Below are positions 1 through 50,250 of a DNA stretch of 50,250 nucleotides, one piece after another; the first letter of the stretch is position 1; the number at the start of each line of letters is the position of its first letter. Source of the stretch: a virus. Both the position numbers and the translations under genes were made by a program. The stretch is taken from positions 1-50,250 of the IMG/VR virus record IMGVR_UViG_3300045988_081576. One strand, written 5' to 3'. Under the pieces are notes generated by a model. The model worked only from the letters and a program-made list of their open reading frames with translations. It ran no database searches and was not told where the DNA came from.

Positions 1-55
1 AAAGCGCTACATGACAAAGAAAGAAATGGCGTACATGTACTCCGTTTCTCAAGGT
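1..55. repeat. Terminal direct repeat; bases 1..55 are identical to 50196..50250 (circular-contig assembly overlap or terminal redundancy)
   Basis: Exact 55-nt identity read directly at both window ends; the cro-like ORF continues in frame across the junction. Confidence 0.9.
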
Positions 56-217
56 TTCATCCAGCAAGCGATTAACGCAGGAGAACTGGAAGTACGGAAC
101 GTCAGCTCTACAGGCGGAAAACGAGCAATCAGAATCAGCGTCGAAGCGGCAGATGAATTCTTCCGCTGGCGTGATGAGCAAAACCAGCGCCACTTAGAGC
201 GAGAACTCGCAGTATAA
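11..217 (+). CDS. Cro/excisionase-like helix-turn-helix DNA-binding protein (HTH_17 / AlpA-Xis family like); the true start is probably ATG 50188, which wraps the contig junction and gives a 74-aa product
   Basis: Motif SVSQGFIQQAINAGELEVRNV...GGKRAIRISVEAADEF resembles the excisionase-family HTH. Divergent from the cI-like gene. RBS AAAGGAAGCACA lies before ATG 50188 and the frame is continuous over the 55-bp overlap. Confidence 0.6.
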   Translation: MTKKEMAYMYSVSQGFIQQAINAGELEVRNVSSTGGKRAIRISVEAADEFFRWRDEQNQRHLERELAV

Positions 218-300
218 GAAATCCGGCCACACAAAGCGCGGGAACTGCCATTCCCATAAATGCACCGGGGCCGGAAGTGTCCCCAACCAAAGGAACACAC

Positions 301-1239
301 ATGCAGAATACCACATACCACATAACGCCTGGAAGCGTCGAGCACGCCAAGCTTGTGACCGGCTCCAAAATCGCCGCCATCATCGGAATCAGCCCCTACA
401 AAACCACCGTAGAACTCTGGCACCAAATGCGCGACGAAGCCGAAGCCGACGAAGTAACCGACGCAATGATGCGCGGAACAATCCAAGAAGATGGCATCCT
501 CGCCTGGTTCTTCCAAATGTTGCGCCCAGATATTGAGCAAACAAGCGGAGAAACCACCATCGCACGCCCAGATTTGCCATGGGCCGCAGCCAACCCAGAC
601 GCAGTAGGCATTGAAGACGGCAACACCATCTTTGTAGAAGCCAAAAGCATCGCACGGGCCAAGAACTCCGACGGAATCCACACCGAAGCGGACGAATGGG
701 GAGAACCGGGAACCGACGAAATCCCCCTCTACTACTACGTGCAAGTCTTGTGGCAAATGCACATGACGCACGGGCCGCAGGGCGAGAATGTCACCCGCAC
801 CTACGTAGTCAAACATGGCCCATGGGTAGACCAATATGACGTGTACCCCATCGACTACAACCCACAAATGGGCCACACGCTAGAGACAAAGACCAAAGCA
901 TTCTTTGACAGTCTCACCCTCCCACAGTGTCCATACCCTATCGAAGACCGGGCGGGGATACACAAGTTCTTCGCCAAGCTCAACCCAGACATTGAACCGG
1001 ATTATGAGTGGGAAGTCAGCCAAGACGATGCCGTGGACTACCTAACCGCCAAGACCGACCGAGCGCATGCCCAAGCCCGCGAAGATGGAGCGAAAGCCCG
1101 AATCCTCAAAGCAATGGGAACAGCTAGGACAGCCACCTGCAACGGGCACACCATCGGATACCGGCGAGCCACCAAAAAGGGCGTGAGCCTGTACCCACCC
1201 CACAACCTCCCAACCATCAACCAAATCACCACCAAGTAA
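301..1239 (+). CDS. YqaJ/lambda-Exo-like viral recombination exonuclease (PD-(D/E)XK)
   Basis: GSKIAAIIGISPYKTTVELW N-terminal motif, FVEAKS catalytic E-x-K and YYYVQVLWQM motif. Start set at ATG 301 after the conserved leader CCCCAACCAAAGGAACACAC. Followed directly by recT. Confidence 0.75.
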   Translation: MQNTTYHITPGSVEHAKLVTGSKIAAIIGISPYKTTVELWHQMRDEAEADEVTDAMMRGTIQEDGILAWFFQMLRPDIEQTSGETTIARPDLPWAAANPDAVGIEDGNTIFVEAKSIARAKNSDGIHTEADEWGEPGTDEIPLYYYVQVLWQMHMTHGPQGENVTRTYVVKHGPWVDQYDVYPIDYNPQMGHTLETKTKAFFDSLTLPQCPYPIEDRAGIHKFFAKLNPDIEPDYEWEVSQDDAVDYLTAKTDRAHAQAREDGAKARILKAMGTARTATCNGHTIGYRRATKKGVSLYPPHNLPTINQITTK

Positions 1240-1249
1240 GGAACACACC

Positions 1250-2107
1250 ATGTCTAAGGAAATTGCACGCACCCAAGACCACCTCAACGAGATGATGAAC
1301 TGGTCTCGCGCCATGAGCCAGGGAAACCTCATGCCACGCCAGTACCAGGGCAACCCCGCAAACCTCATGTTCGCAGCGGAATATGCAGATGCTTTGGGTA
1401 TCTCCCGCATCCACGTGCTTACCTCCATCGCCGTTATCAACGGCCGCCCCAGCCCATCCGCAGACTTGATGTCTGCCATGGTTCGTCAGCATGGCCACAA
1501 GCTCCGCGTCACCGGCGATGACACCTACGCCGAAGCTGTACTAATCCGCTCCGATGACCCAGATTTTGAGTACACGGCGCGGTGGGATGAAGCTAAGGCC
1601 CGTAAGGCTGGACTGTGGGGCAACAAGGGGCCATGGTCGCTCTACCCGGGCGCTATGCTGCGTGCCCGCGCCATCTCCGAGGTAGTTCGCATGGGCGCAT
1701 CTGATGTCATGGCCGGTGGAATCTACACCCCTGAAGAAGTTGGTGCGGTAGTGGATGAATCCGGCCAGGTAGTAGAGCAGCCCACCCAGTACCAGGCCAC
1801 CCGCCAGGCACCGGCGCAGCAGCAGGACAATAGTGCCCAGGCGCGTCTAGCGGATGCCCTAGGAGCCGCACCCGCTAATACCGACGGGGCGGACGTGTGG
1901 GCCGACCGCATTGCAGAAGCAAACAGTGAGGATGACCTCATGAAACTGTATGCCACCGCATCTACTAACCCTGAATGGGAATCCGCAATCAAGGCAATGT
2001 TTACCGCCCGTAAGCAGCAAATCCTTTTGGATGCGCAGTATGCGGATGAAGCGGAAGCACTCGATGCTGAATTAGTTGAGGACACCACGGAAGAATCCGC
2101 AGCCTAG
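1250..2107 (+). CDS. recT: RecT-family single-strand annealing protein
   Basis: RecT-like core (LMPRQYQGNPANLMFAAEYADALGISRIHVLTSIAVINGRPSPSADLMSAMV...PWSLYPGAMLRARAISEVVRM). RBS AAGGAACACACC precedes the start and the gene is paired with the upstream exonuclease. Confidence 0.75.
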   Translation: MSKEIARTQDHLNEMMNWSRAMSQGNLMPRQYQGNPANLMFAAEYADALGISRIHVLTSIAVINGRPSPSADLMSAMVRQHGHKLRVTGDDTYAEAVLIRSDDPDFEYTARWDEAKARKAGLWGNKGPWSLYPGAMLRARAISEVVRMGASDVMAGGIYTPEEVGAVVDESGQVVEQPTQYQATRQAPAQQQDNSAQARLADALGAAPANTDGADVWADRIAEANSEDDLMKLYATASTNPEWESAIKAMFTARKQQILLDAQYADEAEALDAELVEDTTEESAA

Positions 2108-2196
2108 CGCGGCTATAAGCGGGGAGGGGCATCCGCACACCACACCCCACCACACATACACCCGCCGCCTGCCAGCGGCTCAACCCCCAACCAACA

Positions 2197-3009
2197 ATGA
2201 TCACCTGCAAACGACCCAAGTGCACCGCAAAATCCTACACACGCGGCTATTGCCGTAAGCACGCAAAAATTACGCAAAAGCCACAACCAACCCACCAACA
2301 AATCGCGGCCACAATCGAACGCCTGCACTGGCTTGGATACACCGACCGCGAAATGTGCGACACCGCCCAAATCCATAAAGACACCGTGTACAAATTCCGT
2401 GCCGGTAAAACCCGCACTATCAGGGCGGAAACTTTCGCAAAACTCGACGCAATCACCACACCAAACCGCACCCGCACCGTGCCCACCTGGCCGTACACGC
2501 GCCGCATAAAAGCGCTCATGGCAATCGGCATACAAGCCAAGGAAATCGCCGCCGCTTGCGACACCTACCCGCGCCGAATCAGGGAAATCCTCTATGAGGA
2601 ATACCCCACCATCGCACGCGATATGGCAGACCGCATCCACACCTACTACCAAACCGCCAGCCATACCCCCTACAAAAAGCCCGTGCGACTCATCCAGGCC
2701 CGTAACTACGCCCCGCCCGCCGCATGGAATGACATTGACGATCCGGATGAACAACCAGCCGGGGCAATCACAGTGGATATGCCAAAGCGCCGCATCAAAA
2801 ACACGCCATTCCAACAGGAACGCATGAAAGCCCTCATAGCCCATTACGGAAGCATCAACGAAACCGCACGCCAGCTCAACATGACGCCTCGCACAGTTTC
2901 AGTCATTGCCAATGGTGAGCAAGCAACCATCCGCACCGCTTGCGCCGAGCGCATGTATAAGCACCACAAACAAATCTCCCAAATCTCCCAAAAGGAAACA
3001 GCAGCATGA
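2197..3009 (+). CDS. Hypothetical DNA-binding protein: N-terminal Cys/His zinc-ribbon-like segment (CKRPKC...YCRKH) followed by three approximately 45-aa HTH-like repeats
   Basis: Long ORF with phage-like codon usage. Three internal repeats (RIKALMAIGIQAKEIAAACD.. / ERMKALIAHYGSINETARQLNMTPRTVSVI / TIERLHWLGYTDREMCDTAQIHKDTVYKF) are visible in the translation. Confidence 0.6.
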   Translation: MITCKRPKCTAKSYTRGYCRKHAKITQKPQPTHQQIAATIERLHWLGYTDREMCDTAQIHKDTVYKFRAGKTRTIRAETFAKLDAITTPNRTRTVPTWPYTRRIKALMAIGIQAKEIAAACDTYPRRIREILYEEYPTIARDMADRIHTYYQTASHTPYKKPVRLIQARNYAPPAAWNDIDDPDEQPAGAITVDMPKRRIKNTPFQQERMKALIAHYGSINETARQLNMTPRTVSVIANGEQATIRTACAERMYKHHKQISQISQKETAA

Positions 3010-3341
3010 CAAACCCACTATTCACCATTGGTGACACCGACATCCGCGAAGTTGCCTACTACGCAGAAATCGCCATACACCACGGCTGGCACACCGCCGC
3101 ACACAAAGCCATGACACACCTCGCAGCAACCGGGCACCCATTCACCGCCGACGACTTCCGCGACCTCATGGGCGACCAACAGCCACACCACCCCAACGCC
3201 ATCGGCTCATTCTTCCGCGTATGCCGCAAAGACGGCCTCATACGCCCCACAGGCCTATTTGTAGATGCACGCACACCATCCCGCCACAGGGCCGCCATAC
3301 GCCAATGGGTAGGCACCCAACAAGCAATGAACGCCGCCTAA
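3006..3341 (+). CDS. Hypothetical protein
   Basis: ORF start overlaps the upstream stop (ATGA), typical of a phage operon; no recognisable motif. Confidence 0.5.
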   Translation: MTNPLFTIGDTDIREVAYYAEIAIHHGWHTAAHKAMTHLAATGHPFTADDFRDLMGDQQPHHPNAIGSFFRVCRKDGLIRPTGLFVDARTPSRHRAAIRQWVGTQQAMNAA

Positions 3342-3487
3342 ACGCAAATCACAGATTTGTAATTACGACGGCCGGTTACGCAAGTGACGGACAACGACAC
3401 CCGGCACGCATCATCACAAAAAGAAAAGCCCCGGCATGTGGAGTGCCAGGGCAACATCACCGCACACAAAATTTAGGAGCCTGTGCA

Positions 3488-3721
3488 ATGACAACACCAG
3501 AATCACACGACAACCACGTTGTCGAAGAAGAACAGCGAATCATAGACCAAGCGCTTGACGCCCTCATTGATATTCACCGCGCCGAAGCGGCGGGGGGATA
3601 CACCGTCGATTATGGCGTGGACTTTCTTTGCCGCCACACCATCCTGAATCACCACGAAGCAATCGTGCGCAAAGCATGGGATGAGTTCTACGCCGTCTAC
3701 AACCTCGATGGGGAGGCCTAA
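3488..3721 (+). CDS. Hypothetical protein (77 aa)
   Basis: RBS AGGAGC lies 6 nt upstream of ATG 3488, in frame with track ORF 3221..3721; the N-terminal part of the track ORF is a low-complexity H/P/R run. Confidence 0.45.
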   Translation: MTTPESHDNHVVEEEQRIIDQALDALIDIHRAEAAGGYTVDYGVDFLCRHTILNHHEAIVRKAWDEFYAVYNLDGEA

Positions 3722-3724
3722 ATC

Positions 3725-4558
3725 ATGAGTTGGTTTAAAGTCGATGATTCATTTTACGACCACCCAAAGTTTCTCGATGTGCCGAACGCTGCCATTGGAT
3801 TATGGGCTAAAGCGGGTGCCTGGTGTGGCAAACATTTAACCGATGGAGTCATCCCCGCAACCCAAGTGAAACTGTTCAAAGGAACGAATTCGCAAATAAA
3901 TGCGCTCATTTCGGCACACATTTGGATCGAAGATCGATCCGAAAACGGTGCGAAAGTGTATCGCTTTCATGATTGGAATGACTACCAACCCACACGCGAA
4001 CAGAAGCTAAAAGAGCGTGAAGAATCAGCCGAAAGGCAACGCAAATCACGCGAGCGAAAACGCGCTGAACAGGCACAACGTGAAAATGTCACGCGTGACT
4101 CACACGTGACACCATCCCGTGACTCACACGAATGTCACACAAGGGTGTCACAGCGCCCCGACCCGACCCGGCCCGACCCGACCCGTACTTCTAAAGAAGT
4201 ACCTAGTAGTAGAGACACCACCGCCAAGGCGGATGGTGCCAACAAACCCGCCAAGAAAAACCACCCCATCCCCGAAGACTGGATGCCCAAACAATCCACA
4301 ATCGACAAAATGCGCACCGAACGCCCAGACCTCAACCTCGAAGCCGAGCACCAGAACTTCATGGACTACTGGCAATCCATCACCGGGGCCAAAGCACGCA
4401 AAGCCGACTGGGACAAAACCTGGCTCGTCTGGATGCGCAAACAACACCAGAACGCCCCAAGGCAAAAAGCCCCAACCAACACCACCGAAGCATGGCTAGG
4501 AACCACCAACCAGCCACCCATCATCGACGCAGAACCCCAAAAGGAAATCGCATGGTAG
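3725..4558 (+). CDS. Phage replisome organizer / replication initiation protein (Phage_rep_org_N-like N-terminus); iteron-like repeats lie inside the gene
   Basis: N-terminus MSWFKVDDSFYDHPKF...GLWAKAGAWCGK resembles the replisome-organizer N-domain. The C-terminus carries a W-rich motif (DWMPKQ...FMDYWQSI...DWDKTWLVWMRKQ). GTGAC/GTCAC repeats and (CCCGA)n sit inside the coding sequence, in lambda-O-like fashion. Confidence 0.6.
   Translation: MSWFKVDDSFYDHPKFLDVPNAAIGLWAKAGAWCGKHLTDGVIPATQVKLFKGTNSQINALISAHIWIEDRSENGAKVYRFHDWNDYQPTREQKLKEREESAERQRKSRERKRAEQAQRENVTRDSHVTPSRDSHECHTRVSQRPDPTRPDPTRTSKEVPSSRDTTAKADGANKPAKKNHPIPEDWMPKQSTIDKMRTERPDLNLEAEHQNFMDYWQSITGAKARKADWDKTWLVWMRKQHQNAPRQKAPTNTTEAWLGTTNQPPIIDAEPQKEIAW
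4084..4190. repeat. Iteron-like repeat cluster (candidate origin of replication): 2x GTGACTCACACG spaced 23 bp apart, further GTGACAC/GTGTCAC copies, a TGTCACGCGTGAC palindrome, then a CCCGA(C) pentamer run
   Basis: Repeats read directly at 4084..4153 and 4156..4185, embedded in the replisome-organizer gene. Confidence 0.5.
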
Positions 4559-4992
4559 ACATCCACATCACCGCCGAAATCCTCAAACTCGGCAAAAAAC
4601 TAGCCCCCGACCGCTTCCCCAAACCAGACCCCGAAATCACCCAAGCCTGGGCCTACGCACTCAACCGCGAATACCCAACCCGCCTCTGGGCCGAATCCGT
4701 CTACCTCTGGGCCACCCAACGCGTAGAAGACAAAATGTGCACACCCCGCGACATCCTCAACGCAGCATCCGACACCGTACGCCGCTGGGAATCCAACCCC
4801 ACCGACAAACAAGAACTCGAAGCATTCAGAGCACAACGCATGCACGCGAAATACCAACAGATGCTCGGAGCCGCATACACACCACAATCAGTACCCGGCG
4901 CGCCACCACAACAAAAAGAACTCACCACACAAGGCCCAGACTTCCAAGCCCTCAAACAACGCCTAGCCAAAGCACGAAAGACAATCCAATGA
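4552..4992 (+). CDS. Hypothetical protein (146 aa), possible replication accessory protein
   Basis: ATG 4552 with RBS AAAAGGAAA, overlapping the upstream stop; in frame with track ORF 4492..4992. Confidence 0.5.
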   Translation: MVDIHITAEILKLGKKLAPDRFPKPDPEITQAWAYALNREYPTRLWAESVYLWATQRVEDKMCTPRDILNAASDTVRRWESNPTDKQELEAFRAQRMHAKYQQMLGAAYTPQSVPGAPPQQKELTTQGPDFQALKQRLAKARKTIQ

Positions 4993-5462
4993 GCTACACC
5001 GCAGTCAAATACAACCGCACCACCACGAACCTCAACCCCCAAATCTGGAACCAACCACACTTCCGCAACCTCACAGCCACAGCCCAATGGCTATACCTCC
5101 ACCTCACAACCAACCCCAACATCAACCCCGCAGGCGTACAAACCTGGCACCCCGGCCGCATCGCCGCCACAACAACCGACCTCATCCCAGACGACATCCA
5201 CCACGCCGCCCAACAACTCACCCAACACGACTACATCACCATCGACCCCCAAACCGAAGAAGTAGCCATCACCAACTACGCAACAACAAACATCTGGCTC
5301 AAAACCGCCAGCAACGGAACCAGCACCGCCCACGCCGTACAAAACACCGCCAGCCGAACCATCCGCCAAAAAATCACCAAAGAACTACAACAACTCGCCA
5401 AAGACAACCCCAACAACACCGCATACCACGGCAAAGCCATGCGAGAGCTAATAGACCAATAA
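4989..5462 (+). CDS. Hypothetical protein (157 aa)
   Basis: ATG 4989 overlaps the upstream stop (ATGA); in frame with track ORF 4737..5462, whose N-terminal extension overlaps the previous gene. Confidence 0.5.
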   Translation: MSYTAVKYNRTTTNLNPQIWNQPHFRNLTATAQWLYLHLTTNPNINPAGVQTWHPGRIAATTTDLIPDDIHHAAQQLTQHDYITIDPQTEEVAITNYATTNIWLKTASNGTSTAHAVQNTASRTIRQKITKELQQLAKDNPNNTAYHGKAMRELIDQ

Positions 5463-5599
5463 CCACAACACGCACAAAACCGCCCAAAAACAAGGCACCA
5501 ACAGCCAAACAACACCACCAAGGGGTAACTAGGCCTAGAACAATTTTCAGAGGCTTAAATCGCCATATAACACGCCACCAGGAAACATGCCCCACAAAG

Positions 5600-5628
5600 T
5601 TGCACATTGCTGTTACATCATGTAACCT
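5600..5628 (+). promoter_or_regulatory. Conserved early promoter copy A: TTGCAC, 17 bp, TAACCT, with the spacer palindrome GTTACATcATGTAAC
   Basis: -35/-10-like hexamers at 17-bp spacing. Same architecture as the sites at 7068, 11368, 15165, 17033 and 50114, followed by the conserved leader before ATG 5686. Confidence 0.5.
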
Positions 5629-5685
5629 AAACACCGAACCAACAACGGGACTGCCATCCCATCCCAACCACCGAAAGGAAACCAC

Positions 5686-5829
5686 ATGCAACACACCAAA
5701 GACTGGGCACTAGGACTCATATTCGGAACCGCCCTATTCCTCGGAATCGTATTCTTCCCTGACTACAGCGCCGACATCCAACCAACCACCAGCCACGAAA
5801 CCGCGACGGTGCACCATGTATCCAGGTAG
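5686..5829 (+). CDS. Small membrane protein (47 aa, one predicted TM helix)
   Basis: ATG 5686 preceded by the conserved leader CCCAACCACCGAAAGGAAACCAC; hydrophobic stretch LGLIFGTALFLGIVFF. Confidence 0.35.
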   Translation: MQHTKDWALGLIFGTALFLGIVFFPDYSADIQPTTSHETATVHHVSR

Positions 5830-6088
5830 GGAAACACTCATCAACTTCACCAAGCACTACGCCGATGACGTGCAAGTAGTAAGCAGCATCCGGGGCACCA
5901 ACATGGCCGCCATCAACATAGGCGACTACCACCTCGAAGTGTCTAACAGCGAAACGAGCCCAACCATCTTTTGCGATGTGTACCACCACTACACAAACAT
6001 TGGAAGCTACGCCGAAAAAGACACACAGAAACTACATGCGCTAGTCGATGGCACCATCACAGAGCACAACCACAAGCAACCGGCATAA
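5816..6088 (+). CDS. Hypothetical protein
   Basis: ORF with overlapping start/stop coupling to neighbouring genes. Confidence 0.45.
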   Translation: MYPGRETLINFTKHYADDVQVVSSIRGTNMAAINIGDYHLEVSNSETSPTIFCDVYHHYTNIGSYAEKDTQKLHALVDGTITEHNHKQPA

Positions 6089-6102
6089 AAGGGGTGCGCA
6101 CC

Positions 6103-6309
6103 ATGCCGAACATTGAAATCACATTCGCTGACGATGACGCAAACATCAACCTAAGCGACCTCGACCAAGTAGACCAAGACCACCTACTAGACGCGCTCGC
6201 AGGAAGCGTGCACGCCATCCTCGACCTCGCATTCGTCCCCGAGCAAATCGACCGGGCACGCACAGCATTCTTCCAACGATTCACCATGACATTTAAGGAA
6301 ATTAATTAA
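6103..6309 (+). CDS. Hypothetical acidic protein (68 aa)
   Basis: ATG 6103 after AAAAGGGG; stop overlaps the ssb start (TAATGG). Confidence 0.45.
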   Translation: MPNIEITFADDDANINLSDLDQVDQDHLLDALAGSVHAILDLAFVPEQIDRARTAFFQRFTMTFKEIN

Positions 6310-6800
6310 TGGCTATTGACATCATCACCATCACCGGCGGACTACCCCGCGACGCCGAGTTAAGATTCACCCCACAGGGCGCGGCCGTCACAAACTTCAC
6401 CCTCGCCAACAGTGACAACCGCTACGACGAGCAGCAAAAGAAGTGGGTTAAAACCCGCGCCATGTACCTCGATGTCACCATCTGGGATGAATCAGCCGAC
6501 CGTAATCAGAACCCCGTGCAGTGGGCACGCCTAGCATCCGAACTCAAGAAAGGCGACCAGGTAGCCATCAAAGGCAAGCTAACTACCCGCACTTGGGAAA
6601 CCAACGACGGCGAAAAGCGCTCCAAGATGGAATTCATCGCCACCAACTTCTACCGCATGCCGAATACACAGGGCACCCCGAATGGCCAGCAGGCCCAGCA
6701 GAATGTCACGCAAGGCCTAGGGGCACAGCCCGCAGATGACCCGTGGAACAGTTCACCGCAAGGTGGATTCAGTGGCACGGACGCCAACCCACCATTCTAA
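6309..6800 (+). CDS. ssb: Single-stranded DNA-binding protein
   Basis: OB-fold SSB signature (ITGGLPRDAELRFTPQGAAVTNFTLA...WVKTRAMYLDVTIWDE...GDQVAIKGKLTTRTWETNDGEKRSKMEFIA), a Gly/Gln-rich linker and the acidic C-terminal tip DANPPF. Confidence 0.85.
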   Translation: MAIDIITITGGLPRDAELRFTPQGAAVTNFTLANSDNRYDEQQKKWVKTRAMYLDVTIWDESADRNQNPVQWARLASELKKGDQVAIKGKLTTRTWETNDGEKRSKMEFIATNFYRMPNTQGTPNGQQAQQNVTQGLGAQPADDPWNSSPQGGFSGTDANPPF

Positions 6801-6812
6801 GCAGGTGATAGT

Positions 6813-7055
6813 GTGCGAATCCCAGAAACCAAGCCACGCCGCCGCAACAAGTACGAATCATTCATGAACGAGCTTGTCGCCATCGCCGGTGCCGTGCCGC
6901 AGGATGAGGCATGGTTGCCATGGCCGGGGCAGAAGAGCCTTAAGCCGCGTACCCGCAATGAGTACTGCAACCGGCTAAACAACGATGAAATGTTCGGCCC
7001 AGGTTTTGAGGGGTCGGTGCGTAATGGCTGGTTGTATGCGCGTTATGTGGGGTAG
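6813..7055 (+). CDS. Hypothetical protein (GTG start)
   Basis: GTG 6813 after AGGTGATAG; ORF only. Confidence 0.4.
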   Translation: MRIPETKPRRRNKYESFMNELVAIAGAVPQDEAWLPWPGQKSLKPRTRNEYCNRLNNDEMFGPGFEGSVRNGWLYARYVG

Positions 7056-7057
7056 TG

Positions 7058-7096
7058 TTGCACCAACTTGCATCATGTAACAACACCATGTAACAT
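7058..7096 (+). promoter_or_regulatory. Conserved early promoter copy B: TTGCAC/TTGCAT, 17 bp, TAACAT, with two ATGTAACA copies
   Basis: TTGCAT (7068), 17 bp, TAACAT (7091), followed by the GGTGTG block and leader CCCCACACCAACCAAAGGAGACACC before ATG 7146. Confidence 0.5.
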
Positions 7097-7145
7097 TAGG
7101 TGTGTTCCAAGGGGCTGCCACCCCACACCAACCAAAGGAGACACC

Positions 7146-7415
7146 ATGAACGCATACACCTGCTACAACGGCCAACTCGCAGAAGCACGCATGGAACCAA
7201 CCACCAACACGGTGACCGCACTAGTCGAAGCAACACTATGGCATGAGGACGGCACCGACAGCGTGCACACACTCACCGTCACCGCAGAATCCCTAGACTT
7301 CTTCGACATCCTCGAAGCCGTGCAAACCGGCGCATACACAACAACCAGCGACTTCGCACAGCACTACCCCGGCGTTGAGCTAGGCGACCTAGAACTAGTA
7401 GACGGTCCACTCTAA
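7146..7415 (+). CDS. Hypothetical protein (90 aa)
   Basis: ATG 7146 after the conserved leader; the upstream part of track ORF 7068..7415 covers the promoter and is unlikely to be coding. Confidence 0.5.
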   Translation: MNAYTCYNGQLAEARMEPTTNTVTALVEATLWHEDGTDSVHTLTVTAESLDFFDILEAVQTGAYTTTSDFAQHYPGVELGDLELVDGPL

Positions 7416-7438
7416 ACCCCAACCAGCCCCACAGCAAT

Positions 7439-7645
7439 GTGGGGCACCAACCAACCATGAATACTTTCACCACCACCATCATCATCACCCTGGCGCAGTT
7501 GCTCGCCATGCTGGATCAGGGCGCCGCACTACCAGCACAAGAACCCTACTGCGGCCCACACCAACGCTGGCTATACGTGCAAGAGGTAGGCATCTACGCC
7601 TGCACCAGCCCCACCTACCGACAGGAGAAGAACCACAATGACTAA
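7439..7645 (+). CDS. Hypothetical protein
   Basis: ORF; the true start may be ATG 7458. Confidence 0.4.
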   Translation: MGHQPTMNTFTTTIIITLAQLLAMLDQGAALPAQEPYCGPHQRWLYVQEVGIYACTSPTYRQEKNHND

Positions 7646-8192
7646 CCCAACCCGCCAAGAAATCCTAGACGCGCAGCTCGCCCGCCAATGGGCAGAGTGG
7701 AACAAGTCCTGTGAAGTCAGCTCGCCCGAAATTCAAGCCGCAGCTAACTTCATCCTCGCCAACACCCCAGCGCCAACGATGGCCGAGGTTGAGTGGGACT
7801 TCGATAAGCACTACCTAGCCGGGGCCGTAGACCTCGATGGGAACGAGGTAACCATGGTGGGCGTGCGGGATGGCCTTATCCGAGTTTTCGACGTAGCTGA
7901 TATAAACCGGTATTACGCGCCGGTGCTGGAAAACCCGAATCACCTCACCCCGAACAGGAAGCGATACGAACTCCGCGAAATCACCGAACCGGAGCACCCG
8001 GAGGTGCTCACAACATTGGAGGATTACGAGAACGCGCCAGCAGGCACCATCGTGGCAATCGTCCGTCACTCCCCGTACATGAAGTGCGGGCGGAATCATT
8101 GGACGAACTTTCTTGGTACTGACATCTCCGACAAGGAACTGGAAGATGTTTCCCGCAAGGTTCTTCGATGGGATTGGGGAGAGCAACCATGA
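7638..8192 (+). CDS. Hypothetical protein (184 aa)
   Basis: ORF overlapping the upstream stop; no motif recognised. Confidence 0.55.
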   Translation: MTNPTRQEILDAQLARQWAEWNKSCEVSSPEIQAAANFILANTPAPTMAEVEWDFDKHYLAGAVDLDGNEVTMVGVRDGLIRVFDVADINRYYAPVLENPNHLTPNRKRYELREITEPEHPEVLTTLEDYENAPAGTIVAIVRHSPYMKCGRNHWTNFLGTDISDKELEDVSRKVLRWDWGEQP

Positions 8193-8317
8193 CCACTCTT
8201 GATGACCTCACTCCGCAGGAGCGCGCCAACCTCGTCGGCACATGGATAACCGTGACACACAACCCCCGCCCCCTCGCCCTAGCACTACTCGCACACGCAG
8301 AAAGGATGGGCCTGTGA
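8189..8317 (+). CDS. Small hypothetical protein (42 aa) whose N-terminus is paralogous to the gene at 8684
   Basis: MTTLDDLTPQERANLVGTW compares with MTTFDDLTPLQRQELIGTW at 8684; ATG overlaps the upstream stop. Confidence 0.3.
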   Translation: MTTLDDLTPQERANLVGTWITVTHNPRPLALALLAHAERMGL

Positions 8318-8328
8318 GCATACTAACG

Positions 8329-8550
8329 ATGATCGCGTTGGTGGCAGCAGGCCTACTAGTCGGCGGCCTTAGCGCATGGCTTCTACCCAGCATATGCTGC
8401 CATCGGTGGGAACGCTGGCAAGAAGCTCAAGGGCTACTCATTACCAGCCACGACGATTGGGGTGGGAAGTCGGAAAAGCACTACCGCCGCTTTGAGCGCG
8501 AATGCACCAAGTGCGGCAAAACCCAACTACGAAAGAAAAGAGACGGATAA
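8329..8550 (+). CDS. Small membrane protein with a C-terminal CxxC zinc-ribbon-like motif
   Basis: TM helix IALVAAGLLVGGLSAWLL then CCHRW...ECTKCGK; the start may be GTG 8314. Confidence 0.35.
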   Translation: MIALVAAGLLVGGLSAWLLPSICCHRWERWQEAQGLLITSHDDWGGKSEKHYRRFERECTKCGKTQLRKKRDG

Positions 8551-8684
8551 TGGATATGAACTGCACCCAGTGCCCAGAGTGTAATGGGTACGTAGACACT
8601 GACGGAGACTCCATAGAAGATTGCATGTACGGCTCGGAACGCTGCGAAACCTGCGGCGGCTGCTACTGCGATTGGAGCTGCTAA
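8550..8684 (+). CDS. Cysteine-rich small protein (44 aa, multiple CxxC pairs)
   Basis: ATG 8550 after AAGAGACGGATA; peptide MDMNCTQCPECNGY...CETCGGCYCDWSC. Confidence 0.35.
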   Translation: MDMNCTQCPECNGYVDTDGDSIEDCMYGSERCETCGGCYCDWSC

Positions 8685-9109
8685 TGACAACTTTCGATGA
8701 CCTCACACCCTTGCAGCGCCAGGAATTAATCGGAACATGGGTAGACCTCAACGGGAGCACACAACCACACATCTACCTGGGCGAGTTCACCAGCAACACG
8801 GGTATTCGCCATGGGGCACGCCTATTCAACCCCACCTACACAGACACCTACGCCGCCTTCGAGGATTGCACACCACGCCCTGACCTGCCCCGCGCCTGGG
8901 CACCACACGGCACACCCGTAGCTGGGGAGTGGGAATACGCCGTGCAATACCTGACCCCGGACGGGTGGAAATACAGCCGCCCATCGTGGGAAAATCGCTG
9001 GCAGGACAGCGAAGCCGTCCAAGAAGTCCGAGCCTACCGCGACCACCCAGATGAAGAAACCCGCCTTGTCCGCCGCCTGGTCTCCCAACCCGAGGTGATG
9101 GAGGAATGA
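8684..9109 (+). CDS. Hypothetical protein (141 aa)
   Basis: ATG overlaps the upstream TAA (TAATG); N-terminus paralogous to the 8189 ORF. Confidence 0.5.
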   Translation: MTTFDDLTPLQRQELIGTWVDLNGSTQPHIYLGEFTSNTGIRHGARLFNPTYTDTYAAFEDCTPRPDLPRAWAPHGTPVAGEWEYAVQYLTPDGWKYSRPSWENRWQDSEAVQEVRAYRDHPDEETRLVRRLVSQPEVMEE

Positions 9110-9273
9110 GCCACAGCAACGCAACCGTCACTTGGGCGCTCACATACGGCGAGACAACCCCTTACGTGTGGTGCGTCTACGTGAACGGTATCCCCGAAAA
9201 ACGATTCATACGCAGGGAAGAAGCAATCCACTACCTAGACAAATCAGTGAGGGGTCATTCCATCAATGACTAA
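9106..9273 (+). CDS. Small hypothetical protein (55 aa)
   Basis: ATGA overlap with the upstream gene; below the ORF-track length cut-off. Confidence 0.3.
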   Translation: MSHSNATVTWALTYGETTPYVWCVYVNGIPEKRFIRREEAIHYLDKSVRGHSIND

Positions 9274-9315
9274 TCGAGCACTACTCGCAGCCGCCGACTA
9301 CGCAAAGGAATAAAC

Positions 9316-9690
9316 ATGACCACAAACGAACTAAACCTTCCACCCAGCCACGACACCCGCCGATTCACCCACCACGGATACCAATGCGCAGTACTGATGG
9401 GGCCAATGACCATCAACGGGTACGTTGCCCTCCCAGACGGGCACCCGTGGCTTGATTATCCAACCCCGCTGGAAGTCCACCCCGACATCGACGTTCACGG
9501 TGGAATCACCTATTACTACGGCAACATCATCGGCTTCGACACCAATCACTTCGGTGACGGCCAGCACCCCGATGCCCCATACGGGAACACGTTCCGCTTC
9601 ACCGGCCATATCTGGAATTGGGATGAGGTTGAGGCAGAAACCCGTCGACTCGCCACACAAGCCAAAAACGCAGAAAGGATAGAGAAATGA
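9316..9690 (+). CDS. Hypothetical protein
   Basis: ORF with RBS-like AAGGAATAAAC upstream. Confidence 0.5.
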   Translation: MTTNELNLPPSHDTRRFTHHGYQCAVLMGPMTINGYVALPDGHPWLDYPTPLEVHPDIDVHGGITYYYGNIIGFDTNHFGDGQHPDAPYGNTFRFTGHIWNWDEVEAETRRLATQAKNAERIEK

Positions 9691-10027
9691 CCAACATCGA
9701 CAAAGCCGCTGACCTGCTTTATCAACGCTCAAAAGAACTACTAGGGGTAGACAGCGATGCCGCGCACAGAGCCTGCAAAGAACACGCCCAAGCCCTCGCA
9801 GACGCGGGACTACTCGCAACCGATTTGCCGGAGGAAAACGACCTCGATATTTTCGCGTCAGAGGGTAAAGAGTGGATACAGGTCTGCTCAGACGTCCCCC
9901 ACGTGTGGGCAGCGCCGGACGGGCTAGTCATGGTGCAACGAATCGGCCCCGGAGAACTCACACCCACCGAAGCACGCGAAGTCGCCTACGCCCTACTCTT
10001 AGCCGCCGACTACTCAGAGGAACAAGA

Positions 10028-10031
<4 letters not shown>
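9687..10031 (+). CDS. Hypothetical protein, tandem paralogue A
   Basis: Shares ALADAGLLATDLPE and EAREVAYALLLAADYSEEQE with the next gene (ALAEAGLLAPDLPE; [20 protein letters not shown]). Confidence 0.5.
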
Positions 10032-11313
<1,282 letters not shown>

Positions 11314-11357
11314 TTTGTGATTGTGTGGCCCTGTGCTTTTGCATGGGGTCTTTTTTG

Positions 11358-11396
11358 TTGCATTGATTTGCTACATGTAACACTATGATGTAACAT
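11358..11396 (+). promoter_or_regulatory. Conserved early promoter copy C: TTGCAT/TTGCTA, 17 bp, TAACAT
   Basis: TTGCTA 11368, 17 bp, TAACAT 11391, with ATGTAACA twice, then GGGGGTGTC and leader CACCCCAACCAGAAAGGAAACACC before ATG 11449. Confidence 0.5.
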
Positions 11397-11448
11397 TGGG
11401 GGTGTCAGAGAGTCCTGCCAGACTCACCCCAACCAGAAAGGAAACACC

Positions 11449-11748
11449 ATGAACCTCGACATCCTGTTTGAAATGACCGCCGCCCTCGGCATCGAATGCC
11501 AGGCACCCTACGACCCATTCGACGGAGACGCGGATAATCACGGTCAGTACTTCGATATTCACATCAAGCCCGGTTATTGGTATCGCGTCTACACCGGAGG
11601 CTACAAAGGAAACTTTGCCACCTCGACGGTTTGGCACCACGACGGAGAAACTGATCGCTACGACTTTGACGCCGGTATCGCCGCCGAAATCATCTCCGAA
11701 TGGGTAGAGGCAGCCAGCGAGCGCGAAGCAATCAATCTAGTCGCCTAA
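11449..11748 (+). CDS. Hypothetical protein
   Basis: ATG after the conserved leader. Confidence 0.5.
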   Translation: MNLDILFEMTAALGIECQAPYDPFDGDADNHGQYFDIHIKPGYWYRVYTGGYKGNFATSTVWHHDGETDRYDFDAGIAAEIISEWVEAASEREAINLVA

Positions 11749-11815
11749 CAAAGCGCAGGAGGGGGGCGCATTCCATATCACGCCCAACGCACCCCAACCA
11801 TTGAAAGGAAACACC

Positions 11816-11992
11816 ATGAAACGCTACGCGCCGGCCATCCTCAAACAAACCGAGGACTTCACCAATCACCAGCTCCAAATGATGCTGTGCACCATGATGC
11901 CCATCATCGAACACCACACCGACGAAACAACCGCACAGGCAATCCTCGACCACGCCATCCAGGTTGAGAACGAGCACAAGGCGGTGGCCTAA
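11816..11992 (+). CDS. Hypothetical protein (58 aa)
   Basis: ATG 11816 after the conserved leader CACCCCAACCATTGAAAGGAAACACC. Confidence 0.4.
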   Translation: MKRYAPAILKQTEDFTNHQLQMMLCTMMPIIEHHTDETTAQAILDHAIQVENEHKAVA

Positions 11993-12298
11993 ATGACAAC
12001 GCTCATCACACCGCACAATCGCAGGATGAATAACAGTTGGCGCTGGGAAGCCAAATGCTTAGGCGATGACCCCGCAAAATACGACCTCGACAATAGGACA
12101 TCTAATAAGGCAGCAATCGCCCGCGAATTGTGCGCCGGGTGCCCCGTGAAACGTGAATGCGCCGCCGATGCCTTGATGTTTGAAGCGTGGGGCACAGTAC
12201 GCGCCGGGGTATGGCTCCCAGGTAACGGGCTAATGAACTACCAGCAACAGAACTACATCAACGTACTGAAGCGCGTAGCAGCAGGGGAGGATGCGTAA
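11993..12298 (+). CDS. WhiB-family (Wbl) 4Fe-4S transcription factor
   Basis: WRWEAKC...C-x2-C-x5-C (CAGCPVKREC) then GVWLPG. Four Cys with WhiB-like spacing. Confidence 0.8.
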   Translation: MTTLITPHNRRMNNSWRWEAKCLGDDPAKYDLDNRTSNKAAIARELCAGCPVKRECAADALMFEAWGTVRAGVWLPGNGLMNYQQQNYINVLKRVAAGEDA

Positions 12299-13098
12299 TG
12301 GAACTGTTTAATGACCACTTCCAGAACTTCAAGCGCTACAACACCCCAAAAGCGCAGCTAATCATTGCCGACATACCTTATAATTTGGGCGCTAATGCTT
12401 ACGGCTCAAGCCCCGCTTGGTACATCGGTGGCGACAACAAGAACGGCGAATCCGAACTAGCGGGCAAGCAATTTTTCGACACAGACAAAGATTTCCGCGT
12501 CCCTGAATTCATGCACTTCGCCAGTAAGATGCTCCGCCCGGAACCGAAAGCCAAAGGCCAGGCACCGGCCATGATTGTGTTCTGCGCATTCGACCAACAA
12601 TGGGCGTTGATTGAAGAAGCAAAGCGTTACGGCTTCAACCACTACATCAATTTGGTGTTCCGCAAACCATCCTCACCGCAGGTGCTCAAGGCCAATATGA
12701 AAGTGGTTGGCAATGCGGAATACGCGCTTATCTTCTACCGAAACAAGCTACCTAAATTCCGCAATCATGGCCGCATGGTCATGAACATCATGGACTGGGC
12801 AAGGGACGGTAGCCACATCCCTAAGGTGCACCCCACACAAAAGCCCGTCGCACTCATGGAACGATTGATCGACCTGTTCACCGACCCCGATGATGTAGTC
12901 ATTGACCCATGCGCAGGCAGTGGTGCCACGCTAGTAGCCGCTGAAAATCTAGGCCGCAAGTCTTACGGCTTCGAAATCAAGAAAGACTTCTGCCAAGCAT
13001 TCGAGAATGAGATGCGGCACGCCGTCACACCAGCGTTGACATACGGCAACGACCCAGAACCCATCATTGCGCAGCCACTGTGGGGTGAGCCAGCATGA
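12298..13098 (+). CDS. DNA methyltransferase, beta-class amino-MTase (N6-adenine or N4-cytosine)
   Basis: Motif IV variant IIADIPY lies upstream of motif I VIDPCAGSGAT, preceded by HPTQKP, giving a beta-class order. No restriction endonuclease is adjacent. Confidence 0.75.
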   Translation: MELFNDHFQNFKRYNTPKAQLIIADIPYNLGANAYGSSPAWYIGGDNKNGESELAGKQFFDTDKDFRVPEFMHFASKMLRPEPKAKGQAPAMIVFCAFDQQWALIEEAKRYGFNHYINLVFRKPSSPQVLKANMKVVGNAEYALIFYRNKLPKFRNHGRMVMNIMDWARDGSHIPKVHPTQKPVALMERLIDLFTDPDDVVIDPCAGSGATLVAAENLGRKSYGFEIKKDFCQAFENEMRHAVTPALTYGNDPEPIIAQPLWGEPA

Positions 13099-13433
13099 CC
13101 CCACTGGAAGCCAAAAAGCAGCTCAACCGGGTTGAAGCAGGGGGCTACGCCTCCCAGGATGTTGCAGTCGCTGCGTTAAATGATGTGGCGGGCCTGCGGT
13201 ATGAGTACGCCGCCCAAGTCTGGCGGCCACTACTCGAAAAGTGGCTATTTGTGGGGCCGTCTGGATTGTGGGAACGGCCGCACCGCGCCCGCTGGTATGC
13301 GCTATCTGCCACGGCTGAGCGGATGGCCGTTGACAAGTACCCAGACCAACAGGTGCGAGTCGTGGCGCGTGCCTACAGTCAGCCCATCGTCATGAGTGAG
13401 GAAGAGCGCGAGGAAGAATGTTTAACTCTCTAA
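13095..13433 (+). CDS. Hypothetical protein
   Basis: ORF overlapping the upstream stop. Confidence 0.5.
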   Translation: MTPLEAKKQLNRVEAGGYASQDVAVAALNDVAGLRYEYAAQVWRPLLEKWLFVGPSGLWERPHRARWYALSATAERMAVDKYPDQQVRVVARAYSQPIVMSEEEREEECLTL

Positions 13434-13509
13434 TAAACCTGCTATCCGCCTACGCCTACACCCCGGACGGTGGCGTAGCTGACCCTAATCACCCCGTCTA
13501 CATTCTGCT

Positions 13510-13800
13510 GTGGGTATTGAAGGTGCTGTCATGACAGTACTGTGCACCCGCACCACAACCATCATGCCACCATACAAGCCCCGCGCTGGGGAGGTGCAGC
13601 GCGTTAAGGTGGACGGCACCGTAGAATCCTGCACCCAAGCACGCCGCAACCGGCCCGAACCCGAACACCTCCAATTCCAGGAGCCGGAGCCGGGCCTATT
13701 CCGCCGCTGCCGACAGGTCTACCGATACGGCCCCTGGGGCGAACCGATCCTAGTGCAAGGCAGATGGGATGTCTTCGAACTCTGGTACGAGGAATCATGA
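13510..13800 (+). CDS. Hypothetical protein
   Basis: ORF; ends in ATGA overlap with the dcm-like gene. Confidence 0.4.
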   Translation: MGIEGAVMTVLCTRTTTIMPPYKPRAGEVQRVKVDGTVESCTQARRNRPEPEHLQFQEPEPGLFRRCRQVYRYGPWGEPILVQGRWDVFELWYEES

Positions 13801-14684
13801 AGATAGGCGGCATGTTTGCAGGCTACAGCGGCCTAGAGATGGGTGTCATGCGGGTGTTCGATGCTAGTCCCGCATGGTTCGCGGAAATAGATGAAGCCCC
13901 GGCCCGCATCCTCCACCACCACTACCCACACGTGCCCAACCTAGGCGACGTGACCAAAGTGGACTGGGGGAGCGTGCCACCCATCGACATCCTCACCGCT
14001 GGCTACCCTTGCCAACCCTTTTCGCAGGCCGGGCACCGTAAAGGAACGAATGATGAAAGGCACCTTTGGCCGCATGTCCTCAACGCCATTCGCATACTAC
14101 GACCACAATTCGCAGTCTTTGAAAACGTGCCAGGCCACATTACTTTGGGACTTGACACCGTGCTCTGTGACCTTGCCAGCATCCGGTGGGATGCGGAATG
14201 GACAACTATTCGAGCATCCGACGTGGGGGCGCCGCACCACCGGGAGCGGCTTTTCATACTTGCCTACCCCAACGGCCAGCGACCACAAACGGAACGACAG
14301 CCCGGCGGACAGGCGCAGGAAATCGCCTGGGATAACGACATGCTCGGCTTTTTGGCCGGGCTTAATGGAGCTGTAGACATCGACCATGAATTGAGATGTC
14401 AGTTTGAGGATTACGGCCCTGCGATTCTTACTTGGGCACTTATGACGGGCACACCGCCGCCACTATTGCTTGTGGATCATCCCGTGCGTTCTCTGCACCC
14501 GCGGTTCCCAGAAAGCAAATCGGCCACCAATCCTGAATTCATTGAATGGATGATGGGCTTGCCTGCTGGTTGGGTGACCGGCGTACCGGGATTGGTGCGC
14601 ACGCAAATACTGAAAGCATTAGGCAACGGTGTGTGCCCGCAGCAAGGGGCGGCGGCGTTACGTGAGATTCTTTCCCGCGCATGA
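13797..14684 (+). CDS. dcm: DNA (cytosine-5)-methyltransferase
   Basis: Motif I FAGYSGL, motif IV GYPCQPFSQAG, motif VI FENVPG, motif VIII HHRERLFILA and motif X ALGNGVCPQQ, all read directly. Confidence 0.85.
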   Translation: MKIGGMFAGYSGLEMGVMRVFDASPAWFAEIDEAPARILHHHYPHVPNLGDVTKVDWGSVPPIDILTAGYPCQPFSQAGHRKGTNDERHLWPHVLNAIRILRPQFAVFENVPGHITLGLDTVLCDLASIRWDAEWTTIRASDVGAPHHRERLFILAYPNGQRPQTERQPGGQAQEIAWDNDMLGFLAGLNGAVDIDHELRCQFEDYGPAILTWALMTGTPPPLLLVDHPVRSLHPRFPESKSATNPEFIEWMMGLPAGWVTGVPGLVRTQILKALGNGVCPQQGAAALREILSRA

Positions 14685-14789
14685 TTAAAGCCCACCGTGT
14701 GAGGTGGAGCAATTGGGCACACGGTGGGCTTTAGCGCTTGGCAATGGAAGAGGTGCAAGCACCAATCATCATACACGGAAAGTTACACC

Positions 14790-15161
14790 ATGCAACAAAC
14801 ATACACCATGCCACTGTCATTCCAACGGCCACCGCTTAATCAGAATGACCGCATACACTGGGCAAAGAAAGCACGCATCGTTAAAGCCGCCCGGTTTGAA
14901 TCACGCATGAGGGCAAAATCCATGCGCCTACCAGTAGCGAAGAATAGTATCACCGTGCAATTCTGCTACCAGCCACGCGATAACCGGCGACGTGACCCCG
15001 GTAATCTCACGGCCACATCCAAACCAATCGTGGACGGCCTAGTGGACGCTGGGATTGTTCCCGATGACTGCCCACCGTATGTGCGGGAACTCATGCCAGA
15101 AATCCTACCTGCGGTTAAAGGCGAACCCGCCAAGTGCTGGATTACGATTAGCTACACGTAA
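14790..15161 (+). CDS. rusA: RusA-family Holliday junction resolvase
   Basis: RusA family signature (PLSFQRPPLNQNDRIHWAKKARIVKAA...DPGNLTATSKPIVDGLVDAGIVPDD). ATG 14790 with a short leader. Confidence 0.8.
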   Translation: MQQTYTMPLSFQRPPLNQNDRIHWAKKARIVKAARFESRMRAKSMRLPVAKNSITVQFCYQPRDNRRRDPGNLTATSKPIVDGLVDAGIVPDDCPPYVRELMPEILPAVKGEPAKCWITISYT

Positions 15162-15164
15162 ATG

Positions 15165-15194
15165 TTGCACGATGCCACATGATTGATGTAACTT
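15165..15194 (+). promoter_or_regulatory. Conserved early promoter copy D: TTGCAC, 18 bp, TAACTT, 7 nt upstream of GTG 15202 (leaderless mRNA candidate)
   Basis: Hexamers read directly; the start codon lies at the predicted +1. Confidence 0.4.
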
Positions 15195-15201
15195 TACATA
15201 T

Positions 15202-15798
15202 GTGAATCGTCCCCCATGCGCAGGCCATGCCGTATTCACCAACCCCCAACCAGTAGACCCCGCCACCATTGACGCAATGGAAATGTGCACCTACTGCCCC
15301 CTGCTGAAACAATGCGCACTCAACGCACTCACCGCAGGGGACAGTCTAGACATGGTGCACAAACAACCAGCCACAGGTGTCATACAGGCCGGGGTGTGGT
15401 GCACAGGCGACCAAGACACCGCCAACCAACTCGCCACCATCGCCGGTGTTGACGCGCCACAAATCGGGCCACATGCGAGATTCACCCCACCTGACAACTG
15501 CCTAGGGTGCGGAAAACCAATGACTACACGCACAAAAGGAATACCACTAACAAAAGACGAACTAACGCACGCGGCGCACGGATACTGCCGAATCTGTGAC
15601 GCTAAACGCCGCCGCCAAAAAGATTGGCAATCAACCCAACCAAAAAACACCACTATTTTCACTTGGAGAGAAAAAAGACATGACCGCAACACTGGCCCTG
15701 GCCGTAAGCATCATCGCACTCATCCTAATAGTCGGCCTCACCATCATGGTGATCGACCAGGCCCGAATCGTAAAGGCGTGCAAGAAAGCCTATTTTAG
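15202..15798 (+). CDS. WhiB-like protein with an extended basic C-terminal tail (second Wbl paralogue); the C-terminal 40 codons overlap the dut ORF
   Basis: C-x22-C-x2-C-x5-C (PPCAGHA...MCTYCPLLKQC) and a GVWCTG motif; GTG start. Confidence 0.5.
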   Translation: MNRPPCAGHAVFTNPQPVDPATIDAMEMCTYCPLLKQCALNALTAGDSLDMVHKQPATGVIQAGVWCTGDQDTANQLATIAGVDAPQIGPHARFTPPDNCLGCGKPMTTRTKGIPLTKDELTHAAHGYCRICDAKRRRQKDWQSTQPKNTTIFTWREKRHDRNTGPGRKHHRTHPNSRPHHHGDRPGPNRKGVQESLF

Positions 15799-16231
15799 CC
15801 CCGTCACTATTGATGTGGTGGGGGATAAGAATAATGTTCCTGCACGTGCACACGCCACGGATGCGGGGTTTGACGTGCGCATTAACGAAGATGTGCATCT
15901 TGCACCGGGGGAACGCGCACTAGTGACTACCGGTATCCGCTTAGGGGTTCCTGAGGGGTACTATGTCGCGGCTGTTCCTCGTTCCGGTATGGCGCACAAG
16001 GTGGGGGTCACTTTGAATAATGCGCCTGGCACGATTGATGCTGGGTATGAGGGTGTTGTTTACCTGAATTTGATTAATCACAGCCCTAAGCATGTTGTGC
16101 TGCATAAGGGGGATCGTGTGGCGCAGTTGGTGGTTAATCGTGTGCAGCCTGCCATCATGCGCCAGGTAAACGCGCTTGATGGTGATACGGCACGCGGCGT
16201 TAATGGGCATGGTTCCACGGGGGTGCAGTAA
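15680..16231 (+). CDS. dut: dUTP diphosphatase (trimeric dUTPase) with an unusual hydrophobic N-terminal extension; start uncertain
   Basis: Five dUTPase motifs: AGFDV, PRSG, GTIDAGYEG, RVAQLVV and RGVNGHGSTG. ATG 15680 after GAGAAAAAAGAC. The first 35 aa form a TM-like helix. Confidence 0.8.
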   Translation: MTATLALAVSIIALILIVGLTIMVIDQARIVKACKKAYFSPVTIDVVGDKNNVPARAHATDAGFDVRINEDVHLAPGERALVTTGIRLGVPEGYYVAAVPRSGMAHKVGVTLNNAPGTIDAGYEGVVYLNLINHSPKHVVLHKGDRVAQLVVNRVQPAIMRQVNALDGDTARGVNGHGSTGVQ

Positions 16232-16521
16232 TGGGAATCGCCGAAAATGCTATTGCGGCTGGTGAAGCGGAACTGAAACGCCTAGGGATGATGGACAATG
16301 ACCCGGTGAATCACCCGCAGCATTACACGGGGTTTAGTAACGGCGCTGAGGTTATCGACATCACGGAGAACCTCACGTTCAACGCCGGAAACGCGGTGAA
16401 GTATGCCGCCCGCGCCGGGCGCACAGATGGACGCAATAAAGGTGCCGTAGCCGAAGACCTGCATAAAGCAATCTGGTATCTCAACCGCGAACTACAACGC
16501 TTAGAGGGTAACCATGAATGA
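16231..16521 (+). CDS. DUF3310-like phage protein (conserved HPxHY motif)
   Basis: NHPQHYTG...EVIDI...NAVKYAAR...DLHKAIWYL pattern recalled from the DUF3310 family. Confidence 0.45.
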   Translation: MGIAENAIAAGEAELKRLGMMDNDPVNHPQHYTGFSNGAEVIDITENLTFNAGNAVKYAARAGRTDGRNKGAVAEDLHKAIWYLNRELQRLEGNHE

Positions 16522-16705
16522 TTTTGAGCGCTCCAAGTGGAATCACCCATCCATGAAGAATCGTATCGATGCTGAAATAATGGCCATGGAACACGGCCTA
16601 GGCATCGACGCGGAAGACCCTCAAGAGATTGAGCCACCCGCAGTAAAGCGGATGAAGCGGGAGGGGCGCAGGAAACCACGGGGGTACACATTCCCATGGC
16701 GATAA
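16514..16705 (+). CDS. Hypothetical protein
   Basis: ORF with ATGA overlap to the upstream gene. Confidence 0.4.
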   Translation: MNDFERSKWNHPSMKNRIDAEIMAMEHGLGIDAEDPQEIEPPAVKRMKREGRRKPRGYTFPWR

Positions 16706-16884
16706 GAGAATGCCCATGCCCCAACAAAATCAGGCACGGCTCCAAACATGCCGCCCTAAACGCCCTGCACCGTGAATGGCGGCGAGGGCGACAAAAGCAC
16801 ATGCCACTGCGTGTCTACAAATGCGTATGCGGAGGATGGCATACAACATCGAAACCCTATAGGTGGTGGAAAAATGAATCGTGA
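16696..16884 (+). CDS. Small Cys/His-rich (zinc-finger-like) basic protein
   Basis: CPCPNK...H...YKCVCGGWH. Confidence 0.4.
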   Translation: MAIRECPCPNKIRHGSKHAALNALHREWRRGRQKHMPLRVYKCVCGGWHTTSKPYRWWKNES

Positions 16885-17053
16885 TTATCATGTGGTTCAG
16901 GTCTATGACCGTTGGGTAGTTGCAACACACTGGTCTATTGAGTCTTTGTCTGATAGGCGGATTATTGCGAACTTTGCTGACAAATCCATGGCCGAAGCCT
17001 GGCTAGAGTCATACACGGCATGGATAGACAAGTTGCACGGCGTAACAGTGTGA
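16874..17053 (+). CDS. Hypothetical protein (59 aa)
   Basis: ATG 16874 after AGGTGGTGGAAAA; in frame with track ORF 16772..17053. Confidence 0.4.
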   Translation: MNRDYHVVQVYDRWVVATHWSIESLSDRRIIANFADKSMAEAWLESYTAWIDKLHGVTV

Positions 17054-17061
17054 TGTAACAT
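17033..17061 (+). promoter_or_regulatory. Conserved early promoter copy E (TTGCAC, 17 bp, TAACAT) facing a 450-bp ORF-poor region
   Basis: Hexamers plus the downstream GGGGTTGTG block read directly. Confidence 0.45.
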
Positions 17062-17164
17062 GGGGTTGTGTTGGTGGCCACGAAGCCTAACACCGCAACC
17101 ACCAAACACCAGGCCTATCACCTGATACAAAGATAGTTCCCGCACTAAGAGGATAGGAAACACA

Positions 17165-17230
17165 ATGAGCTATGAATACCTAACAATCATCGCATTGCTG
17201 GTAAACATTCTTGTGCAGCTTATCGGCTAG
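17165..17230 (+). CDS. Candidate 21-aa hydrophobic peptide (MSYEYLTIIALLVNILVQLIG)
   Basis: AAGAGGA RBS 7 nt upstream of ATG; local low GC; about 100 nt downstream of promoter copy E. Confidence 0.3.
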   Translation: MSYEYLTIIALLVNILVQLIG

Positions 17231-17282
17231 TAGGGGTAAAAAGAGTGCACGTAGCTTAACCCGGCAAAGCACAACCTGATTA

Positions 17283-17307
17283 GGGTGCATGACAATTGGA
17301 TGCACCC
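17283..17307. terminator. Stem-loop GGGTGCAT-(9 nt)-ATGCACCC in the early/late intergenic region
   Basis: 8-bp perfect inverted repeat read directly; a T-run (GTCGTTTTTGTT) lies about 60 nt downstream. Confidence 0.35.
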
Positions 17308-17497
17308 CAACCCGGCAATGATGGTGGTTCAACCCCACCCGTGCACACTAAGGGGATGTAGTCGTTTTTGTTCATTTCGGCGACGCAAGGGCATAACCAG
17401 TGGTTTCCCTGACTTTCACCACACAACGGCACTGTGACCCTGCATTCTCCCAACAAACCTAAACCATAATTCAATAACAAAAAAGGGGTGGACACCA

Positions 17498-17632
17498 ATG
17501 GAACAATTAATCTTCTACACGCTAGTAGCACTCACAACATTCACCATCGTGGATTTAATCGCACTAGTCACAACCTCGCACATGGACAGTGACCATGTTG
17601 GCAAGCACCGCGCAACTAACAATGATGATTAA
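17498..17632 (+). CDS. Small membrane protein (44 aa)
   Basis: ATG 17498 after AAAAAGGGGTGGACACCA; hydrophobic segment LIFYTLVALTTFTIVDLIALV. Confidence 0.35.
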   Translation: MEQLIFYTLVALTTFTIVDLIALVTTSHMDSDHVGKHRATNNDD

Positions 17633-17846
17633 CATGCGCGGCATGGACTCAGTAGACGACATCATCATGCCCCTAGCCACCCTCCGTGTTCAATACGGAA
17701 TCGACATCGAGGGAAACAGTATTACCGCAGTGTCATGGACAGACCCAGAAACAGGTAAGACGGCAGACCACATCCTCCGCAACGGCATCATCGGCTACCT
17801 GCAGGAACTCGAAGCGGCAGAAGTGTTCGAGGGCTGGGATGATTAG
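17589..17846 (+). CDS. Hypothetical protein
   Basis: ORF (GTG start) overlapping the 3' end of the 17498 ORF. Confidence 0.4.
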   Translation: MTMLASTAQLTMMINMRGMDSVDDIIMPLATLRVQYGIDIEGNSITAVSWTDPETGKTADHILRNGIIGYLQELEAAEVFEGWDD

Positions 17847-17875
17847 ATGTCCACGCCACGGTTTAGTCTGTGGGC

Positions 17876-18049
17876 ATGATTCATATTGACCCAGAAATCC
17901 AAGCGATAGTAGATGCACGATGGGCGGCAATGCCCGAAGAATGGCGCAACCTCCCAGACGATGAAGTCACCGCATGCGGAATGCCACTAGGCTTAGTGCA
18001 CCCAGACCTCTACGACGAAAACAACCAACCACGAGATTGGAACAAGTGA
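17876..18049 (+). CDS. Small hypothetical protein (57 aa)
   Basis: ORF below the track cut-off. Confidence 0.3.
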   Translation: MIHIDPEIQAIVDARWAAMPEEWRNLPDDEVTACGMPLGLVHPDLYDENNQPRDWNK

Positions 18050-18139
18050 GCTAGAGGGGACTGCGCTCATGTCAGCCGCCTGCCTTAAAATTTTCATGTG
18101 CAGCAACACGGCTACACACCAACAATCCAAGGAGGATAA

Positions 18140-18307
18140 ATGAAGCTCCACGTCCAGGGCACTGAACCTGCACAGAGCCAGAACTATGAGGGTGAAAACC
18201 TCACGTTCGAAGTTAAAAGCGGATTTCTAAATGTCTTTGAGGGCGACAAACTCATCGGCCAGCATAATCAGAATATGTGGGCCTACGTCTCAATCGCCGA
18301 AGACTAG
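18140..18307 (+). CDS. Small hypothetical protein (55 aa)
   Basis: Strong RBS AAGGAGGATAA before ATG 18140. Confidence 0.45.
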   Translation: MKLHVQGTEPAQSQNYEGENLTFEVKSGFLNVFEGDKLIGQHNQNMWAYVSIAED

Positions 18308-18345
18308 CCGCTAGACAATGCCCCGCGCCTTTTAGGCTGTGGGGC

Positions 18346-18882
18346 ATGACTATGACCCCAATCTCCCAGTTGAAGTTCTACCCCGGTAATGCGCGCCGGG
18401 GAGACATTGACCTTATCGCCGAATCGTTGGAACGCCTGGGCCAATACAAGCCGGTAGTAGTAAACACCGGTGGAAAAGAACCGGAACTAACCAACGTGAT
18501 TCTGGCAGGGAACCATACGGTCATGGCGGCTCAACGCCTAGGCTGGGACACGGTAGATGTGCACCTGGTGGACTTAGATGCGGACGCGGCGAAACGCGTG
18601 GTAATCGTTGATAATCGCGCCAACGATGTCGCCACCTACGAGGTGGAAGAACTGGTTAACCTGCTCACCGAACTACCAGACCTTGAAGCGACCGGCTTTG
18701 ACCGTGACGAGCTGGATGCCATGCTCGAAGCCCTGGATGACTTGGACGAGGAAGTACCGGACAGGCCAGCAGACCCCAAACCAGATGGCTTTAACCTACT
18801 CATTGAATGTGACAGTGTGGAGGAACAGCAACGCATCAAATCCCGCCTACTGGCGGAGGGTGTGACCGTCTCCGAGGTCTAG
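18346..18882 (+). CDS. ParB-like nuclease domain protein (ParBc/Srx fold) with an acidic C-terminus
   Basis: ParB N-terminal domain signature (YPGNARRGDIDLIAESLERLGQYKPVVVN...LAGNHTVMAAQRLGWDTVDV); positioned just upstream of the terminase genes. Confidence 0.65.
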   Translation: MTMTPISQLKFYPGNARRGDIDLIAESLERLGQYKPVVVNTGGKEPELTNVILAGNHTVMAAQRLGWDTVDVHLVDLDADAAKRVVIVDNRANDVATYEVEELVNLLTELPDLEATGFDRDELDAMLEALDDLDEEVPDRPADPKPDGFNLLIECDSVEEQQRIKSRLLAEGVTVSEV

Positions 18883-18941
18883 ACAACGCCCCTGCCTGTG
18901 TAATCTTCCTGGTTGATTGTTTAGACCCAGGAGGTTTAACT

Positions 18942-19379
18942 ATGCCACGCCTACACGCCGACAACACGAAAGCAGTCATCGCAGAACGCCGCCGCAAAGC
19001 ATACGAACTACGCATGCAAGGCGCATCCTACTACCAAATCGCCGACAAACTAGGCGTATCGCACGACACAATCCGCAAAGATATTAAAGCATTCATGGAT
19101 TACATTCCCCGCGAGAATGCTATCGAATTACGCGATATGGAACTGGACAAGCTCAACCAGATGGAACTGGCGTTACAGAAGAAGCTACGATCCGGTTCCC
19201 CACAAGCGGTTAATGCAGCAATCCGAATCATGCAGCACCGCGCCACCCTCATGGGCCTAGACCGCATCGAGAACAACGATGGCCTGGATGGTGCTAAGGC
19301 CGCAATGGATGCCATCGTCACGGCGTTGCTCAAGGGGCCAGTGGCGCAACCAGTGGAGGATGACAATCAGGATGATTGA
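18942..19379 (+). CDS. Terminase small subunit
   Basis: HTH segment RMQGASYYQIADKLGVSHDTIRKDI, coiled-coil centre and acidic tail; RBS AGGAGG; immediately upstream of terL. Confidence 0.65.
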   Translation: MPRLHADNTKAVIAERRRKAYELRMQGASYYQIADKLGVSHDTIRKDIKAFMDYIPRENAIELRDMELDKLNQMELALQKKLRSGSPQAVNAAIRIMQHRATLMGLDRIENNDGLDGAKAAMDAIVTALLKGPVAQPVEDDNQDD

Positions 19380-20637
19380 TGTCTCCGAAGTGATGGGGTT
19401 TAGCCAGAAGCAGAAGGATGCGATGGCTGGCTCCACGGGCCGTGTGAATATCTGGGACGGGTCGGTGCGTTCAGGTAAGACGTACACGTGGGCTATCCTC
19501 ATGCTGTCATTGGTGGCGGCATATACGGGTAGTGCCGCGATTGTTATCACTGGTAAGAACCGCGATTCGATTTACCGCAACGTATTCGAACCCATCGAAA
19601 CACTCACCCTATTTATCCCCGTCAAAAAGTATGTGGTGTACCGACAAGGCGCACCCCGCGCCACCATCTTCGGGAAACAAGTACACATCATCGGTGCGAA
19701 CGACGCCGGGGCGGAATCCAAGATTCGTGGTATGACCATTGGCCTAGCTTTTGCGGATGAGATTACCCTGCTACACCCCGCATTTTTCAAGCAGCTACTA
19801 TCTCGTTTGTCGAAGTCCTACTCCAAGCTATTCTGTACTACTAACCCCGATAGTCAGAATCACTGGCTGCGCAAAGAATACTTGACCCGCATCCCCGACT
19901 GTATGCACTTTGACCAGCACACATCTCCGGAGGATGAACTGTCGGATTGGACGTACTGGCATTTCACGATGGAGGATAACCCATCACTTACGGAGGGTTA
20001 TAAAACTAATCTGCGGAAAGAATACACGGGCATGTGGTATCGCCGGTTTATTCTTGGTTTGTGGGTTGCTGCTGAGGGTGCGATCTATCAAATGTGGGAT
20101 GAGGATCGGCATGTGATTCGTCCGGATGATATGCCGCCCATGAAACGCACACTCGCATTGGGTATTGACTACGGTACTACTCACCCCACCGTTGGTATCC
20201 TGCTGGGCTTGGGGGAGGATAACCGGCTGTACGCGTTGGATGAATGGTTGCCTGGCAGGCTCACAGATAAGGCATTATCAGAGTCTCTGAAAGAATTTCG
20301 GGATAGTCATTCGCAGCCGGAATGGGTGTACGTTGACCCCGCCGCCGCATCATTTAGCTTGCAGTTGCATGAGGATGGACACCGCCGCGTAGACAAAGCA
20401 AACAATGATGTACTAGACGGTATCCGAACCGTGGCGAGTCTGCTAGACAACGATCAACTATTCGTATCCTCTACGTGCACAAAACTCATAGAAGAATTGC
20501 CCGGCTACAGGTGGGATGAGAAAGCAGCTGAAAAAGGTATCGATAAACCGATTAAAGAAATTGACGATGCCGCAGATGCCCTCAGGTATTCCGTGTACTC
20601 ATCCCGCTACATGTGGTCTAGGTTCATTCAATCGTAG
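19360..20637 (+). CDS. Terminase large subunit
   Basis: Walker A WDGSVRSGKT, Walker B-like LAFADEI, and a C-terminal nuclease-like region with conserved acidic residues; the start (ATG 19360 or 19372) overlaps the terS stop. Confidence 0.85.
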   Translation: MTIRMIDVSEVMGFSQKQKDAMAGSTGRVNIWDGSVRSGKTYTWAILMLSLVAAYTGSAAIVITGKNRDSIYRNVFEPIETLTLFIPVKKYVVYRQGAPRATIFGKQVHIIGANDAGAESKIRGMTIGLAFADEITLLHPAFFKQLLSRLSKSYSKLFCTTNPDSQNHWLRKEYLTRIPDCMHFDQHTSPEDELSDWTYWHFTMEDNPSLTEGYKTNLRKEYTGMWYRRFILGLWVAAEGAIYQMWDEDRHVIRPDDMPPMKRTLALGIDYGTTHPTVGILLGLGEDNRLYALDEWLPGRLTDKALSESLKEFRDSHSQPEWVYVDPAAASFSLQLHEDGHRRVDKANNDVLDGIRTVASLLDNDQLFVSSTCTKLIEELPGYRWDEKAAEKGIDKPIKEIDDAADALRYSVYSSRYMWSRFIQS

Positions 20638-20648
20638 GAGATTCACTT

Positions 20649-22211
20649 ATGGCATTGCCCGCGCCTAATACCACGTGGCCCCCGGAGAAGTGGGCACCTG
20701 TCACTAGCATGATTGCGGATGCTTCACTGTGGTGGGAGGGTGATACTAAGCGCCTTGATTCGCACTATGCTACGGGTGGGTTTAATCGCCCATCCCAGTT
20801 TCAAGGTGGCGTGGTTGGGGCGGTGTCGCGTTTCTTTTGGGGTTCGCCTACTCCGCAGGGGCAGCCGAATCGTAAGGTGCATTTGCCGTTGGCTGCCGAC
20901 CTGGCATACACGTCTTCAAGTCTGTTGTTTGATACCCCGCCGACATTCACGGTGAACGATGAGCACGGCCAAGAGCGCCTAGACAACATGCTCAATAACG
21001 ACACGTTCCCTGCTGACCTGCTGGTCATGGGTGAATCGTGTGCTGCGTTGGGTGGCGCATACGGTCGCATCATGTGGGATACGGATGTGCAGGCAGACCC
21101 GTGGATTGATTTTGTGGATGCGGATAGTGCCTATCCTGAATTCAGCTACGGCAAGCTCACGGGAATCACGTTTGTTGAAACCTTACCCAAGACGGATGAA
21201 AAGACCACATGGCGGTTGTTGTCGTACTACACCGCAGGGCGTATCGAATACGGGTTGTATGAGGGTAAGGATGGAAACCTAGGTACACCGCGTGAACTGG
21301 ACGCGCACCCAGCCACCACCGTACTAGCAGAGATCGTGGACTCCAACGGTGGGGTGGACTCGCACACCACCGGTATTGCCGCCGCATATTTCCCTAACGC
21401 CCTGCCTGTGGTTGGGTTCCGCAAAGACGGCCAATTGCGCAATATTGGACGCCCAGACATTAGCCCAGACTTGCACTCCCTGTTTGACACGCTGGATGAG
21501 ATTTGGACAGACATTCGCCGTGAAATGCGCCTGGGTAAGATGCGCGCCACCGTGCCTGAACACTGGCTGGATAACGCCGGATTTGGTAAAGGCCAAGCAT
21601 TCGATGTTGACCGTGAATTCTACGACGGCATGAACATCTCTCCGTCAGAGAATGCTGGCGCGCAGTTCTTCCAGCCATCGTTGCGTTTCGAGCAGTATTT
21701 GAAACTGGCGGAGCAAACTGTGCTGGAAATTCTACGCCGCGCAAATTACAGCCCCGCCACATTCGGTATTGGTGGAAGCACGGCGGCACAAAAGACCGCC
21801 CGTGAGGTTGAAGCCGAATACCAGGCATCCGTACAAACGTGGAAAGCGAAAGCGCGCTACATGCGCGCCGGACTTTCACAGTTGGCGGATGCACTACTTG
21901 AAGTTGATGCGTGGCTTAACAACACGCCGATTCCCGCTGAGCGGGTCAAGGTTGATATGGCAGCACCTGTGCAAGAAACCATGCTCGACAAAGCACAAAC
22001 CGTACAGGCATTGGATGCGGCGCGGGCGATCTCGACTGAACAAAAGCTTAACTTGCTGTACCCAGAATGGGATGAGGAAGATAAGGCCGAAGAGGTCGCA
22101 AAAATCCTGGCAGAGCAGTCTGGGCAGCTTGACGCAGACCTTAGTCTTGAATCAGATGACCCCCTCGACCCGGTAGATGATGACCTACTGGCGGATGACG
22201 ACACGGAGTAA
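20649..22211 (+). CDS. Portal protein
   Basis: 520 aa directly after terL; highly acidic C-terminal tail (DDPLDPVDDDLLADDDTE); call rests on position and size. Confidence 0.7.
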   Translation: MALPAPNTTWPPEKWAPVTSMIADASLWWEGDTKRLDSHYATGGFNRPSQFQGGVVGAVSRFFWGSPTPQGQPNRKVHLPLAADLAYTSSSLLFDTPPTFTVNDEHGQERLDNMLNNDTFPADLLVMGESCAALGGAYGRIMWDTDVQADPWIDFVDADSAYPEFSYGKLTGITFVETLPKTDEKTTWRLLSYYTAGRIEYGLYEGKDGNLGTPRELDAHPATTVLAEIVDSNGGVDSHTTGIAAAYFPNALPVVGFRKDGQLRNIGRPDISPDLHSLFDTLDEIWTDIRREMRLGKMRATVPEHWLDNAGFGKGQAFDVDREFYDGMNISPSENAGAQFFQPSLRFEQYLKLAEQTVLEILRRANYSPATFGIGGSTAAQKTAREVEAEYQASVQTWKAKARYMRAGLSQLADALLEVDAWLNNTPIPAERVKVDMAAPVQETMLDKAQTVQALDAARAISTEQKLNLLYPEWDEEDKAEEVAKILAEQSGQLDADLSLESDDPLDPVDDDLLADDDTE

Positions 22212-22216
22212 ACCGC

Positions 22217-23320
22217 GTGGTATTTGACCCTGCTAAAGCAGACGGGATTGGCAGCAACATCGTTGATGTCTATTCCCGCGCTGAGCTGTACCTAATTAAG
22301 GTCATTCGTGACGCGTTGATTAAGGCGGGGGAGTCACCATCATGGGCTGAGGCTGAACTATTGGCGATCCGTCAGCAGCGCGGCAGGATTCAGGGTATCG
22401 CGGCGCAATTGCAGAAGATGGCACCATCCCTATTTGAGGATGTGACCGCGCAGGCTTTTCTACGTGGCCAGGTGGAAGCTGAAAAGGAATTGGTGAACAT
22501 CCCACAGCTTGACCCGCCTAGCACCATCATTAACGATGATGCGGTGTACGCCCTGGCTGCGGAACAAATCGGCGTCATGTCACAGGTACATAAGAGCATT
22601 CTGCGCCGCACGGATGATATTTGGCGCGCTATCACCGCAGAAGCCGCCGGCTATTCTGTCACCGGCGCGATGACCACATTTGAAGCCGCCCAGCGTGCGT
22701 TTACCCGCATGGCACGCGACGGCATGGGATTCTTTCAGGATGCAGCAGGCCGCAAATGGGGACTAGATACCTATGCCGAAATGGCAGTACGCACCGCAAC
22801 CATGCAAGCACTGCGCGCCGGGCATTCCGAAACCCTGCAACAGTGGGGCGTTGACCTCGTTGTCGTATCCTCGCACAAGAACCCGGCACCGCAATGCCAA
22901 CCCTATGAGCGTAAAATCCTCTCACTCACAGGCAAATTCCCTGCTGGCACGCACCGCATTAATGACAACATTGTAAGCGTTAAGGCAACCATGCAGGATG
23001 CGGAAGCACGCGGCCTGCATCACCCTCATTGCCGACACTCACATTCTGCCTACGTGCCGGGCCACACGCGTATCGATTTGCGCGAAGAACCCTACGATGA
23101 TTCGGGCTATAAGGCGACGCAAAAGCAGCGCTACTACGAGCGCCAAATCCGCGCATCCAAGCGTATGGAAGCCGCCGCAATCAGCGACGCAGACAAGCAG
23201 GCAGCACGCCAGCGCATACGCACCTATCAGGCGAAACTACGCGACCATATTAATGAGCATGATTTGCCGCGTCGCCGACACCGCGAACAACTACGCAAAA
23301 CCACCAGCGACACCAATTAA
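22217..23320 (+). CDS. MuF-like head morphogenesis / minor capsid protein
   Basis: Follows the portal gene; C-terminal HHPHCRHSH motif resembles the MuF HPNCRC motif. Confidence 0.6.
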   Translation: MVFDPAKADGIGSNIVDVYSRAELYLIKVIRDALIKAGESPSWAEAELLAIRQQRGRIQGIAAQLQKMAPSLFEDVTAQAFLRGQVEAEKELVNIPQLDPPSTIINDDAVYALAAEQIGVMSQVHKSILRRTDDIWRAITAEAAGYSVTGAMTTFEAAQRAFTRMARDGMGFFQDAAGRKWGLDTYAEMAVRTATMQALRAGHSETLQQWGVDLVVVSSHKNPAPQCQPYERKILSLTGKFPAGTHRINDNIVSVKATMQDAEARGLHHPHCRHSHSAYVPGHTRIDLREEPYDDSGYKATQKQRYYERQIRASKRMEAAAISDADKQAARQRIRTYQAKLRDHINEHDLPRRRHREQLRKTTSDTN

Positions 23321-23332
23321 CGCAATTAAACA

Positions 23333-23986
23333 CTAGTCAATTGGTGTGCGGCCAATTTCTGCGCACAGTCTGAGATACGACCGGAATCTCTCAATCCTCA
23401 CCCTTACCGCCACATGAGATACCCCCTCGCTACGTCCTATCTCCGATAGTGATTCGCCCGCGTCTCTACGCTCCATCCATGCCCTCGCGCCTGGCTTCGC
23501 CGTCCGCTCATACAGCTGGATGCGGTAGCACCGGTCGCTACATGTAGCGCGCCCGCGCACCTCAGTAAGCAGATTTCCGCAGACTATACAGCGGCGGGTG
23601 ACAGGCTTTTTCGCGCCTTTGATGTTTTCCCGCGCCGTCGCTGCTTTCTGCTCAGCAACCACACCACGGGAGGTGAAAGACTCTTCTGTGCGGGCGTGTG
23701 ATGCGGCTGTGGGGTCGCGCTTTTCCACCATCCGATCCCACTCCGGTGTACCCACATGGCTTAGGGCTTGGAGTGACTTGGCGCGCCGCGTCTCAGGGGC
23801 TACTAGCCCCATGCCGCGTGGCAACCCATGCGCTTGCTTGTACTCTGCTGCGGTCATGCCGTGGGCTTTAATCAGGTGGGGGGCCAGTGCCCGGTACAGC
23901 CCCCCGCACTCGTGGCAGATAATGCGCTCATCGTCGCCGTCGAGGTAGCCGTACCGGCCATGCCCGTCTTTGTCGCCGGGTTTCAT
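23333..23986 (-). CDS. Multi-domain DNA-binding protein: MucR/Ros-like zinc finger, then CxxC zinc ribbon, then sigma-70 region-4-like HTH
   Basis: IICHECGGLYRALAPHLIKAHGMTAAEYKQAHGLP matches the Ros/MucR finger; followed by CIVCGNLL...CSDRC and RRDAGESLSEIGRSEGVSHVAVRVRIER. Confidence 0.55.
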   Translation of the reverse strand: MKPGDKDGHGRYGYLDGDDERIICHECGGLYRALAPHLIKAHGMTAAEYKQAHGLPRGMGLVAPETRRAKSLQALSHVGTPEWDRMVEKRDPTAASHARTEESFTSRGVVAEQKAATARENIKGAKKPVTRRCIVCGNLLTEVRGRATCSDRCYRIQLYERTAKPGARAWMERRDAGESLSEIGRSEGVSHVAVRVRIERFRSYLRLCAEIGRTPID

Positions 23987-24375
23987 GCGCGGATGATTTT
24001 GTCTACTGCCTGGCGGGAGATACCCGCAGCGGTGGCCACATCCTGTACGCGTGCCCCGGCGTGCACGGCGGCGCGGATAGTGGCGTCACGCTCGTCGCGT
24101 AGAGCATCGGCGGTGTCGGTGGCGTGCTGGTAGTCTGCGGTGGCTTCCTCTAGGGCGGCGAGCTGCTTTTGACCAAGGTCACCGGCGCGGCGTGCGGATT
24201 TAACGGCGCCGATAAGGAAGTCGGCATCGTCTTTGCTGATTTCGTCCTCGTCGATGCTGCGATCTTCTAGCTTCTCAATCTGGGCGATGTAGGTGCGTAG
24301 GGCATCTTCGGCGGCGTCGATACTCATGTCTAGTGCGTAGTGGAGAGTCTCGGAGAGATTATCGATGGTGGTCAT
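23983..24375 (-). CDS. Acidic protein with a C-terminal HTH (resolvase/Psq-like helix)
   Basis: GARVQDVATAAGISRQAVDKIIRA at the C-terminus; the stop overlaps the next gene's start (ATGA), indicating translational coupling. Confidence 0.5.
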   Translation of the reverse strand: MTTIDNLSETLHYALDMSIDAAEDALRTYIAQIEKLEDRSIDEDEISKDDADFLIGAVKSARRAGDLGQKQLAALEEATADYQHATDTADALRDERDATIRAAVHAGARVQDVATAAGISRQAVDKIIRA

Positions 24376-24430
24376 TGCGTTGGTTCCTTTCAGGTGGTGG
24401 GGTGGGGCCGGTTTCCCGACCCCTTGGCGG

Positions 24431-24631
24431 CTAGTCCATAGCGCTAATGCGATCCATCTTTTCGGCGCAGCGGTCGCAGGTGGGGACTTCTACGATTTGG
24501 AGCTTTCCGTCTATGATTTGAGCGCCAGGGCGAGTGGTGGTGGCTTCATTTTCGCAAAGTGCGAATTGCTGGCAGGTCATTGTTTTCCTTTCTACTGTGT
24601 GGTACTCGTTGACTGCGGTTTCTAGGCTCAT
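24431..24631 (-). CDS. Small zinc-ribbon protein (66 aa, four Cys)
   Basis: CQQFALC ... PTCDRC; start overlaps the upstream gene's stop. Confidence 0.45.
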   Translation of the reverse strand: MSLETAVNEYHTVERKTMTCQQFALCENEATTTRPGAQIIDGKLQIVEVPTCDRCAEKMDRISAMD

Positions 24632-24870
24632 TGGTACTCAATTTCAGTGGCCGTGGTGTTTTGGGTGTGCAGGCCGTGGAGGTTGAAGCCTTTGGTTCGC
24701 ATATGAAATTTAATTGCTTCTTCTTGGTGGGGGTCGCTGTAGTCGCCGTGCGCCATGGCTACGGATTCAGGGATCGGGGCGAGTGTGTAGGCGATGAAGC
24801 TGTCGCCGTTATCGTCTGTTGAGTGGAGTTCAATGTCGTTTTCGGTGAAGATTACGTTAAAGGTGTTCAT
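24628..24870 (-). CDS. Hypothetical protein (80 aa)
   Basis: ORF coupled with the downstream zinc-ribbon gene. Confidence 0.45.
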   Translation of the reverse strand: MNTFNVIFTENDIELHSTDDNGDSFIAYTLAPIPESVAMAHGDYSDPHQEEAIKFHMRTKGFNLHGLHTQNTTATEIEYQ

Positions 24871-24887
24871 GGTGCGGATTCTTTTCT

Positions 24888-25178
24888 TTAGCGCCCGATG
24901 ATGGTGACTGTCGCGGTGTATTCGGTTTGCTCTTGGGTGTCCTCGCCGGTTTCTGCGATGGTGCCCTGGATGACGATTTCTGCAAAGTCCTCTTCGATTT
25001 CCTGAGTTACAACCTCGAAGTCTTGCAGGCTTCCCTCGTAGTCAGGGGAGTTGAAGAAGTCGAGGATGTCGTTGGTTACCTCTTCGGTGGTGTCTCCGGT
25101 GGTGTCGATGTTTGCGGTGGTGTGGGTGATTCCGTTATGGGAGAGTTCCATCTCTGCGGTGTAGGTGAGGGTGGTCAT
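24888..25178 (-). CDS. Extremely acidic small protein (96 aa, about 22 Asp/Glu against 1 Arg); DNA-mimic candidate
   Basis: Residues counted directly from the translation; first gene of the reverse-strand five-gene operon. Confidence 0.5.
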   Translation of the reverse strand: MTTLTYTAEMELSHNGITHTTANIDTTGDTTEEVTNDILDFFNSPDYEGSLQDFEVVTQEIEEDFAEIVIQGTIAETGEDTQEQTEYTATVTIIGR

Positions 25179-25247
25179 GATGTGGTCCTTTCTTTGTGAG
25201 CTTTGTGCTCATTTTGCTTACACCCCCATTATATGCCACCCCGGTGG

Positions 25248-25275
25248 ACAATGCAACCCGGGTTGCAAACATTGT
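25248..25275. promoter_or_regulatory. Palindromic operator-like site ACAATG-CAACCCGGGTTG-CAAACATTGT upstream of the five-gene reverse operon
   Basis: Perfect 12-bp palindrome CAACCCGGGTTG flanked by ACAATG/CATTGT. Confidence 0.4.
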
Positions 25276-25288
25276 TTATGACATAGAC

Positions 25289-25322
25289 GAAGCCCTGCCG
25301 TTTCGGGGGGTGGCAGGGCTTC
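25289..25322. terminator. Hairpin GAAGCCCTGCC-(12 nt)-GGCAGGGCTTC downstream of the reverse-strand ant operon
   Basis: 11-bp perfect stem read directly; no U-tract. Confidence 0.45.
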
Positions 25323-25490
25323 GGCCCGGAGCTGCGCTCAACAGGCAACCATGATCCTAAAACAGGTTGGTGGGGTTCGCATGTTGAAAAATTGGGGCGA
25401 AAACACCCTACCTGGGACATGGGTCGATAACGTCACTGTGACAAAATATCCCCCGGCTGGCAGACCAGGGGACAGGTTGGGGAACGTGGA

Positions 25491-25736
25491 TTAATCTTCT
25501 CCGAAGAAATCCTCCATCGGAATAGCCCAGATAAATTCCATATCCTCCACTTTTCCTGCGATAAAGGATTGAAGTTCATCCATTATGGGGATGATGCCGG
25601 TTCCAAACCGGTTGACCAGGGTGGCGCGAAACCTACTGCCGCTAATTTCCTTGAGATATTCGACAGATTCGCAGTGACGGATTTCACGCTCCTGTTCCGG
25701 CGTAAGGGTGAGAACGTTCATTACGCCACCATCCAA
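25491..25736 (-). CDS. Hypothetical acidic protein (81 aa)
   Basis: ORF downstream of ant in the same orientation. Confidence 0.45.
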   Translation of the reverse strand: MDGGVMNVLTLTPEQEREIRHCESVEYLKEISGSRFRATLVNRFGTGIIPIMDELQSFIAGKVEDMEFIWAIPMEDFFGED

Positions 25737-25824
25737 TCTGCAATGTTGATGACCTGCGCCATCGGCTCGTCCGGTGGTTCCGGGGCGGTGAAGTAGTCGA
25801 ACATGTTGATTACATCTGCCATGA

Positions 25825-26619
25825 CTATGCCACCTCCGGAAGCATCGGGTCGATGCTATTCAGTCCAAGTTTGCGGCGAATGAAATCAATTCCCACCGGC
25901 TGCACATAGGTGGTGTACGAGCATCCCATCTCGCCGTTCTTCCTCTCGTACTCGTGCGCCTTGACCTCAAAATACTTCATGTACTGGGAATACGGCGTGT
26001 TCTTCATCGCACCCTTGGAAATGAGAACACCCGCGTTGCGCAGTTCACGGAACAACCAGTTCTGTCCACGACCGAACATCTTCGCCACGGTACCGATGTT
26101 GTACTTTCCGGTGGTATCGATGAAATCGTCGTATGCGTCGGCCTTGGGTTCAAGTTCCTTGTTCTTCGCTTCGAGCGCTAGGCGTTCTTCCTCGGCGTTG
26201 AGGGCGATTTGCAGGATCTCGGAGCGAGTCATTTGTGCCACGACACTTTTGGCGTTCTCGATGGATGTGGCGTGTGCTTCGCGTGCCAGGCGCTCACATT
26301 CGATGAAGTACTGGCGGGCTTGCTTGCCTTTGTCGGTGCGCTGGATCATGCTGATTTCTTTCGCCATGTCCAGGCTCACGATGTGGTCAATACGTGGGCG
26401 ACCTGCACCATTGGGTTTTACTGAAGTTTCAGTAAAATCCTGACCTGCGGAAAAGCCGTAGTCCACCATGCGCGGGAACCAGTCGTTGTAGCGCTCTTTG
26501 ACTTCGAGGAAGGCGTGGAGGTCGCGGCCCATGACGGCTTGCACTCCATCGTTCTCGGTCAATGGGATGACAACGTTGTTGTTTGCGCCCTCGTTGTAGG
26601 GCATGGGAGAATTACCCAT
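25825..26619 (-). CDS. ant: Phage antirepressor (AntA/AntB N-domain plus KilA-C/ANT C-domain)
   Basis: N-terminus VIPLTENDGVQAVMGRDLHAFLEV...WFPRMVDYGFSAGQDF and C-terminus KYNIGTVAKMFGRGQNWLFRELRNAGVL are both Ant signatures; strong RBS GGAGGA. Confidence 0.8.
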   Translation of the reverse strand: MGNSPMPYNEGANNNVVIPLTENDGVQAVMGRDLHAFLEVKERYNDWFPRMVDYGFSAGQDFTETSVKPNGAGRPRIDHIVSLDMAKEISMIQRTDKGKQARQYFIECERLAREAHATSIENAKSVVAQMTRSEILQIALNAEEERLALEAKNKELEPKADAYDDFIDTTGKYNIGTVAKMFGRGQNWLFRELRNAGVLISKGAMKNTPYSQYMKYFEVKAHEYERKNGEMGCSYTTYVQPVGIDFIRRKLGLNSIDPMLPEVA

Positions 26620-26762
26620 GATTCAATCCTCCTAGTGATTGAGTCCGTGCTCCGGGTGGTTGCAGCCACGCCGGGGCTTCTTATATGGCAACCGCAGAAA
26701 CATCAAAAGGGCTATTTCCTTGGTATGGAAATAACCCTAATGTAAGTTACGCAAAATGTCAA

Positions 26763-26963
26763 TTAGTGCGTTTGACCTTTAGCAATTCTGGAAACTTGAA
26801 CGTTACTTATTCCGAGTGCTTTGGAAAGTTCAACTGCGGTCACTGGGCCTGAGATTGCCCTCCGGAAAGCGATGCTCCTCTCTCGCTTCGCTTCTTCTAT
26901 AGTCTTCTCATATTTTTGTTGCGCTTCTATTGCTGCTTTCAAAAGTTCTTCATGTGTTTCCAT
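26763..26963 (-). CDS. Small HTH DNA-binding protein (66 aa); candidate regulator of the ant operon
   Basis: VTAVELSKALGISNVQVSRIAKG helix-turn-helix; sits in a low-GC segment directly upstream of ant. Confidence 0.55.
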   Translation of the reverse strand: METHEELLKAAIEAQQKYEKTIEEAKRERSIAFRRAISGPVTAVELSKALGISNVQVSRIAKGQTH

Positions 26964-26984
26964 GTCACCTCAATTCTGTAACTG

Positions 26985-27018
26985 AATGTTGTCACAAAAT
27001 GTTACACAATGCAACATT
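26985..27018. promoter_or_regulatory. Inverted repeat AATGTTG-(21 bp)-CAACATT, with an internal GTTACAC, between the lipoprotein and HTH genes
   Basis: Read directly in the AT-richer intergenic DNA. Confidence 0.3.
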
Positions 27019-27022
27019 GCGG

Positions 27023-27754
27023 TTACTGTGCTAACTCCCAAGTGCCGCAGTTCTTAGACTCAAACGCTTTATCACTAGGCAAAATCTCCACATAGCTCTG
27101 GCCCCGCGGATTATCATTCGCCAAAATATCATCAGTTGTACCGCTCAAACCAGACAAACGAGCCCAATAACACGCTTGAGTTCCACCATTCCGGTAAGTA
27201 CCAGGCTGGATGTCTGTACCAACTAAGAAAATCCCGTCTCTGAATGAGTCAACAGGGCCAGTTTCAACGCTCGATTCAGAGGAATCATCAGCCTGAGCCG
27301 ATTCACTCTCGACGCTCATACCTACCTTGTTTTTGGCTTCCGAATCGACCCAAGTCGAATTTGGGGCTGCATCGGAAATCTTTTGACACATATCCCGCGC
27401 CGAATCAAGATTTCCACCCTCTGCGACCGCGCAGTAAACAGCCCAATCTTCGTCCCAAACAACGTAGCCCTCGGAGCCTGTGTCCTTATCCAAAGAGGCA
27501 ACCTTTACGCCTTGGCTTTGCTCTGGCGTTACGCCATAAGTGAGCAGGACTTTACCGTTGTAGCATGAGCCACTACTAGCTTCATCATTTTCCACGTTTT
27601 CGTGACAGTCGCCAGTGATTGCGTCGAGTTCTTTCTGCATGTCTGCGAGTGTTGCCCAACTATCGGGATGAAGTTCCTTGGCAGTCGTATCACCACCACA
27701 CGCTGTGAGCATGAGTGGGGCAATCAGGATGAGAGATGTGAGAACCTTTTTCAT
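27023..27754 (-). CDS. Secreted lipoprotein (signal peptide plus lipobox LTAC); superinfection-exclusion candidate
   Basis: MKKVLTSLILIAPLMLTAC followed by a Cys-containing globular region; lower GC than surrounding DNA; first gene of the reverse-strand ant operon. Confidence 0.7.
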   Translation of the reverse strand: MKKVLTSLILIAPLMLTACGGDTTAKELHPDSWATLADMQKELDAITGDCHENVENDEASSGSCYNGKVLLTYGVTPEQSQGVKVASLDKDTGSEGYVVWDEDWAVYCAVAEGGNLDSARDMCQKISDAAPNSTWVDSEAKNKVGMSVESESAQADDSSESSVETGPVDSFRDGIFLVGTDIQPGTYRNGGTQACYWARLSGLSGTTDDILANDNPRGQSYVEILPSDKAFESKNCGTWELAQ

Positions 27755-27788
27755 ACCTCAAGAATAAACCCACATGCAGGCGCCGCAA

Positions 27789-27811
27789 TGGACAACGGTG
27801 TAATTTGTCCA
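27789..27811. promoter_or_regulatory. Inverted repeat TGGACAA-(9 bp)-TTGTCCA in the divergent lipoprotein/scaffold intergenic region
   Basis: Read directly; TGGACAATG also occurs at 25243. Confidence 0.3.
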
Positions 27812-27854
27812 CACTCTATGCGTCCGTACTGACTAATACGCATAGGAGAAAACG

Positions 27855-28586
27855 GTGTCAAACACCCAGGAATCCAGCCAGGCGCAGGAAACCACCCCAC
27901 AGGACAACGCAACCCAGCCACCTGTACAGGAACCGGTAAACACCCCGGAACCGCCGCAGGCAAACAGCGTTGACCAACTCCCTGAATGGGCGCAAAAGGA
28001 AATCCGCACCGCCCGCGAAGAAGCCGCCAAATACCGCACAAAGGCCAAGAGTGCCGCAGAGACCGCCGCCGAAGAAGCACAGGCTAAGGCGCAGGCAGAG
28101 CGCGATGCGTTGATTCAGAGTATCGGCAAGCAGCTAGGCCTTGTGGAAGAAGAAACCACCGACAGCGAAGCCCTCATCAAGGCAGCCGTAGAACGCGAAC
28201 AAGCAGCCGCGAAGCAGCGCGATGAACTGCAGGAACAGCTCAACACCTACCGCCGCAATGACGCGGTACGCACCGCCGTATCCAAGGTGGACGGCCAAGT
28301 CGATACAGACCTTTTGTCCGCTGTACTTAATTCGGACAACGCATTTAATCAGTTAGATGTTAATGCAGATGATTTTGATGCCCAGGTGGCCCAAATCGTC
28401 ACCAGCAAAATCGAATCCCACCCGTCCCTAATCCAGGCGATTCATAAGGCATCCGGTGTGGATACGTCCAACACAACCCGAGGAGCAGAAAAGCCCCTCA
28501 CCCGCGAAGACTTGAAAAACATGAGTGCTCATGAAATCAACGAAGCGGTTAAGAGCGGCAAGCTGTCCCACCTCATGAATAACTAG
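27855..28586 (+). CDS. Capsid scaffolding protein
   Basis: GTG start after AGGAGAAAACG; Q/E/A-rich coiled-coil composition; immediately upstream of the major capsid gene. Confidence 0.7.
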   Translation: MSNTQESSQAQETTPQDNATQPPVQEPVNTPEPPQANSVDQLPEWAQKEIRTAREEAAKYRTKAKSAAETAAEEAQAKAQAERDALIQSIGKQLGLVEEETTDSEALIKAAVEREQAAAKQRDELQEQLNTYRRNDAVRTAVSKVDGQVDTDLLSAVLNSDNAFNQLDVNADDFDAQVAQIVTSKIESHPSLIQAIHKASGVDTSNTTRGAEKPLTREDLKNMSAHEINEAVKSGKLSHLMNN

Positions 28587-28594
28587 GAGACCTA

Positions 28595-29488
28595 ATGTCT
28601 GTTGACAATTTCATTCCCGAGATTTGGAATGCCGCCATCAAGGAACCGTATGAGAAGAACCTCATCTACGGCCAGCCCAACGTCGCATCTAACGCATGGA
28701 TGGGCCAGATCGCCGGCATTGGCGATACTGTCCACATTTCCCGCCTGACTGCCCCCACCATCAAGGAATACACCAAGGGCACCGCAATCGAGGTTGAGGA
28801 AGTCAACACCAATGACACCACCCTCAAGATCGACCAGGGCAAGTACTTTGCATTCCGCGTCCACGACGTAGACAAGGTTCAGGCCGCCGGTGATTTCCAA
28901 GGCCCAGCAACCCACTCCGCTGGTATCAGCCTGCGTGACGGCGCAGACCAGTACCTCGCAGGCCTGCTTAAGGATGGCGCACTGGCCGCTAACAAGCTGG
29001 GCACCCTCCAGGTGGTCAATGATGACCCGGCTAAGGCTGGTGGTAAGCAGACCACCGCGTTTAAGACGCTGGTTCGGCTGTCTGAGAAGCTGAATGCACA
29101 GTCTGTGCCGACTGCTGGCCGTTATGTTGTGGTTGGACCTAAGACCTACTCCGCGCTGCTTATGGATCCACGTTTCACCAAGGTGGACGCATCCGGCACC
29201 GCTGAGGGTCTGCGTAACGGCATTGTGGGCCGCGCTATCGGTTTCGATGTGCTTGTTTCTAATAACGCGCCGTCTACTGCTGGCCGCGAGCTGGCGATTG
29301 CTGGTGTGCCGGATGCGTTCGCGTTCGCATCCCAGCTGGTTGAGACCGAAGCGCTGCGTGACCCGTCCCACTTTGGTGACATCGTGCGTGGCCTGAATGT
29401 GTACGGTGCTGCTGTTACCCGCCCGGAGGGTATCGCTACCGCTGACATTAACGTTGTTGACCCTGATGGCGCCCCGGTTGCTGCCTAG
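28595..29488 (+). CDS. Major capsid protein
   Basis: RBS TAGGAGACCTA; 297 aa gene after the scaffold gene; no protease or cleavage motif is evident. Confidence 0.75.
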   Translation: MSVDNFIPEIWNAAIKEPYEKNLIYGQPNVASNAWMGQIAGIGDTVHISRLTAPTIKEYTKGTAIEVEEVNTNDTTLKIDQGKYFAFRVHDVDKVQAAGDFQGPATHSAGISLRDGADQYLAGLLKDGALAANKLGTLQVVNDDPAKAGGKQTTAFKTLVRLSEKLNAQSVPTAGRYVVVGPKTYSALLMDPRFTKVDASGTAEGLRNGIVGRAIGFDVLVSNNAPSTAGRELAIAGVPDAFAFASQLVETEALRDPSHFGDIVRGLNVYGAAVTRPEGIATADINVVDPDGAPVAA

Positions 29489-29559
29489 TTGATGACACCT
29501 GATTAGCGGGGTAGGGGATTGGTGCCCCGCCCCGCTTTTCGCATATTTAGGAGATAAAC

Positions 29560-29976
29560 ATGCTTGTATTTGCCAAGCCGGATGATGTTGTTACGTGGGC
29601 TGGCTACGCTTTTGAAAAAGACGTGAAACTAGAACCGTTGATTCGGCGCGCATCGTCGATGGTTCAGCGTGCTGTGCGTTCCGCCCGGTTTGAGGTGACC
29701 CCGGCTGGCATGCCGGAAGACCCAGAGATTATGGATGCGTTGCGTGACGCGGTGTGTGAGCAGGTCACGGTGTGGGTAGAGAATGACATTACCCCGTCCA
29801 AGGTTGAGGCCACTGTATCGCAGGTGACTAGCACGTCTATTGGTGACGCGTCTATTGGTATGAGTGGTGCTGAGTCGGCGGCGGCTAAGGATGCGGTGGC
29901 TAATGAATTGTGTGGTGCGGCGTTCGATATTTTGGCTATTGCCGGTTTGATTGGGGGTTACCCGTGGCAGAGGTAG
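29560..29976 (+). CDS. Head-tail connector / adaptor protein (gp6-like)
   Basis: RBS TAGGAGATAAAC; position after the capsid gene; size 138 aa. Confidence 0.5.
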   Translation: MLVFAKPDDVVTWAGYAFEKDVKLEPLIRRASSMVQRAVRSARFEVTPAGMPEDPEIMDALRDAVCEQVTVWVENDITPSKVEATVSQVTSTSIGDASIGMSGAESAAAKDAVANELCGAAFDILAIAGLIGGYPWQR

Positions 29977-30368
29977 ATAAAGAGCTTGCCGCCCTGTGGT
30001 TTAAGCATGAGTGCACATTGTTGCGCGGTGCTGGCGCATCCCCCTACGGGTGGCAGGATGGTACACCGGTGCCGTTTAAGGCGTTTGTTAGGCAGGCTAC
30101 CCGCCGCATGGTTGATGCAGCAGGGGAACATACAGTCACGGATACGATTGTGTATTGCCCCCTCGGTCTAGTCGTTGAACGCGGCGACCTAATCGAACTC
30201 CCAGATCCGTTCGAAACCGGCCCATGGGAAGTCACTACCCGTAGCGCTCATGATGGTGCAGGTAATCAAACACCAGACCACCAAAAGCTAATCATGACCA
30301 TCCCCGATAGTGGCGGCGGCGATGGTGCGCAATCCGATGGTTCAGGGGTGATTAACCCTTATGGCTGA
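29964..30368 (+). CDS. Head closure / head-tail joining protein candidate
   Basis: GTG 29964 overlapping the upstream stop; gene position. Confidence 0.4.
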   Translation: MAEVDKELAALWFKHECTLLRGAGASPYGWQDGTPVPFKAFVRQATRRMVDAAGEHTVTDTIVYCPLGLVVERGDLIELPDPFETGPWEVTTRSAHDGAGNQTPDHQKLIMTIPDSGGGDGAQSDGSGVINPYG

Positions 30369-30690
30369 TCTGGATTGGCGTGGTGAACTAGTGGCCGCCT
30401 CTATAGAGAAGCGGGCGACCACGGCGGCACGCGCAGCAGGTGAAAAACTACGCGATGAGTCGGTACAACGCGCCCCCATCGAAACCGGTACTTTGCGCGC
30501 ATCCGCTAAGACCACCGTGGAAGATAAAGAGGCCGTGGTGTCTTTTAACACCAAGTATGCGGCCCGCCAGCATGAGGAAGTTGGCTGGAACCACAATGAG
30601 GGCCAAGCCAAGTATCTTGAATCCACCCTGTTGGATTACCAGGAAGAGTTAGCACAAATCATGGCTGAGGAAATAGGAAAAGCACTATGA
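30361..30690 (+). CDS. HK97 gp10-like neck protein
   Basis: Conserved ETGTLRAS motif (TG.LR.S) typical of the HK97 gp10 family. Confidence 0.6.
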   Translation: MADLDWRGELVAASIEKRATTAARAAGEKLRDESVQRAPIETGTLRASAKTTVEDKEAVVSFNTKYAARQHEEVGWNHNEGQAKYLESTLLDYQEELAQIMAEEIGKAL

Positions 30691-31118
30691 CGGCACCTAC
30701 TTATTCAACCCTGCGTGAGGATTTAGCTGGCCATATTGCCGGGGCAAAGCTTGCACAGTGGGCACCTAACGGTATTTATGCAAAGTTCACCCCACCGGCG
30801 ATTTATTTGGGTGTTATCCCGGATGAGGCAGGCCCATCTATTGGCATAAACGTGTACCACCATGGCACTAATGGGGGCTATGACACGGGCACACCAGCTA
30901 TTCGTGTGCAATTGCGTATTAAGGGGACGCGTGACCCCCGGTACGCTTCACGGGTGGCGGATGATATTTACAAGCTGCTGCAGGAAAAAACAAACTATCA
31001 GCTGGACAACGGCACCCATGTTCTACTTTCGCAGCGTGTCCTCACCTATGAGGAACGGGATGAAGCCAGCGTTTATCACCGGGTGGATTCCTACGAATTC
31101 GTAGTCAACCCAAACTAG
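30687..31118 (+). CDS. Tail terminator protein candidate
   Basis: Position between the neck and major tail genes; 143 aa. Confidence 0.45.
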   Translation: MTAPTYSTLREDLAGHIAGAKLAQWAPNGIYAKFTPPAIYLGVIPDEAGPSIGINVYHHGTNGGYDTGTPAIRVQLRIKGTRDPRYASRVADDIYKLLQEKTNYQLDNGTHVLLSQRVLTYEERDEASVYHRVDSYEFVVNPN

Positions 31119-31128
31119 GAGACTCAAC

Positions 31129-31689
31129 ATGGTTGTTGCACAGGCGCCATCTTCTTTCGATCTTAATTCCACCCTGGCCCGCGACTGGGCACTGCAGGTC
31201 AACACCGGTACTAAGGATTCCCCAAAGTGGGTCTATGTCCGTGGCCTGTCCCAGTTCGCGCCGCAGACCTCCCCAACGATGCAGGACGATTCCGATATCG
31301 ACTCCAAGGGCTATAAGTCCCAGATCGCTACCGCGCTTGAAATGACTTTTGAGGGCGAGGGCAAGCGTAAGGGCGAGAAGTCCGGCGAGAAGTTCACCCA
31401 GGATCCGGGCCAGGCTTACTTGCGTGATAAGGGCCGTAAGACGGGCCTTGATAACGTTGTTCAGGCGCGTTGCTGGCGCACCGATGGTGTGCAGGAGGGC
31501 TACGAGTCCTACTTCTCCGTGAAGTGGGAGGATAAGGCTGGTTCTAACGATGATCTGGATCAGTTCAGCTTTACCCTCATGTCGCGTGGTAAGCCGCAGG
31601 ATATTAAGCCGGTGACCGATGCTGAGGGTGCTTCCGTTCCGGCTGGCGCTGCTGCATCCGAGCCGGGTGCGGGTGTTTCGCACTCTTAA
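31129..31689 (+). CDS. Major tail protein
   Basis: RBS TAGGAGACTCAAC; 186 aa gene directly upstream of the G/GT chaperone pair. Confidence 0.7.
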   Translation: MVVAQAPSSFDLNSTLARDWALQVNTGTKDSPKWVYVRGLSQFAPQTSPTMQDDSDIDSKGYKSQIATALEMTFEGEGKRKGEKSGEKFTQDPGQAYLRDKGRKTGLDNVVQARCWRTDGVQEGYESYFSVKWEDKAGSNDDLDQFSFTLMSRGKPQDIKPVTDAEGASVPAGAAASEPGAGVSHS

Positions 31690-31773
31690 GTCTTAGCGTT
31701 GGACAACTAGGGCCAAGGTTCATCATTCATGGTGACCCTTGGTTCTTTCTCATATTAGGAGACTTTCAACAAC

Positions 31774-32214
31774 ATGCGTGACCTACGCGAACTCCATGAC
31801 CCGCACCTGCATCTCCCTATTGATGGCAAGGTGTACACGGTGCATTCCCCAAACGCGGATTTGGGCCTTGAGATTAAGCGGTTCATCGTTGACCCTGAAT
31901 CCGACCCTGCGGATGAAATTAAGTACATCGCAAAGCTGTTGGGTGCGGAGTATGACCCAGAAACCGACACTATGAGCGGTGGCCTGTGGGATGAAATGAA
32001 CGCCGACGGTGTTCCATACAATGAGATTATCCACGTAGGTAATACCGCCCTTGCTCACTATGGTGTGGGCGAATCCTACGGTGAAATGTGGTGGGAGACC
32101 CGCCTGGGAAAAGAAACGGAGCCCCTGCTACCGGAAGCGGCGGCACAATGGGTGGAAGACAAGAAGAAGCAGGAAGCCAAGCCGAAGACACGCCGGAAGA
32201 AGACCACTTCCTAG
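31774..32214 (+). CDS. Tail assembly chaperone (gpG-like)
   Basis: RBS TAGGAGACTTTC; lies between the major tail and tape measure genes; overlapped by a -1 frame ORF. Confidence 0.7.
   Translation: MRDLRELHDPHLHLPIDGKVYTVHSPNADLGLEIKRFIVDPESDPADEIKYIAKLLGAEYDPETDTMSGGLWDEMNADGVPYNEIIHVGNTALAHYGVGESYGEMWWETRLGKETEPLLPEAAAQWVEDKKKQEAKPKTRRKKTTS
32106..32112 (+). other. Candidate -1 programmed ribosomal frameshift slippery site G_GGA_AAA
   Basis: X_XXY_YYZ pattern in the zero frame of the G ORF, inside the G/T overlap. Confidence 0.5.
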
Positions 32215-32558
32215 ACGGCCCCTACGGCAAATATGACCCCCGCCCCTACGCTTATGGCGATGATGATACGGGCGGCGGGCCGTATGACCCGGAAACAGGC
32301 CTCCGTGATTGGTATGCCCCTACGCCTGCGGAAGCTGATAAGCCGGTGGGGGCGCAAAAAATTAGTTGGATTGACATTCTTTCGGAGTGGGCGGCGATTG
32401 AATGTGATTTGCATGAGCGTTTTGGCGTTGATGTTGAGGGTGGGGATTTACAGCATCGCACGTGGCGGTGGCTGCGTATCCGTATTGAAGATTTGATTAA
32501 CCAGCCCAGCCGCCTAAGGCAGGCTCTGTCACTTACATCTGAAACAACCAGTAAATAG
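32109..32558 (+). CDS. Tail assembly chaperone frameshift extension (gpT-like part of a G-T fusion made by -1 programmed frameshifting)
   Basis: -1 frame ORF 32088..32558 overlaps the 3' end of the G ORF; slippery heptamer GGGAAAA at 32106..32112 lies in the overlap. Confidence 0.6.
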   Translation, partial: KRNGAPATGSGGTMGGRQEEAGSQAEDTPEEDHFLDGPYGKYDPRPYAYGDDDTGGGPYDPETGLRDWYAPTPAEADKPVGAQKISWIDILSEWAAIECDLHERFGVDVEGGDLQHRTWRWLRIRIEDLINQPSRLRQALSLTSETTSK

Positions 32559-32571
32559 GTAGGTAGTCTAA

Positions 32572-35500
32572 ATGGCACTTGAAGTAGGCACCCTTAACGC
32601 CCGAATTAAAGTAGATACTACTGGTGTTAGCAGCGCTTTGGGGAATGTGAAGCGTGATCTTAACGATGTTAAGAAGAGCGCGGAGCGCGTCGAAAAGAAC
32701 AATATCGACGTATCTCCCAAGGGTGCCGAAAAGCTGGGGACGGCGGGCAGGTCTGCGAAGACGTTGGGGGATAACCTGCGTGAAGCAGGTTCCCAAGGTC
32801 GTGGCATGCAGGTCAATGCGCAGGTTTCGACTGAGTTGGAAAAGGCCGCTGGCTCTGGACTGAAACTCCGTGACGTGTTGGGTGGTTTTTCGAGTGTCGG
32901 CGGCATGGTTGGCTTGGGTGCCGCCGTGGGCGGTGTCGGTGCCGCGTTCAACGACATGATTAAGACTGGTATGGCCTATCGGTCTGAGTTGAACACTATG
33001 AATGCCGTGTCTGGCGCTACGGCTACGCAGATGAAGCAAGTGGCGGTTGCTGCAAAGCAGCTGGGTAATGACACAGATTTGGCTAACACCAGCGCGGGTG
33101 ACGCGGCTGCTGCTATGACAGAGCTTGCTAAGGGCGGTTTCACGGTTGAACAGTCCATTGGTGCGGCCAAGGGCACCCTGCAGTTGGCGGCGGCGGCGCA
33201 GGTGGATGCAGCCACGGCGGCTACGATTCAATCCCAAGCATTGCAGGCATTCAGCCTTGATGCGTCGAATGCCGCCCGTGTCTCTGACATCCTCGCCGGT
33301 GCCGCAAACGCATCATCTGCGGAGATGACCGGCATCGCCCAAGGCCTACAGCAAGCCGGTACGGTTGCTAACCAATTCGATGTATCGATTGATGATACGG
33401 CGACCTCGCTGGCGATGATGGCGAATGCCGGTATCCAAGGCTCGGATGCGGGTACTTTGCTTAAGTCTGCGCTGTTGGCGGTCACAGATCAGGGTAAACC
33501 GGCGCAGCAGGCTATCGATGATTTGGGCCTGTCTATTTATGACGCAAACGGCAAGTTTGTGGGCATGCGCTCCCTCATGGAGCAGCTGCAGGACGCATCC
33601 GAAAATATGACGGATGAGCAATACCAGGCCGCCACCGCCACCCTGTTCGGCTCGGACGCTATGCGCCTGGCGGGTATTGCCGCTGAGCAGGGCGGTGAGG
33701 GCTTCGACAAACTCAAGGGGGCTGTCACCCGTCAAGGCCAGGCGGCGGAAGTCGCTGCGGCGCAGACCGAGGGCCTACCGGGCGCTATTGGCCGCGTACA
33801 GAATGCATGGGAGACAGCGCAAACCCAAATCTATGAAGCCACCGAGGGCGGCATGGTTGCCGCGTTAAACGTGACCTCCGACGCGTTGACCGGTGTAGCT
33901 GATTTGATTACCGGCCCCGGGTTTACTATCGGTGGACAGATTTTTGAGAATATTGGCGGGCAAGCCAAATACCTAGCGGATGGTGCTGTTTCCGCTGGAA
34001 ATGCTATCGCTAATGTGCTGGTGCCGGGCGCTACTGATCTTTCTAGCGCGTTTACTGTTGTCAAGGGTTCCCTATCGGGGCTTGATGATGGCCTATCATC
34101 GTGGGCTGTTCCTGTGGCATCGGCGGCGGTTGTTGCGTTCGCATCTAATTTTGTTGGGTTGACTGGCAAGCTGAATGCGGGCAGTGGTGCTATCGCACGG
34201 TTTGGGCAAGAGATCCGTGTTCAGCAAAGCTTGGCACGCGGTTATGGTAAGGAAGTTGGCACCGTGGGTGCAGCAGTGGATGTGCTGCGTAGCCGCCATG
34301 AGGGACTCGACCGCACCCTTTCTAACGCGTCGCGTTCTTACTTGTCGTCGTCTGCTGGATTGCGCACTATGTCCAGCCAACACCGCGCAGCAGCCCTAGC
34401 CGCAAAGAATCAAGCCCTCGAATCCACTAACGCGTTCAACACCATTGACCGTATTGGTTCCCAGATGGGGCATAGTTTCATCGCCACCACTACCAATATG
34501 GGCGCTCATGCTAAGGGATTCGCATCCGGCGGTCTTGCAGTCATGAAAGGCGCAATGGGCGGTGTGGGTAAGGCCGCAGGCGGACTTGTTGATGCCTTGG
34601 GTGGCCCTTGGTCACTCGCTATTATGGGCGCATCCTGGGCTATTGGTGAATTGGTGCAAAAGCATCAAGAAGCGGCCAGGGCTGAGGAAGAGCATAAGCA
34701 GACACAGCAGGAACTCAAGAATTCCCTTGACCCAACCACGGGCGCTATTACGGAGCAGACCCGTGCGTTGCAGGAAAAGAAGCTGGAAGAAACCGGTGCT
34801 TTGGATGCGGCACGCCAATTGGGTATCGCTACGGGTACGCTCACGGATGCGATTAATGGTAATGCGGCGGCGCAGCGCGAAGTTCAGGGCGCAACAGCCG
34901 GGGCTATCAAAGAGGCTATCAGCAATTCGGATGCGTATAAGCATGCGGCTGAGACCATGAAAACCGATGCGTGGTTCCAGGCCGGTGTTGATGTTGATAC
35001 TTTTAAGCAGGCTTTGCAGGGTGTGCCTGAGGCTGTGGATAAGGTTAACAGTGTTGATGGTGGCGCTGAAATGCTTGGCAAATTGCGCGATGAAATCAAC
35101 GGTTCCGAGGATGCGGCTGCGAAGCTTGGCTTGCAGATTGGTGACCTGAATAAGGACATGGAGCAGTCCAAGGCCAATGCCATGGCTGATTCTTTGAATA
35201 ATCTTAAGCGCCAATCTGAGCAGACTGGTGACGCGCTAAAAATTTTAGGAGATCGCCAGTTCACTATTGAGGATGAAAAGACCATCAAGGTCTCCGCAGA
35301 AGGCATCGAAGAAGTGCGAGGCCAACTCGAAGGAGTTGGCGTTAAAGTCTCCCAGCCAATGAATGGCCAAGTGTCCTTGACGCTCGAAAATGGTGCCGAC
35401 ATTCCGGCACTATTGGATTCCATCGGCATCAAGTTGTCACAAACCCCTGATGGCTATATTCAAATTCATGCGGATGACCTTGATAAGGCATCTGCAGACC

Positions 35501-37836
35501 TGGACGCTATGGGCATCAAGGTCGCCACCCTGCCGAACGGTCATTTGGGCATTGACACGAACTCCCCGGAGGTCATGGCACGTCTGCAAGAGCTAGGACT
35601 GGCTGCTAAGAACCCGATTACAGGCAAGGTGGAGATCGACTGGAATGCGATCCTTACTAGTGATGAGCGAATGAATCTGTTGCGAGACAACGTGCAGGCG
35701 GGGGCGAATGGGCATGCCAACATTACAGATAACACGGGCGATGCAAACGCGAATGTAAACAACATGCGCGACAATGTGAAGGCAGGCGCGCAGGGCAAGG
35801 CCACAATTACGGATAACGCGGAGCAGACACGCAACCACATTACAACCACCCTGTCTGCGGAGAATACTAATACCCAGTCGCGGCACGATATTTCCATCTT
35901 TCGCCACATTAGGGATATTTTCGAAAAGGCCGATGGTGGCATCATGGCCCCCGTTGAGACCTTTGCCGACGGTGGCACCCGCGTACAGAAAGCGGTTGCG
36001 CAGCGTGCCCGCTCGTCACATGAGCCATCCCATGATGCGCATATCGCCCCGGCTGGCTCCTACCGTGTGTTTGCGGAGTCGGAGACCGGCGGCGAGGCGT
36101 ATATCCCATTGGCGCAGTCGAAGCGTAAACGTAGTGAGCATATCCTGAACACGGTTGCTCGCCAGTTTGGCTATGCGTTGGTTAATGGTGAGGGCCAAAT
36201 CCAGCAATTTGCGGATGGTGCTGTCCTACCCGCGTCTGTGGTCAAGAAGCGTCTCGCTTTCATGAATCACACCCCCTACGTCTTTGGTGGTTGGACACCG
36301 GCGGGTGTGGATTGCTCGGGCGCTGTTTCCCTAGCGGTGAATGTTTCTGAGGGATTAGACCCGTGGGATTCGCGTACCGCTACCGGTGGTGAGGGCGCAT
36401 GGCTTTCCGCTAAGGGCTATAAATCCGGCAAGGGCGGCAATGGTGATATTCGCGTTGCGTTCTATAACGGAGGCCCGGGCGGTGGGCACACTGCCCTGCA
36501 GTTGGATGATGGAACGTTCATCGAGTCTGGTGGTAACACTGGTGGCGGTTTCACTATTGGCCCGCCAGCAGGCCCATTAGAGGGCCGTGGATTCACAGAT
36601 TGGTACTACAAGCGTGGCGCTACCCCATTAACCACTGAGGGGTTGGATGCCTACGATTCCTTGAATGGTGTTATTGGCGCGCCGGGTGTTGGTAAGGCCA
36701 CTGGTACGATGCGTGCCCTTATTGATGGTGGCTCCTATGATGATGGTTCCACCACGTCTGGTAAGCAGGCCCGTGAGCTTAATGGTGGTAATGGCACCCT
36801 GATTAAGGATGGTTCATTCCTTGAGCTTATGGCCGCGCTCTACAGCCTGCACACTGGGCAGCCGATGGATGATGACGTTGTTTCTTGGGGCCAGGTCGTG
36901 GGGTTGTATTCCAAGGCTGCGGAGGAAAATGGCGACAAACTGACTAAGGATTCCAAAAAGGCCATGGAGTCCTTGGAAAAGAAGCACGCGGCACTCGAAG
37001 ATGCGAAAACAGATCTGCCTTTGGCAGAAGAGGATCTTCGTATCAAGAAGATGAAGCGTGACGAAACCTACAACAAGACCGACAAAAAGGGCAACAAGAC
37101 CGCTACGGATTCCCAAAAGGCAGCAGCAGACCAAGCGGTCGCTAAGGCGGAGAGGAAAGTCCAGGAAACCAAGGAGAAAATCGCCAAGCTCGAAAAAGAA
37201 ATCCATGACCTTGAAGCGAAGCAGGCCGAACTTGAGCTTAAGGCAGTCAATGCCAAGTCTGGTCGTAATTTATCGCGTAATGGTGATTGGGGCTTGATGG
37301 GTGAGTTTACGCGCACTGGTGCGGCATCGAAACTGCGTGATATTCGTGGCATGCTGACGAATGCGATGCGCCCAATGGCGGGCAATATCATACCTATGGC
37401 CGATGGTGGCATCCTTGGTGGTATGCGCCAGGCCAATATTAATGATGGTTCTAGTGCTGTGCTGTGGGCGGAAGCTGGCCCAGAAGCATATATCCCACTG
37501 TCTAGTGATAAGCGTGCCCGTTCGACTGATATTTGGCTAGAGACGGGCAAGCGCCTTGGCTACGACGTTATGAGCATGATTAATCTCATTGGTTCTGGCC
37601 TGCCTGGTTTGGTTGAGGGCAAGCTTGATTTCTCTACGGGTAGCACGATTAGTGCTGAGGCTATGGGCGTGAATATGAAAGCGGCATCGTATCGCGGCCA
37701 AAAGCAGGTTCAAAATAGTGTTGGTGCTGTGTTTAATGGCCCGGTGCGGATTGAGGATCCGAAGAAGTATCTGCAGAGCCAGTTGGATAACGCTCATCGT
37801 GAGCTAGGAAAGGCCATGAGGAGTTTCATGCTATGA
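32572..37836 (+). CDS. Tail tape measure protein (1754 aa) with an embedded NlpC/P60-like peptidase domain
   Basis: Length and position; Gly/Ala-rich N-terminal TMP domain; internal YVFGGWTPAGVDCSGAVS ... GGGHTALQLDDGTFIESGGNTGGG resembles an NlpC/P60 Cys-His fold. Confidence 0.9.
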   Translation: MALEVGTLNARIKVDTTGVSSALGNVKRDLNDVKKSAERVEKNNIDVSPKGAEKLGTAGRSAKTLGDNLREAGSQGRGMQVNAQVSTELEKAAGSGLKLRDVLGGFSSVGGMVGLGAAVGGVGAAFNDMIKTGMAYRSELNTMNAVSGATATQMKQVAVAAKQLGNDTDLANTSAGDAAAAMTELAKGGFTVEQSIGAAKGTLQLAAAAQVDAATAATIQSQALQAFSLDASNAARVSDILAGAANASSAEMTGIAQGLQQAGTVANQFDVSIDDTATSLAMMANAGIQGSDAGTLLKSALLAVTDQGKPAQQAIDDLGLSIYDANGKFVGMRSLMEQLQDASENMTDEQYQAATATLFGSDAMRLAGIAAEQGGEGFDKLKGAVTRQGQAAEVAAAQTEGLPGAIGRVQNAWETAQTQIYEATEGGMVAALNVTSDALTGVADLITGPGFTIGGQIFENIGGQAKYLADGAVSAGNAIANVLVPGATDLSSAFTVVKGSLSGLDDGLSSWAVPVASAAVVAFASNFVGLTGKLNAGSGAIARFGQEIRVQQSLARGYGKEVGTVGAAVDVLRSRHEGLDRTLSNASRSYLSSSAGLRTMSSQHRAAALAAKNQALESTNAFNTIDRIGSQMGHSFIATTTNMGAHAKGFASGGLAVMKGAMGGVGKAAGGLVDALGGPWSLAIMGASWAIGELVQKHQEAARAEEEHKQTQQELKNSLDPTTGAITEQTRALQEKKLEETGALDAARQLGIATGTLTDAINGNAAAQREVQGATAGAIKEAISNSDAYKHAAETMKTDAWFQAGVDVDTFKQALQGVPEAVDKVNSVDGGAEMLGKLRDEINGSEDAAAKLGLQIGDLNKDMEQSKANAMADSLNNLKRQSEQTGDALKILGDRQFTIEDEKTIKVSAEGIEEVRGQLEGVGVKVSQPMNGQVSLTLENGADIPALLDSIGIKLSQTPDGYIQIHADDLDKASADLDAMGIKVATLPNGHLGIDTNSPEVMARLQELGLAAKNPITGKVEIDWNAILTSDERMNLLRDNVQAGANGHANITDNTGDANANVNNMRDNVKAGAQGKATITDNAEQTRNHITTTLSAENTNTQSRHDISIFRHIRDIFEKADGGIMAPVETFADGGTRVQKAVAQRARSSHEPSHDAHIAPAGSYRVFAESETGGEAYIPLAQSKRKRSEHILNTVARQFGYALVNGEGQIQQFADGAVLPASVVKKRLAFMNHTPYVFGGWTPAGVDCSGAVSLAVNVSEGLDPWDSRTATGGEGAWLSAKGYKSGKGGNGDIRVAFYNGGPGGGHTALQLDDGTFIESGGNTGGGFTIGPPAGPLEGRGFTDWYYKRGATPLTTEGLDAYDSLNGVIGAPGVGKATGTMRALIDGGSYDDGSTTSGKQARELNGGNGTLIKDGSFLELMAALYSLHTGQPMDDDVVSWGQVVGLYSKAAEENGDKLTKDSKKAMESLEKKHAALEDAKTDLPLAEEDLRIKKMKRDETYNKTDKKGNKTATDSQKAAADQAVAKAERKVQETKEKIAKLEKEIHDLEAKQAELELKAVNAKSGRNLSRNGDWGLMGEFTRTGAASKLRDIRGMLTNAMRPMAGNIIPMADGGILGGMRQANINDGSSAVLWAEAGPEAYIPLSSDKRARSTDIWLETGKRLGYDVMSMINLIGSGLPGLVEGKLDFSTGSTISAEAMGVNMKAASYRGQKQVQNSVGAVFNGPVRIEDPKKYLQSQLDNAHRELGKAMRSFML

Positions 37837-38750
37837 GTTTAATTTCCACTGATTTGGCTTGGGATGGCAAGGATGAGTACGAAGACGACGACCTACTGCG
37901 ATTCTTTCTGGTCGGCGCGGATCGTAAAACCCGATGGTGGTTTGGTGGGCCTGGTTCCCCTGTGCGGTTGAATGTGCCGCCTACGGGGTTGCAGGGTGCG
38001 CCGTTTACGCATGATTGGCAGAAGATTACGGGCATGGATGGTGCCGTGCATAAGGGCACTACGGATGAGCAGGCCACGATTACGTTGCAGGTTTGGGTAA
38101 GTGATCCGCGTTCGTCTACGTGGGCTAGGCGGCAGCATTCTTTGTGGCGTGAATCTTTGGGCCGTGGCCGTGAAACATGCCGCCTGTTCGCTATTTCTAA
38201 AGAATCTGGCTACTGGTGGATTGATGTTCGCGTCGATTCGATTAGCGAGGTTAATTATTTTGAGCAGATGCCGGGCCACGTGGGGGAGATTGGCGAGCTG
38301 GTCACGTTCGTGTCTGATAGGTCGTTCTGGCAAAAGTTTGATGAGGTGAAACTATTCACCCGTGAGACCGCCCCAAAGGCACACATGCTGAATATGGGTG
38401 ACCAACCGGCATGGTTGAAGTGGGCTGTCACGGGCGAGCATTCCGGCTGTTATATCGGCGTGGGAGATGAGCGTCTTTTGCTGCCAGATCCGCGCCGTGT
38501 GAAAGCTAAATACCTGAATTATAAGGTTGAGGGCTTTTGGGTGGACACGGACGAATTATGGCCATCGTTCCTGTCCAGCGCTGGTGAGGATTTGCAGCCA
38601 CTGTATCCAGACCACTACTGGAAGACACCTTTGCCACCACGCGGTGTGAATAGGGATGCAGTCACCCCATTGGTGATTCGTCCAATTAACCCCGGCCCGT
38701 CGTTCCGCTGCCAAGTCTCATACACGCCACGATCGGAGCAAGCATGGTAG
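37833..38750 (+). CDS. Distal tail protein (Dit) candidate
   Basis: First gene after the tape measure gene, ATGA overlap, 305 aa. Confidence 0.55.
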   Translation: MSLISTDLAWDGKDEYEDDDLLRFFLVGADRKTRWWFGGPGSPVRLNVPPTGLQGAPFTHDWQKITGMDGAVHKGTTDEQATITLQVWVSDPRSSTWARRQHSLWRESLGRGRETCRLFAISKESGYWWIDVRVDSISEVNYFEQMPGHVGEIGELVTFVSDRSFWQKFDEVKLFTRETAPKAHMLNMGDQPAWLKWAVTGEHSGCYIGVGDERLLLPDPRRVKAKYLNYKVEGFWVDTDELWPSFLSSAGEDLQPLYPDHYWKTPLPPRGVNRDAVTPLVIRPINPGPSFRCQVSYTPRSEQAW

Positions 38751-40231
38751 CAGATATTAACGAACGCTACGGCCCAAACCCGCTCAACATCATGGTGCAT
38801 AATAATGACTACACGCAGCACATGAGATTGACGGGCTACATCGATGTCGAATTAAACGAAGAATTTGGCTTCACCGCTGGCACTGGCACTATTACGATTC
38901 CTGCAGATCATCCGCTGGCTAAGCGTCTTATGCAGGCGCATATGGATGTGGTGCCGATTACTGCGGAGTACAACGGCTGGTACTGGACGGGACGCGTGGA
39001 TAGCTACGTTGCTTCGGGCAAGCCAGGGCGTGAGACTATCACCCTGACGCTGATTGATGACAAGGTTCAACTGGCGAACATTTTGGCTTTTGCGTCACCA
39101 AACATGAGCCTGAATGTGCAGAAGAAGCGCGACCACCAAAAAGGCCCATTGCAAAACGTGGTCTACCACTATCTGGCTCACAACCTGCCACGCTCAAGCG
39201 TACCGGTCTACATTGTCATGCCCCCAACAATGGATAGGGATAATTCGGTTCATATCGATGTTGCCGCACGTATGACAAGCATGGATACCCTTTTGAAAGA
39301 TGCGTTAGACCAGCATGATTATGACCTCTACTGCAAGATGTGGTGGCCGGGGCAACCGTTCCCAGAGGGAAAGATTGTTCCTTTGGTGCGTGGTGATGAA
39401 TCTTTGCGTGGCCGTATTTTACGGTGGGCTGATTTGGATCAGGTGTTTAATCCGTGGTCAAAGCCTATTGCAGGGCCATCGGTGCCAGGATTGGTGATTG
39501 AGGTTCGCCCTGCGGTGAAGCGTGAGCATGTGCGATTCAGTACCCGCGCTGGTGAGATTGACGAATTCAAGCTTTCTGGTAAATCACCGGGTGCGGCGCG
39601 TGCCATCGTTGGCGGCAAGTCAGACGATATTGTTAATGAAGCACTCAATTTTGGTATTGACCTTGCTATTCAGGGCATTTTGACCGCTATTGGTGGTATT
39701 GCGCTTGGCCCCATTGGCGCGGCTATTGGTGGTGCGGCGGGCAACTTTATCAGCAATCATGTTGAAGATACTTTGTTTGCGTTTGTTGACCGTAGGGATG
39801 TGCGGCGTGCTGCTGAGATGGGGCCGTTCCATTTGCGTGAATCATTTACTCAATCCACGGCTGGTGCTTTCACTTTCGATACGCAGGCATTGGCGGAGCG
39901 TGCCCTGTTGGAAGCTAAGGGTGGTCAGTCGGTTGAGATCACCATGGGTCATAGTGTTTCTAAGACCTTGGGTAATGATCAGATTGCTAAGAATGGCAAG
40001 GTGCGTTACGGCTTCAAGGTTGGTGACCGTGTGACTTTTGAAGAGCACCTATCCGGTGTGGTGGTGAGTGACATTATCACTGGTATTACGGTGAAAGATT
40101 CACGTGATGAGCGCATGCGGATTAGCCCGCGTATTGGTAAGCGGAAGAATGTGTCTAACCCGTATCTTGATTTCACTGACAAGCTAGCTAAGGGGTTGGG
40201 CACGATTAAAGATTTGGGTTTGGCGGGTTAA
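38744..40231 (+). CDS. Tail-associated lysin / baseplate hub (Tal-like minor tail protein)
   Basis: Second gene after the tape measure gene, 495 aa; Gly-rich segment GILTAIGGIALGPIGAAIGGAAG. Confidence 0.5.
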   Translation: MVADINERYGPNPLNIMVHNNDYTQHMRLTGYIDVELNEEFGFTAGTGTITIPADHPLAKRLMQAHMDVVPITAEYNGWYWTGRVDSYVASGKPGRETITLTLIDDKVQLANILAFASPNMSLNVQKKRDHQKGPLQNVVYHYLAHNLPRSSVPVYIVMPPTMDRDNSVHIDVAARMTSMDTLLKDALDQHDYDLYCKMWWPGQPFPEGKIVPLVRGDESLRGRILRWADLDQVFNPWSKPIAGPSVPGLVIEVRPAVKREHVRFSTRAGEIDEFKLSGKSPGAARAIVGGKSDDIVNEALNFGIDLAIQGILTAIGGIALGPIGAAIGGAAGNFISNHVEDTLFAFVDRRDVRRAAEMGPFHLRESFTQSTAGAFTFDTQALAERALLEAKGGQSVEITMGHSVSKTLGNDQIAKNGKVRYGFKVGDRVTFEEHLSGVVVSDIITGITVKDSRDERMRISPRIGKRKNVSNPYLDFTDKLAKGLGTIKDLGLAG

Positions 40232-40294
40232 ACAACGGTCTCTGTTTGGGATGGTTCGGTGGTAAATCATTGAGCCATCCATAGGGAGGCCGCT

Positions 40295-41887
40295 TTGGAG
40301 AAAATTCTTTCATATTCCCGTAATCAGGTAAGGCAGGATACTTACTATAATTGCGGCCCCGCGTCATCGCAGAATGTTATTTTGGCGGCGACGGGTAAAA
40401 CCATCCCAGAATCAGCGCTTGCCGCAGGATTGGGAACCACGGTTAACGGCACTGATTATATTGGTCTGTTCCCGCGTGTGTTGAATGCGCATATTCCTGG
40501 CGCGGCGTATAAGTACCGCGATGTTGGCACGTACCCGGATGCGGCGCTTAAGGATGTTATGTGGCGTGAGATGACCGGCTCGATTGATGCTGGTCATGGT
40601 GTGATTATTAATATTGTTGCGCCGCCGTCTAACTACCCTAAGGCTGTTGCTCCGTCTATACAGTCACCCGCCTATGGTGGCGGCGTGGTGTATCACTATA
40701 TCGCCGCGTTGGGCTACTCAGATAGGGGTATCCGAAAGCTGTGGATTGCTGATAGTGGATTCGCCCCGTATGGGTATTGGGTTAGCTTCGATCAGATTTG
40801 CACGCTGATTGTGCCTAAAGGCTATGCGTATTCCACCGCAGGGGCGACGCGCACCCCGGCACCTGTGGAGCATAAATCACAAGCGGCGGGCCATATCCTG
40901 GGTATTGATATTTCATCGTGGCAGAATGGCATGGCCTTGTCGCGTGCGAAGCGTGAGGGCATGGAGTTTGTGATTGTCCGCACCACGGATGGCACATACC
41001 GCGATACTTGCTACCGTTCGCATATTCAAGATGCGGAAAATAACGGGCTGCTTACTATGGCGTATCATTTCCTGCGCAACCCTAATGAGGGCAGCAGCAT
41101 CGCTCAGCAGGTGCAGGCAAGCCTTGAGGTCATGGGCGACAAGAAGCGCCCGATTTGGTTGGATTGCGAAACCCCTGCCGGACTCCACGTGAATCACATC
41201 CGCGAAGCTAAACGCCTTTTTGAAGACGCTGGCGTGCGTGTAATTGGCTGTTATTCCTACGTCCCATACTGGGAGGGCAGCATAGTGCCCAGTGAACCAG
41301 CCACACGTGAATTTGGGGCGTTCTGGGTCGCGGCCTACGGGTCTAACCCGGATGGTTCCCCATCGCAGGTGTATGCGGCACGCGGCGGGAACACCGCAGC
41401 ACAGTGGAACTACCCACTCGGTAACCAGAAACCCGTCCTGTGGCAATACGGGTCTAAGGCTGAGGTCGCAGGATTCGCAGATGTAGACGTGAATGCTTTC
41501 CGCGGAACCCGCGAAGAAATACAAGCCCTAATCACAGGCAAACCAATCACTAAGAAAGAGGAACTAGCCTTGACCAACATTGACCAGAAGCGAATCAAAC
41601 TCACCCTAGACCAGTTGGCAGGCCCAGGCACTAATAAGCAGGGGGAACCAACATTTAACGGCTGGTCTTTCGATTCCGTATTGGCGGCGGCTAAGAAAAA
41701 GCAGGCCGCTAACAGCGGGTTGACCATGGTGGAAATGCTTGTTCTCAACATTGATGCGCAGGGTAAGCGTGCGGACGCTACGGATGAGGCGTTGCGTGCT
41801 TTGAATGAGTCGTTCGCGGAATTGATTAAGGCCGTGGGGATTTTGAATGACACCGTTGGAAAGCTAGTTGAGCAGGGGGATAAGTAA
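40295..41887 (+). CDS. Endolysin: N-terminal papain-like cysteine peptidase (C39-like) plus GH25 muramidase plus C-terminal region of unknown function (cell-wall binding?)
   Basis: YYNCGPASSQNV Cys motif with a downstream His; GIDISSWQNG...FVIVRTTDG...YHFL is a GH25 signature; followed by holin-like membrane proteins. Confidence 0.8.
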   Translation: MEKILSYSRNQVRQDTYYNCGPASSQNVILAATGKTIPESALAAGLGTTVNGTDYIGLFPRVLNAHIPGAAYKYRDVGTYPDAALKDVMWREMTGSIDAGHGVIINIVAPPSNYPKAVAPSIQSPAYGGGVVYHYIAALGYSDRGIRKLWIADSGFAPYGYWVSFDQICTLIVPKGYAYSTAGATRTPAPVEHKSQAAGHILGIDISSWQNGMALSRAKREGMEFVIVRTTDGTYRDTCYRSHIQDAENNGLLTMAYHFLRNPNEGSSIAQQVQASLEVMGDKKRPIWLDCETPAGLHVNHIREAKRLFEDAGVRVIGCYSYVPYWEGSIVPSEPATREFGAFWVAAYGSNPDGSPSQVYAARGGNTAAQWNYPLGNQKPVLWQYGSKAEVAGFADVDVNAFRGTREEIQALITGKPITKKEELALTNIDQKRIKLTLDQLAGPGTNKQGEPTFNGWSFDSVLAAAKKKQAANSGLTMVEMLVLNIDAQGKRADATDEALRALNESFAELIKAVGILNDTVGKLVEQGDK

Positions 41888-42267
41888 TGCTTAATGCTTG
41901 GAAGTATCGTAAGGTTGCCTACTATGTTGTTGCCGCACTGATTTTTGTTGCGCTAACCACCGGGATTGTTACTCAGGAACAACTCGACGGCATTGTCAAC
42001 ACCGCCACTATCACATCTGGTTATTTGGGTACGTTTGCGCTTGTGTTTGCGGGTACTAAGACACATCGCGGGTCGGATGATAAGGCCACTAAGGATGATG
42101 TGTTGGATGCGGTTCAGCAGGCCGGTAGCACTGGCGCGTTGGCGCATGAGCTGCGCGGCATGGTTGAGGATTTGGCTCAGCGTTTCCCACAGACTGAACA
42201 GGCTGAGGCTGAGGCCACGGGAATGGTTGATTCCGGTAATGAGCCGGGCATTTATCCAGGGGCGTAG
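41887..42267 (+). CDS. Holin candidate (two TM helices, charged C-terminal tail)
   Basis: TM1 VAYYVVAALIFVALTTGIV and TM2 GYLGTFALVFAG; ATG overlaps the endolysin stop (TAATG). Confidence 0.55.
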   Translation: MLNAWKYRKVAYYVVAALIFVALTTGIVTQEQLDGIVNTATITSGYLGTFALVFAGTKTHRGSDDKATKDDVLDAVQQAGSTGALAHELRGMVEDLAQRFPQTEQAEAEATGMVDSGNEPGIYPGA

Positions 42268-42270
42268 CCT

Positions 42271-42714
42271 ATGATGCCGAAGATTAAAAACATTCCGCGC
42301 ACTATCACGTATTGGTGGCGACGATTTGATGCCTGGTTTGCTGGTGATGCGGGCCTGGCGGTCATTCTTGGCACTTTGTCGTTTGTGCGTGGCGTGTCGT
42401 ACCTGCCATGGTTTGTGAATCCTAATAGGAAGCCTGCGCATTTTCTTGAGGGAATTCTCGCTATAGAATTAAACGCCGCATTGTGGATCATTGTTGGCGT
42501 GGTGGCTGTGTACCCGGCATTAAAGCAGGGGAGAGTCTTGTCTGTCTATGTGGGTATCGCGTCCGGTTTGCATGCCGCGTGGGGCGCTAGTTTCATCCTG
42601 AATACTGTGGTTGGTATTGCGGATCGGGCGTGGGTTTCATCTCTTGGCTATATCGGTATTGTCTGGTTGACCTATTGGGGCCTAAAGCGAATTAACGTCA
42701 CACGTAGGGGGTAG
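42271..42714 (+). CDS. Four-TM membrane protein (second holin-like or lysis membrane protein)
   Basis: Four hydrophobic segments in the translation; lies within the lysis cassette. Confidence 0.5.
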   Translation: MMPKIKNIPRTITYWWRRFDAWFAGDAGLAVILGTLSFVRGVSYLPWFVNPNRKPAHFLEGILAIELNAALWIIVGVVAVYPALKQGRVLSVYVGIASGLHAAWGASFILNTVVGIADRAWVSSLGYIGIVWLTYWGLKRINVTRRG

Positions 42715-42717
42715 CTA

Positions 42718-43077
42718 ATGGAGTGGCTATTAGGCGTCATCGCTACCTTGAGCGTCCCTGCCGTGGGCGGTGTATTTGCGTGGATTACTCAAAAGGCATC
42801 GAATAAATCTCAGCGTGAAACAGCGCTAATTGAGCAGTCTGGGCCGGATTGGAAAGCTTTCACCGATGAGATGAAAGACTGGACGAATAAGCAACTTCAG
42901 GAACGTGACGAATCTATTAAAGCGTTGCGCGCAGAGGTTGCTAGCCTGGCGCAAAAATTGGAGGTGTGGAAAAGCCGCTATTACATCGCGGTTCACCACA
43001 TTCGCCAGTGGCGTTTGAAGCACCCTGAGTCTATTAAGGATTTGCCGGTTCCTGACGAGTTGGAGAATGACTTTTAG
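42718..43077 (+). CDS. N-terminal TM anchor plus coiled-coil protein (lysis accessory / spanin-like candidate)
   Basis: LLGVIATLSVPAVGGVFAWI then a coiled coil (IKALRAEVASLAQKLEVWKSR). Confidence 0.4.
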   Translation: MEWLLGVIATLSVPAVGGVFAWITQKASNKSQRETALIEQSGPDWKAFTDEMKDWTNKQLQERDESIKALRAEVASLAQKLEVWKSRYYIAVHHIRQWRLKHPESIKDLPVPDELENDF

Positions 43078-43150
43078 CAGGTGGACAACGGTCGGCAGGA
43101 TGTTTCCTTATGGGTGATTAAAGCACCCTTGTTGTTAGGAGTATCCTGTT

Positions 43151-44218
43151 ATGGCCGATTCTGTGCCTACTTATGGTGACCTTGAAACGAAACTCATTCT
43201 GAAATGGGTGGATACGAGCGACGTTTTGGCGACGCAGCGCGCCATTATTGAGGTCACCCCGTCGGCTGCTTTCCTTGAATTGCCGCGTGGTTTGCGTGGC
43301 CAAAAGGGCGAAAAGGGCGACCCTGGCCCTGGCCTGTGGTTCCGTAATCTGATTACGTCGAAGTCGCAATTGCCTACTGATTTGCGCCAGGTTGATGCGG
43401 GTGCCGCTTACCCGGATGTGAATTCTCGCAGTCTTTGGGTGTGGGATGGTAGGGATTATCTAGAGATCCCTAATTTTATTGGCATGCCTGGCGCGCCGGG
43501 TAAGACACCGCGCCCGCAGATTGGTTCCGTGGTGCCAGGCCGTGACGCGTCGGTGTCTATTAACCATGCGGCTAGTACGGAGGAATCATTCGTGCTTGAT
43601 TTTGTGCTACCACAAGGCCCGCAGGGTAAGCCAGGGGCTAAAGGTGACCCGGGGGATGCCGGTAAGCTTGCGGATTCACCGGATGTTGATATGGCGCGTG
43701 CACCGCTGATTGGTGAGTCTTTGATGTGGACGGGGCAGAAGTGGGCACCACGTACGGTGCTTGCCCCAACTGGGCCGTGGGTGTTGTCTCCGAATGATTT
43801 TAAGTCGGTTGATATTACGGTCGCGGATGGGGAAATTGAATCGGATCAGTTGGTTGCGTCTGTGACTGTGCCGGGCTTGGCTTATGATTGGCGGCCTTTG
43901 GTGATTAATGGGCAGGTCAATATTAAGGCCGGTTTGGGTATCCGTGTGGATGCTGAGGTGCGTGTGGGTAATGCGCAGTCTGGTGATGTGGTTGGGCGTT
44001 CTATTGGCACGGTGGGGCAGAATGGCCCGTCGGTTATTACTGCGTCGGCGAATGCTCTGGTTACGCCTGGCGCGTCGTATGGTGTGGTTAAGGCTAATAC
44101 TGCAACAACGTTCTACGTGGTCTTGAAGAAGAAGCAGGGCACGGGTTCATGGTCGTTTATTCGGGATGGTGCATCGTTGGCGATTATGGCGCAGCCTGTG
44201 AACACTAACTTCAACTAG
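43151..44218 (+). CDS. Collagen-like minor tail protein / tail fibre
   Basis: G-X-Y triplet runs (GLRGQKGEKGDPGPG; GMPGAPGKTP; GPQGKPGAKGDPGDAG). Confidence 0.65.
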   Translation: MADSVPTYGDLETKLILKWVDTSDVLATQRAIIEVTPSAAFLELPRGLRGQKGEKGDPGPGLWFRNLITSKSQLPTDLRQVDAGAAYPDVNSRSLWVWDGRDYLEIPNFIGMPGAPGKTPRPQIGSVVPGRDASVSINHAASTEESFVLDFVLPQGPQGKPGAKGDPGDAGKLADSPDVDMARAPLIGESLMWTGQKWAPRTVLAPTGPWVLSPNDFKSVDITVADGEIESDQLVASVTVPGLAYDWRPLVINGQVNIKAGLGIRVDAEVRVGNAQSGDVVGRSIGTVGQNGPSVITASANALVTPGASYGVVKANTATTFYVVLKKKQGTGSWSFIRDGASLAIMAQPVNTNFN

Positions 44219-44227
44219 GGGGGCGTT

Positions 44228-45511
44228 GTGGCTGATATTAGTGGCGGTATTGATCCGTGGCTTGCTGGCGAGCCGGTCTATAAGCAGCCGCCTAATCCTG
44301 CGAATGTTGGTTCCCGTGACCGCACTTGGGGCATCCGCCCTGATTTGTTTGATTCGTTGAATAAGGTAATGCCGAAAAAGGCGACCATTGATGAGTTGTT
44401 GAAGCAGGCGCAGGATCGGTTGGAGGATTCGAAGAAGTTTCTTGCGATGGCTGAGGATGCGCAAGAGCAGGCATTAGCATCATTGCAGGAATCGGAGCGG
44501 GCAACTGAAAAAGCGGAGCAGGCTATTGCGGATTCTCAATCTTCACGCATCCAGTCTGAGCAGGCTGTGGTTGAGGCACAAAAGGCGGTTAAGGCTTCTT
44601 CGGATGCGTTGAAGAATTCTGAGGATGCTTTGTTGGATGGCCGTTATGCGCGTGAGGATGCGGCTAGGGCGCGTGCTTATTCGGAGGCGGCGCAAAAGGA
44701 TGCGGCGGTTGCGCGCACTAATGCCGATGGTGCGCTTAAGGATGCGCGTTCAGCGGTGGAGCAGGCTTCGGCTGCTGATTTGAAGTCGGATGAGGGCAAG
44801 CAGATTGCGATTGCTGCGAATACTAAAGCGATTAAGGCTACGGATGATGCTGTTGAAGCATTGACTAAGGCGTCGCAGGCGAATAGTAATTCTATTTCTG
44901 CGTTGGAGCAGGCTAGTGCTGCGAATGATGAATCCTCTAGGGCGAATTCTAAGGCGATTGAGGCGACTAATCGGGCGTTGGCGGCGACGAATAAGGCGAC
45001 TGAGGCGAATTCATTGGCTATTGAGGCGTCGAATAAATCTATTCGTGCGTTGGAGCAAGCTAGTGATGCGAATACCAAGGCGATTAAGGCGACGAATCAG
45101 GCTGTGGCGGCTGTTGAGTCTGCTAGTGCGGCTAATACTAAGGCGATTGCTGCGCAAGGTGATGCGTCTAAAGCAATTGTGCAGGCTATCGACTCTCAGA
45201 AGGAGAGTGAGCGGCGGCGGCCACGCCCCGTGTTTGCAAAATTTTCTGAGTACAAGAACGGCTATACCGACCCAGAGGGGCTTATAAAGATCACGCCATA
45301 TGAAGTAGGTGATCGTGGTTTTCGTATTACGTGCCTTGGCACGTGGACGGGGACGATGGTGGTGCGCGCTACCGCGATTGCTCCACTGTCGTCGAACTCG
45401 GTCGATTCTGTTCGTGCATATGTTACGAAATCGAGTCGCGTGTTTAACTGTGTTCCGTATGCGGTTCAGTCCACTTACGACACTGCTGATATCACGATCT
45501 TTCCCGAGTAG
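44228..45511 (+). CDS. Tail fibre protein with an Ala-rich 14-aa tandem-repeat coiled coil and a C-terminal globular domain
   Basis: Repeats of the type ANxKAI(K/E)ATNxAxAA, about 10 copies; GTG start. Confidence 0.6.
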   Translation: MADISGGIDPWLAGEPVYKQPPNPANVGSRDRTWGIRPDLFDSLNKVMPKKATIDELLKQAQDRLEDSKKFLAMAEDAQEQALASLQESERATEKAEQAIADSQSSRIQSEQAVVEAQKAVKASSDALKNSEDALLDGRYAREDAARARAYSEAAQKDAAVARTNADGALKDARSAVEQASAADLKSDEGKQIAIAANTKAIKATDDAVEALTKASQANSNSISALEQASAANDESSRANSKAIEATNRALAATNKATEANSLAIEASNKSIRALEQASDANTKAIKATNQAVAAVESASAANTKAIAAQGDASKAIVQAIDSQKESERRRPRPVFAKFSEYKNGYTDPEGLIKITPYEVGDRGFRITCLGTWTGTMVVRATAIAPLSSNSVDSVRAYVTKSSRVFNCVPYAVQSTYDTADITIFPE

Positions 45512-45561
45512 ACAACGGCTCGCTGTGGTGAAAATAAGAGGGAGAGTTTCAGGGAGGCATA

Positions 45562-46968
45562 ATGCAGTACACAAGGGTTAAACGTGCTGTCAGCGCTGTA
45601 GTGATCGATGGTGCGGATACGGATGCGAATCCAGATTTTGTGAAGGTTAACGGTAATGTGACTTTCACGCCGCTGCTTAAAGCTGGTGATGTGGTGCAGT
45701 ATGCGGGGCCGAAAGGCCCTGAATCGCTTGTGCTCGCACCTATCGAATGCCGCATTAGTGATGGCATCATCATGCACCGTGGGCAGGAGGGCGTGTTCCT
45801 GGCGGCGGGTGGTGAGGGCGTCCAGCCGGATGTGATTCAGTGGAAAGCCACGTTCAGTAATATGCAGGCCGGTGGGTGGGCATTCACCCTGAAGCCTGTG
45901 ATGTTTGATGCGGTGCCAGGTGGGGATGTTGACCTAACCCTGGTGTCTCCCATTGCGGGCGCGTCGGAGCCGATTGTTCGCGGCCCGGCTGGCGTGGGGT
46001 TGAAATCCATTACTGTTGAGGGCTCCGAGTTAGTTGTCACGGTGACATCTGAGGCTGGGGATAGTGTCATGACGCGCATCCCCCTTGAGGATGTGGTGAA
46101 AGCCGAGGCTGCTGCCGCCGCGAAGGGTGCCGCTGATAGTGTGCGCACGGAATTCACTACTGCCGCATCCAGTGCTGCCGCGAATGCTAAGTCAGCTGCA
46201 ACGTCCGCTCAAACGGCCACGTCTAAAGCCGGTGAAGCAACCACCCAAGCAGCAAACGCAAAGACCAGCGCGTCTTCCGCGAAGAACTCCGAAGCCAATG
46301 CGCTATCGAGCGCTAATGCTGCTAAAAGTAGTGCGTCTTCTGCTGCTACTTCTGAAACTAGTGCGGCGTCGTCTGCTAGTGAGGCGAAGAGCAGCGCCAC
46401 TACGGCATCATCGAGTGCGGCTAAGGCGTCCACGTCTGAGCGGAACGCGGGGCAGTCCGCTAGTGCTGCCGCTACGTCCGCTTCGAGTGCTAAGGCCGAT
46501 GCAGACCGCGCCGCCAAAATCGCGGACTCCACATCGTGGCACGGCGACCGGTTGACGGTGAATGGTAAGACGTCCCCATCACTACGTGGCCCTAAAGGCG
46601 ATTCTGGTGCGTCCGCGTGGGGTGGCATCAAAGACAAGCCCGCCACATTCCCACCTCAAAGGCACACTCATGATGCTTCGGAAATTACAGGGACGACTAA
46701 TGACGCGGGCCGCCCCCAGTTTGGCGGCAAGGTTCTTACCCCAAGGCGTCATGACGGCAAGATTTTCTACTACAGCTACCCGACCGAGGGCCGCGAGCTT
46801 GCCAACAAAGGGTATGTGGATACTGCTGTGGCATCGGAGAAAGCCCGCACGGTGGGCATGGTGTGGATGGTGGAAACCGAAAACGCAGCCAAAGCCAAAG
46901 AATCCAGCTGTCAAAAAGGTGACTTCATCCAGGTAGCTGACACGGGAAATATCTACAAGGTGGTGTAA
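45562..46968 (+). CDS. Tail fibre / minor tail protein with an Ala/Ser-rich low-complexity stalk plus a short collagen-like segment
   Basis: SAASSA-type repeats; LRGPKGDSGASAWGG. Confidence 0.6.
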   Translation: MQYTRVKRAVSAVVIDGADTDANPDFVKVNGNVTFTPLLKAGDVVQYAGPKGPESLVLAPIECRISDGIIMHRGQEGVFLAAGGEGVQPDVIQWKATFSNMQAGGWAFTLKPVMFDAVPGGDVDLTLVSPIAGASEPIVRGPAGVGLKSITVEGSELVVTVTSEAGDSVMTRIPLEDVVKAEAAAAAKGAADSVRTEFTTAASSAAANAKSAATSAQTATSKAGEATTQAANAKTSASSAKNSEANALSSANAAKSSASSAATSETSAASSASEAKSSATTASSSAAKASTSERNAGQSASAAATSASSAKADADRAAKIADSTSWHGDRLTVNGKTSPSLRGPKGDSGASAWGGIKDKPATFPPQRHTHDASEITGTTNDAGRPQFGGKVLTPRRHDGKIFYYSYPTEGRELANKGYVDTAVASEKARTVGMVWMVETENAAKAKESSCQKGDFIQVADTGNIYKVV

Positions 46969-46973
46969 GAAAA

Positions 46974-47273
46974 ATGAGTTTGCAGTTAGTGTCCTCACCC
47001 CGCATCATTTCCGCAACATATTCTGAAGCTGCGGGCTGGTCTATCCCCGCTAGTGCGTGGGCAAGAATTGAGAATGGGAAGCTCAAGTTATCGCCGGGCA
47101 GTTACCGGTTGGAATCCCCCGGCACAGTTTTGTACGGCCAATATGGCTTCGGCTCAGAAGGCAGTTCCCCAATCTCTGGCACGGGCAGCATAGTGACAGG
47201 CTATGGCTTCTCATGGAGCGTGTTCAGCTACGCCGGAACTACGCACCCTCTCATTGTGACAAAGCTTGATTAA
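46974..47273 (+). CDS. Hypothetical protein (tail fibre-associated?)
   Basis: ORF following the fibre genes. Confidence 0.45.
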   Translation: MSLQLVSSPRIISATYSEAAGWSIPASAWARIENGKLKLSPGSYRLESPGTVLYGQYGFGSEGSSPISGTGSIVTGYGFSWSVFSYAGTTHPLIVTKLD

Positions 47274-47326
47274 TTAACCCCTGGTCACCGCATGTGGTGG
47301 CCGCACCTAATTTTCAAGGAGAAACC

Positions 47327-47950
47327 ATGACCGTAGCTGAGCTACAAGACCAAATCAGGCAGCTAGACGATGTTCAATTCCAAGAGATTAAATCGTGGGT
47401 AGTCACTGTAGAAGTGAACCGCCGCGATGCCCAACCCGAGATTGAGCAGGCGGTGTGTGAGCAGCGTGCCGAAGATGCCGCCGCACTGTGGGAGCAGCAC
47501 CCAGAGCTAAAGCCAGCGGTACAAAAGACCCCAGAGAAGCCGGTAGCTACCAGCGTGGAAGATGCCGCATCTAAGGTAGAGATTGAGGCCTATAGGCAGC
47601 CTACGGGCGCTCACGATTCTTACCCGAAGGGCGCAAAATTTATCTATAAGGGCCGTGTGTGGGAATCCCTCATGGACGGCTACTGCTGGGAGCCAGACGC
47701 GCCAGGAATTGATGAGCGCTTTGTAGTTGACGTGACCGATCGTTTCGTCAAGACAACGGGCGAGGAACCAAAAGCACCGGAGCCAGCCGTTGAGCAGCCC
47801 ACCGCCCCCGAATACCGACAACCGAGCGGAGCACACGACGCGTACAAGCAGGGTGACCGCGTCACCTACAACGGCGTCGTCTATGAATCCACCATCAACG
47901 CGAATGTGTGGACACCAGACGCCTACCCACAAGGCTGGAAGAAGCTTTAG
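47327..47950 (+). CDS. Protein with two C-terminal CBM5/12-like (chitin-binding type 3-like) carbohydrate-binding repeats
   Basis: RBS AAGGAG before ATG 47327; repeats YRQPTGAHDSYPKGAKFIYKGRVWESLMDGYCWEPDAPG and YRQPSGAHDAYKQGDRVTYNGVVYESTINANVWTPDAYPQGW show the aromatic/G-D-V-Y pattern of CBM5/12. Confidence 0.55.
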   Translation: MTVAELQDQIRQLDDVQFQEIKSWVVTVEVNRRDAQPEIEQAVCEQRAEDAAALWEQHPELKPAVQKTPEKPVATSVEDAASKVEIEAYRQPTGAHDSYPKGAKFIYKGRVWESLMDGYCWEPDAPGIDERFVVDVTDRFVKTTGEEPKAPEPAVEQPTAPEYRQPSGAHDAYKQGDRVTYNGVVYESTINANVWTPDAYPQGWKKL

Positions 47951-47955
47951 CCTAG

Positions 47956-47971
47956 TTGGTTCTACTATTGG
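47956..47971. repeat. TTGGTTCTACTA(T)TGG; candidate integrase arm-type site (P arm), repeated at 48216
   Basis: 12/13-nt direct repeat flanking the attP core, read directly. Confidence 0.4.
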
Positions 47972-47999
47972 CCCTACTAGGCATTATTTAGGGAAATAG

Positions 48000-48046
48000 T
48001 TAAAGCGGCCCCATGTTCGCATTTCGTGAGCTAGGGCCGCTTTTAA
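48000..48046 (+). terminator. Rho-independent-like terminator: TTAAAGCGGCCC-(loop)-GGGCCGCTTTTAA
   Basis: 12-bp perfect inverted repeat followed by TTTT, downstream of the last late gene. Confidence 0.6.
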
Positions 48047-48051
48047 CCTGT

Positions 48052-48103
48052 TGGAGCCGACGACGGGAATCGAACCCGCGCTAGCAGCTTGGGAAGCTGC
48101 ACC
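48052..48103 (-). other. attP core: 3' portion (anticodon arm to CCA end) of a tRNA-Gly(CCC)-like sequence
   Basis: The reverse complement reads GCAGCTTCCCAAGCTGC (anticodon loop TTCCCAA), then a T-arm GCGGGTTCGATTCCCGT, then an acceptor strand ending CGTCGGCTCCA. No matching 5' half is present. Confidence 0.65.
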
Positions 48104-48215
48104 TTATAGGGGTAAAATGTAACAAAACGGCCTAAACAACAAGGTCGTAAGTTGCACACATTTGTTATGTAGTGTCACAATTAACCACGAATCAACACCA
48201 CTGTGGATCACTTTT

Positions 48216-48231
48216 TGGTTCTACTAGACCC
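48216..48231. repeat. TTGGTTCTACTAGACC; candidate integrase arm-type site (P' arm)
   Basis: Direct repeat of the 47956 motif on the other side of the core. Confidence 0.4.
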
Positions 48232-48251
48232 GCCCCCAAAGGAAAGCAGCC

Positions 48252-49445
48252 ATGCCCAAAGTCCGCTCCATCGGCAACCTAAACCGTGATACTAAAACAG
48301 GCCTCTACTACCGCGTCCTAGACCTTGGCCACCGCCCCAACGGCAACCGCTGGCGCGTTAGAGTCACCGCCAAAAACAAGCAGCGCCTTAATGCCAAAGT
48401 CAAGGCCAAAGTAGACGAGCTAGAAAACGACACGTACAGCCCAGGCGACATGCCCACCCTAAACATCTGGTGGGAATACTGGTGTGACCACATTGCTTTT
48501 CACCGCGTAAAGCCCAACGTACTGCGCAACTATCGCGGCTATGGACGCAATCACATCCGCCATATCGGCAAAAATAAGCTAGACCAACTAACGCCAGACC
48601 ACGTGCGCTACCTCCACAGGAAAATGCACGACGAGGGACTAAGCGACCGCATGGTGCAAGCCGTCCACAACACACTGTCCAAGTGCCTCAAGGATGCCGT
48701 CGTAGAGGGCAAAATCCCCACCAACCCCTGCGACCGCATGGACAGGCCCAAAGCGAATAGTAAAGAACGTGAATCATTCACCCGCGATGAGGTCACAGCA
48801 ATTATCACCACCGCACAGGGGGATGGGCACATGCTTTACGCACGGTGGCTCATGGCCCTACTTTTGGGCGCTAGGCAGTCGGAATGTTTAGGCCTTGAAT
48901 GGGAGCGCGTAGACCTCGATGCTGGGTTGCTGGATTTATCATGGCAGGTTCAGCGCATCCCGTGGATGCACGGCGAGAATTGCGGATGCCCGCCGCAGGT
49001 TAAGGGGGCACGGTGCCCGATAAAGCGGCCCGCTGCACCATCTGGTTATGAGCATCGTCCGTGCTACATGGGCAAGTGGTTTGTGCGCCCTAAGACTAAA
49101 TCGTCTCAGCGTCTTCTACCGATACCAGCACCATTACTAGCGGAGCTTATGGTGTTACATGAGCGTTCCACGGGTGAGGGGCTAGTCTTCCATGACGACC
49201 GGTTTAGGCCTATCGACAATTCGGATGATGACCTCGCATGGGCAAATCTGTGTGAACGGGCCGGTGTGCGCCCCCTGGTGTTGCATAGCGCCCGGCACAC
49301 GATGGTTTCCTTGTTGCTGGATGCCGGGGTGGATGCTGAAACGATTAGGCAGATTGCGGGCCATTCCACGGTGCTTTCGACGCGTGGCTATATGCATGTT
49401 TCTACGGATGCGGCGAGGGCTGCGTTAGACCGTTTGGGGGAGTGA
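48252..49445 (+). CDS. int: Tyrosine integrase (site-specific recombinase, phage integrase family)
   Basis: C-terminal catalytic region with R...HxxR...Y (LHSARHTMVS ... GHSTVLSTRGYMHV); adjacent to attP. Confidence 0.9.
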   Translation: MPKVRSIGNLNRDTKTGLYYRVLDLGHRPNGNRWRVRVTAKNKQRLNAKVKAKVDELENDTYSPGDMPTLNIWWEYWCDHIAFHRVKPNVLRNYRGYGRNHIRHIGKNKLDQLTPDHVRYLHRKMHDEGLSDRMVQAVHNTLSKCLKDAVVEGKIPTNPCDRMDRPKANSKERESFTRDEVTAIITTAQGDGHMLYARWLMALLLGARQSECLGLEWERVDLDAGLLDLSWQVQRIPWMHGENCGCPPQVKGARCPIKRPAAPSGYEHRPCYMGKWFVRPKTKSSQRLLPIPAPLLAELMVLHERSTGEGLVFHDDRFRPIDNSDDDLAWANLCERAGVRPLVLHSARHTMVSLLLDAGVDAETIRQIAGHSTVLSTRGYMHVSTDAARAALDRLGE

Positions 49446-49647
49446 TTGGGGGATAGTTAGCGTGGTGGTTGCGTGTAGTCCATTTGGGGTGAGGTGGGCT
49501 ACTGTGACGCGCCATGTTTGTTCGAACGTGTGGTTCGAATTGTTGCCGTAATCGACCCATGATTGGGTGGCGTTGCGGGCCTGCATGGGGGTTAGATGCG
49601 ATGCGGGGATCACGTCTTTTGTTTGGGGGATGATTAGCAGGTCATAG

Positions 49648-50112
49648 TTATTGTTCGTGCTGCTCCCTGCTGTGTTTTTGTGCATAGTTTCCTGCCTTTA
49701 GGTCACTGACAAGCTGCTGTATGAGTTTAGCTTGCGCTGCGGACAGACCGTTTAGGTCGATGGTTGAAAGACTACCACCATTCGAACGCGTGTACGAAAG
49801 TTCGGGCCACTTGTCATACGGCACCCCCAAACCAACCAAAAGTGTCTCCGCATCCAAATCCAATACCGCCGCAACCTTGATTACGGAATGCGGATCAAGC
49901 ACCAGGGGTGAGCCGTCATAACGGCACCCGCGCTCCAGCTCAACCACCCATTTACGATTACGCCCAACAACCTCAGCTAAATCATTCTGAGTCAGGCCTT
50001 GCGTCTTACGGGCGGCCTTTATCTTTTCGCCAATTGCTTCACTTCCCATAGTGGGAATGATACGTGTAACCGCTGATATTGCACTAATTCCACGCATGAA
50101 ATTACGCGCCAT
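49648..50112 (-). CDS. cI-like repressor (HTH_XRE N-domain plus C-terminal oligomerisation domain)
   Basis: IGEKIKAARKTQGLTQNDLAEVVGRNRKWVVELERG is an XRE HTH; divergent from the cro-like gene, with the promoter/operator region between them. Confidence 0.8.
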   Translation of the reverse strand: MARNFMRGISAISAVTRIIPTMGSEAIGEKIKAARKTQGLTQNDLAEVVGRNRKWVVELERGCRYDGSPLVLDPHSVIKVAAVLDLDAETLLVGLGVPYDKWPELSYTRSNGGSLSTIDLNGLSAAQAKLIQQLVSDLKAGNYAQKHSREQHEQ

Positions 50113-50113
50113 G

Positions 50114-50142
50114 TTGCGTCATAGTGTTACATGGTATAACAT
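50114..50142 (+). promoter_or_regulatory. PR-like promoter (conserved early promoter copy F: TTGCGT, 17 bp, TAACAT) driving the cro-like gene; overlaps the divergent cI start
   Basis: Same architecture and downstream GGGTGTG block as copies A-E; spacer carries TGTTACAT..ATAACAT. Confidence 0.55.
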
Positions 50143-50187
50143 GATGGGTGTGCGAACGACGCACGAACCCCAACCAAAGGAAGCACA

Positions 50188-50250
50188 ATGCCCGAAAAGC
50201 GCTACATGACAAAGAAAGAAATGGCGTACATGTACTCCGTTTCTCAAGGT
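50188..50250 (+). CDS. 5' end of the cro/excisionase-like gene, continuing at 1..217 across the contig junction
   Basis: ATG 50188 after the conserved leader CCCCAACCAAAGGAAGCACA; the frame is continuous with the ORF at 11..217. Confidence 0.55.
   Translation, partial: MPEKRYMTKKEMAYMYSVSQG

Follow-up and report, generated by a model that had tools for sequence, protein, structure and literature searches.

The DNA analyzed here (the window, 50,250 nucleotides) is the complete circular genome of a temperate phage, 50,195 bp in length. Bases 1-55 are identical to 50196-50250, a terminal repeat of the window; the genome is therefore circular, and the cro-like open reading frame that starts at 50188 (+ strand, 50188-50250) continues over the junction to 217, encoding 74 aa. 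The nearest relative of the phage is a prophage in Corynebacterium striatum ATCC 6940, and Corynebacterium is the host group. The cro-like protein has a weak HTH_17 match below the Pfam cutoff. A gene for a cI-like, XRE-family repressor lies on the minus strand (49648-50112), its longest reading frame (154 aa) starting at 50112. Since all cI homologues begin just before the HTH, the true start is probably M22 (50049), which gives a protein of 133 aa. The overlap of the 50114 promoter with the cI start, as described in an earlier note on this DNA, thus holds for the longest reading frame only; with the start at M22 the promoter probably does not overlap cI. A candidate repressor promoter is located at 50057-50070 (minus strand). 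Its -10, TATCAT (50062 to 50057), lies 7 nt 5' of the M22 ATG and would give a leaderless repressor mRNA; a half-site, TGTAAC (50065-50070), abuts it. The repressor model (pLDDT 78) comprises a five-helix XRE HTH (residues 3-73), a low-confidence linker, and a long helix (104-131), with C.BclI, SinR, C.AhdI, HipB, 434, and P22 c2 as best structural matches. The antirepressor gene (25825-26619, minus strand; AntA and KilAC domains) is a likely induction route for a repressor that has no self-cleavage domain.

Six intergenic sites, located at 5600, 7058, 11358, 15165, 17033, and 50114 as in the earlier note, share the core TTGCRY-17/18 nt-TAACNT, each upstream of + strand genes. The pattern TTGCAY-N16-19-TAACNT was matched four times against 0.25 expected (reached by 0/100 shuffles), a figure that is inflated, like the other enrichments given here, because P7058 and P11358 are paralogues and thus not independent copies. 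A strict genome scan found the core at these promoter sites only, and a relaxed scan gave nine sites, 9/9 intergenic and correctly oriented. The early units of eight relatives are headed by the same core. The Corynebacterium sigma-A consensus consists of ttgcaa (-35) and TAnnnT (-10), with starts 6-9 nt 3' of the -10, usually at a purine (PMC5784534). The phage core, TTGC(A/G)(C/T)-17/18-TA(A)C(A/C/T)T, fits this consensus, in agreement with the view that the sites drive successive early transcription units; a G is located 6-8 nt past the -10 in four of six promoters. A GGGTGTG-like run follows the -10 in 4/6 copies.

The cro promoter, Pcro (cassette 50114-50187, + strand), has -35 TTGCGT (50114-50119), -10 TAACAT (50137-50142), half-sites TGTTACAT (50125-50132) and GTATAACA (50134-50141), and GGGTGTG (50146-50152); its leader carries a hairpin without the CUGCCA loop described below (GTGCG-AACGA-CGCAC, 50150-50164), CCCCAACCA (50168-50176), the SD AAGGAA (50177-50182), and the ATG at 50188. 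P5600 (5600-5685, + strand) precedes small genes and the SSB gene. Its -35 TTGCAC (5600-5605) and -10 TAACCT (5623-5628) accompany inverted half-sites TGTTACAT (5611-5618) and ATGTAACC (5620-5627) and the palindrome GTTACATCATGTAAC (5612-5626), followed by hairpin GGGA-CTGCCA-TCCC (5647-5660), CCCAACCA (5663-5670), SD (5675-5680), and ATG (5686); an extra ATATAACA is found nearby (5565-5572).

P7058 (7058-7145) and P11358 (11358-11448), both on the + strand, are about 73% identical over 100 nt. The -35 positions previously given for the other four sites stand, and those for these two were shifted here. In P7058 the upstream TTGCAC (7058-7063) lies 10 nt 5' of the correctly spaced -35, TTGCAT (7068-7073), which pairs with -10 TAACAT (7091-7096); direct half-sites ATGTAACA (7075-7082 and 7088-7095), GGTGTG (7099-7104), hairpin GGGG-CTGCCA-CCCC (7111-7124), CCAACCA (7128-7134), SD (7135-7140), and ATG (7146) complete the cassette. 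An intrinsic terminator (11327-11350, + strand; 10-bp stem, then a T run) closes the preceding unit, and P11358 stands immediately downstream: upstream TTGCAT (11358-11363), working -35 TTGCTA (11368-11373), -10 TAACAT (11391-11396), direct half-sites ATGTAACA (11375-11382 and 11388-11395), hairpin GAGTC-CTGCCA-GACTC (11410-11425), CCCCAACCA (11427-11435), SD (11438-11443), and ATG (11449).

P15165 (15165-15276, + strand) leads into a WhiB-like ORF rich in Cys and the gene for dUTPase; it has -35 TTGCAC (15165-15170), an 18-nt spacer, -10 TAACTT (15189-15194), ATGTAACT (15186-15193) with a TTACAT/ATGTGA palindrome just 3', and leader motif CCCCAACCA (15244-15252); this cassette has neither a CUGCCA hairpin nor a clear SD. 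P17033 (17033-17163, + strand) is the final promoter 5' of the packaging and structural genes, with -35 TTGCAC (17033-17038), -10 TAACAT (17056-17061), a degenerate half-site GCGTAACAG (17040-17048), ATGTAACA (17053-17060), and GGGGTTGTG (17062-17070). Its 100-nt leader has a different structure, without the CUGCCA hairpin, and precedes a 21-codon ORF from 17164. A candidate seventh operator-bearing promoter (26964-27014, minus strand) lies 5' of a 66-aa gene (26963-26763) and the antirepressor gene; TTGCAT (27014-27009), spacer TGTAACA, and -10 CAACAT (26991-26986) are followed by an inverted GTTACA (26982-26977). One more ATGTAACA (48117-48124, + strand) adjoins the attP tRNA fragment; the integrase gene is preceded by a weak promoter-like site (48152-48181, + strand; TTGCAC-18 nt-CACAAT).

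The repeated element of these promoters, (A)TGTAACA(T), is 7-9 bp long and quasi-palindromic (ATGTnACAT), with two copies per promoter, one in the spacer and one overlapping the -10. The pairs are inverted and 10 bp apart in Pcro and P5600, direct and 13 bp apart in P7058, P11358, and, in degenerate form, P17033; P15165 combines a single clear copy with degenerate ones. The total is about 9-13 half-sites in both orientations. Such a mixture of direct and inverted pairs is unusual for a simple HTH dimer. Scanned against a shuffled background, as the earlier note had proposed, the 8-mer ATGTAACA occurs nine times in the genome against 1.54 expected (0/100 shuffles), seven of which belong to the six promoters. 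Taken by itself, the 11-mer TGATGTAACAT is unconvincing (4 vs 0.8 expected, 2/100 shuffles), and TGTAAC shows no overall enrichment in the genome (17 copies vs 18.6 expected); yet the six promoters hold nine of its copies, and another four lie at three further regulatory places between genes.

Downstream, most cassettes have a leader composed of a hairpin, an unstructured C/A-rich stretch (CCCAACCA), and an SD. The hairpin is the leader's most distinctive component and was absent from the earlier note. It has an invariant CUGCCA loop on covarying 4-6 bp stems and lies 17-29 nt 5' of the start codon, post-cro copies excepted. Five copies are present on the + strand of the genome against 0.6 expected. 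At family loci, stems of at least 4 bp flank 27/78 sense CTGCCA vs 3/50 antisense, and none were found among 101 occurrences in unrelated phage loci or 13 in host flanks; G-U pairs are confined to the sense strand. Twelve different stem sequences show compensatory changes at 5/5 pairs in an alignment selected by requiring a stem. MFE folds retain the hairpin and leave the remaining leader unpaired; folding energies of the leaders are no better than those of shuffles, so the hairpin is argued from covariation and distribution only. It is family-wide and strand-specific, and no matching family was found in Rfam. The C/A-rich leader is start-associated, as previously claimed: CCCAACCA has 17 genome copies vs 2.47 expected, and CCAACCA lies within 30 nt of a start in 10/24 cases, about 6.5% of positions qualifying. 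Of the leader reported at 48228, CCCCCAAAGGAAA is present and the CCAACCA motif is not. Promoterless copies of hairpin plus leader also occur within operons, between cro and the gene for the YqaJ exonuclease (240-300, + strand; GGGAA-CTGCCA-TTCCC 240-255, CCCCAACCA 281-289, SD 290-295, ATG 301) and at 2164-2196 (+ strand; GCCGC-CTGCCA-GCGGC 2164-2179, CCCCAACCA 2185-2193, ATG 2197), which suggests a separable, post-transcriptional element. A leader alone is found at 11792-11815 (+ strand; CCCCAACCA 11792-11800, SD 11805-11810, ATG 11816). In the relative L024, the gene with this last ATG directly follows the P11358 cassette, and homology blocks with relatives stop at leader positions (2196, 11453, 11793); the paralogous cassettes double as recombination junctions between relatives.

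Comparison among immunity groups separates core and element. Heteroimmune relatives keep the -35/-10 core and differ in a 7-mer of the spacer (Pcro spacer positions 6-12: A TGTTACA, B TGTTGTG, D TGTTCCG, F TGTTGCC, G TGCACGC, H TGCTGTG), and the 7-mer of each phage is found again at its own internal promoters, including non-homologous ones. With at most one mismatch and the -10 masked, the diagonal sum of 7-mer sharing was 12.6, a value attained in only 0.18% of 5040 permutations (mean 5.1), for 2-6 promoters per phage in cassettes related by descent; a k-mer test agrees in direction (p ~0.003). At the homologous P7058 position, group A has TGTAACA and group B CACAACA, each the inverted element of its own Pcro. 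Among homoimmune relatives the cassettes are nearly invariant, vs 84-87% identity for flanking genes. The repressors of the relatives form a single family with divergent helix-3 residues, and their Cro-like proteins likewise diverge; groups B and H have a common motif, yet their helix-3 residues differ. The recurrence of each variant argues for repressor operators at all early promoters, and the ATGTAAC/GTTACAT element appears to behave as an immunity-specific operator.

We consider it probable that each early unit is headed by a sigma-A promoter bearing repressor operators and followed, in most cases, by the hairpin leader. The host housekeeping sigma-A RNA polymerase would read the six promoters, and the half-site ligand would most likely be the phage's own XRE-type cI-like repressor, which by occluding the -10 would turn off every early unit and probably silence the antirepressor operon (promoter 27014) likewise. 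An HTH followed by a poorly predicted linker and a long C-terminal helix could form an oligomer that reaches half-sites of either orientation and varied spacing. The most likely role of the hairpin is control of translation initiation or mRNA stability via a loop-reading factor. Silencing of the early units by cI had been suggested earlier and is favored by the immunity-specific variants, with the amendment that the -10-overlapping copy seems to be largely promoter sequence itself.

That copy is the starting point for an unlikely alternative, in which all copies are paralogous strong host-type promoters, ATGTAAC being an extended or duplicated -10 with inherited flanks, and repression is confined to cI/cro, internal promoters being otherwise silent in lysogens or read through from Pcro. 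GTAACAT is indeed common to the -10 of heteroimmune groups B, D, E, and H, as ATGTAACAT in D, E, and H, and P7058 and P11358 are clearly paralogous. TGTTACAT is found at this spacer position in L038 P5795 and L031 Pcro as well, both from heteroimmune phages, so the motif may in part have come down with the promoter, or the repressors may overlap in specificity. Within genes, TGTAAC is depleted only marginally (7 vs 12.1 expected by synonymous shuffling, p ~0.07, with crude gene calls). Against this reading stand the spacer 7-mer, which follows immunity group even at non-homologous promoters, and CACAACA in B exactly at the TGTAACA of A. Sigma-A recognition has no use for another -10-like copy placed 10 or 13 bp upstream, and unrepressed promoters before recombination, replication, methylase, and packaging genes are hard to reconcile with stable lysogeny.

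Rather improbable is an operator for another phage regulator that times lytic early expression instead of maintaining lysogeny. Several early DNA-binding proteins are encoded, and the Cro-like protein, a 270-aa HTH protein (2197-3009), and a WhiB-like protein are candidates. In lambda-type switches, cI operators are also used by Cro, and two repeated motifs in L038 promoters, ATGTTCC and TGTTACA, hint at two ligands. The position over the Pcro -10 in the cI/cro intergenic region is the classic repressor position, and motif variants follow immunity groups defined by divergent repressors, although Cro-like proteins diverge too.

The previously proposed analogy with L5 stoperators, where bound repressor halts elongating RNA polymerase genome-wide, is very improbable. 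L5-type systems have >20 oriented, asymmetric 13-bp sites in promoter-less gaps and a two-domain monomer repressor (PMC9283540). The phage sites are spread over 17 kb, mostly in the direction of transcription, but they are quasi-palindromic, number about a dozen, and occur in both orientations, every copy within a promoter and none in the many promoter-less intergenic gaps; the modeled single-HTH XRE repressor has no second DNA-binding domain. As for the phage-specific sigma factor or special extended -10 class raised earlier, the unusually uniform hexamers and a weak Sigma70_r4_2 match below the Pfam cutoff (protein 18942-19379) leave it highly improbable, since hexamers equal to the host sigma-A consensus make such a factor unnecessary, Pcro must fire before any phage protein is present, and the gene concerned, transcribed after these promoters, lies just 5' of the large terminase gene, the usual position for small terminase subunits.

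The preferred reading, operators at each early promoter, would place control at initiation rather than elongation. Repression from multiple sites is already known as a strategy, and similar multi-promoter operator control is seen with P1 C1 and with the operator subset of L5 sites; the hairpin, by contrast, has no match among described RNA families.

The promoter-like modules described in the earlier note are all present where it placed them, at 5600, 7058, 11358, 15165, 17033 and 50114 (hereafter P5600, P7058, P11358, P15165, P17033 and, ahead of the cro-like gene, Pcro). All six are intergenic, and each points toward downstream genes. The feature is real and regulatory, and on the sequence evidence the six sites are best read as sigma-A early promoters with immunity-specific operators and a conserved hairpin-bearing leader. 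In a motif scan against a shuffled background, TTGCAY-N16-19-TAACNT was observed four times (0.25 expected) and ATGTAACA nine times (1.5 expected), with seven of the nine lying within the six promoters. The 11-mer TGATGTAACAT (at most one mismatch), which had been counted among the repeated parts, is not significant on its own (4 observed, 0.8 expected; 2 of 100 shuffles reached 4). A strict two-hexamer scan recovered five of the six sites, and no other site was of similar quality. In P7058 and P11358 the correctly spaced -35 is the second TTGC hexamer (7068 and 11368); because these two promoters are paralogous, with about 73% identity across 100 nt, the copies cannot be counted as independent events.

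The -10 hexamers fit TAnnnT (TAACAT in four copies, TAACCT and TAACTT in one each), the -35 hexamers are ttgcaa-like (TTGCAC in three copies, TTGCAT, TTGCTA and TTGCGT in the others), and the two are separated by 17 nt in five copies and 18 nt in one. It has been shown by RNA-seq of C. diphtheriae and C. glutamicum that the sigma-A consensus consists of a -10 TAgaaT and a weak -35 ttgcaa 16-20 bp upstream (PMC5784534), and that Corynebacterium sigma-A starts lie 6-9 nt past the -10, mostly at a purine (PMC5784534). The core TTGC(A/G)(C/T)-17/18-TAAC(A/C/T)T fits this consensus, with all spacers within its range, and a G is found 6-9 nt past the -10, where a start would be predicted, in four of the six copies. 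The same core is also found at Pcro and ahead of internal early units in eight relatives whose repressors differ; the -10 is TAACAT in the lower-GC phages and mostly TAGCAT, TACTAT or TACCAT in the phages of 64-67% GC. A phage-specific sigma factor, suggested earlier as an alternative, is unnecessary, since the core fits the host consensus and recurs across relatives.

An E. coli-style sigma-70 scan found none of the six sites and returned fewer promoter-like sites than shuffles; having missed all six, it is uninformative for a Corynebacterium host. A relaxed scan, with C allowed at the first -10 position, gave nine sites genome-wide, all intergenic, of which six are the cassettes, one is another reading of the site at 11358 and two are new candidates. 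One of these (TTGCAT-17-CAACAT, 27014-26986, minus strand) has TGTAACA in the spacer and an inverted GTTACA just downstream, and precedes a 66-aa gene and an antirepressor gene. The other (TTGCAC-18-CACAAT, 48152-48181) lies ahead of the integrase gene. Both stay candidates because about four chance matches are expected by our own estimate, which assumes uniform composition.

The window comes from a human-microbiome metagenome scaffold (ENA ERZ28588163). Its bases 1-55 are identical to 50196-50250, an exact 55-bp terminal duplication which shows that the scaffold is a genome of 50,195 bp assembled as a circle; the public record, of equal length, begins at another point. The genes are arranged as is usual for temperate siphoviruses, with an integrase gene (48252-49445), a leftward cI-like XRE-type gene (49648-50112) and a rightward cro-like gene running from 50188 across the junction to 217. 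Early genes in rightward orientation, spanning about 17 kb, encode a YqaJ exonuclease, RecT, SSB, RNR small subunit, a WhiB-family protein, two DNA methylases and a dUTPase. The early units driven by the cassettes contain the WhiB-family gene (11993-12298, Pfam match), a second Cys-rich WhiB-like ORF without a Pfam match (15277-15798) and the two methylase genes (N6/N4, 12298-13098; C5, 13764-14684). Terminase, portal and structural genes come after the early region. Within the rightward late/structural region, a minus-strand island (23333-27754) holds genes for a Ros/MucR-like regulator (23333-23986) and an AntA/KilAC antirepressor (25825-26619), both on the minus strand; it also contains a strong terminator at about 25446-25473 (11-bp stem, T run) whose loop is CTGCCA by coincidence.

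Two tRNA-like sequences were observed. Downstream of P17033 and a 21-codon ORF lies a tRNA-like gene (17245-17347, plus strand) scoring 38.3 bits against the Rfam tRNA model (gathering score 29), with 47 nt in place of the 17-nt anticodon arm, an insert of about 30 nt; ARAGORN made no call for it. The stretch 48053-48100 is, in minus-strand sense, a 48-nt tRNA 3' part with the anticodon loop CCC (which would be Gly), the T arm and the acceptor end. This fragment precedes the integrase gene and probably represents the attP core; 17 nt from it, at 48117, is an exact copy of ATGTAACA.

A prophage of Corynebacterium striatum ATCC 6940 is the closest relative found among sequenced isolate genomes, and more relatives were found in other Corynebacterium genomes and in metagenomes. 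No close sequenced isolated phage was found by megablast and tblastn against GenBank phages. The sole nucleotide match in that set covers 153 bp within the RNR small-subunit gene (10815-10967, 80.5% identical to Glutamicibacter phage Montesquieu), YqaJ relatives there reach about 31% identity at best, and the repressor and the cassette have no match there. Four relatives (L002-L005) are near-identical metagenome variants, too similar to inform on the switch. Large-terminase relatives from IMG/VR have 70% GC, an unrelated early region and none of the motifs, and were used as negative controls. Two high-GC relatives carry a highly structured non-coding stretch of about 560-620 bp upstream of the SSB gene (L037:10546-11162 and L042:3443-4005), which holds tRNA-T-arm-like sequence (GGTTCGAGTCC, GGGTTCGATTCCC).

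The putative operator unit reads ATGT-A-ACAT, a near-palindrome of 9 bp; in general form it is a quasi-palindrome of 7-9 bp, ATGTnACAT, and it occurs in both orientations. One ATGTAAC copy overlaps the -10 in every promoter. A second copy is inverted and 10 bp upstream in Pcro and P5600 (TGTTACAT-N-ATGTAAC), and direct and 13 bp upstream in P7058, P11358 and, in degenerate form, P17033; P15165 has one good copy, the remainder being degenerate. The hexamer TGTAAC is not enriched genome-wide (17 copies vs 18.6 expected from shuffles); its distribution is extreme, with nine of the 17 in the six promoters. Two others lie in the minus-strand intergenic stretch 26977-27006, one beside attP (48118) and one at 50065, only four are in clearly coding DNA, and with all 17 copies placed no other intergenic gap holds one. 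The depletion in coding DNA is marginal and not significant (7 vs 12.1, p ~0.07, by a synonymous-codon shuffle with crude gene calls), and coding avoidance is for that reason not used as evidence. The minus-strand element copy was considered as a divergent -10 and rejected, the hexamer's final T being absent in every case. Exact searches of IMG/VR for ATGTAACA-N5-ATGTAACAT returned one true relative and several chance matches.

The repressors form one small Corynebacterium-only family in which helix 3 of the HTH diverges (NRKWVVE, DRTWVTQ, GRKWVIQ, SRHWVTQ and others). The called window ORF is 154 aa long. Because all seven homologues begin a few residues before the HTH, the most likely start of the window repressor is M22 (ATG at 50049; 133 aa). 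The overlap of the promoter with the cI start, proposed earlier, is thus probably an ORF-calling artefact, and the switch region becomes 50050-50187. By this reading of the sequence, the 21 extra codons would probably hold the repressor's own promoter and the half-site at 50065. A minus-strand TATCAT, 7 nt before the M22 ATG and abutted by the TGTAAC half-site, is inferred to be this promoter and would give a leaderless message; such messages are common in Corynebacterium (PMC5784534). The divergent arrangement is present, with cI at 49648-50049 (minus strand), cro from 50188 (plus strand) and half-sites at 50125-50141 covering the -10 at 50137-50142. No tripartite operator array was found in the switch region, which has one composite site and the separate half-site at 50065.

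An AlphaFold (AF2) model of the repressor (pLDDT 78) predicts a five-helix XRE domain followed by a 30-residue linker of low confidence and a single long helix at the C-terminus. Its best fold matches are C.BclI, SinR, C.AhdI, HipB, 434 and P22 c2. No S24 (LexA-like) self-cleavage domain was detected: Pfam gave HTH families only, and the C-terminus of the model is a single helix. The lack of this domain, together with the antirepressor gene, suggests induction via the antirepressor. With one HTH domain on a tether, such a protein could contact half-sites facing either way, at a spacing of 10 or 13 bp.

GTAACAT at the -10 is common to heteroimmune phages, and ATGTAACAT is also found there in the relatives L038, L040 and L041; the -10 copy is therefore largely the promoter itself, and the informative part is the spacer. 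Five nt past the Pcro -35 lies a 7-mer specific to the immunity group: TGTTACA in the window (group A), TGTTGTG in L028 (B), TGTTCCG in L038 (D), TGTTGCC in L037 and L042 (F), TGCACGC in L039 (G) and TGCTGTG in L041 (H). This 7-mer recurs in the internal promoters of its own phage far more than in those of other phages. With at most one mismatch allowed and the -10 masked, the sharing gives a diagonal sum of 12.6, where permutations average 5.1 and only 0.18% of the 5040 attain the observed value; a cruder k-mer test agrees (p ~0.003). Where P7058 aligns with its homologue in L028, TGTAACA in the window corresponds to CACAACA in L028, each the inverse of that phage's own Pcro element. There are exceptions: TGTTACAT occurs at the equal spacer position in L038 P5795 and in the Pcro of the relative L031, and groups B and H have a common motif. 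As indirect evidence, the pattern is as expected if the resident repressor binds every early promoter.

The most distinctive part of the leader, missed by the earlier note, is a hairpin with a CTGCCA loop, and this hairpin is the novel element of the cassette. Five copies are found on the plus strand of the window, at 240-255 (stem GGGAA), 2164-2179 (GCCGC), 5647-5660 (GGGA), 7111-7124 (GGGG) and 11410-11425 (GAGTC), compared with 0.6 per genome in shuffles. P15165 and P17033 do not have it, and Pcro carries a different hairpin; two of the window copies have no upstream promoter, so the element is separable from the promoter. Twelve distinct stems were found, with compensatory changes at all five pairs; as this alignment had been selected for pairing, the fair test is given by the stem counts. 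Stems of at least 4 bp flank CTGCCA in 27 of 78 occurrences on the sense strand of the family loci and in 3 of 50 on the antisense strand, in all five on the sense strand of the L041 early region, in none of 101 at unrelated phage loci and in none of 13 in host flanks. G-U pairs on the sense strand point to a hairpin acting as RNA. Minimum free energy folds retain it and leave CCCAACCA-SD-AUG unpaired; leader folding energies are no better than those of shuffles, so thermodynamics alone gives the hairpin no support. Rfam gave no match at the gathering score over the whole window, and none with E up to 5 over 5560-7160.

The claim that the leader is associated with start codons holds. CCCAACCA was observed 17 times against 2.5 expected, 21 of 24 CCAACCA copies are on the plus strand in the early region, and 10 of the 24 lie within 30 nt of a start, a range that takes in only 6.5% of the positions of the early region. 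The hairpin's 3' edge is 17-29 nt (mostly 21-25) ahead of the start codon, the post-cro copies differing in this respect (45-55 nt). We know of no 16S rRNA pairing partner for the hairpin loop or CCCAACCA. The leader parts differ by phage: L038 has CTCCAAGCA as its equivalent of CCCAACCA (L038:700-7000), and in L039 the loop is CUGCAA, not CUGCCA, in 3/3 hairpins (L039:9930-20200), a hint of co-evolution with a phage-specific partner. At 218-305 (plus strand) the post-cro hairpin sits within a larger structure predicted to have the outer stem CCGGCC...GGCCGG (-25.6 kcal/mol, z -1.4), and the flank AUAAAUG..CCGGGGC is kept in several relatives; by its predicted fold this structure could be a weak terminator or attenuator.

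A role of the hairpin in translation initiation or mRNA stability, via a factor that would read the loop, is favoured because the distance to the start codon is fixed. The main alternative is a loading site of the nut/boxB type. In phage lambda, nut is a small conserved-loop hairpin in early transcripts, with a single-stranded motif adjoining and nutR just downstream of cro. The element described here resembles it in having a conserved loop in early transcripts, a first copy just past cro and an adjoining linear motif. It differs in that the hairpin precedes the linear motif, copies stand ahead of many genes and the spacing to the start codon is tight, which argues for a translational role. 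No family match to an N-like arginine-rich protein was found among the early proteins scanned.

The cassettes also mark mosaic junctions. Homology blocks between the window and the relative L024 (BLAST) end at 2196, 11453 and 11793, all leader positions. The gene at 11449-11748 is absent in L024, where the P11358 cassette is fused via the shared leader to the next gene. Between the window and L028 only the cassette itself is conserved around 7080-7170. We regard it as possible, although on balance unlikely, that the CUGCCA hairpin and C/A-rich leader constitute an undescribed cis-regulatory RNA of a Corynebacterium prophage family, its loop being read by a dedicated trans-acting factor from phage or host. 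By this reading the factor would coordinate all early messages at the level of translation, stability or antitermination, adding post-transcriptional control to multi-promoter repression, and the cassettes would double as recombination joints at which early genes are shuffled.

This phage family has no isolated or studied representative; among its hosts are Corynebacterium striatum and further species of the genus. The immunity-group comparison is a natural experiment on the evolution of immunity specificities, in which the putative sites of one repressor family seem to have a TGTT core and a variable triplet, with one site type reused at every early promoter. The system is a possible source of orthogonal repressor/operator pairs and of well-defined strong promoters for Corynebacterium engineering, and the CUGCCA hairpin, as a candidate new RNA element of phage leaders, lends itself to testing.

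With respect to known systems, the switch is like that of lambda, 434 and P22 in its divergent repressor and cro-like genes, the XRE fold and the putative operator elements over the lytic -10. It differs in having no OR1-3 array and no S24 domain and in the reuse of the operator type at at least five other promoters; the Cro-like protein weakly matches HTH_17 (excisionase/MerR-like fold) below threshold and gives no match to the lambda Cro family. SinR of B. subtilis, a top fold match, also combines an XRE HTH with a C-terminal helical oligomerisation region. It binds 7-bp sites as inverted or tandem direct repeats, reaching both orientations and spacings, much as the sites here occur in mixed arrangements. 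SinR, however, regulates biofilms in a host bacterium instead of phage immunity, and the sequence of its sites bears no relation to those here.

In the PeSL elements of T4-like phages the stem-loop is a terminator. Two papers describe PeSL as repeated early promoter and stem-loop cassettes between early genes that are recombination points for modular shuffling (PMC2839356, PMC4122927), the terminator being placed with the promoter (PMC4122927). The cassettes described here are similar in marking insertion, deletion and replacement junctions between close relatives. They differ in their hairpin, which has 4-6 bp and a conserved loop, lacks a U tract and is placed downstream of the promoter and start site; only P11358 has a true terminator upstream (11327-11350), the only intrinsic terminator found in the early region.

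The nearest described analogue of the leader, by analogy only, is the SAS/ESAS of Cluster K mycobacteriophages. SAS is a short, conserved, group-specific sequence found in one orientation just upstream of many starts, where it includes or abuts the SD, and ESAS is the subset with an adjoining inverted repeat that has conserved 17-bp arms and a variable spacer; a translational role is suspected and the function is unexplained (PMC3203893). The likeness lies in a conserved one-orientation sequence shortly upstream of starts. The consensus sequences are unrelated (GGGATAGGAGCCC in SAS, CCCAACCA..AAGGA here), and in contrast to ESAS the arms vary here while the loop of 6 nt stays constant, as is characteristic of an RNA hairpin read via its loop. 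The leader offers a second example of start-associated repeats in actinobacteriophages.

It had been proposed that the sites act as L5-type stoperators. Both phages are actinobacteriophages in which the repressor has many sites outside the immunity region, putatively so here, and some L5 repressor sites are true promoter operators (PMC9283540). Stoperators of L5 (Cluster A), however, number more than 20 per genome, are asymmetric and 13 bp long, and lie in promoter-less intergenic gaps; their action on elongation is orientation-dependent, and the protein that binds them is a monomer carrying two DNA-binding domains (PMC9283540). The element described here is a 7-9 bp quasi-palindrome in both orientations, none of its 17 TGTAAC copies is in a promoter-less gap, and the modelled repressor has a single XRE HTH, a linker and one helix with no second DNA-binding domain; no L5-type repressor was found among the sequence matches to solved structures or the best 50 fold matches. 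The analogy does not fit these features. Phage P1 C1, which acts at 22 dispersed operators with a 17-bp consensus (PMC8546580), is not among the listed sequence or fold matches of the XRE repressor to solved structures. The P1 sites are asymmetric, whereas those described here are quasi-palindromic and paired in most promoters. Both phages encode an antirepressor, and in both, putatively here, short operators for one immunity repressor stand at many promoters genome-wide. The distribution of the putative sites and their covariation with immunity group fit dispersed operators of the P1 C1 type, and by analogy P1 C1 would be a closer functional parallel than the L5 stoperators.

What the first reader, a model, noticed from the sequence alone, without database searches (positions are those of the whole stretch)
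17054..17500. 450-bp ORF-poor early/late junction with promoter copy E, a 21-aa hydrophobic peptide ORF and a hairpin: type I toxin or ncRNA candidate, or cos region
This is the only large region free of conventional genes. Promoter copy E (17033..17061) points into it. A strong RBS (AAGAGGA) precedes a 21-codon ORF encoding MSYEYLTIIALLVNILVQLIG, a single TM-like helix typical of type I toxins or small membrane modulators. It is followed by an 8-bp stem hairpin (17283..17307), a T-run and a second RBS leading into a 44-aa membrane ORF at 17498. The region is AT-richer than its flanks. It may instead contain cos or the late promoter.
Basis: partly seen in the sequence, partly recalled or inferred. 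Interest (0 to 1): 0.6.

Follow-up and report, generated by a model that had tools for sequence, protein, structure and literature searches.

The report
Hidden tRNA-like gene beside tiny ORF
The gene-poor stretch at the early/late junction of this Corynebacterium striatum temperate phage is a promoter-driven, conserved leader that holds a real 21-codon membrane-peptide gene and a tRNA-like gene with no usable anticodon arm, which standard tRNA finders miss; it is a modest new variant of phage tRNA-derived RNAs, not a toxin-antitoxin pair or a cos site.

Summary
The promoter is one of six copies of a phage promoter motif (TTGCnn-N17/18-TAACnT). The 21-codon ORF uses the phage's usual ribosome-binding context. 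Across relatives it shows 5 synonymous changes against 1 non-synonymous change.

The "8-bp hairpin" is not a terminator. It is the tip of a 47-nt arm that replaces the anticodon arm of a 103-nt tRNA-like gene (17245-17347). Rfam's tRNA model scores it 38.3 bits against a threshold of 29. The acceptor stem, D arm, T arm and tertiary-core bases are canonical. No excision restores an anticodon stem-loop, so the RNA cannot decode.

In a more distant relative the same slot holds ordinary tRNA-Trp and tRNA-Leu genes, and in closer relatives a tRNA-Gln gene sits just downstream of the tRNA-like element.

The whole ~390-nt block diverges far less than fourfold-degenerate sites in neighbouring genes. 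There are no compensatory double changes. A common deletion allele removes both the ORF and the 5' three-quarters of the tRNA-like gene, so the module is dispensable.

attP lies elsewhere (48055-48131, next to the integrase). Nothing supports cos or a type I toxin-antitoxin system here.

Best reading: a non-decoding, tRNA-processed small RNA co-transcribed with a small membrane peptide. Its function is unknown, and a decaying tRNA pseudogene remains a serious rival.

The parts
17033..17061 (+). Sigma-A-type promoter: -35 TTGCAC, 17-nt spacer containing GTAACA, -10 TAACAT preceded by ATG. It overlaps the stop codon of the 59-aa gene (16874-17053).
   Evidence: Six + strand copies of TTGCnn-N17/18-TAACnT in the window. 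The -35 and -10 do not differ among relatives, though they overlap the 3' codons of the 59-aa gene. TGTAACATG follows the orthologous stop codon in the distant relative L003.
17062..17151 (+). Conserved leader. It has a hairpin (17064-17077 with 17099-17110) with a variable 21-nt loop, then an invariant box CAGGCCTATCACCTGATACAAAGATAGTTCCC.
   Evidence: RNAalifold. One relative carries an extra T that makes the stem a perfect 11 bp. A similar box, GGCCATCACCTCACACAACGATGG, occurs in L003. Divergence is 2-14% against 7.5-25% at fourfold sites.
17152..17230 (+). RBS (GATAGGAAACACA) and 21-codon ORF (17165-17230) encoding MSYEYLTIIALLVNILVQLIG, a small hydrophobic peptide.
   Evidence: The RBS context matches repeat family D3 with real genes. 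Relatives show 5 synonymous third-position changes against 1 non-synonymous change (S2G). P = 0.005 counting all substitutions, 0.034 counting transitions only.
17245..17347 (+). tRNA-like gene. Acceptor stem 17245-17251 with 17340-17346. U8 A9 at 17252-17253. D arm 17254-17270. A26 at 17271. A 47-nt arm (17272-17318) in place of the 17-nt anticodon arm. Variable loop TGAT 17319-17322. T arm 17323-17339. Discriminator A at 17347. No encoded CCA.
   Evidence: Rfam RF00005 scores 38.3 bits (GA 29), E 1.5e-6, with 47 nt where the model expects 17. ARAGORN at defaults and the whole-window Rfam gathering search both miss it. The minimum-free-energy fold is a cloverleaf in 6 of 9 haplotypes tested, and 8 of 9 keep the extended central arm.
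17283..17307 (+). It has an 8-bp stem and a 9-nt loop, GACAAUUGG, which does not differ among the 11 haplotypes seen. The loop holds the 6-nt palindrome CAAUUG flanked by 2 purines on one side and 1 on the other.
   Evidence: The basal flanks, 17272-17282 and 17308-17318, are hypervariable: two haplotypes plus a recombinant.
17361..17384 (+). Second hairpin (GTCGTT with GGCGAC, 6 bp). It comes in three sequence versions that all keep pairing. The window's T-run lies inside it.
   Evidence: four stem positions vary on one side only and none is broken.
17387..17444 (+). Nearly invariant 58-nt element (AAGGGCATAACCAGTGG...GTGACCCTGCA). It is predicted to form a long hairpin enclosed, together with hairpin 2, by an outer helix (17352-17359 with 17442-17450). 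The variable cargo region begins immediately after it.
   Evidence: 1-3 differences in 59 aligned columns in every relative, including the deletion alleles. RNAalifold. Cargo differs after GTGACCCTGCA.
17483..17632 (+). RBS (AAGGGGTGG) and 44-aa hydrophobic ORF, the first gene of this phage's cargo set.
   Evidence: It is called as a 44-aa gene in L013, L015, L017, L019 and L031. In other relatives it is replaced by tRNA-Gln or by a type IV cas cassette.

Best explanation
Proposed transcript. The region is the 5' part of a transcription unit started by the last copy of the phage's own promoter motif before the packaging genes. The transcript would carry, in order:
- a structured leader;
- a translated 21-codon ORF that yields a small membrane-inserting peptide;
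- 14 nt later, a 103-nt tRNA-like RNA.

Origin of the tRNA-like gene. It descends from an ordinary phage tRNA gene. This slot holds canonical tRNA genes in relatives. It keeps the 'top half' that host tRNA enzymes read: a 7-bp acceptor stem, a T arm, and the D/T-loop elbow. Its anticodon arm has been replaced by a roughly 13-17-bp irregular helix capped by an invariant 9-nt loop.

Inferred steps, none shown here. RNase P cuts at 17245. A 3' processing enzyme and the CCA-adding enzyme finish the 3' end after 17347. This releases a stable RNA that cannot decode and, as a side effect, cuts the leader between the small ORF and the downstream genes. The conserved apical loop would be the functional end, binding a protein or RNA partner or pairing with itself. 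One possibility is a decoy for host tRNA-binding or tRNA-cleaving factors.

The module is accessory, not essential.
For: Shown here:
- The Rfam tRNA model hits above its gathering score, with intact acceptor, D and T arms.
- The canonical core bases can be read directly from the sequence: U8, A14, A15:U48, G18G19, T54-A58, G53:C61.
- No single excision yields a 5-bp anticodon stem with U33 in any haplotype. The relaxed ARAGORN 'Ile-GAT plus 12-nt intron' call fails because its position 33 is T, C or G among haplotypes.
- Relatives carry tRNA-Trp(CCA) and tRNA-Leu(CAA) (L003) or tRNA-Gln(UUG) (L022) in this intergenic slot, the tRNA-Gln lying just downstream of L022's own tRNA-like copy. My covariance model's best outside hit is the L003 tRNA-Trp, at 27.8 bits.
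- L003 is distant (36% identity in the neighbouring protein). About 110 nt after the orthologous stop codon (window: 192 nt) it also has a non-canonical element with an acceptor stem and a canonical T arm.
- The structural parts of the tRNA-like gene differ at 12 of 567 positions summed over seven relatives. Fourfold sites of adjacent genes in the same pairs differ at 163 of 1045.
- Stem substitutions: 5 G-U-compatible, 1 pair-creating, 2 disruptive.
- The arm flanks differ between haplotypes, yet 8 of 9 haplotypes tested fold into an extended arm.

From the literature:
- An actinobacterial tRNA-like module with a 7-bp acceptor stem (M. smegmatis YrlA) is cut by RNase P and gains CCA in vivo (PMC4201824).

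Small ORF and promoter:
- Coding-type substitution pattern and a genuine RBS context.
- The promoter belongs to a repeat family.
Against: - No transcript data are available.
- There are no compensatory double substitutions anywhere. The relatives are close, so structure is supported only by one-sided changes.
- Two haplotypes carry a stem-breaking change: L017/L018/L053 in the hairpin, and L031 in the D stem.
- A clean deletion from the ORF's RBS to the variable loop is the commonest allele in C. striatum prophages (L020 and L032 groups). The orphaned T-arm remnant there is still 100% identical. Low divergence may therefore reflect recent spread, recombination or another constraint, rather than selection on the tRNA-like fold.
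- Fold energy against shuffles is unremarkable to modest: z = -2.0 for 17245-17348 and -0.55 for 17240-17360.
Confidence: 0.45

Rival explanations
1. Decaying tRNA pseudogene in a tRNA-gene slot. A former decoding tRNA lost its anticodon arm through a rearrangement or insertion. It now has no function of its own. Its apparent conservation comes from recent common ancestry, from recombinational spread of the whole block, or from constraints on the surrounding leader.
For: - The deletion allele is frequent, and the T-arm remnant stays identical without a tRNA context.
- Two haplotypes carry stem-breaking mutations.
- No compensatory changes are seen.
- The whole 390-nt block is conserved to a similar degree, not just the tRNA-like part.
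- A 10-nt direct repeat, AACCCGGCAA (17258-17267 and 17309-17318), hints at a duplication or gene-conversion event in the arm.
Against: - All tertiary-core bases and three perfect stems are retained.
- The apical 25 nt vary at only two positions, both in the stem, and the 9-nt loop is identical across 11 haplotypes, while the adjacent 22 nt are hypervariable.
- About 2% divergence against about 16% at neutral sites.
- A non-canonical tRNA-like element also persists in the corresponding intergenic slot of the distant relative L003.
Confidence: 0.28
2. The block is mainly a cis-acting leader of the late (packaging/structural) operon. Its hairpins and tRNA-like fold would serve as RNA processing, stability or antitermination signals that control read-through into the cargo genes, ParB-like gene, terS and terL. 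The released small RNA would have no role in trans.
For: - It is the last copy of the promoter motif before 30 kb of + strand late genes.
- The leader hairpin, box, hairpin 2 and 3' element are retained in every relative whatever cargo follows, including the deletion alleles.
- The leader architecture (hairpin, then box) recurs in L003.
Against: - No intrinsic terminator is predicted on the + strand for an antiterminator to act on.
- The promoter is the same type as those in front of early genes, so late genes may have a different, unseen promoter.
- A pure processing signal would not need the arm's apical hairpin and loop to be conserved.
Confidence: 0.17
3. Type I toxin-antitoxin module. The 21-aa hydrophobic peptide would be a membrane toxin held in check by an antisense or overlapping small RNA.
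For: - Peptide size and hydrophobicity resemble Ibs-type toxins (recalled from memory).
- The ORF has a good RBS and a coding-type substitution pattern.
- Structured RNA lies adjacent to it.
Against: - No promoter-like site is found on the minus strand in 16500-18000, and no minus-strand copy of the phage promoter motif is found anywhere in the window.
- No match in PHROGs or by tblastn against phage records.
- The ORF is cleanly deleted, with no sign of addiction, in many prophages.
- Its hydrophobic run is only about 16 residues, with no charged tail.
Confidence: 0.06
4. DNA-level packaging site (cos or pac) or another protein-binding site. Conservation would then reflect terminase or regulator recognition rather than RNA function.
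For: - A strongly conserved, AT-richer non-coding block lies upstream of the packaging genes.
- Siphoviruses of Gram-positive hosts often place cos or pac between the early and packaging modules (recalled from memory).
Against: - In the window the block is 1.4-1.9 kb upstream of terS. Relatives hold quite different cargo between it and terS: a tRNA gene with spacer, small genes, or a ~4.7-kb cas cassette.
- Contig ends of relatives fall at scattered positions.
- The assembly is circular with a 55-bp overlap.
- The substitution pattern in stems (only G-U-compatible changes in hairpin 2 and the 3' domain) points to RNA.
Confidence: 0.04

Closest known systems
Canonical phage-encoded tRNA genes in the same intergenic slot in relatives (L003 tRNA-Trp(CCA) and tRNA-Leu(CAA); L022/L036 tRNA-Gln(UUG))
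   Same: - Same genomic slot, after the 59-aa gene and its promoter.
- Same orientation.
- No encoded CCA.
- Near-consensus D arm and T arm. My covariance model scores the L003 tRNA-Trp at 27.8 bits.
   Different: - 47 nt where the anticodon arm should be 17 nt.
- No U33, no anticodon loop, and no excision that restores one.
- Missed by ARAGORN at default settings.
Bacterial Y RNA YrlA, especially that of Mycobacterium smegmatis (Chen et al. 2014, PMC4201824)
   Same: - A non-decoding RNA with a tRNA-like module (T arm, D arm, 7-bp acceptor-like stem) attached to a long helix.
- In an actinobacterium that module is cut by RNase P and gains CCA.
- YrlA-like RNAs also occur in phages.
   Different: - YrlA is defined by an adjacent Ro60/Rsr gene and a Ro-binding helix carrying a GNCGAA motif. 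Its 5' and 3' ends lie in that helix, a permuted topology.
- Here the ends are at the acceptor stem.
- No Rfam YrlA match, and no TROVE-domain protein among the ORFs scanned.
Stable tRNA-like RNAs of phage T4's tRNA cluster (species 1 and 2, rnaC/rnaD), recalled from memory; a literature search here found no open-access text
   Same: Small non-decoding RNAs encoded among phage tRNA genes, co-transcribed with them and matured by the tRNA processing machinery. Function unknown.
   Different: Unrelated sequence and host. T4's RNAs are experimentally observed species, whereas this one is only predicted.
Ibs/Sib-type type I toxins and other very small membrane peptides (recalled from memory)
   Same: An ORF of about 20 codons that is mostly hydrophobic and has its own RBS.
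   Different: No antisense RNA or promoter found. No homology. Frequently deleted in relatives.
HIV-1 dimerisation initiation site kissing loop (recalled from memory)
   Same: A 9-nt hairpin loop made of two purines, a 6-nt self-complementary sequence and one purine. Here the loop is GA-CAAUUG-G.
   Different: Resemblance only. The chance of a 6-nt palindrome somewhere in a 9-nt loop is about 6%. Dimerisation is untested, and the L003 element has no such loop.

Membership tests
Decoding tRNA | 7-bp acceptor stem, discriminator base, T arm with a GTTCRA loop and G53:C61, D arm with G18G19, U8/A14 | tested here: met
   GTGCACG with CGTGCAC, A73, GGTGG-TTCAACC-CCACC, GCTT-AACCCGGCA-AAGC.
Decoding tRNA | 5-bp anticodon stem with a 7-nt loop, U33 and purine 37 | tested here: not met
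   47 nt in place of 17. No excision restores it in any haplotype. The relaxed ARAGORN model has T37, and its position 33 is T, C or G among haplotypes.
Decoding tRNA | Detected by standard tRNA finders or the Rfam gathering score | tested here: inconclusive
   ARAGORN at defaults finds nothing. Rfam gathering on the whole window finds nothing. Rfam on the region alone gives 38.3 bits against a GA of 29.
Intron-containing tRNA | Group I intron (bacteria), or a bulge-helix-bulge intron at 37/38 (archaea and eukaryotes) | tested here: not met
   The insert is about 30 nt, too short for a group I intron. No intron family matched in Rfam. The host is a bacterium. No exon junction gives a canonical arm.
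Intrinsic terminator | G+C-rich stem directly followed by a U tract | tested here: not met
   No + strand terminator-like site in 16500-18000. The T-run starts 58 nt after the hairpin and is absent in relatives.
Type I toxin-antitoxin | Small hydrophobic toxin ORF with an RBS | tested here: met
Type I toxin-antitoxin | Antisense or overlapping antitoxin RNA with its own promoter | tested here: inconclusive
   No minus-strand promoter-like site and no minus-strand copy of the phage promoter motif. Consensus scans are weak evidence of absence.
Type I toxin-antitoxin | Toxicity of the peptide on expression | not testable with these tools
   Needs an expression experiment.
cos / pac site | Virion DNA termini map to the site | not testable with these tools
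   No read data. The assembly is circular, and relatives' contig ends are scattered.
Phage attP | Next to the integrase, shares a tRNA 3' segment with the host, and is split in the integrated prophage | tested here: not met
   The integrase is at 48252-49445. The tRNA-Gly(CCC) 3' fragment is at 48055-48131 on the minus strand. The junction region is contiguous (bridged by a scaffold gap) inside the C. striatum ATCC 6940 chromosome scaffold.
YrlA / bacterial Y RNA | Adjacent Ro60 (TROVE) gene, a Ro-binding helix motif, and a match to the Rfam model | tested here: not met
   No Rfam match. No TROVE domain among the 20 window ORFs scanned with Pfam; not every ORF was scanned. The topology differs.
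tmRNA | tRNA-like domain with G3:U70, a tag reading frame and pseudoknots | tested here: not met
   ARAGORN's tmRNA search finds none, even at a lowered threshold. The pair is G3:C70. The element is only 103 nt.

The most novel reading that the evidence does not exclude
The 17245-17347 element would be a functional member of an undescribed class of phage small RNAs. In this reading a tRNA 'top half' hijacks host RNase P, 3' processing and CCA addition for maturation and stability. It is fused to a long helical arm whose invariant, self-complementary 9-nt loop (GA-CAAUUG-G) and hypervariable base form the working end. Possible roles are a decoy or sponge for host tRNA-targeting defence nucleases or toxins, or a dimerising regulator. 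It would be expressed from an accessory hotspot that in sister phages carries replacement tRNAs (Trp, Leu, Gln) or a type IV-B-like Csf cassette.
Probability: 0.25. Interest if true: 0.65.

Novelty: new variant of a known kind. Interest (0 to 1): 0.42.

Why it matters
- Phage tRNA genes are increasingly seen as counter-measures to host tRNA-cleaving defences. A conserved phage tRNA derivative that has lost decoding capacity but keeps every feature read by tRNA-processing enzymes would point to a non-translational use of the tRNA scaffold in a temperate phage of an emerging multidrug-resistant pathogen, Corynebacterium striatum.
- Standard annotation (ARAGORN, Rfam at gathering settings on a whole contig) leaves the element unannotated. 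Such RNAs may therefore be under-counted.
- The 21-codon ORF is also invisible to gene callers, yet it shows a coding-type substitution pattern.
- If the pseudogene reading is right, the finding is ordinary: a snapshot of tRNA gene decay in a mosaic accessory locus.

Tried and rejected
1. blastn of the region against 50,697 phage records found nothing, even at E = 1. tblastn of the peptide also found nothing.
2. IMG/VR pattern scans with the T arm plus acceptor and with the hairpin found only the C. striatum ATCC 6940 prophage contig. A scan for the L003 element found only L003 itself.
3. A protein-anchored scan with the 85-aa downstream protein found no relatives. The TerL-anchored scan returned only phages at 33-46% identity with no tRNA-like element.
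4. The genome and metagenome scans each added one close relative. There is not enough divergence for covariation: zero compensatory pairs.
5. Intron hypothesis. An exhaustive single-excision search gave no canonical anticodon arm. The relaxed ARAGORN call (Ile-GAT with a 12-nt intron) was rejected on comparative grounds.
6. Class II tRNA with a long variable arm. The candidate anticodon stem has only 3 pairs and G33. Rejected by inspection.
7. Insertion of a small palindromic element with a CAACC target duplication. Removing it leaves only 11 nt for the anticodon arm. Rejected.
8. CRISPR repeat or solitary-repeat mimic linked to the type IV cassette of relatives. No repeats were found in L001. 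The cassette occurs with and without the tRNA-like gene, and the window has the RNA without the cassette. No link was shown.
9. A second tRNA-like reading of 17352-17450 (GGGGATG-TA-GTCG...). It folds as a three-way junction without a T arm and has no Rfam hit. It is left as a possible relic.
10. Pfam and PHROGs gave nothing for the small flanking proteins.
Full report
**Source and context**

The window is a complete circular assembly. Bases 1-55 are identical to 50196-50250, which is the assembly overlap. The sequence is ENA scaffold FERR18-1_SAMN06350157 scaffold_132, from a human-associated metagenome.

Its closest relatives are prophages of Corynebacterium striatum. One cluster is named by NCBI, and the ATCC 6940 chromosome scaffold carries one. 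The phage is temperate:
- tyrosine integrase at 48252-49445;
- an HTH repressor-like gene at 49648-50112 on the minus strand;
- an attP-type 3' fragment of tRNA-Gly(CCC) at 48055-48131 on the minus strand.

Upstream of the finding lie early genes: RNR small chain, two DNA methylases, dUTPase, DUF3310. Downstream lie ParB-like, TerS-like, TerL, portal, capsid, tape measure and endolysin genes. "Early/late junction" is therefore correct. No DNA match exists among 50,697 deposited phage genomes. The nearest cultured TerL is Gordonia phage Jace, at 59.7% identity.

**Observation check**

- Promoter. TTGCAC-N17-TAACAT at 17033-17061 is one of six + strand copies of TTGCnn-N17/18-TAACnT. Each has ATG before the -10 and GTAACA or GTTACA in the spacer (5600, 7068, 11368, 15165, 17033, 50114). 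Each is followed by a gene start. The -35 and -10 are unchanged across relatives, although both overlap the last codons of the 59-aa gene.
- Composition. GC is 48.1% against 54.4% for the genome.
- Corrections. AAGAGGA is not the conserved RBS; GATAGGAA(A/G)CA is, and it matches the context of real genes (family D3). The T-run lies 58 nt after the hairpin, inside a second hairpin, and is replaced in relatives. No terminator-like site is found on the + strand.

**The hairpin belongs to a tRNA-like gene**

Searching 17000-17560 alone against Rfam gave one hit: tRNA (RF00005) at 17245-17347, 38.3 bits (GA 29), E = 1.5e-6. All of the acceptor, D and T arms aligned, but 47 nt occupied the space where the model expects the 17-nt anticodon arm. 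ARAGORN at default settings and Rfam at gathering settings on the whole window both missed it.

The sequence shows these features directly:
- a 7-bp acceptor stem (GTGCACG with CGTGCAC);
- U8 and A14, A15 with U48, and G18G19 in the D loop;
- a GGTGG-TTCAACC-CCACC T arm with G53:C61 and T54-A58;
- discriminator A73, and no encoded CCA. The canonical tRNAs of related phages also lack an encoded CCA.

**It cannot decode**

An exhaustive search for any single excision that would leave a 5-bp stem and a 7-nt loop with U33 found none in seven haplotypes. With introns allowed and thresholds lowered, ARAGORN proposes tRNA-Ile(GAT) with a 12-nt intron. That model needs T37, a 3-4-bp stem and a 23-nt unstructured variable region. 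Its "U33" is T, C or G in different haplotypes. It is not a decoding tRNA.

**Comparative data**

Anchoring on the 59-aa protein just upstream (16874-17053) retrieved about 25 loci with 11 distinct full haplotypes of the region, plus two deletion haplotypes.

*Small ORF.* There are five synonymous third-position changes (TAT/TAC, ATC/ATT at codons 8 and 9, CTG/CTA, ATT/ATC) and one non-synonymous change (S2G). P = 0.005 if all substitutions are equally likely, and 0.034 for transitions only. It is most likely translated.

*tRNA-like gene.*
- Its structural parts (81 nt) differ from the window at 12 of 567 positions summed over seven relatives. Fourfold-degenerate sites in the four adjacent genes of the same pairs differ at 163 of 1045.
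- Stem substitutions: five G-U-compatible, one pair-creating and two disruptive.
- There are no compensatory double changes. Covariation neither supports nor rejects the fold.
- The apical hairpin and its loop GACAAUUGG are essentially invariant.
- The 11 + 11 nt at the base of the arm occur as two very different haplotypes plus a recombinant. Even so, 8 of the 9 haplotypes tested fold into an extended arm of about 13-17 irregular pairs, and 6 of them as a full cloverleaf.

*Other structured parts of the block.*
- Hairpin 2 (17361-17384) exists in three sequence versions that all keep six pairs.
- The leader hairpin (17064-17110) and the 17387-17444 element are retained everywhere.

*Deletion allele.* A clean deletion from the ORF's RBS to the variable loop of the tRNA-like gene is the commonest allele among C. 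striatum prophages (L020 and L032 groups). The module is therefore dispensable. The orphaned T arm there is still identical, which weakens the argument from conservation.

*The slot in other phages.*
- L003 is distant: 36% identity in the anchor protein and 74% in ParB. After the same promoter-like TGTAACATG it has a non-canonical element with an acceptor stem and a canonical T arm (1611-1689), followed by ordinary tRNA-Trp(CCA) and tRNA-Leu(CAA).
- L022 and L036 have an extra tRNA-Gln(UUG).
- A covariance model built from the haplotypes scores the L003 tRNA-Trp at 27.8 bits and the L003 non-canonical element at 13.8 bits.

The locus is thus a tRNA-gene slot, and the window's element is a remodelled tRNA.

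**Mechanism**

Shown:
- a repeated promoter motif;
- an ORF with coding-type constraint;
- a tRNA-like gene with an intact top half and no anticodon arm;
- conserved flanking hairpins;
- dispensability.

Inferred from established knowledge. RNase P and the CCA-adding enzyme recognise the coaxial acceptor/T-arm helix and the elbow, and do not need the anticodon arm. In the actinobacterium M. smegmatis, the tRNA-like module of YrlA, which has a 7-bp acceptor stem, is cut by RNase P and gains CCA in vivo (PMC4201824).

I therefore expect the transcript to be cut at 17245 and after 17347. This would release a stable RNA of about 103 nt plus CCA that cannot decode, and it would separate the small-ORF mRNA from the downstream message.

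What the RNA does in trans is unknown. The invariant loop suggests a binding surface. The loop is two purines, the 6-nt palindrome CAAUUG, then one purine, an arrangement like retroviral kissing loops; the chance of this is about 2-6%. A decoy role against host tRNA-targeting factors is plausible. Sister phages carry Trp, Leu and Gln tRNAs in this slot, and from memory these are species cleaved by actinobacterial VapC toxins. That idea is untested.

**Rivals**

- tRNA pseudogene (0.28). Supported by the deletion allele, the two stem-breaking variants and the absence of covariation.
- A purely cis-acting late-operon leader (0.17).
- Type I toxin-antitoxin (0.06). No antisense promoter, no homologues, and frequent loss.
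- cos/pac or another DNA site (0.04). The block sits 1.4-1.9 kb upstream of terS in the window, with quite different cargo in between in relatives, and contig ends are scattered. Only end mapping can exclude it.
- attP is excluded. It lies next to the integrase, and the junction is contiguous (bridged by a scaffold gap) in the integrated ATCC 6940 prophage.

**Verdict**

The main result is an unannotated, non-decoding tRNA-like gene co-transcribed with a conserved 21-codon ORF in an accessory hotspot of C. striatum temperate phages. This is a new variant of a known kind (phage and bacterial tRNA-derived RNAs), of moderate interest, and its function is open.

Noticed in passing
L001:289-4934 (C. 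striatum ATCC 6940 prophage); also L020, L021, L024-L026, L033, directly after the equivalent of window 17444: Sister prophages carry a type IV CRISPR-Cas effector cassette in place of the window's small cargo genes. It comprises Cas6 (Cas6e-like), Csf1, Csf4/Cas11, Csf2/Cas7 and Csf3/Cas5, followed by a D12 adenine methylase and a CysH-like PAPS-reductase-family protein. No CRISPR array is present in the 5.7-kb contig. Type IV-B is defined as lacking both Cas6 and an array (PMC8175902), so this is an atypical IV-B-like cassette with a Cas6. It sits right behind a conserved structured non-coding RNA block, and which RNA it binds is an open question.
   Followed up: partly
window 48055-48131 (minus strand), next to the integrase at 48252-49445: Probable attP core: the 3' part of a tRNA-Gly(CCC) gene, from the anticodon arm through the acceptor 3' strand. 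It scores below threshold for Rfam tRNA (24.8 bits) because the 5' part is missing. This predicts integration into the host tRNA-Gly(CCC) gene.
   Followed up: partly
window 1-55 and 50196-50250: Identical 55-bp terminal direct repeat, which is the assembler's overlap. The contig is a complete circular genome of 50,195 bp.
   Followed up: yes
window 5600-5628, 7068-7096, 11368-11396, 15165-15194, 17033-17061, 50114-50142: A family of six + strand promoters, TTGCnn-N17/18-TAACnT. Their spacers carry GTAACA or GTTACA half-sites (a near-palindrome, GTTACATCATGTAAC, at 5611-5625), and a G/T-rich initial transcribed region (e.g. GGTGTGT, GGGTGT, GGTTGTGT) follows. They look like operators for a phage repressor overlapping sigma-A promoters. 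No copy lies between 17061 and 50114.
   Followed up: partly
window 18315-18351; L017, L022, L036 and L001 at the equivalent positions: A conserved hairpin (ATGCCCCGC...GTGGGGCAT) sequesters the start codon of the ParB-like gene and marks the right boundary of the variable cargo region. L017 and L036 carry two G-U-compatible one-sided changes at two different stem pairs (C-G to U-G; G-U to G-C). L015 lacks the hairpin.
   Followed up: no
L003:1611-1689, 1818-1891, 2041-2113; L022:3221-3294: Relatives hold other tRNA-type genes in the same slot: a second kind of non-canonical tRNA-like element (acceptor stem and T arm, but two odd central hairpins), plus canonical tRNA-Trp(CCA), tRNA-Leu(CAA) and tRNA-Gln(UUG). 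All three anticodons are one mutation away from a stop-codon suppressor, and from memory these tRNA species are targets of actinobacterial VapC toxins.
   Followed up: partly
window 17352-17450: This stretch starts like a tRNA (GGGGATG-TA-GTCG...) and folds as a three-way junction. The outer helix can pair with CATTCTCC (CAACCCC in relatives). There is no T arm and no Rfam hit. It may be the relic of a second tRNA gene. The leader hairpin, the T arm and this domain all use a (G)GTGG...CCAC(C) stem.
   Followed up: partly
window 44730-45190, inside the ORF at 44228-45511: Degenerate repeats with a 21-nt (7-aa) period in a late-region gene that has no Pfam match. This probably encodes a coiled-coil or fibre segment of a tail protein.
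   Followed up: no
window 9278-10361: Three consecutive small early genes end with near-identical 43-nt 3' ends and RBS junctions (GCxCTACTC..GCCGCCGACTAC..AGGA..ATGAC). This points to a tandem paralogue family.
   Followed up: no
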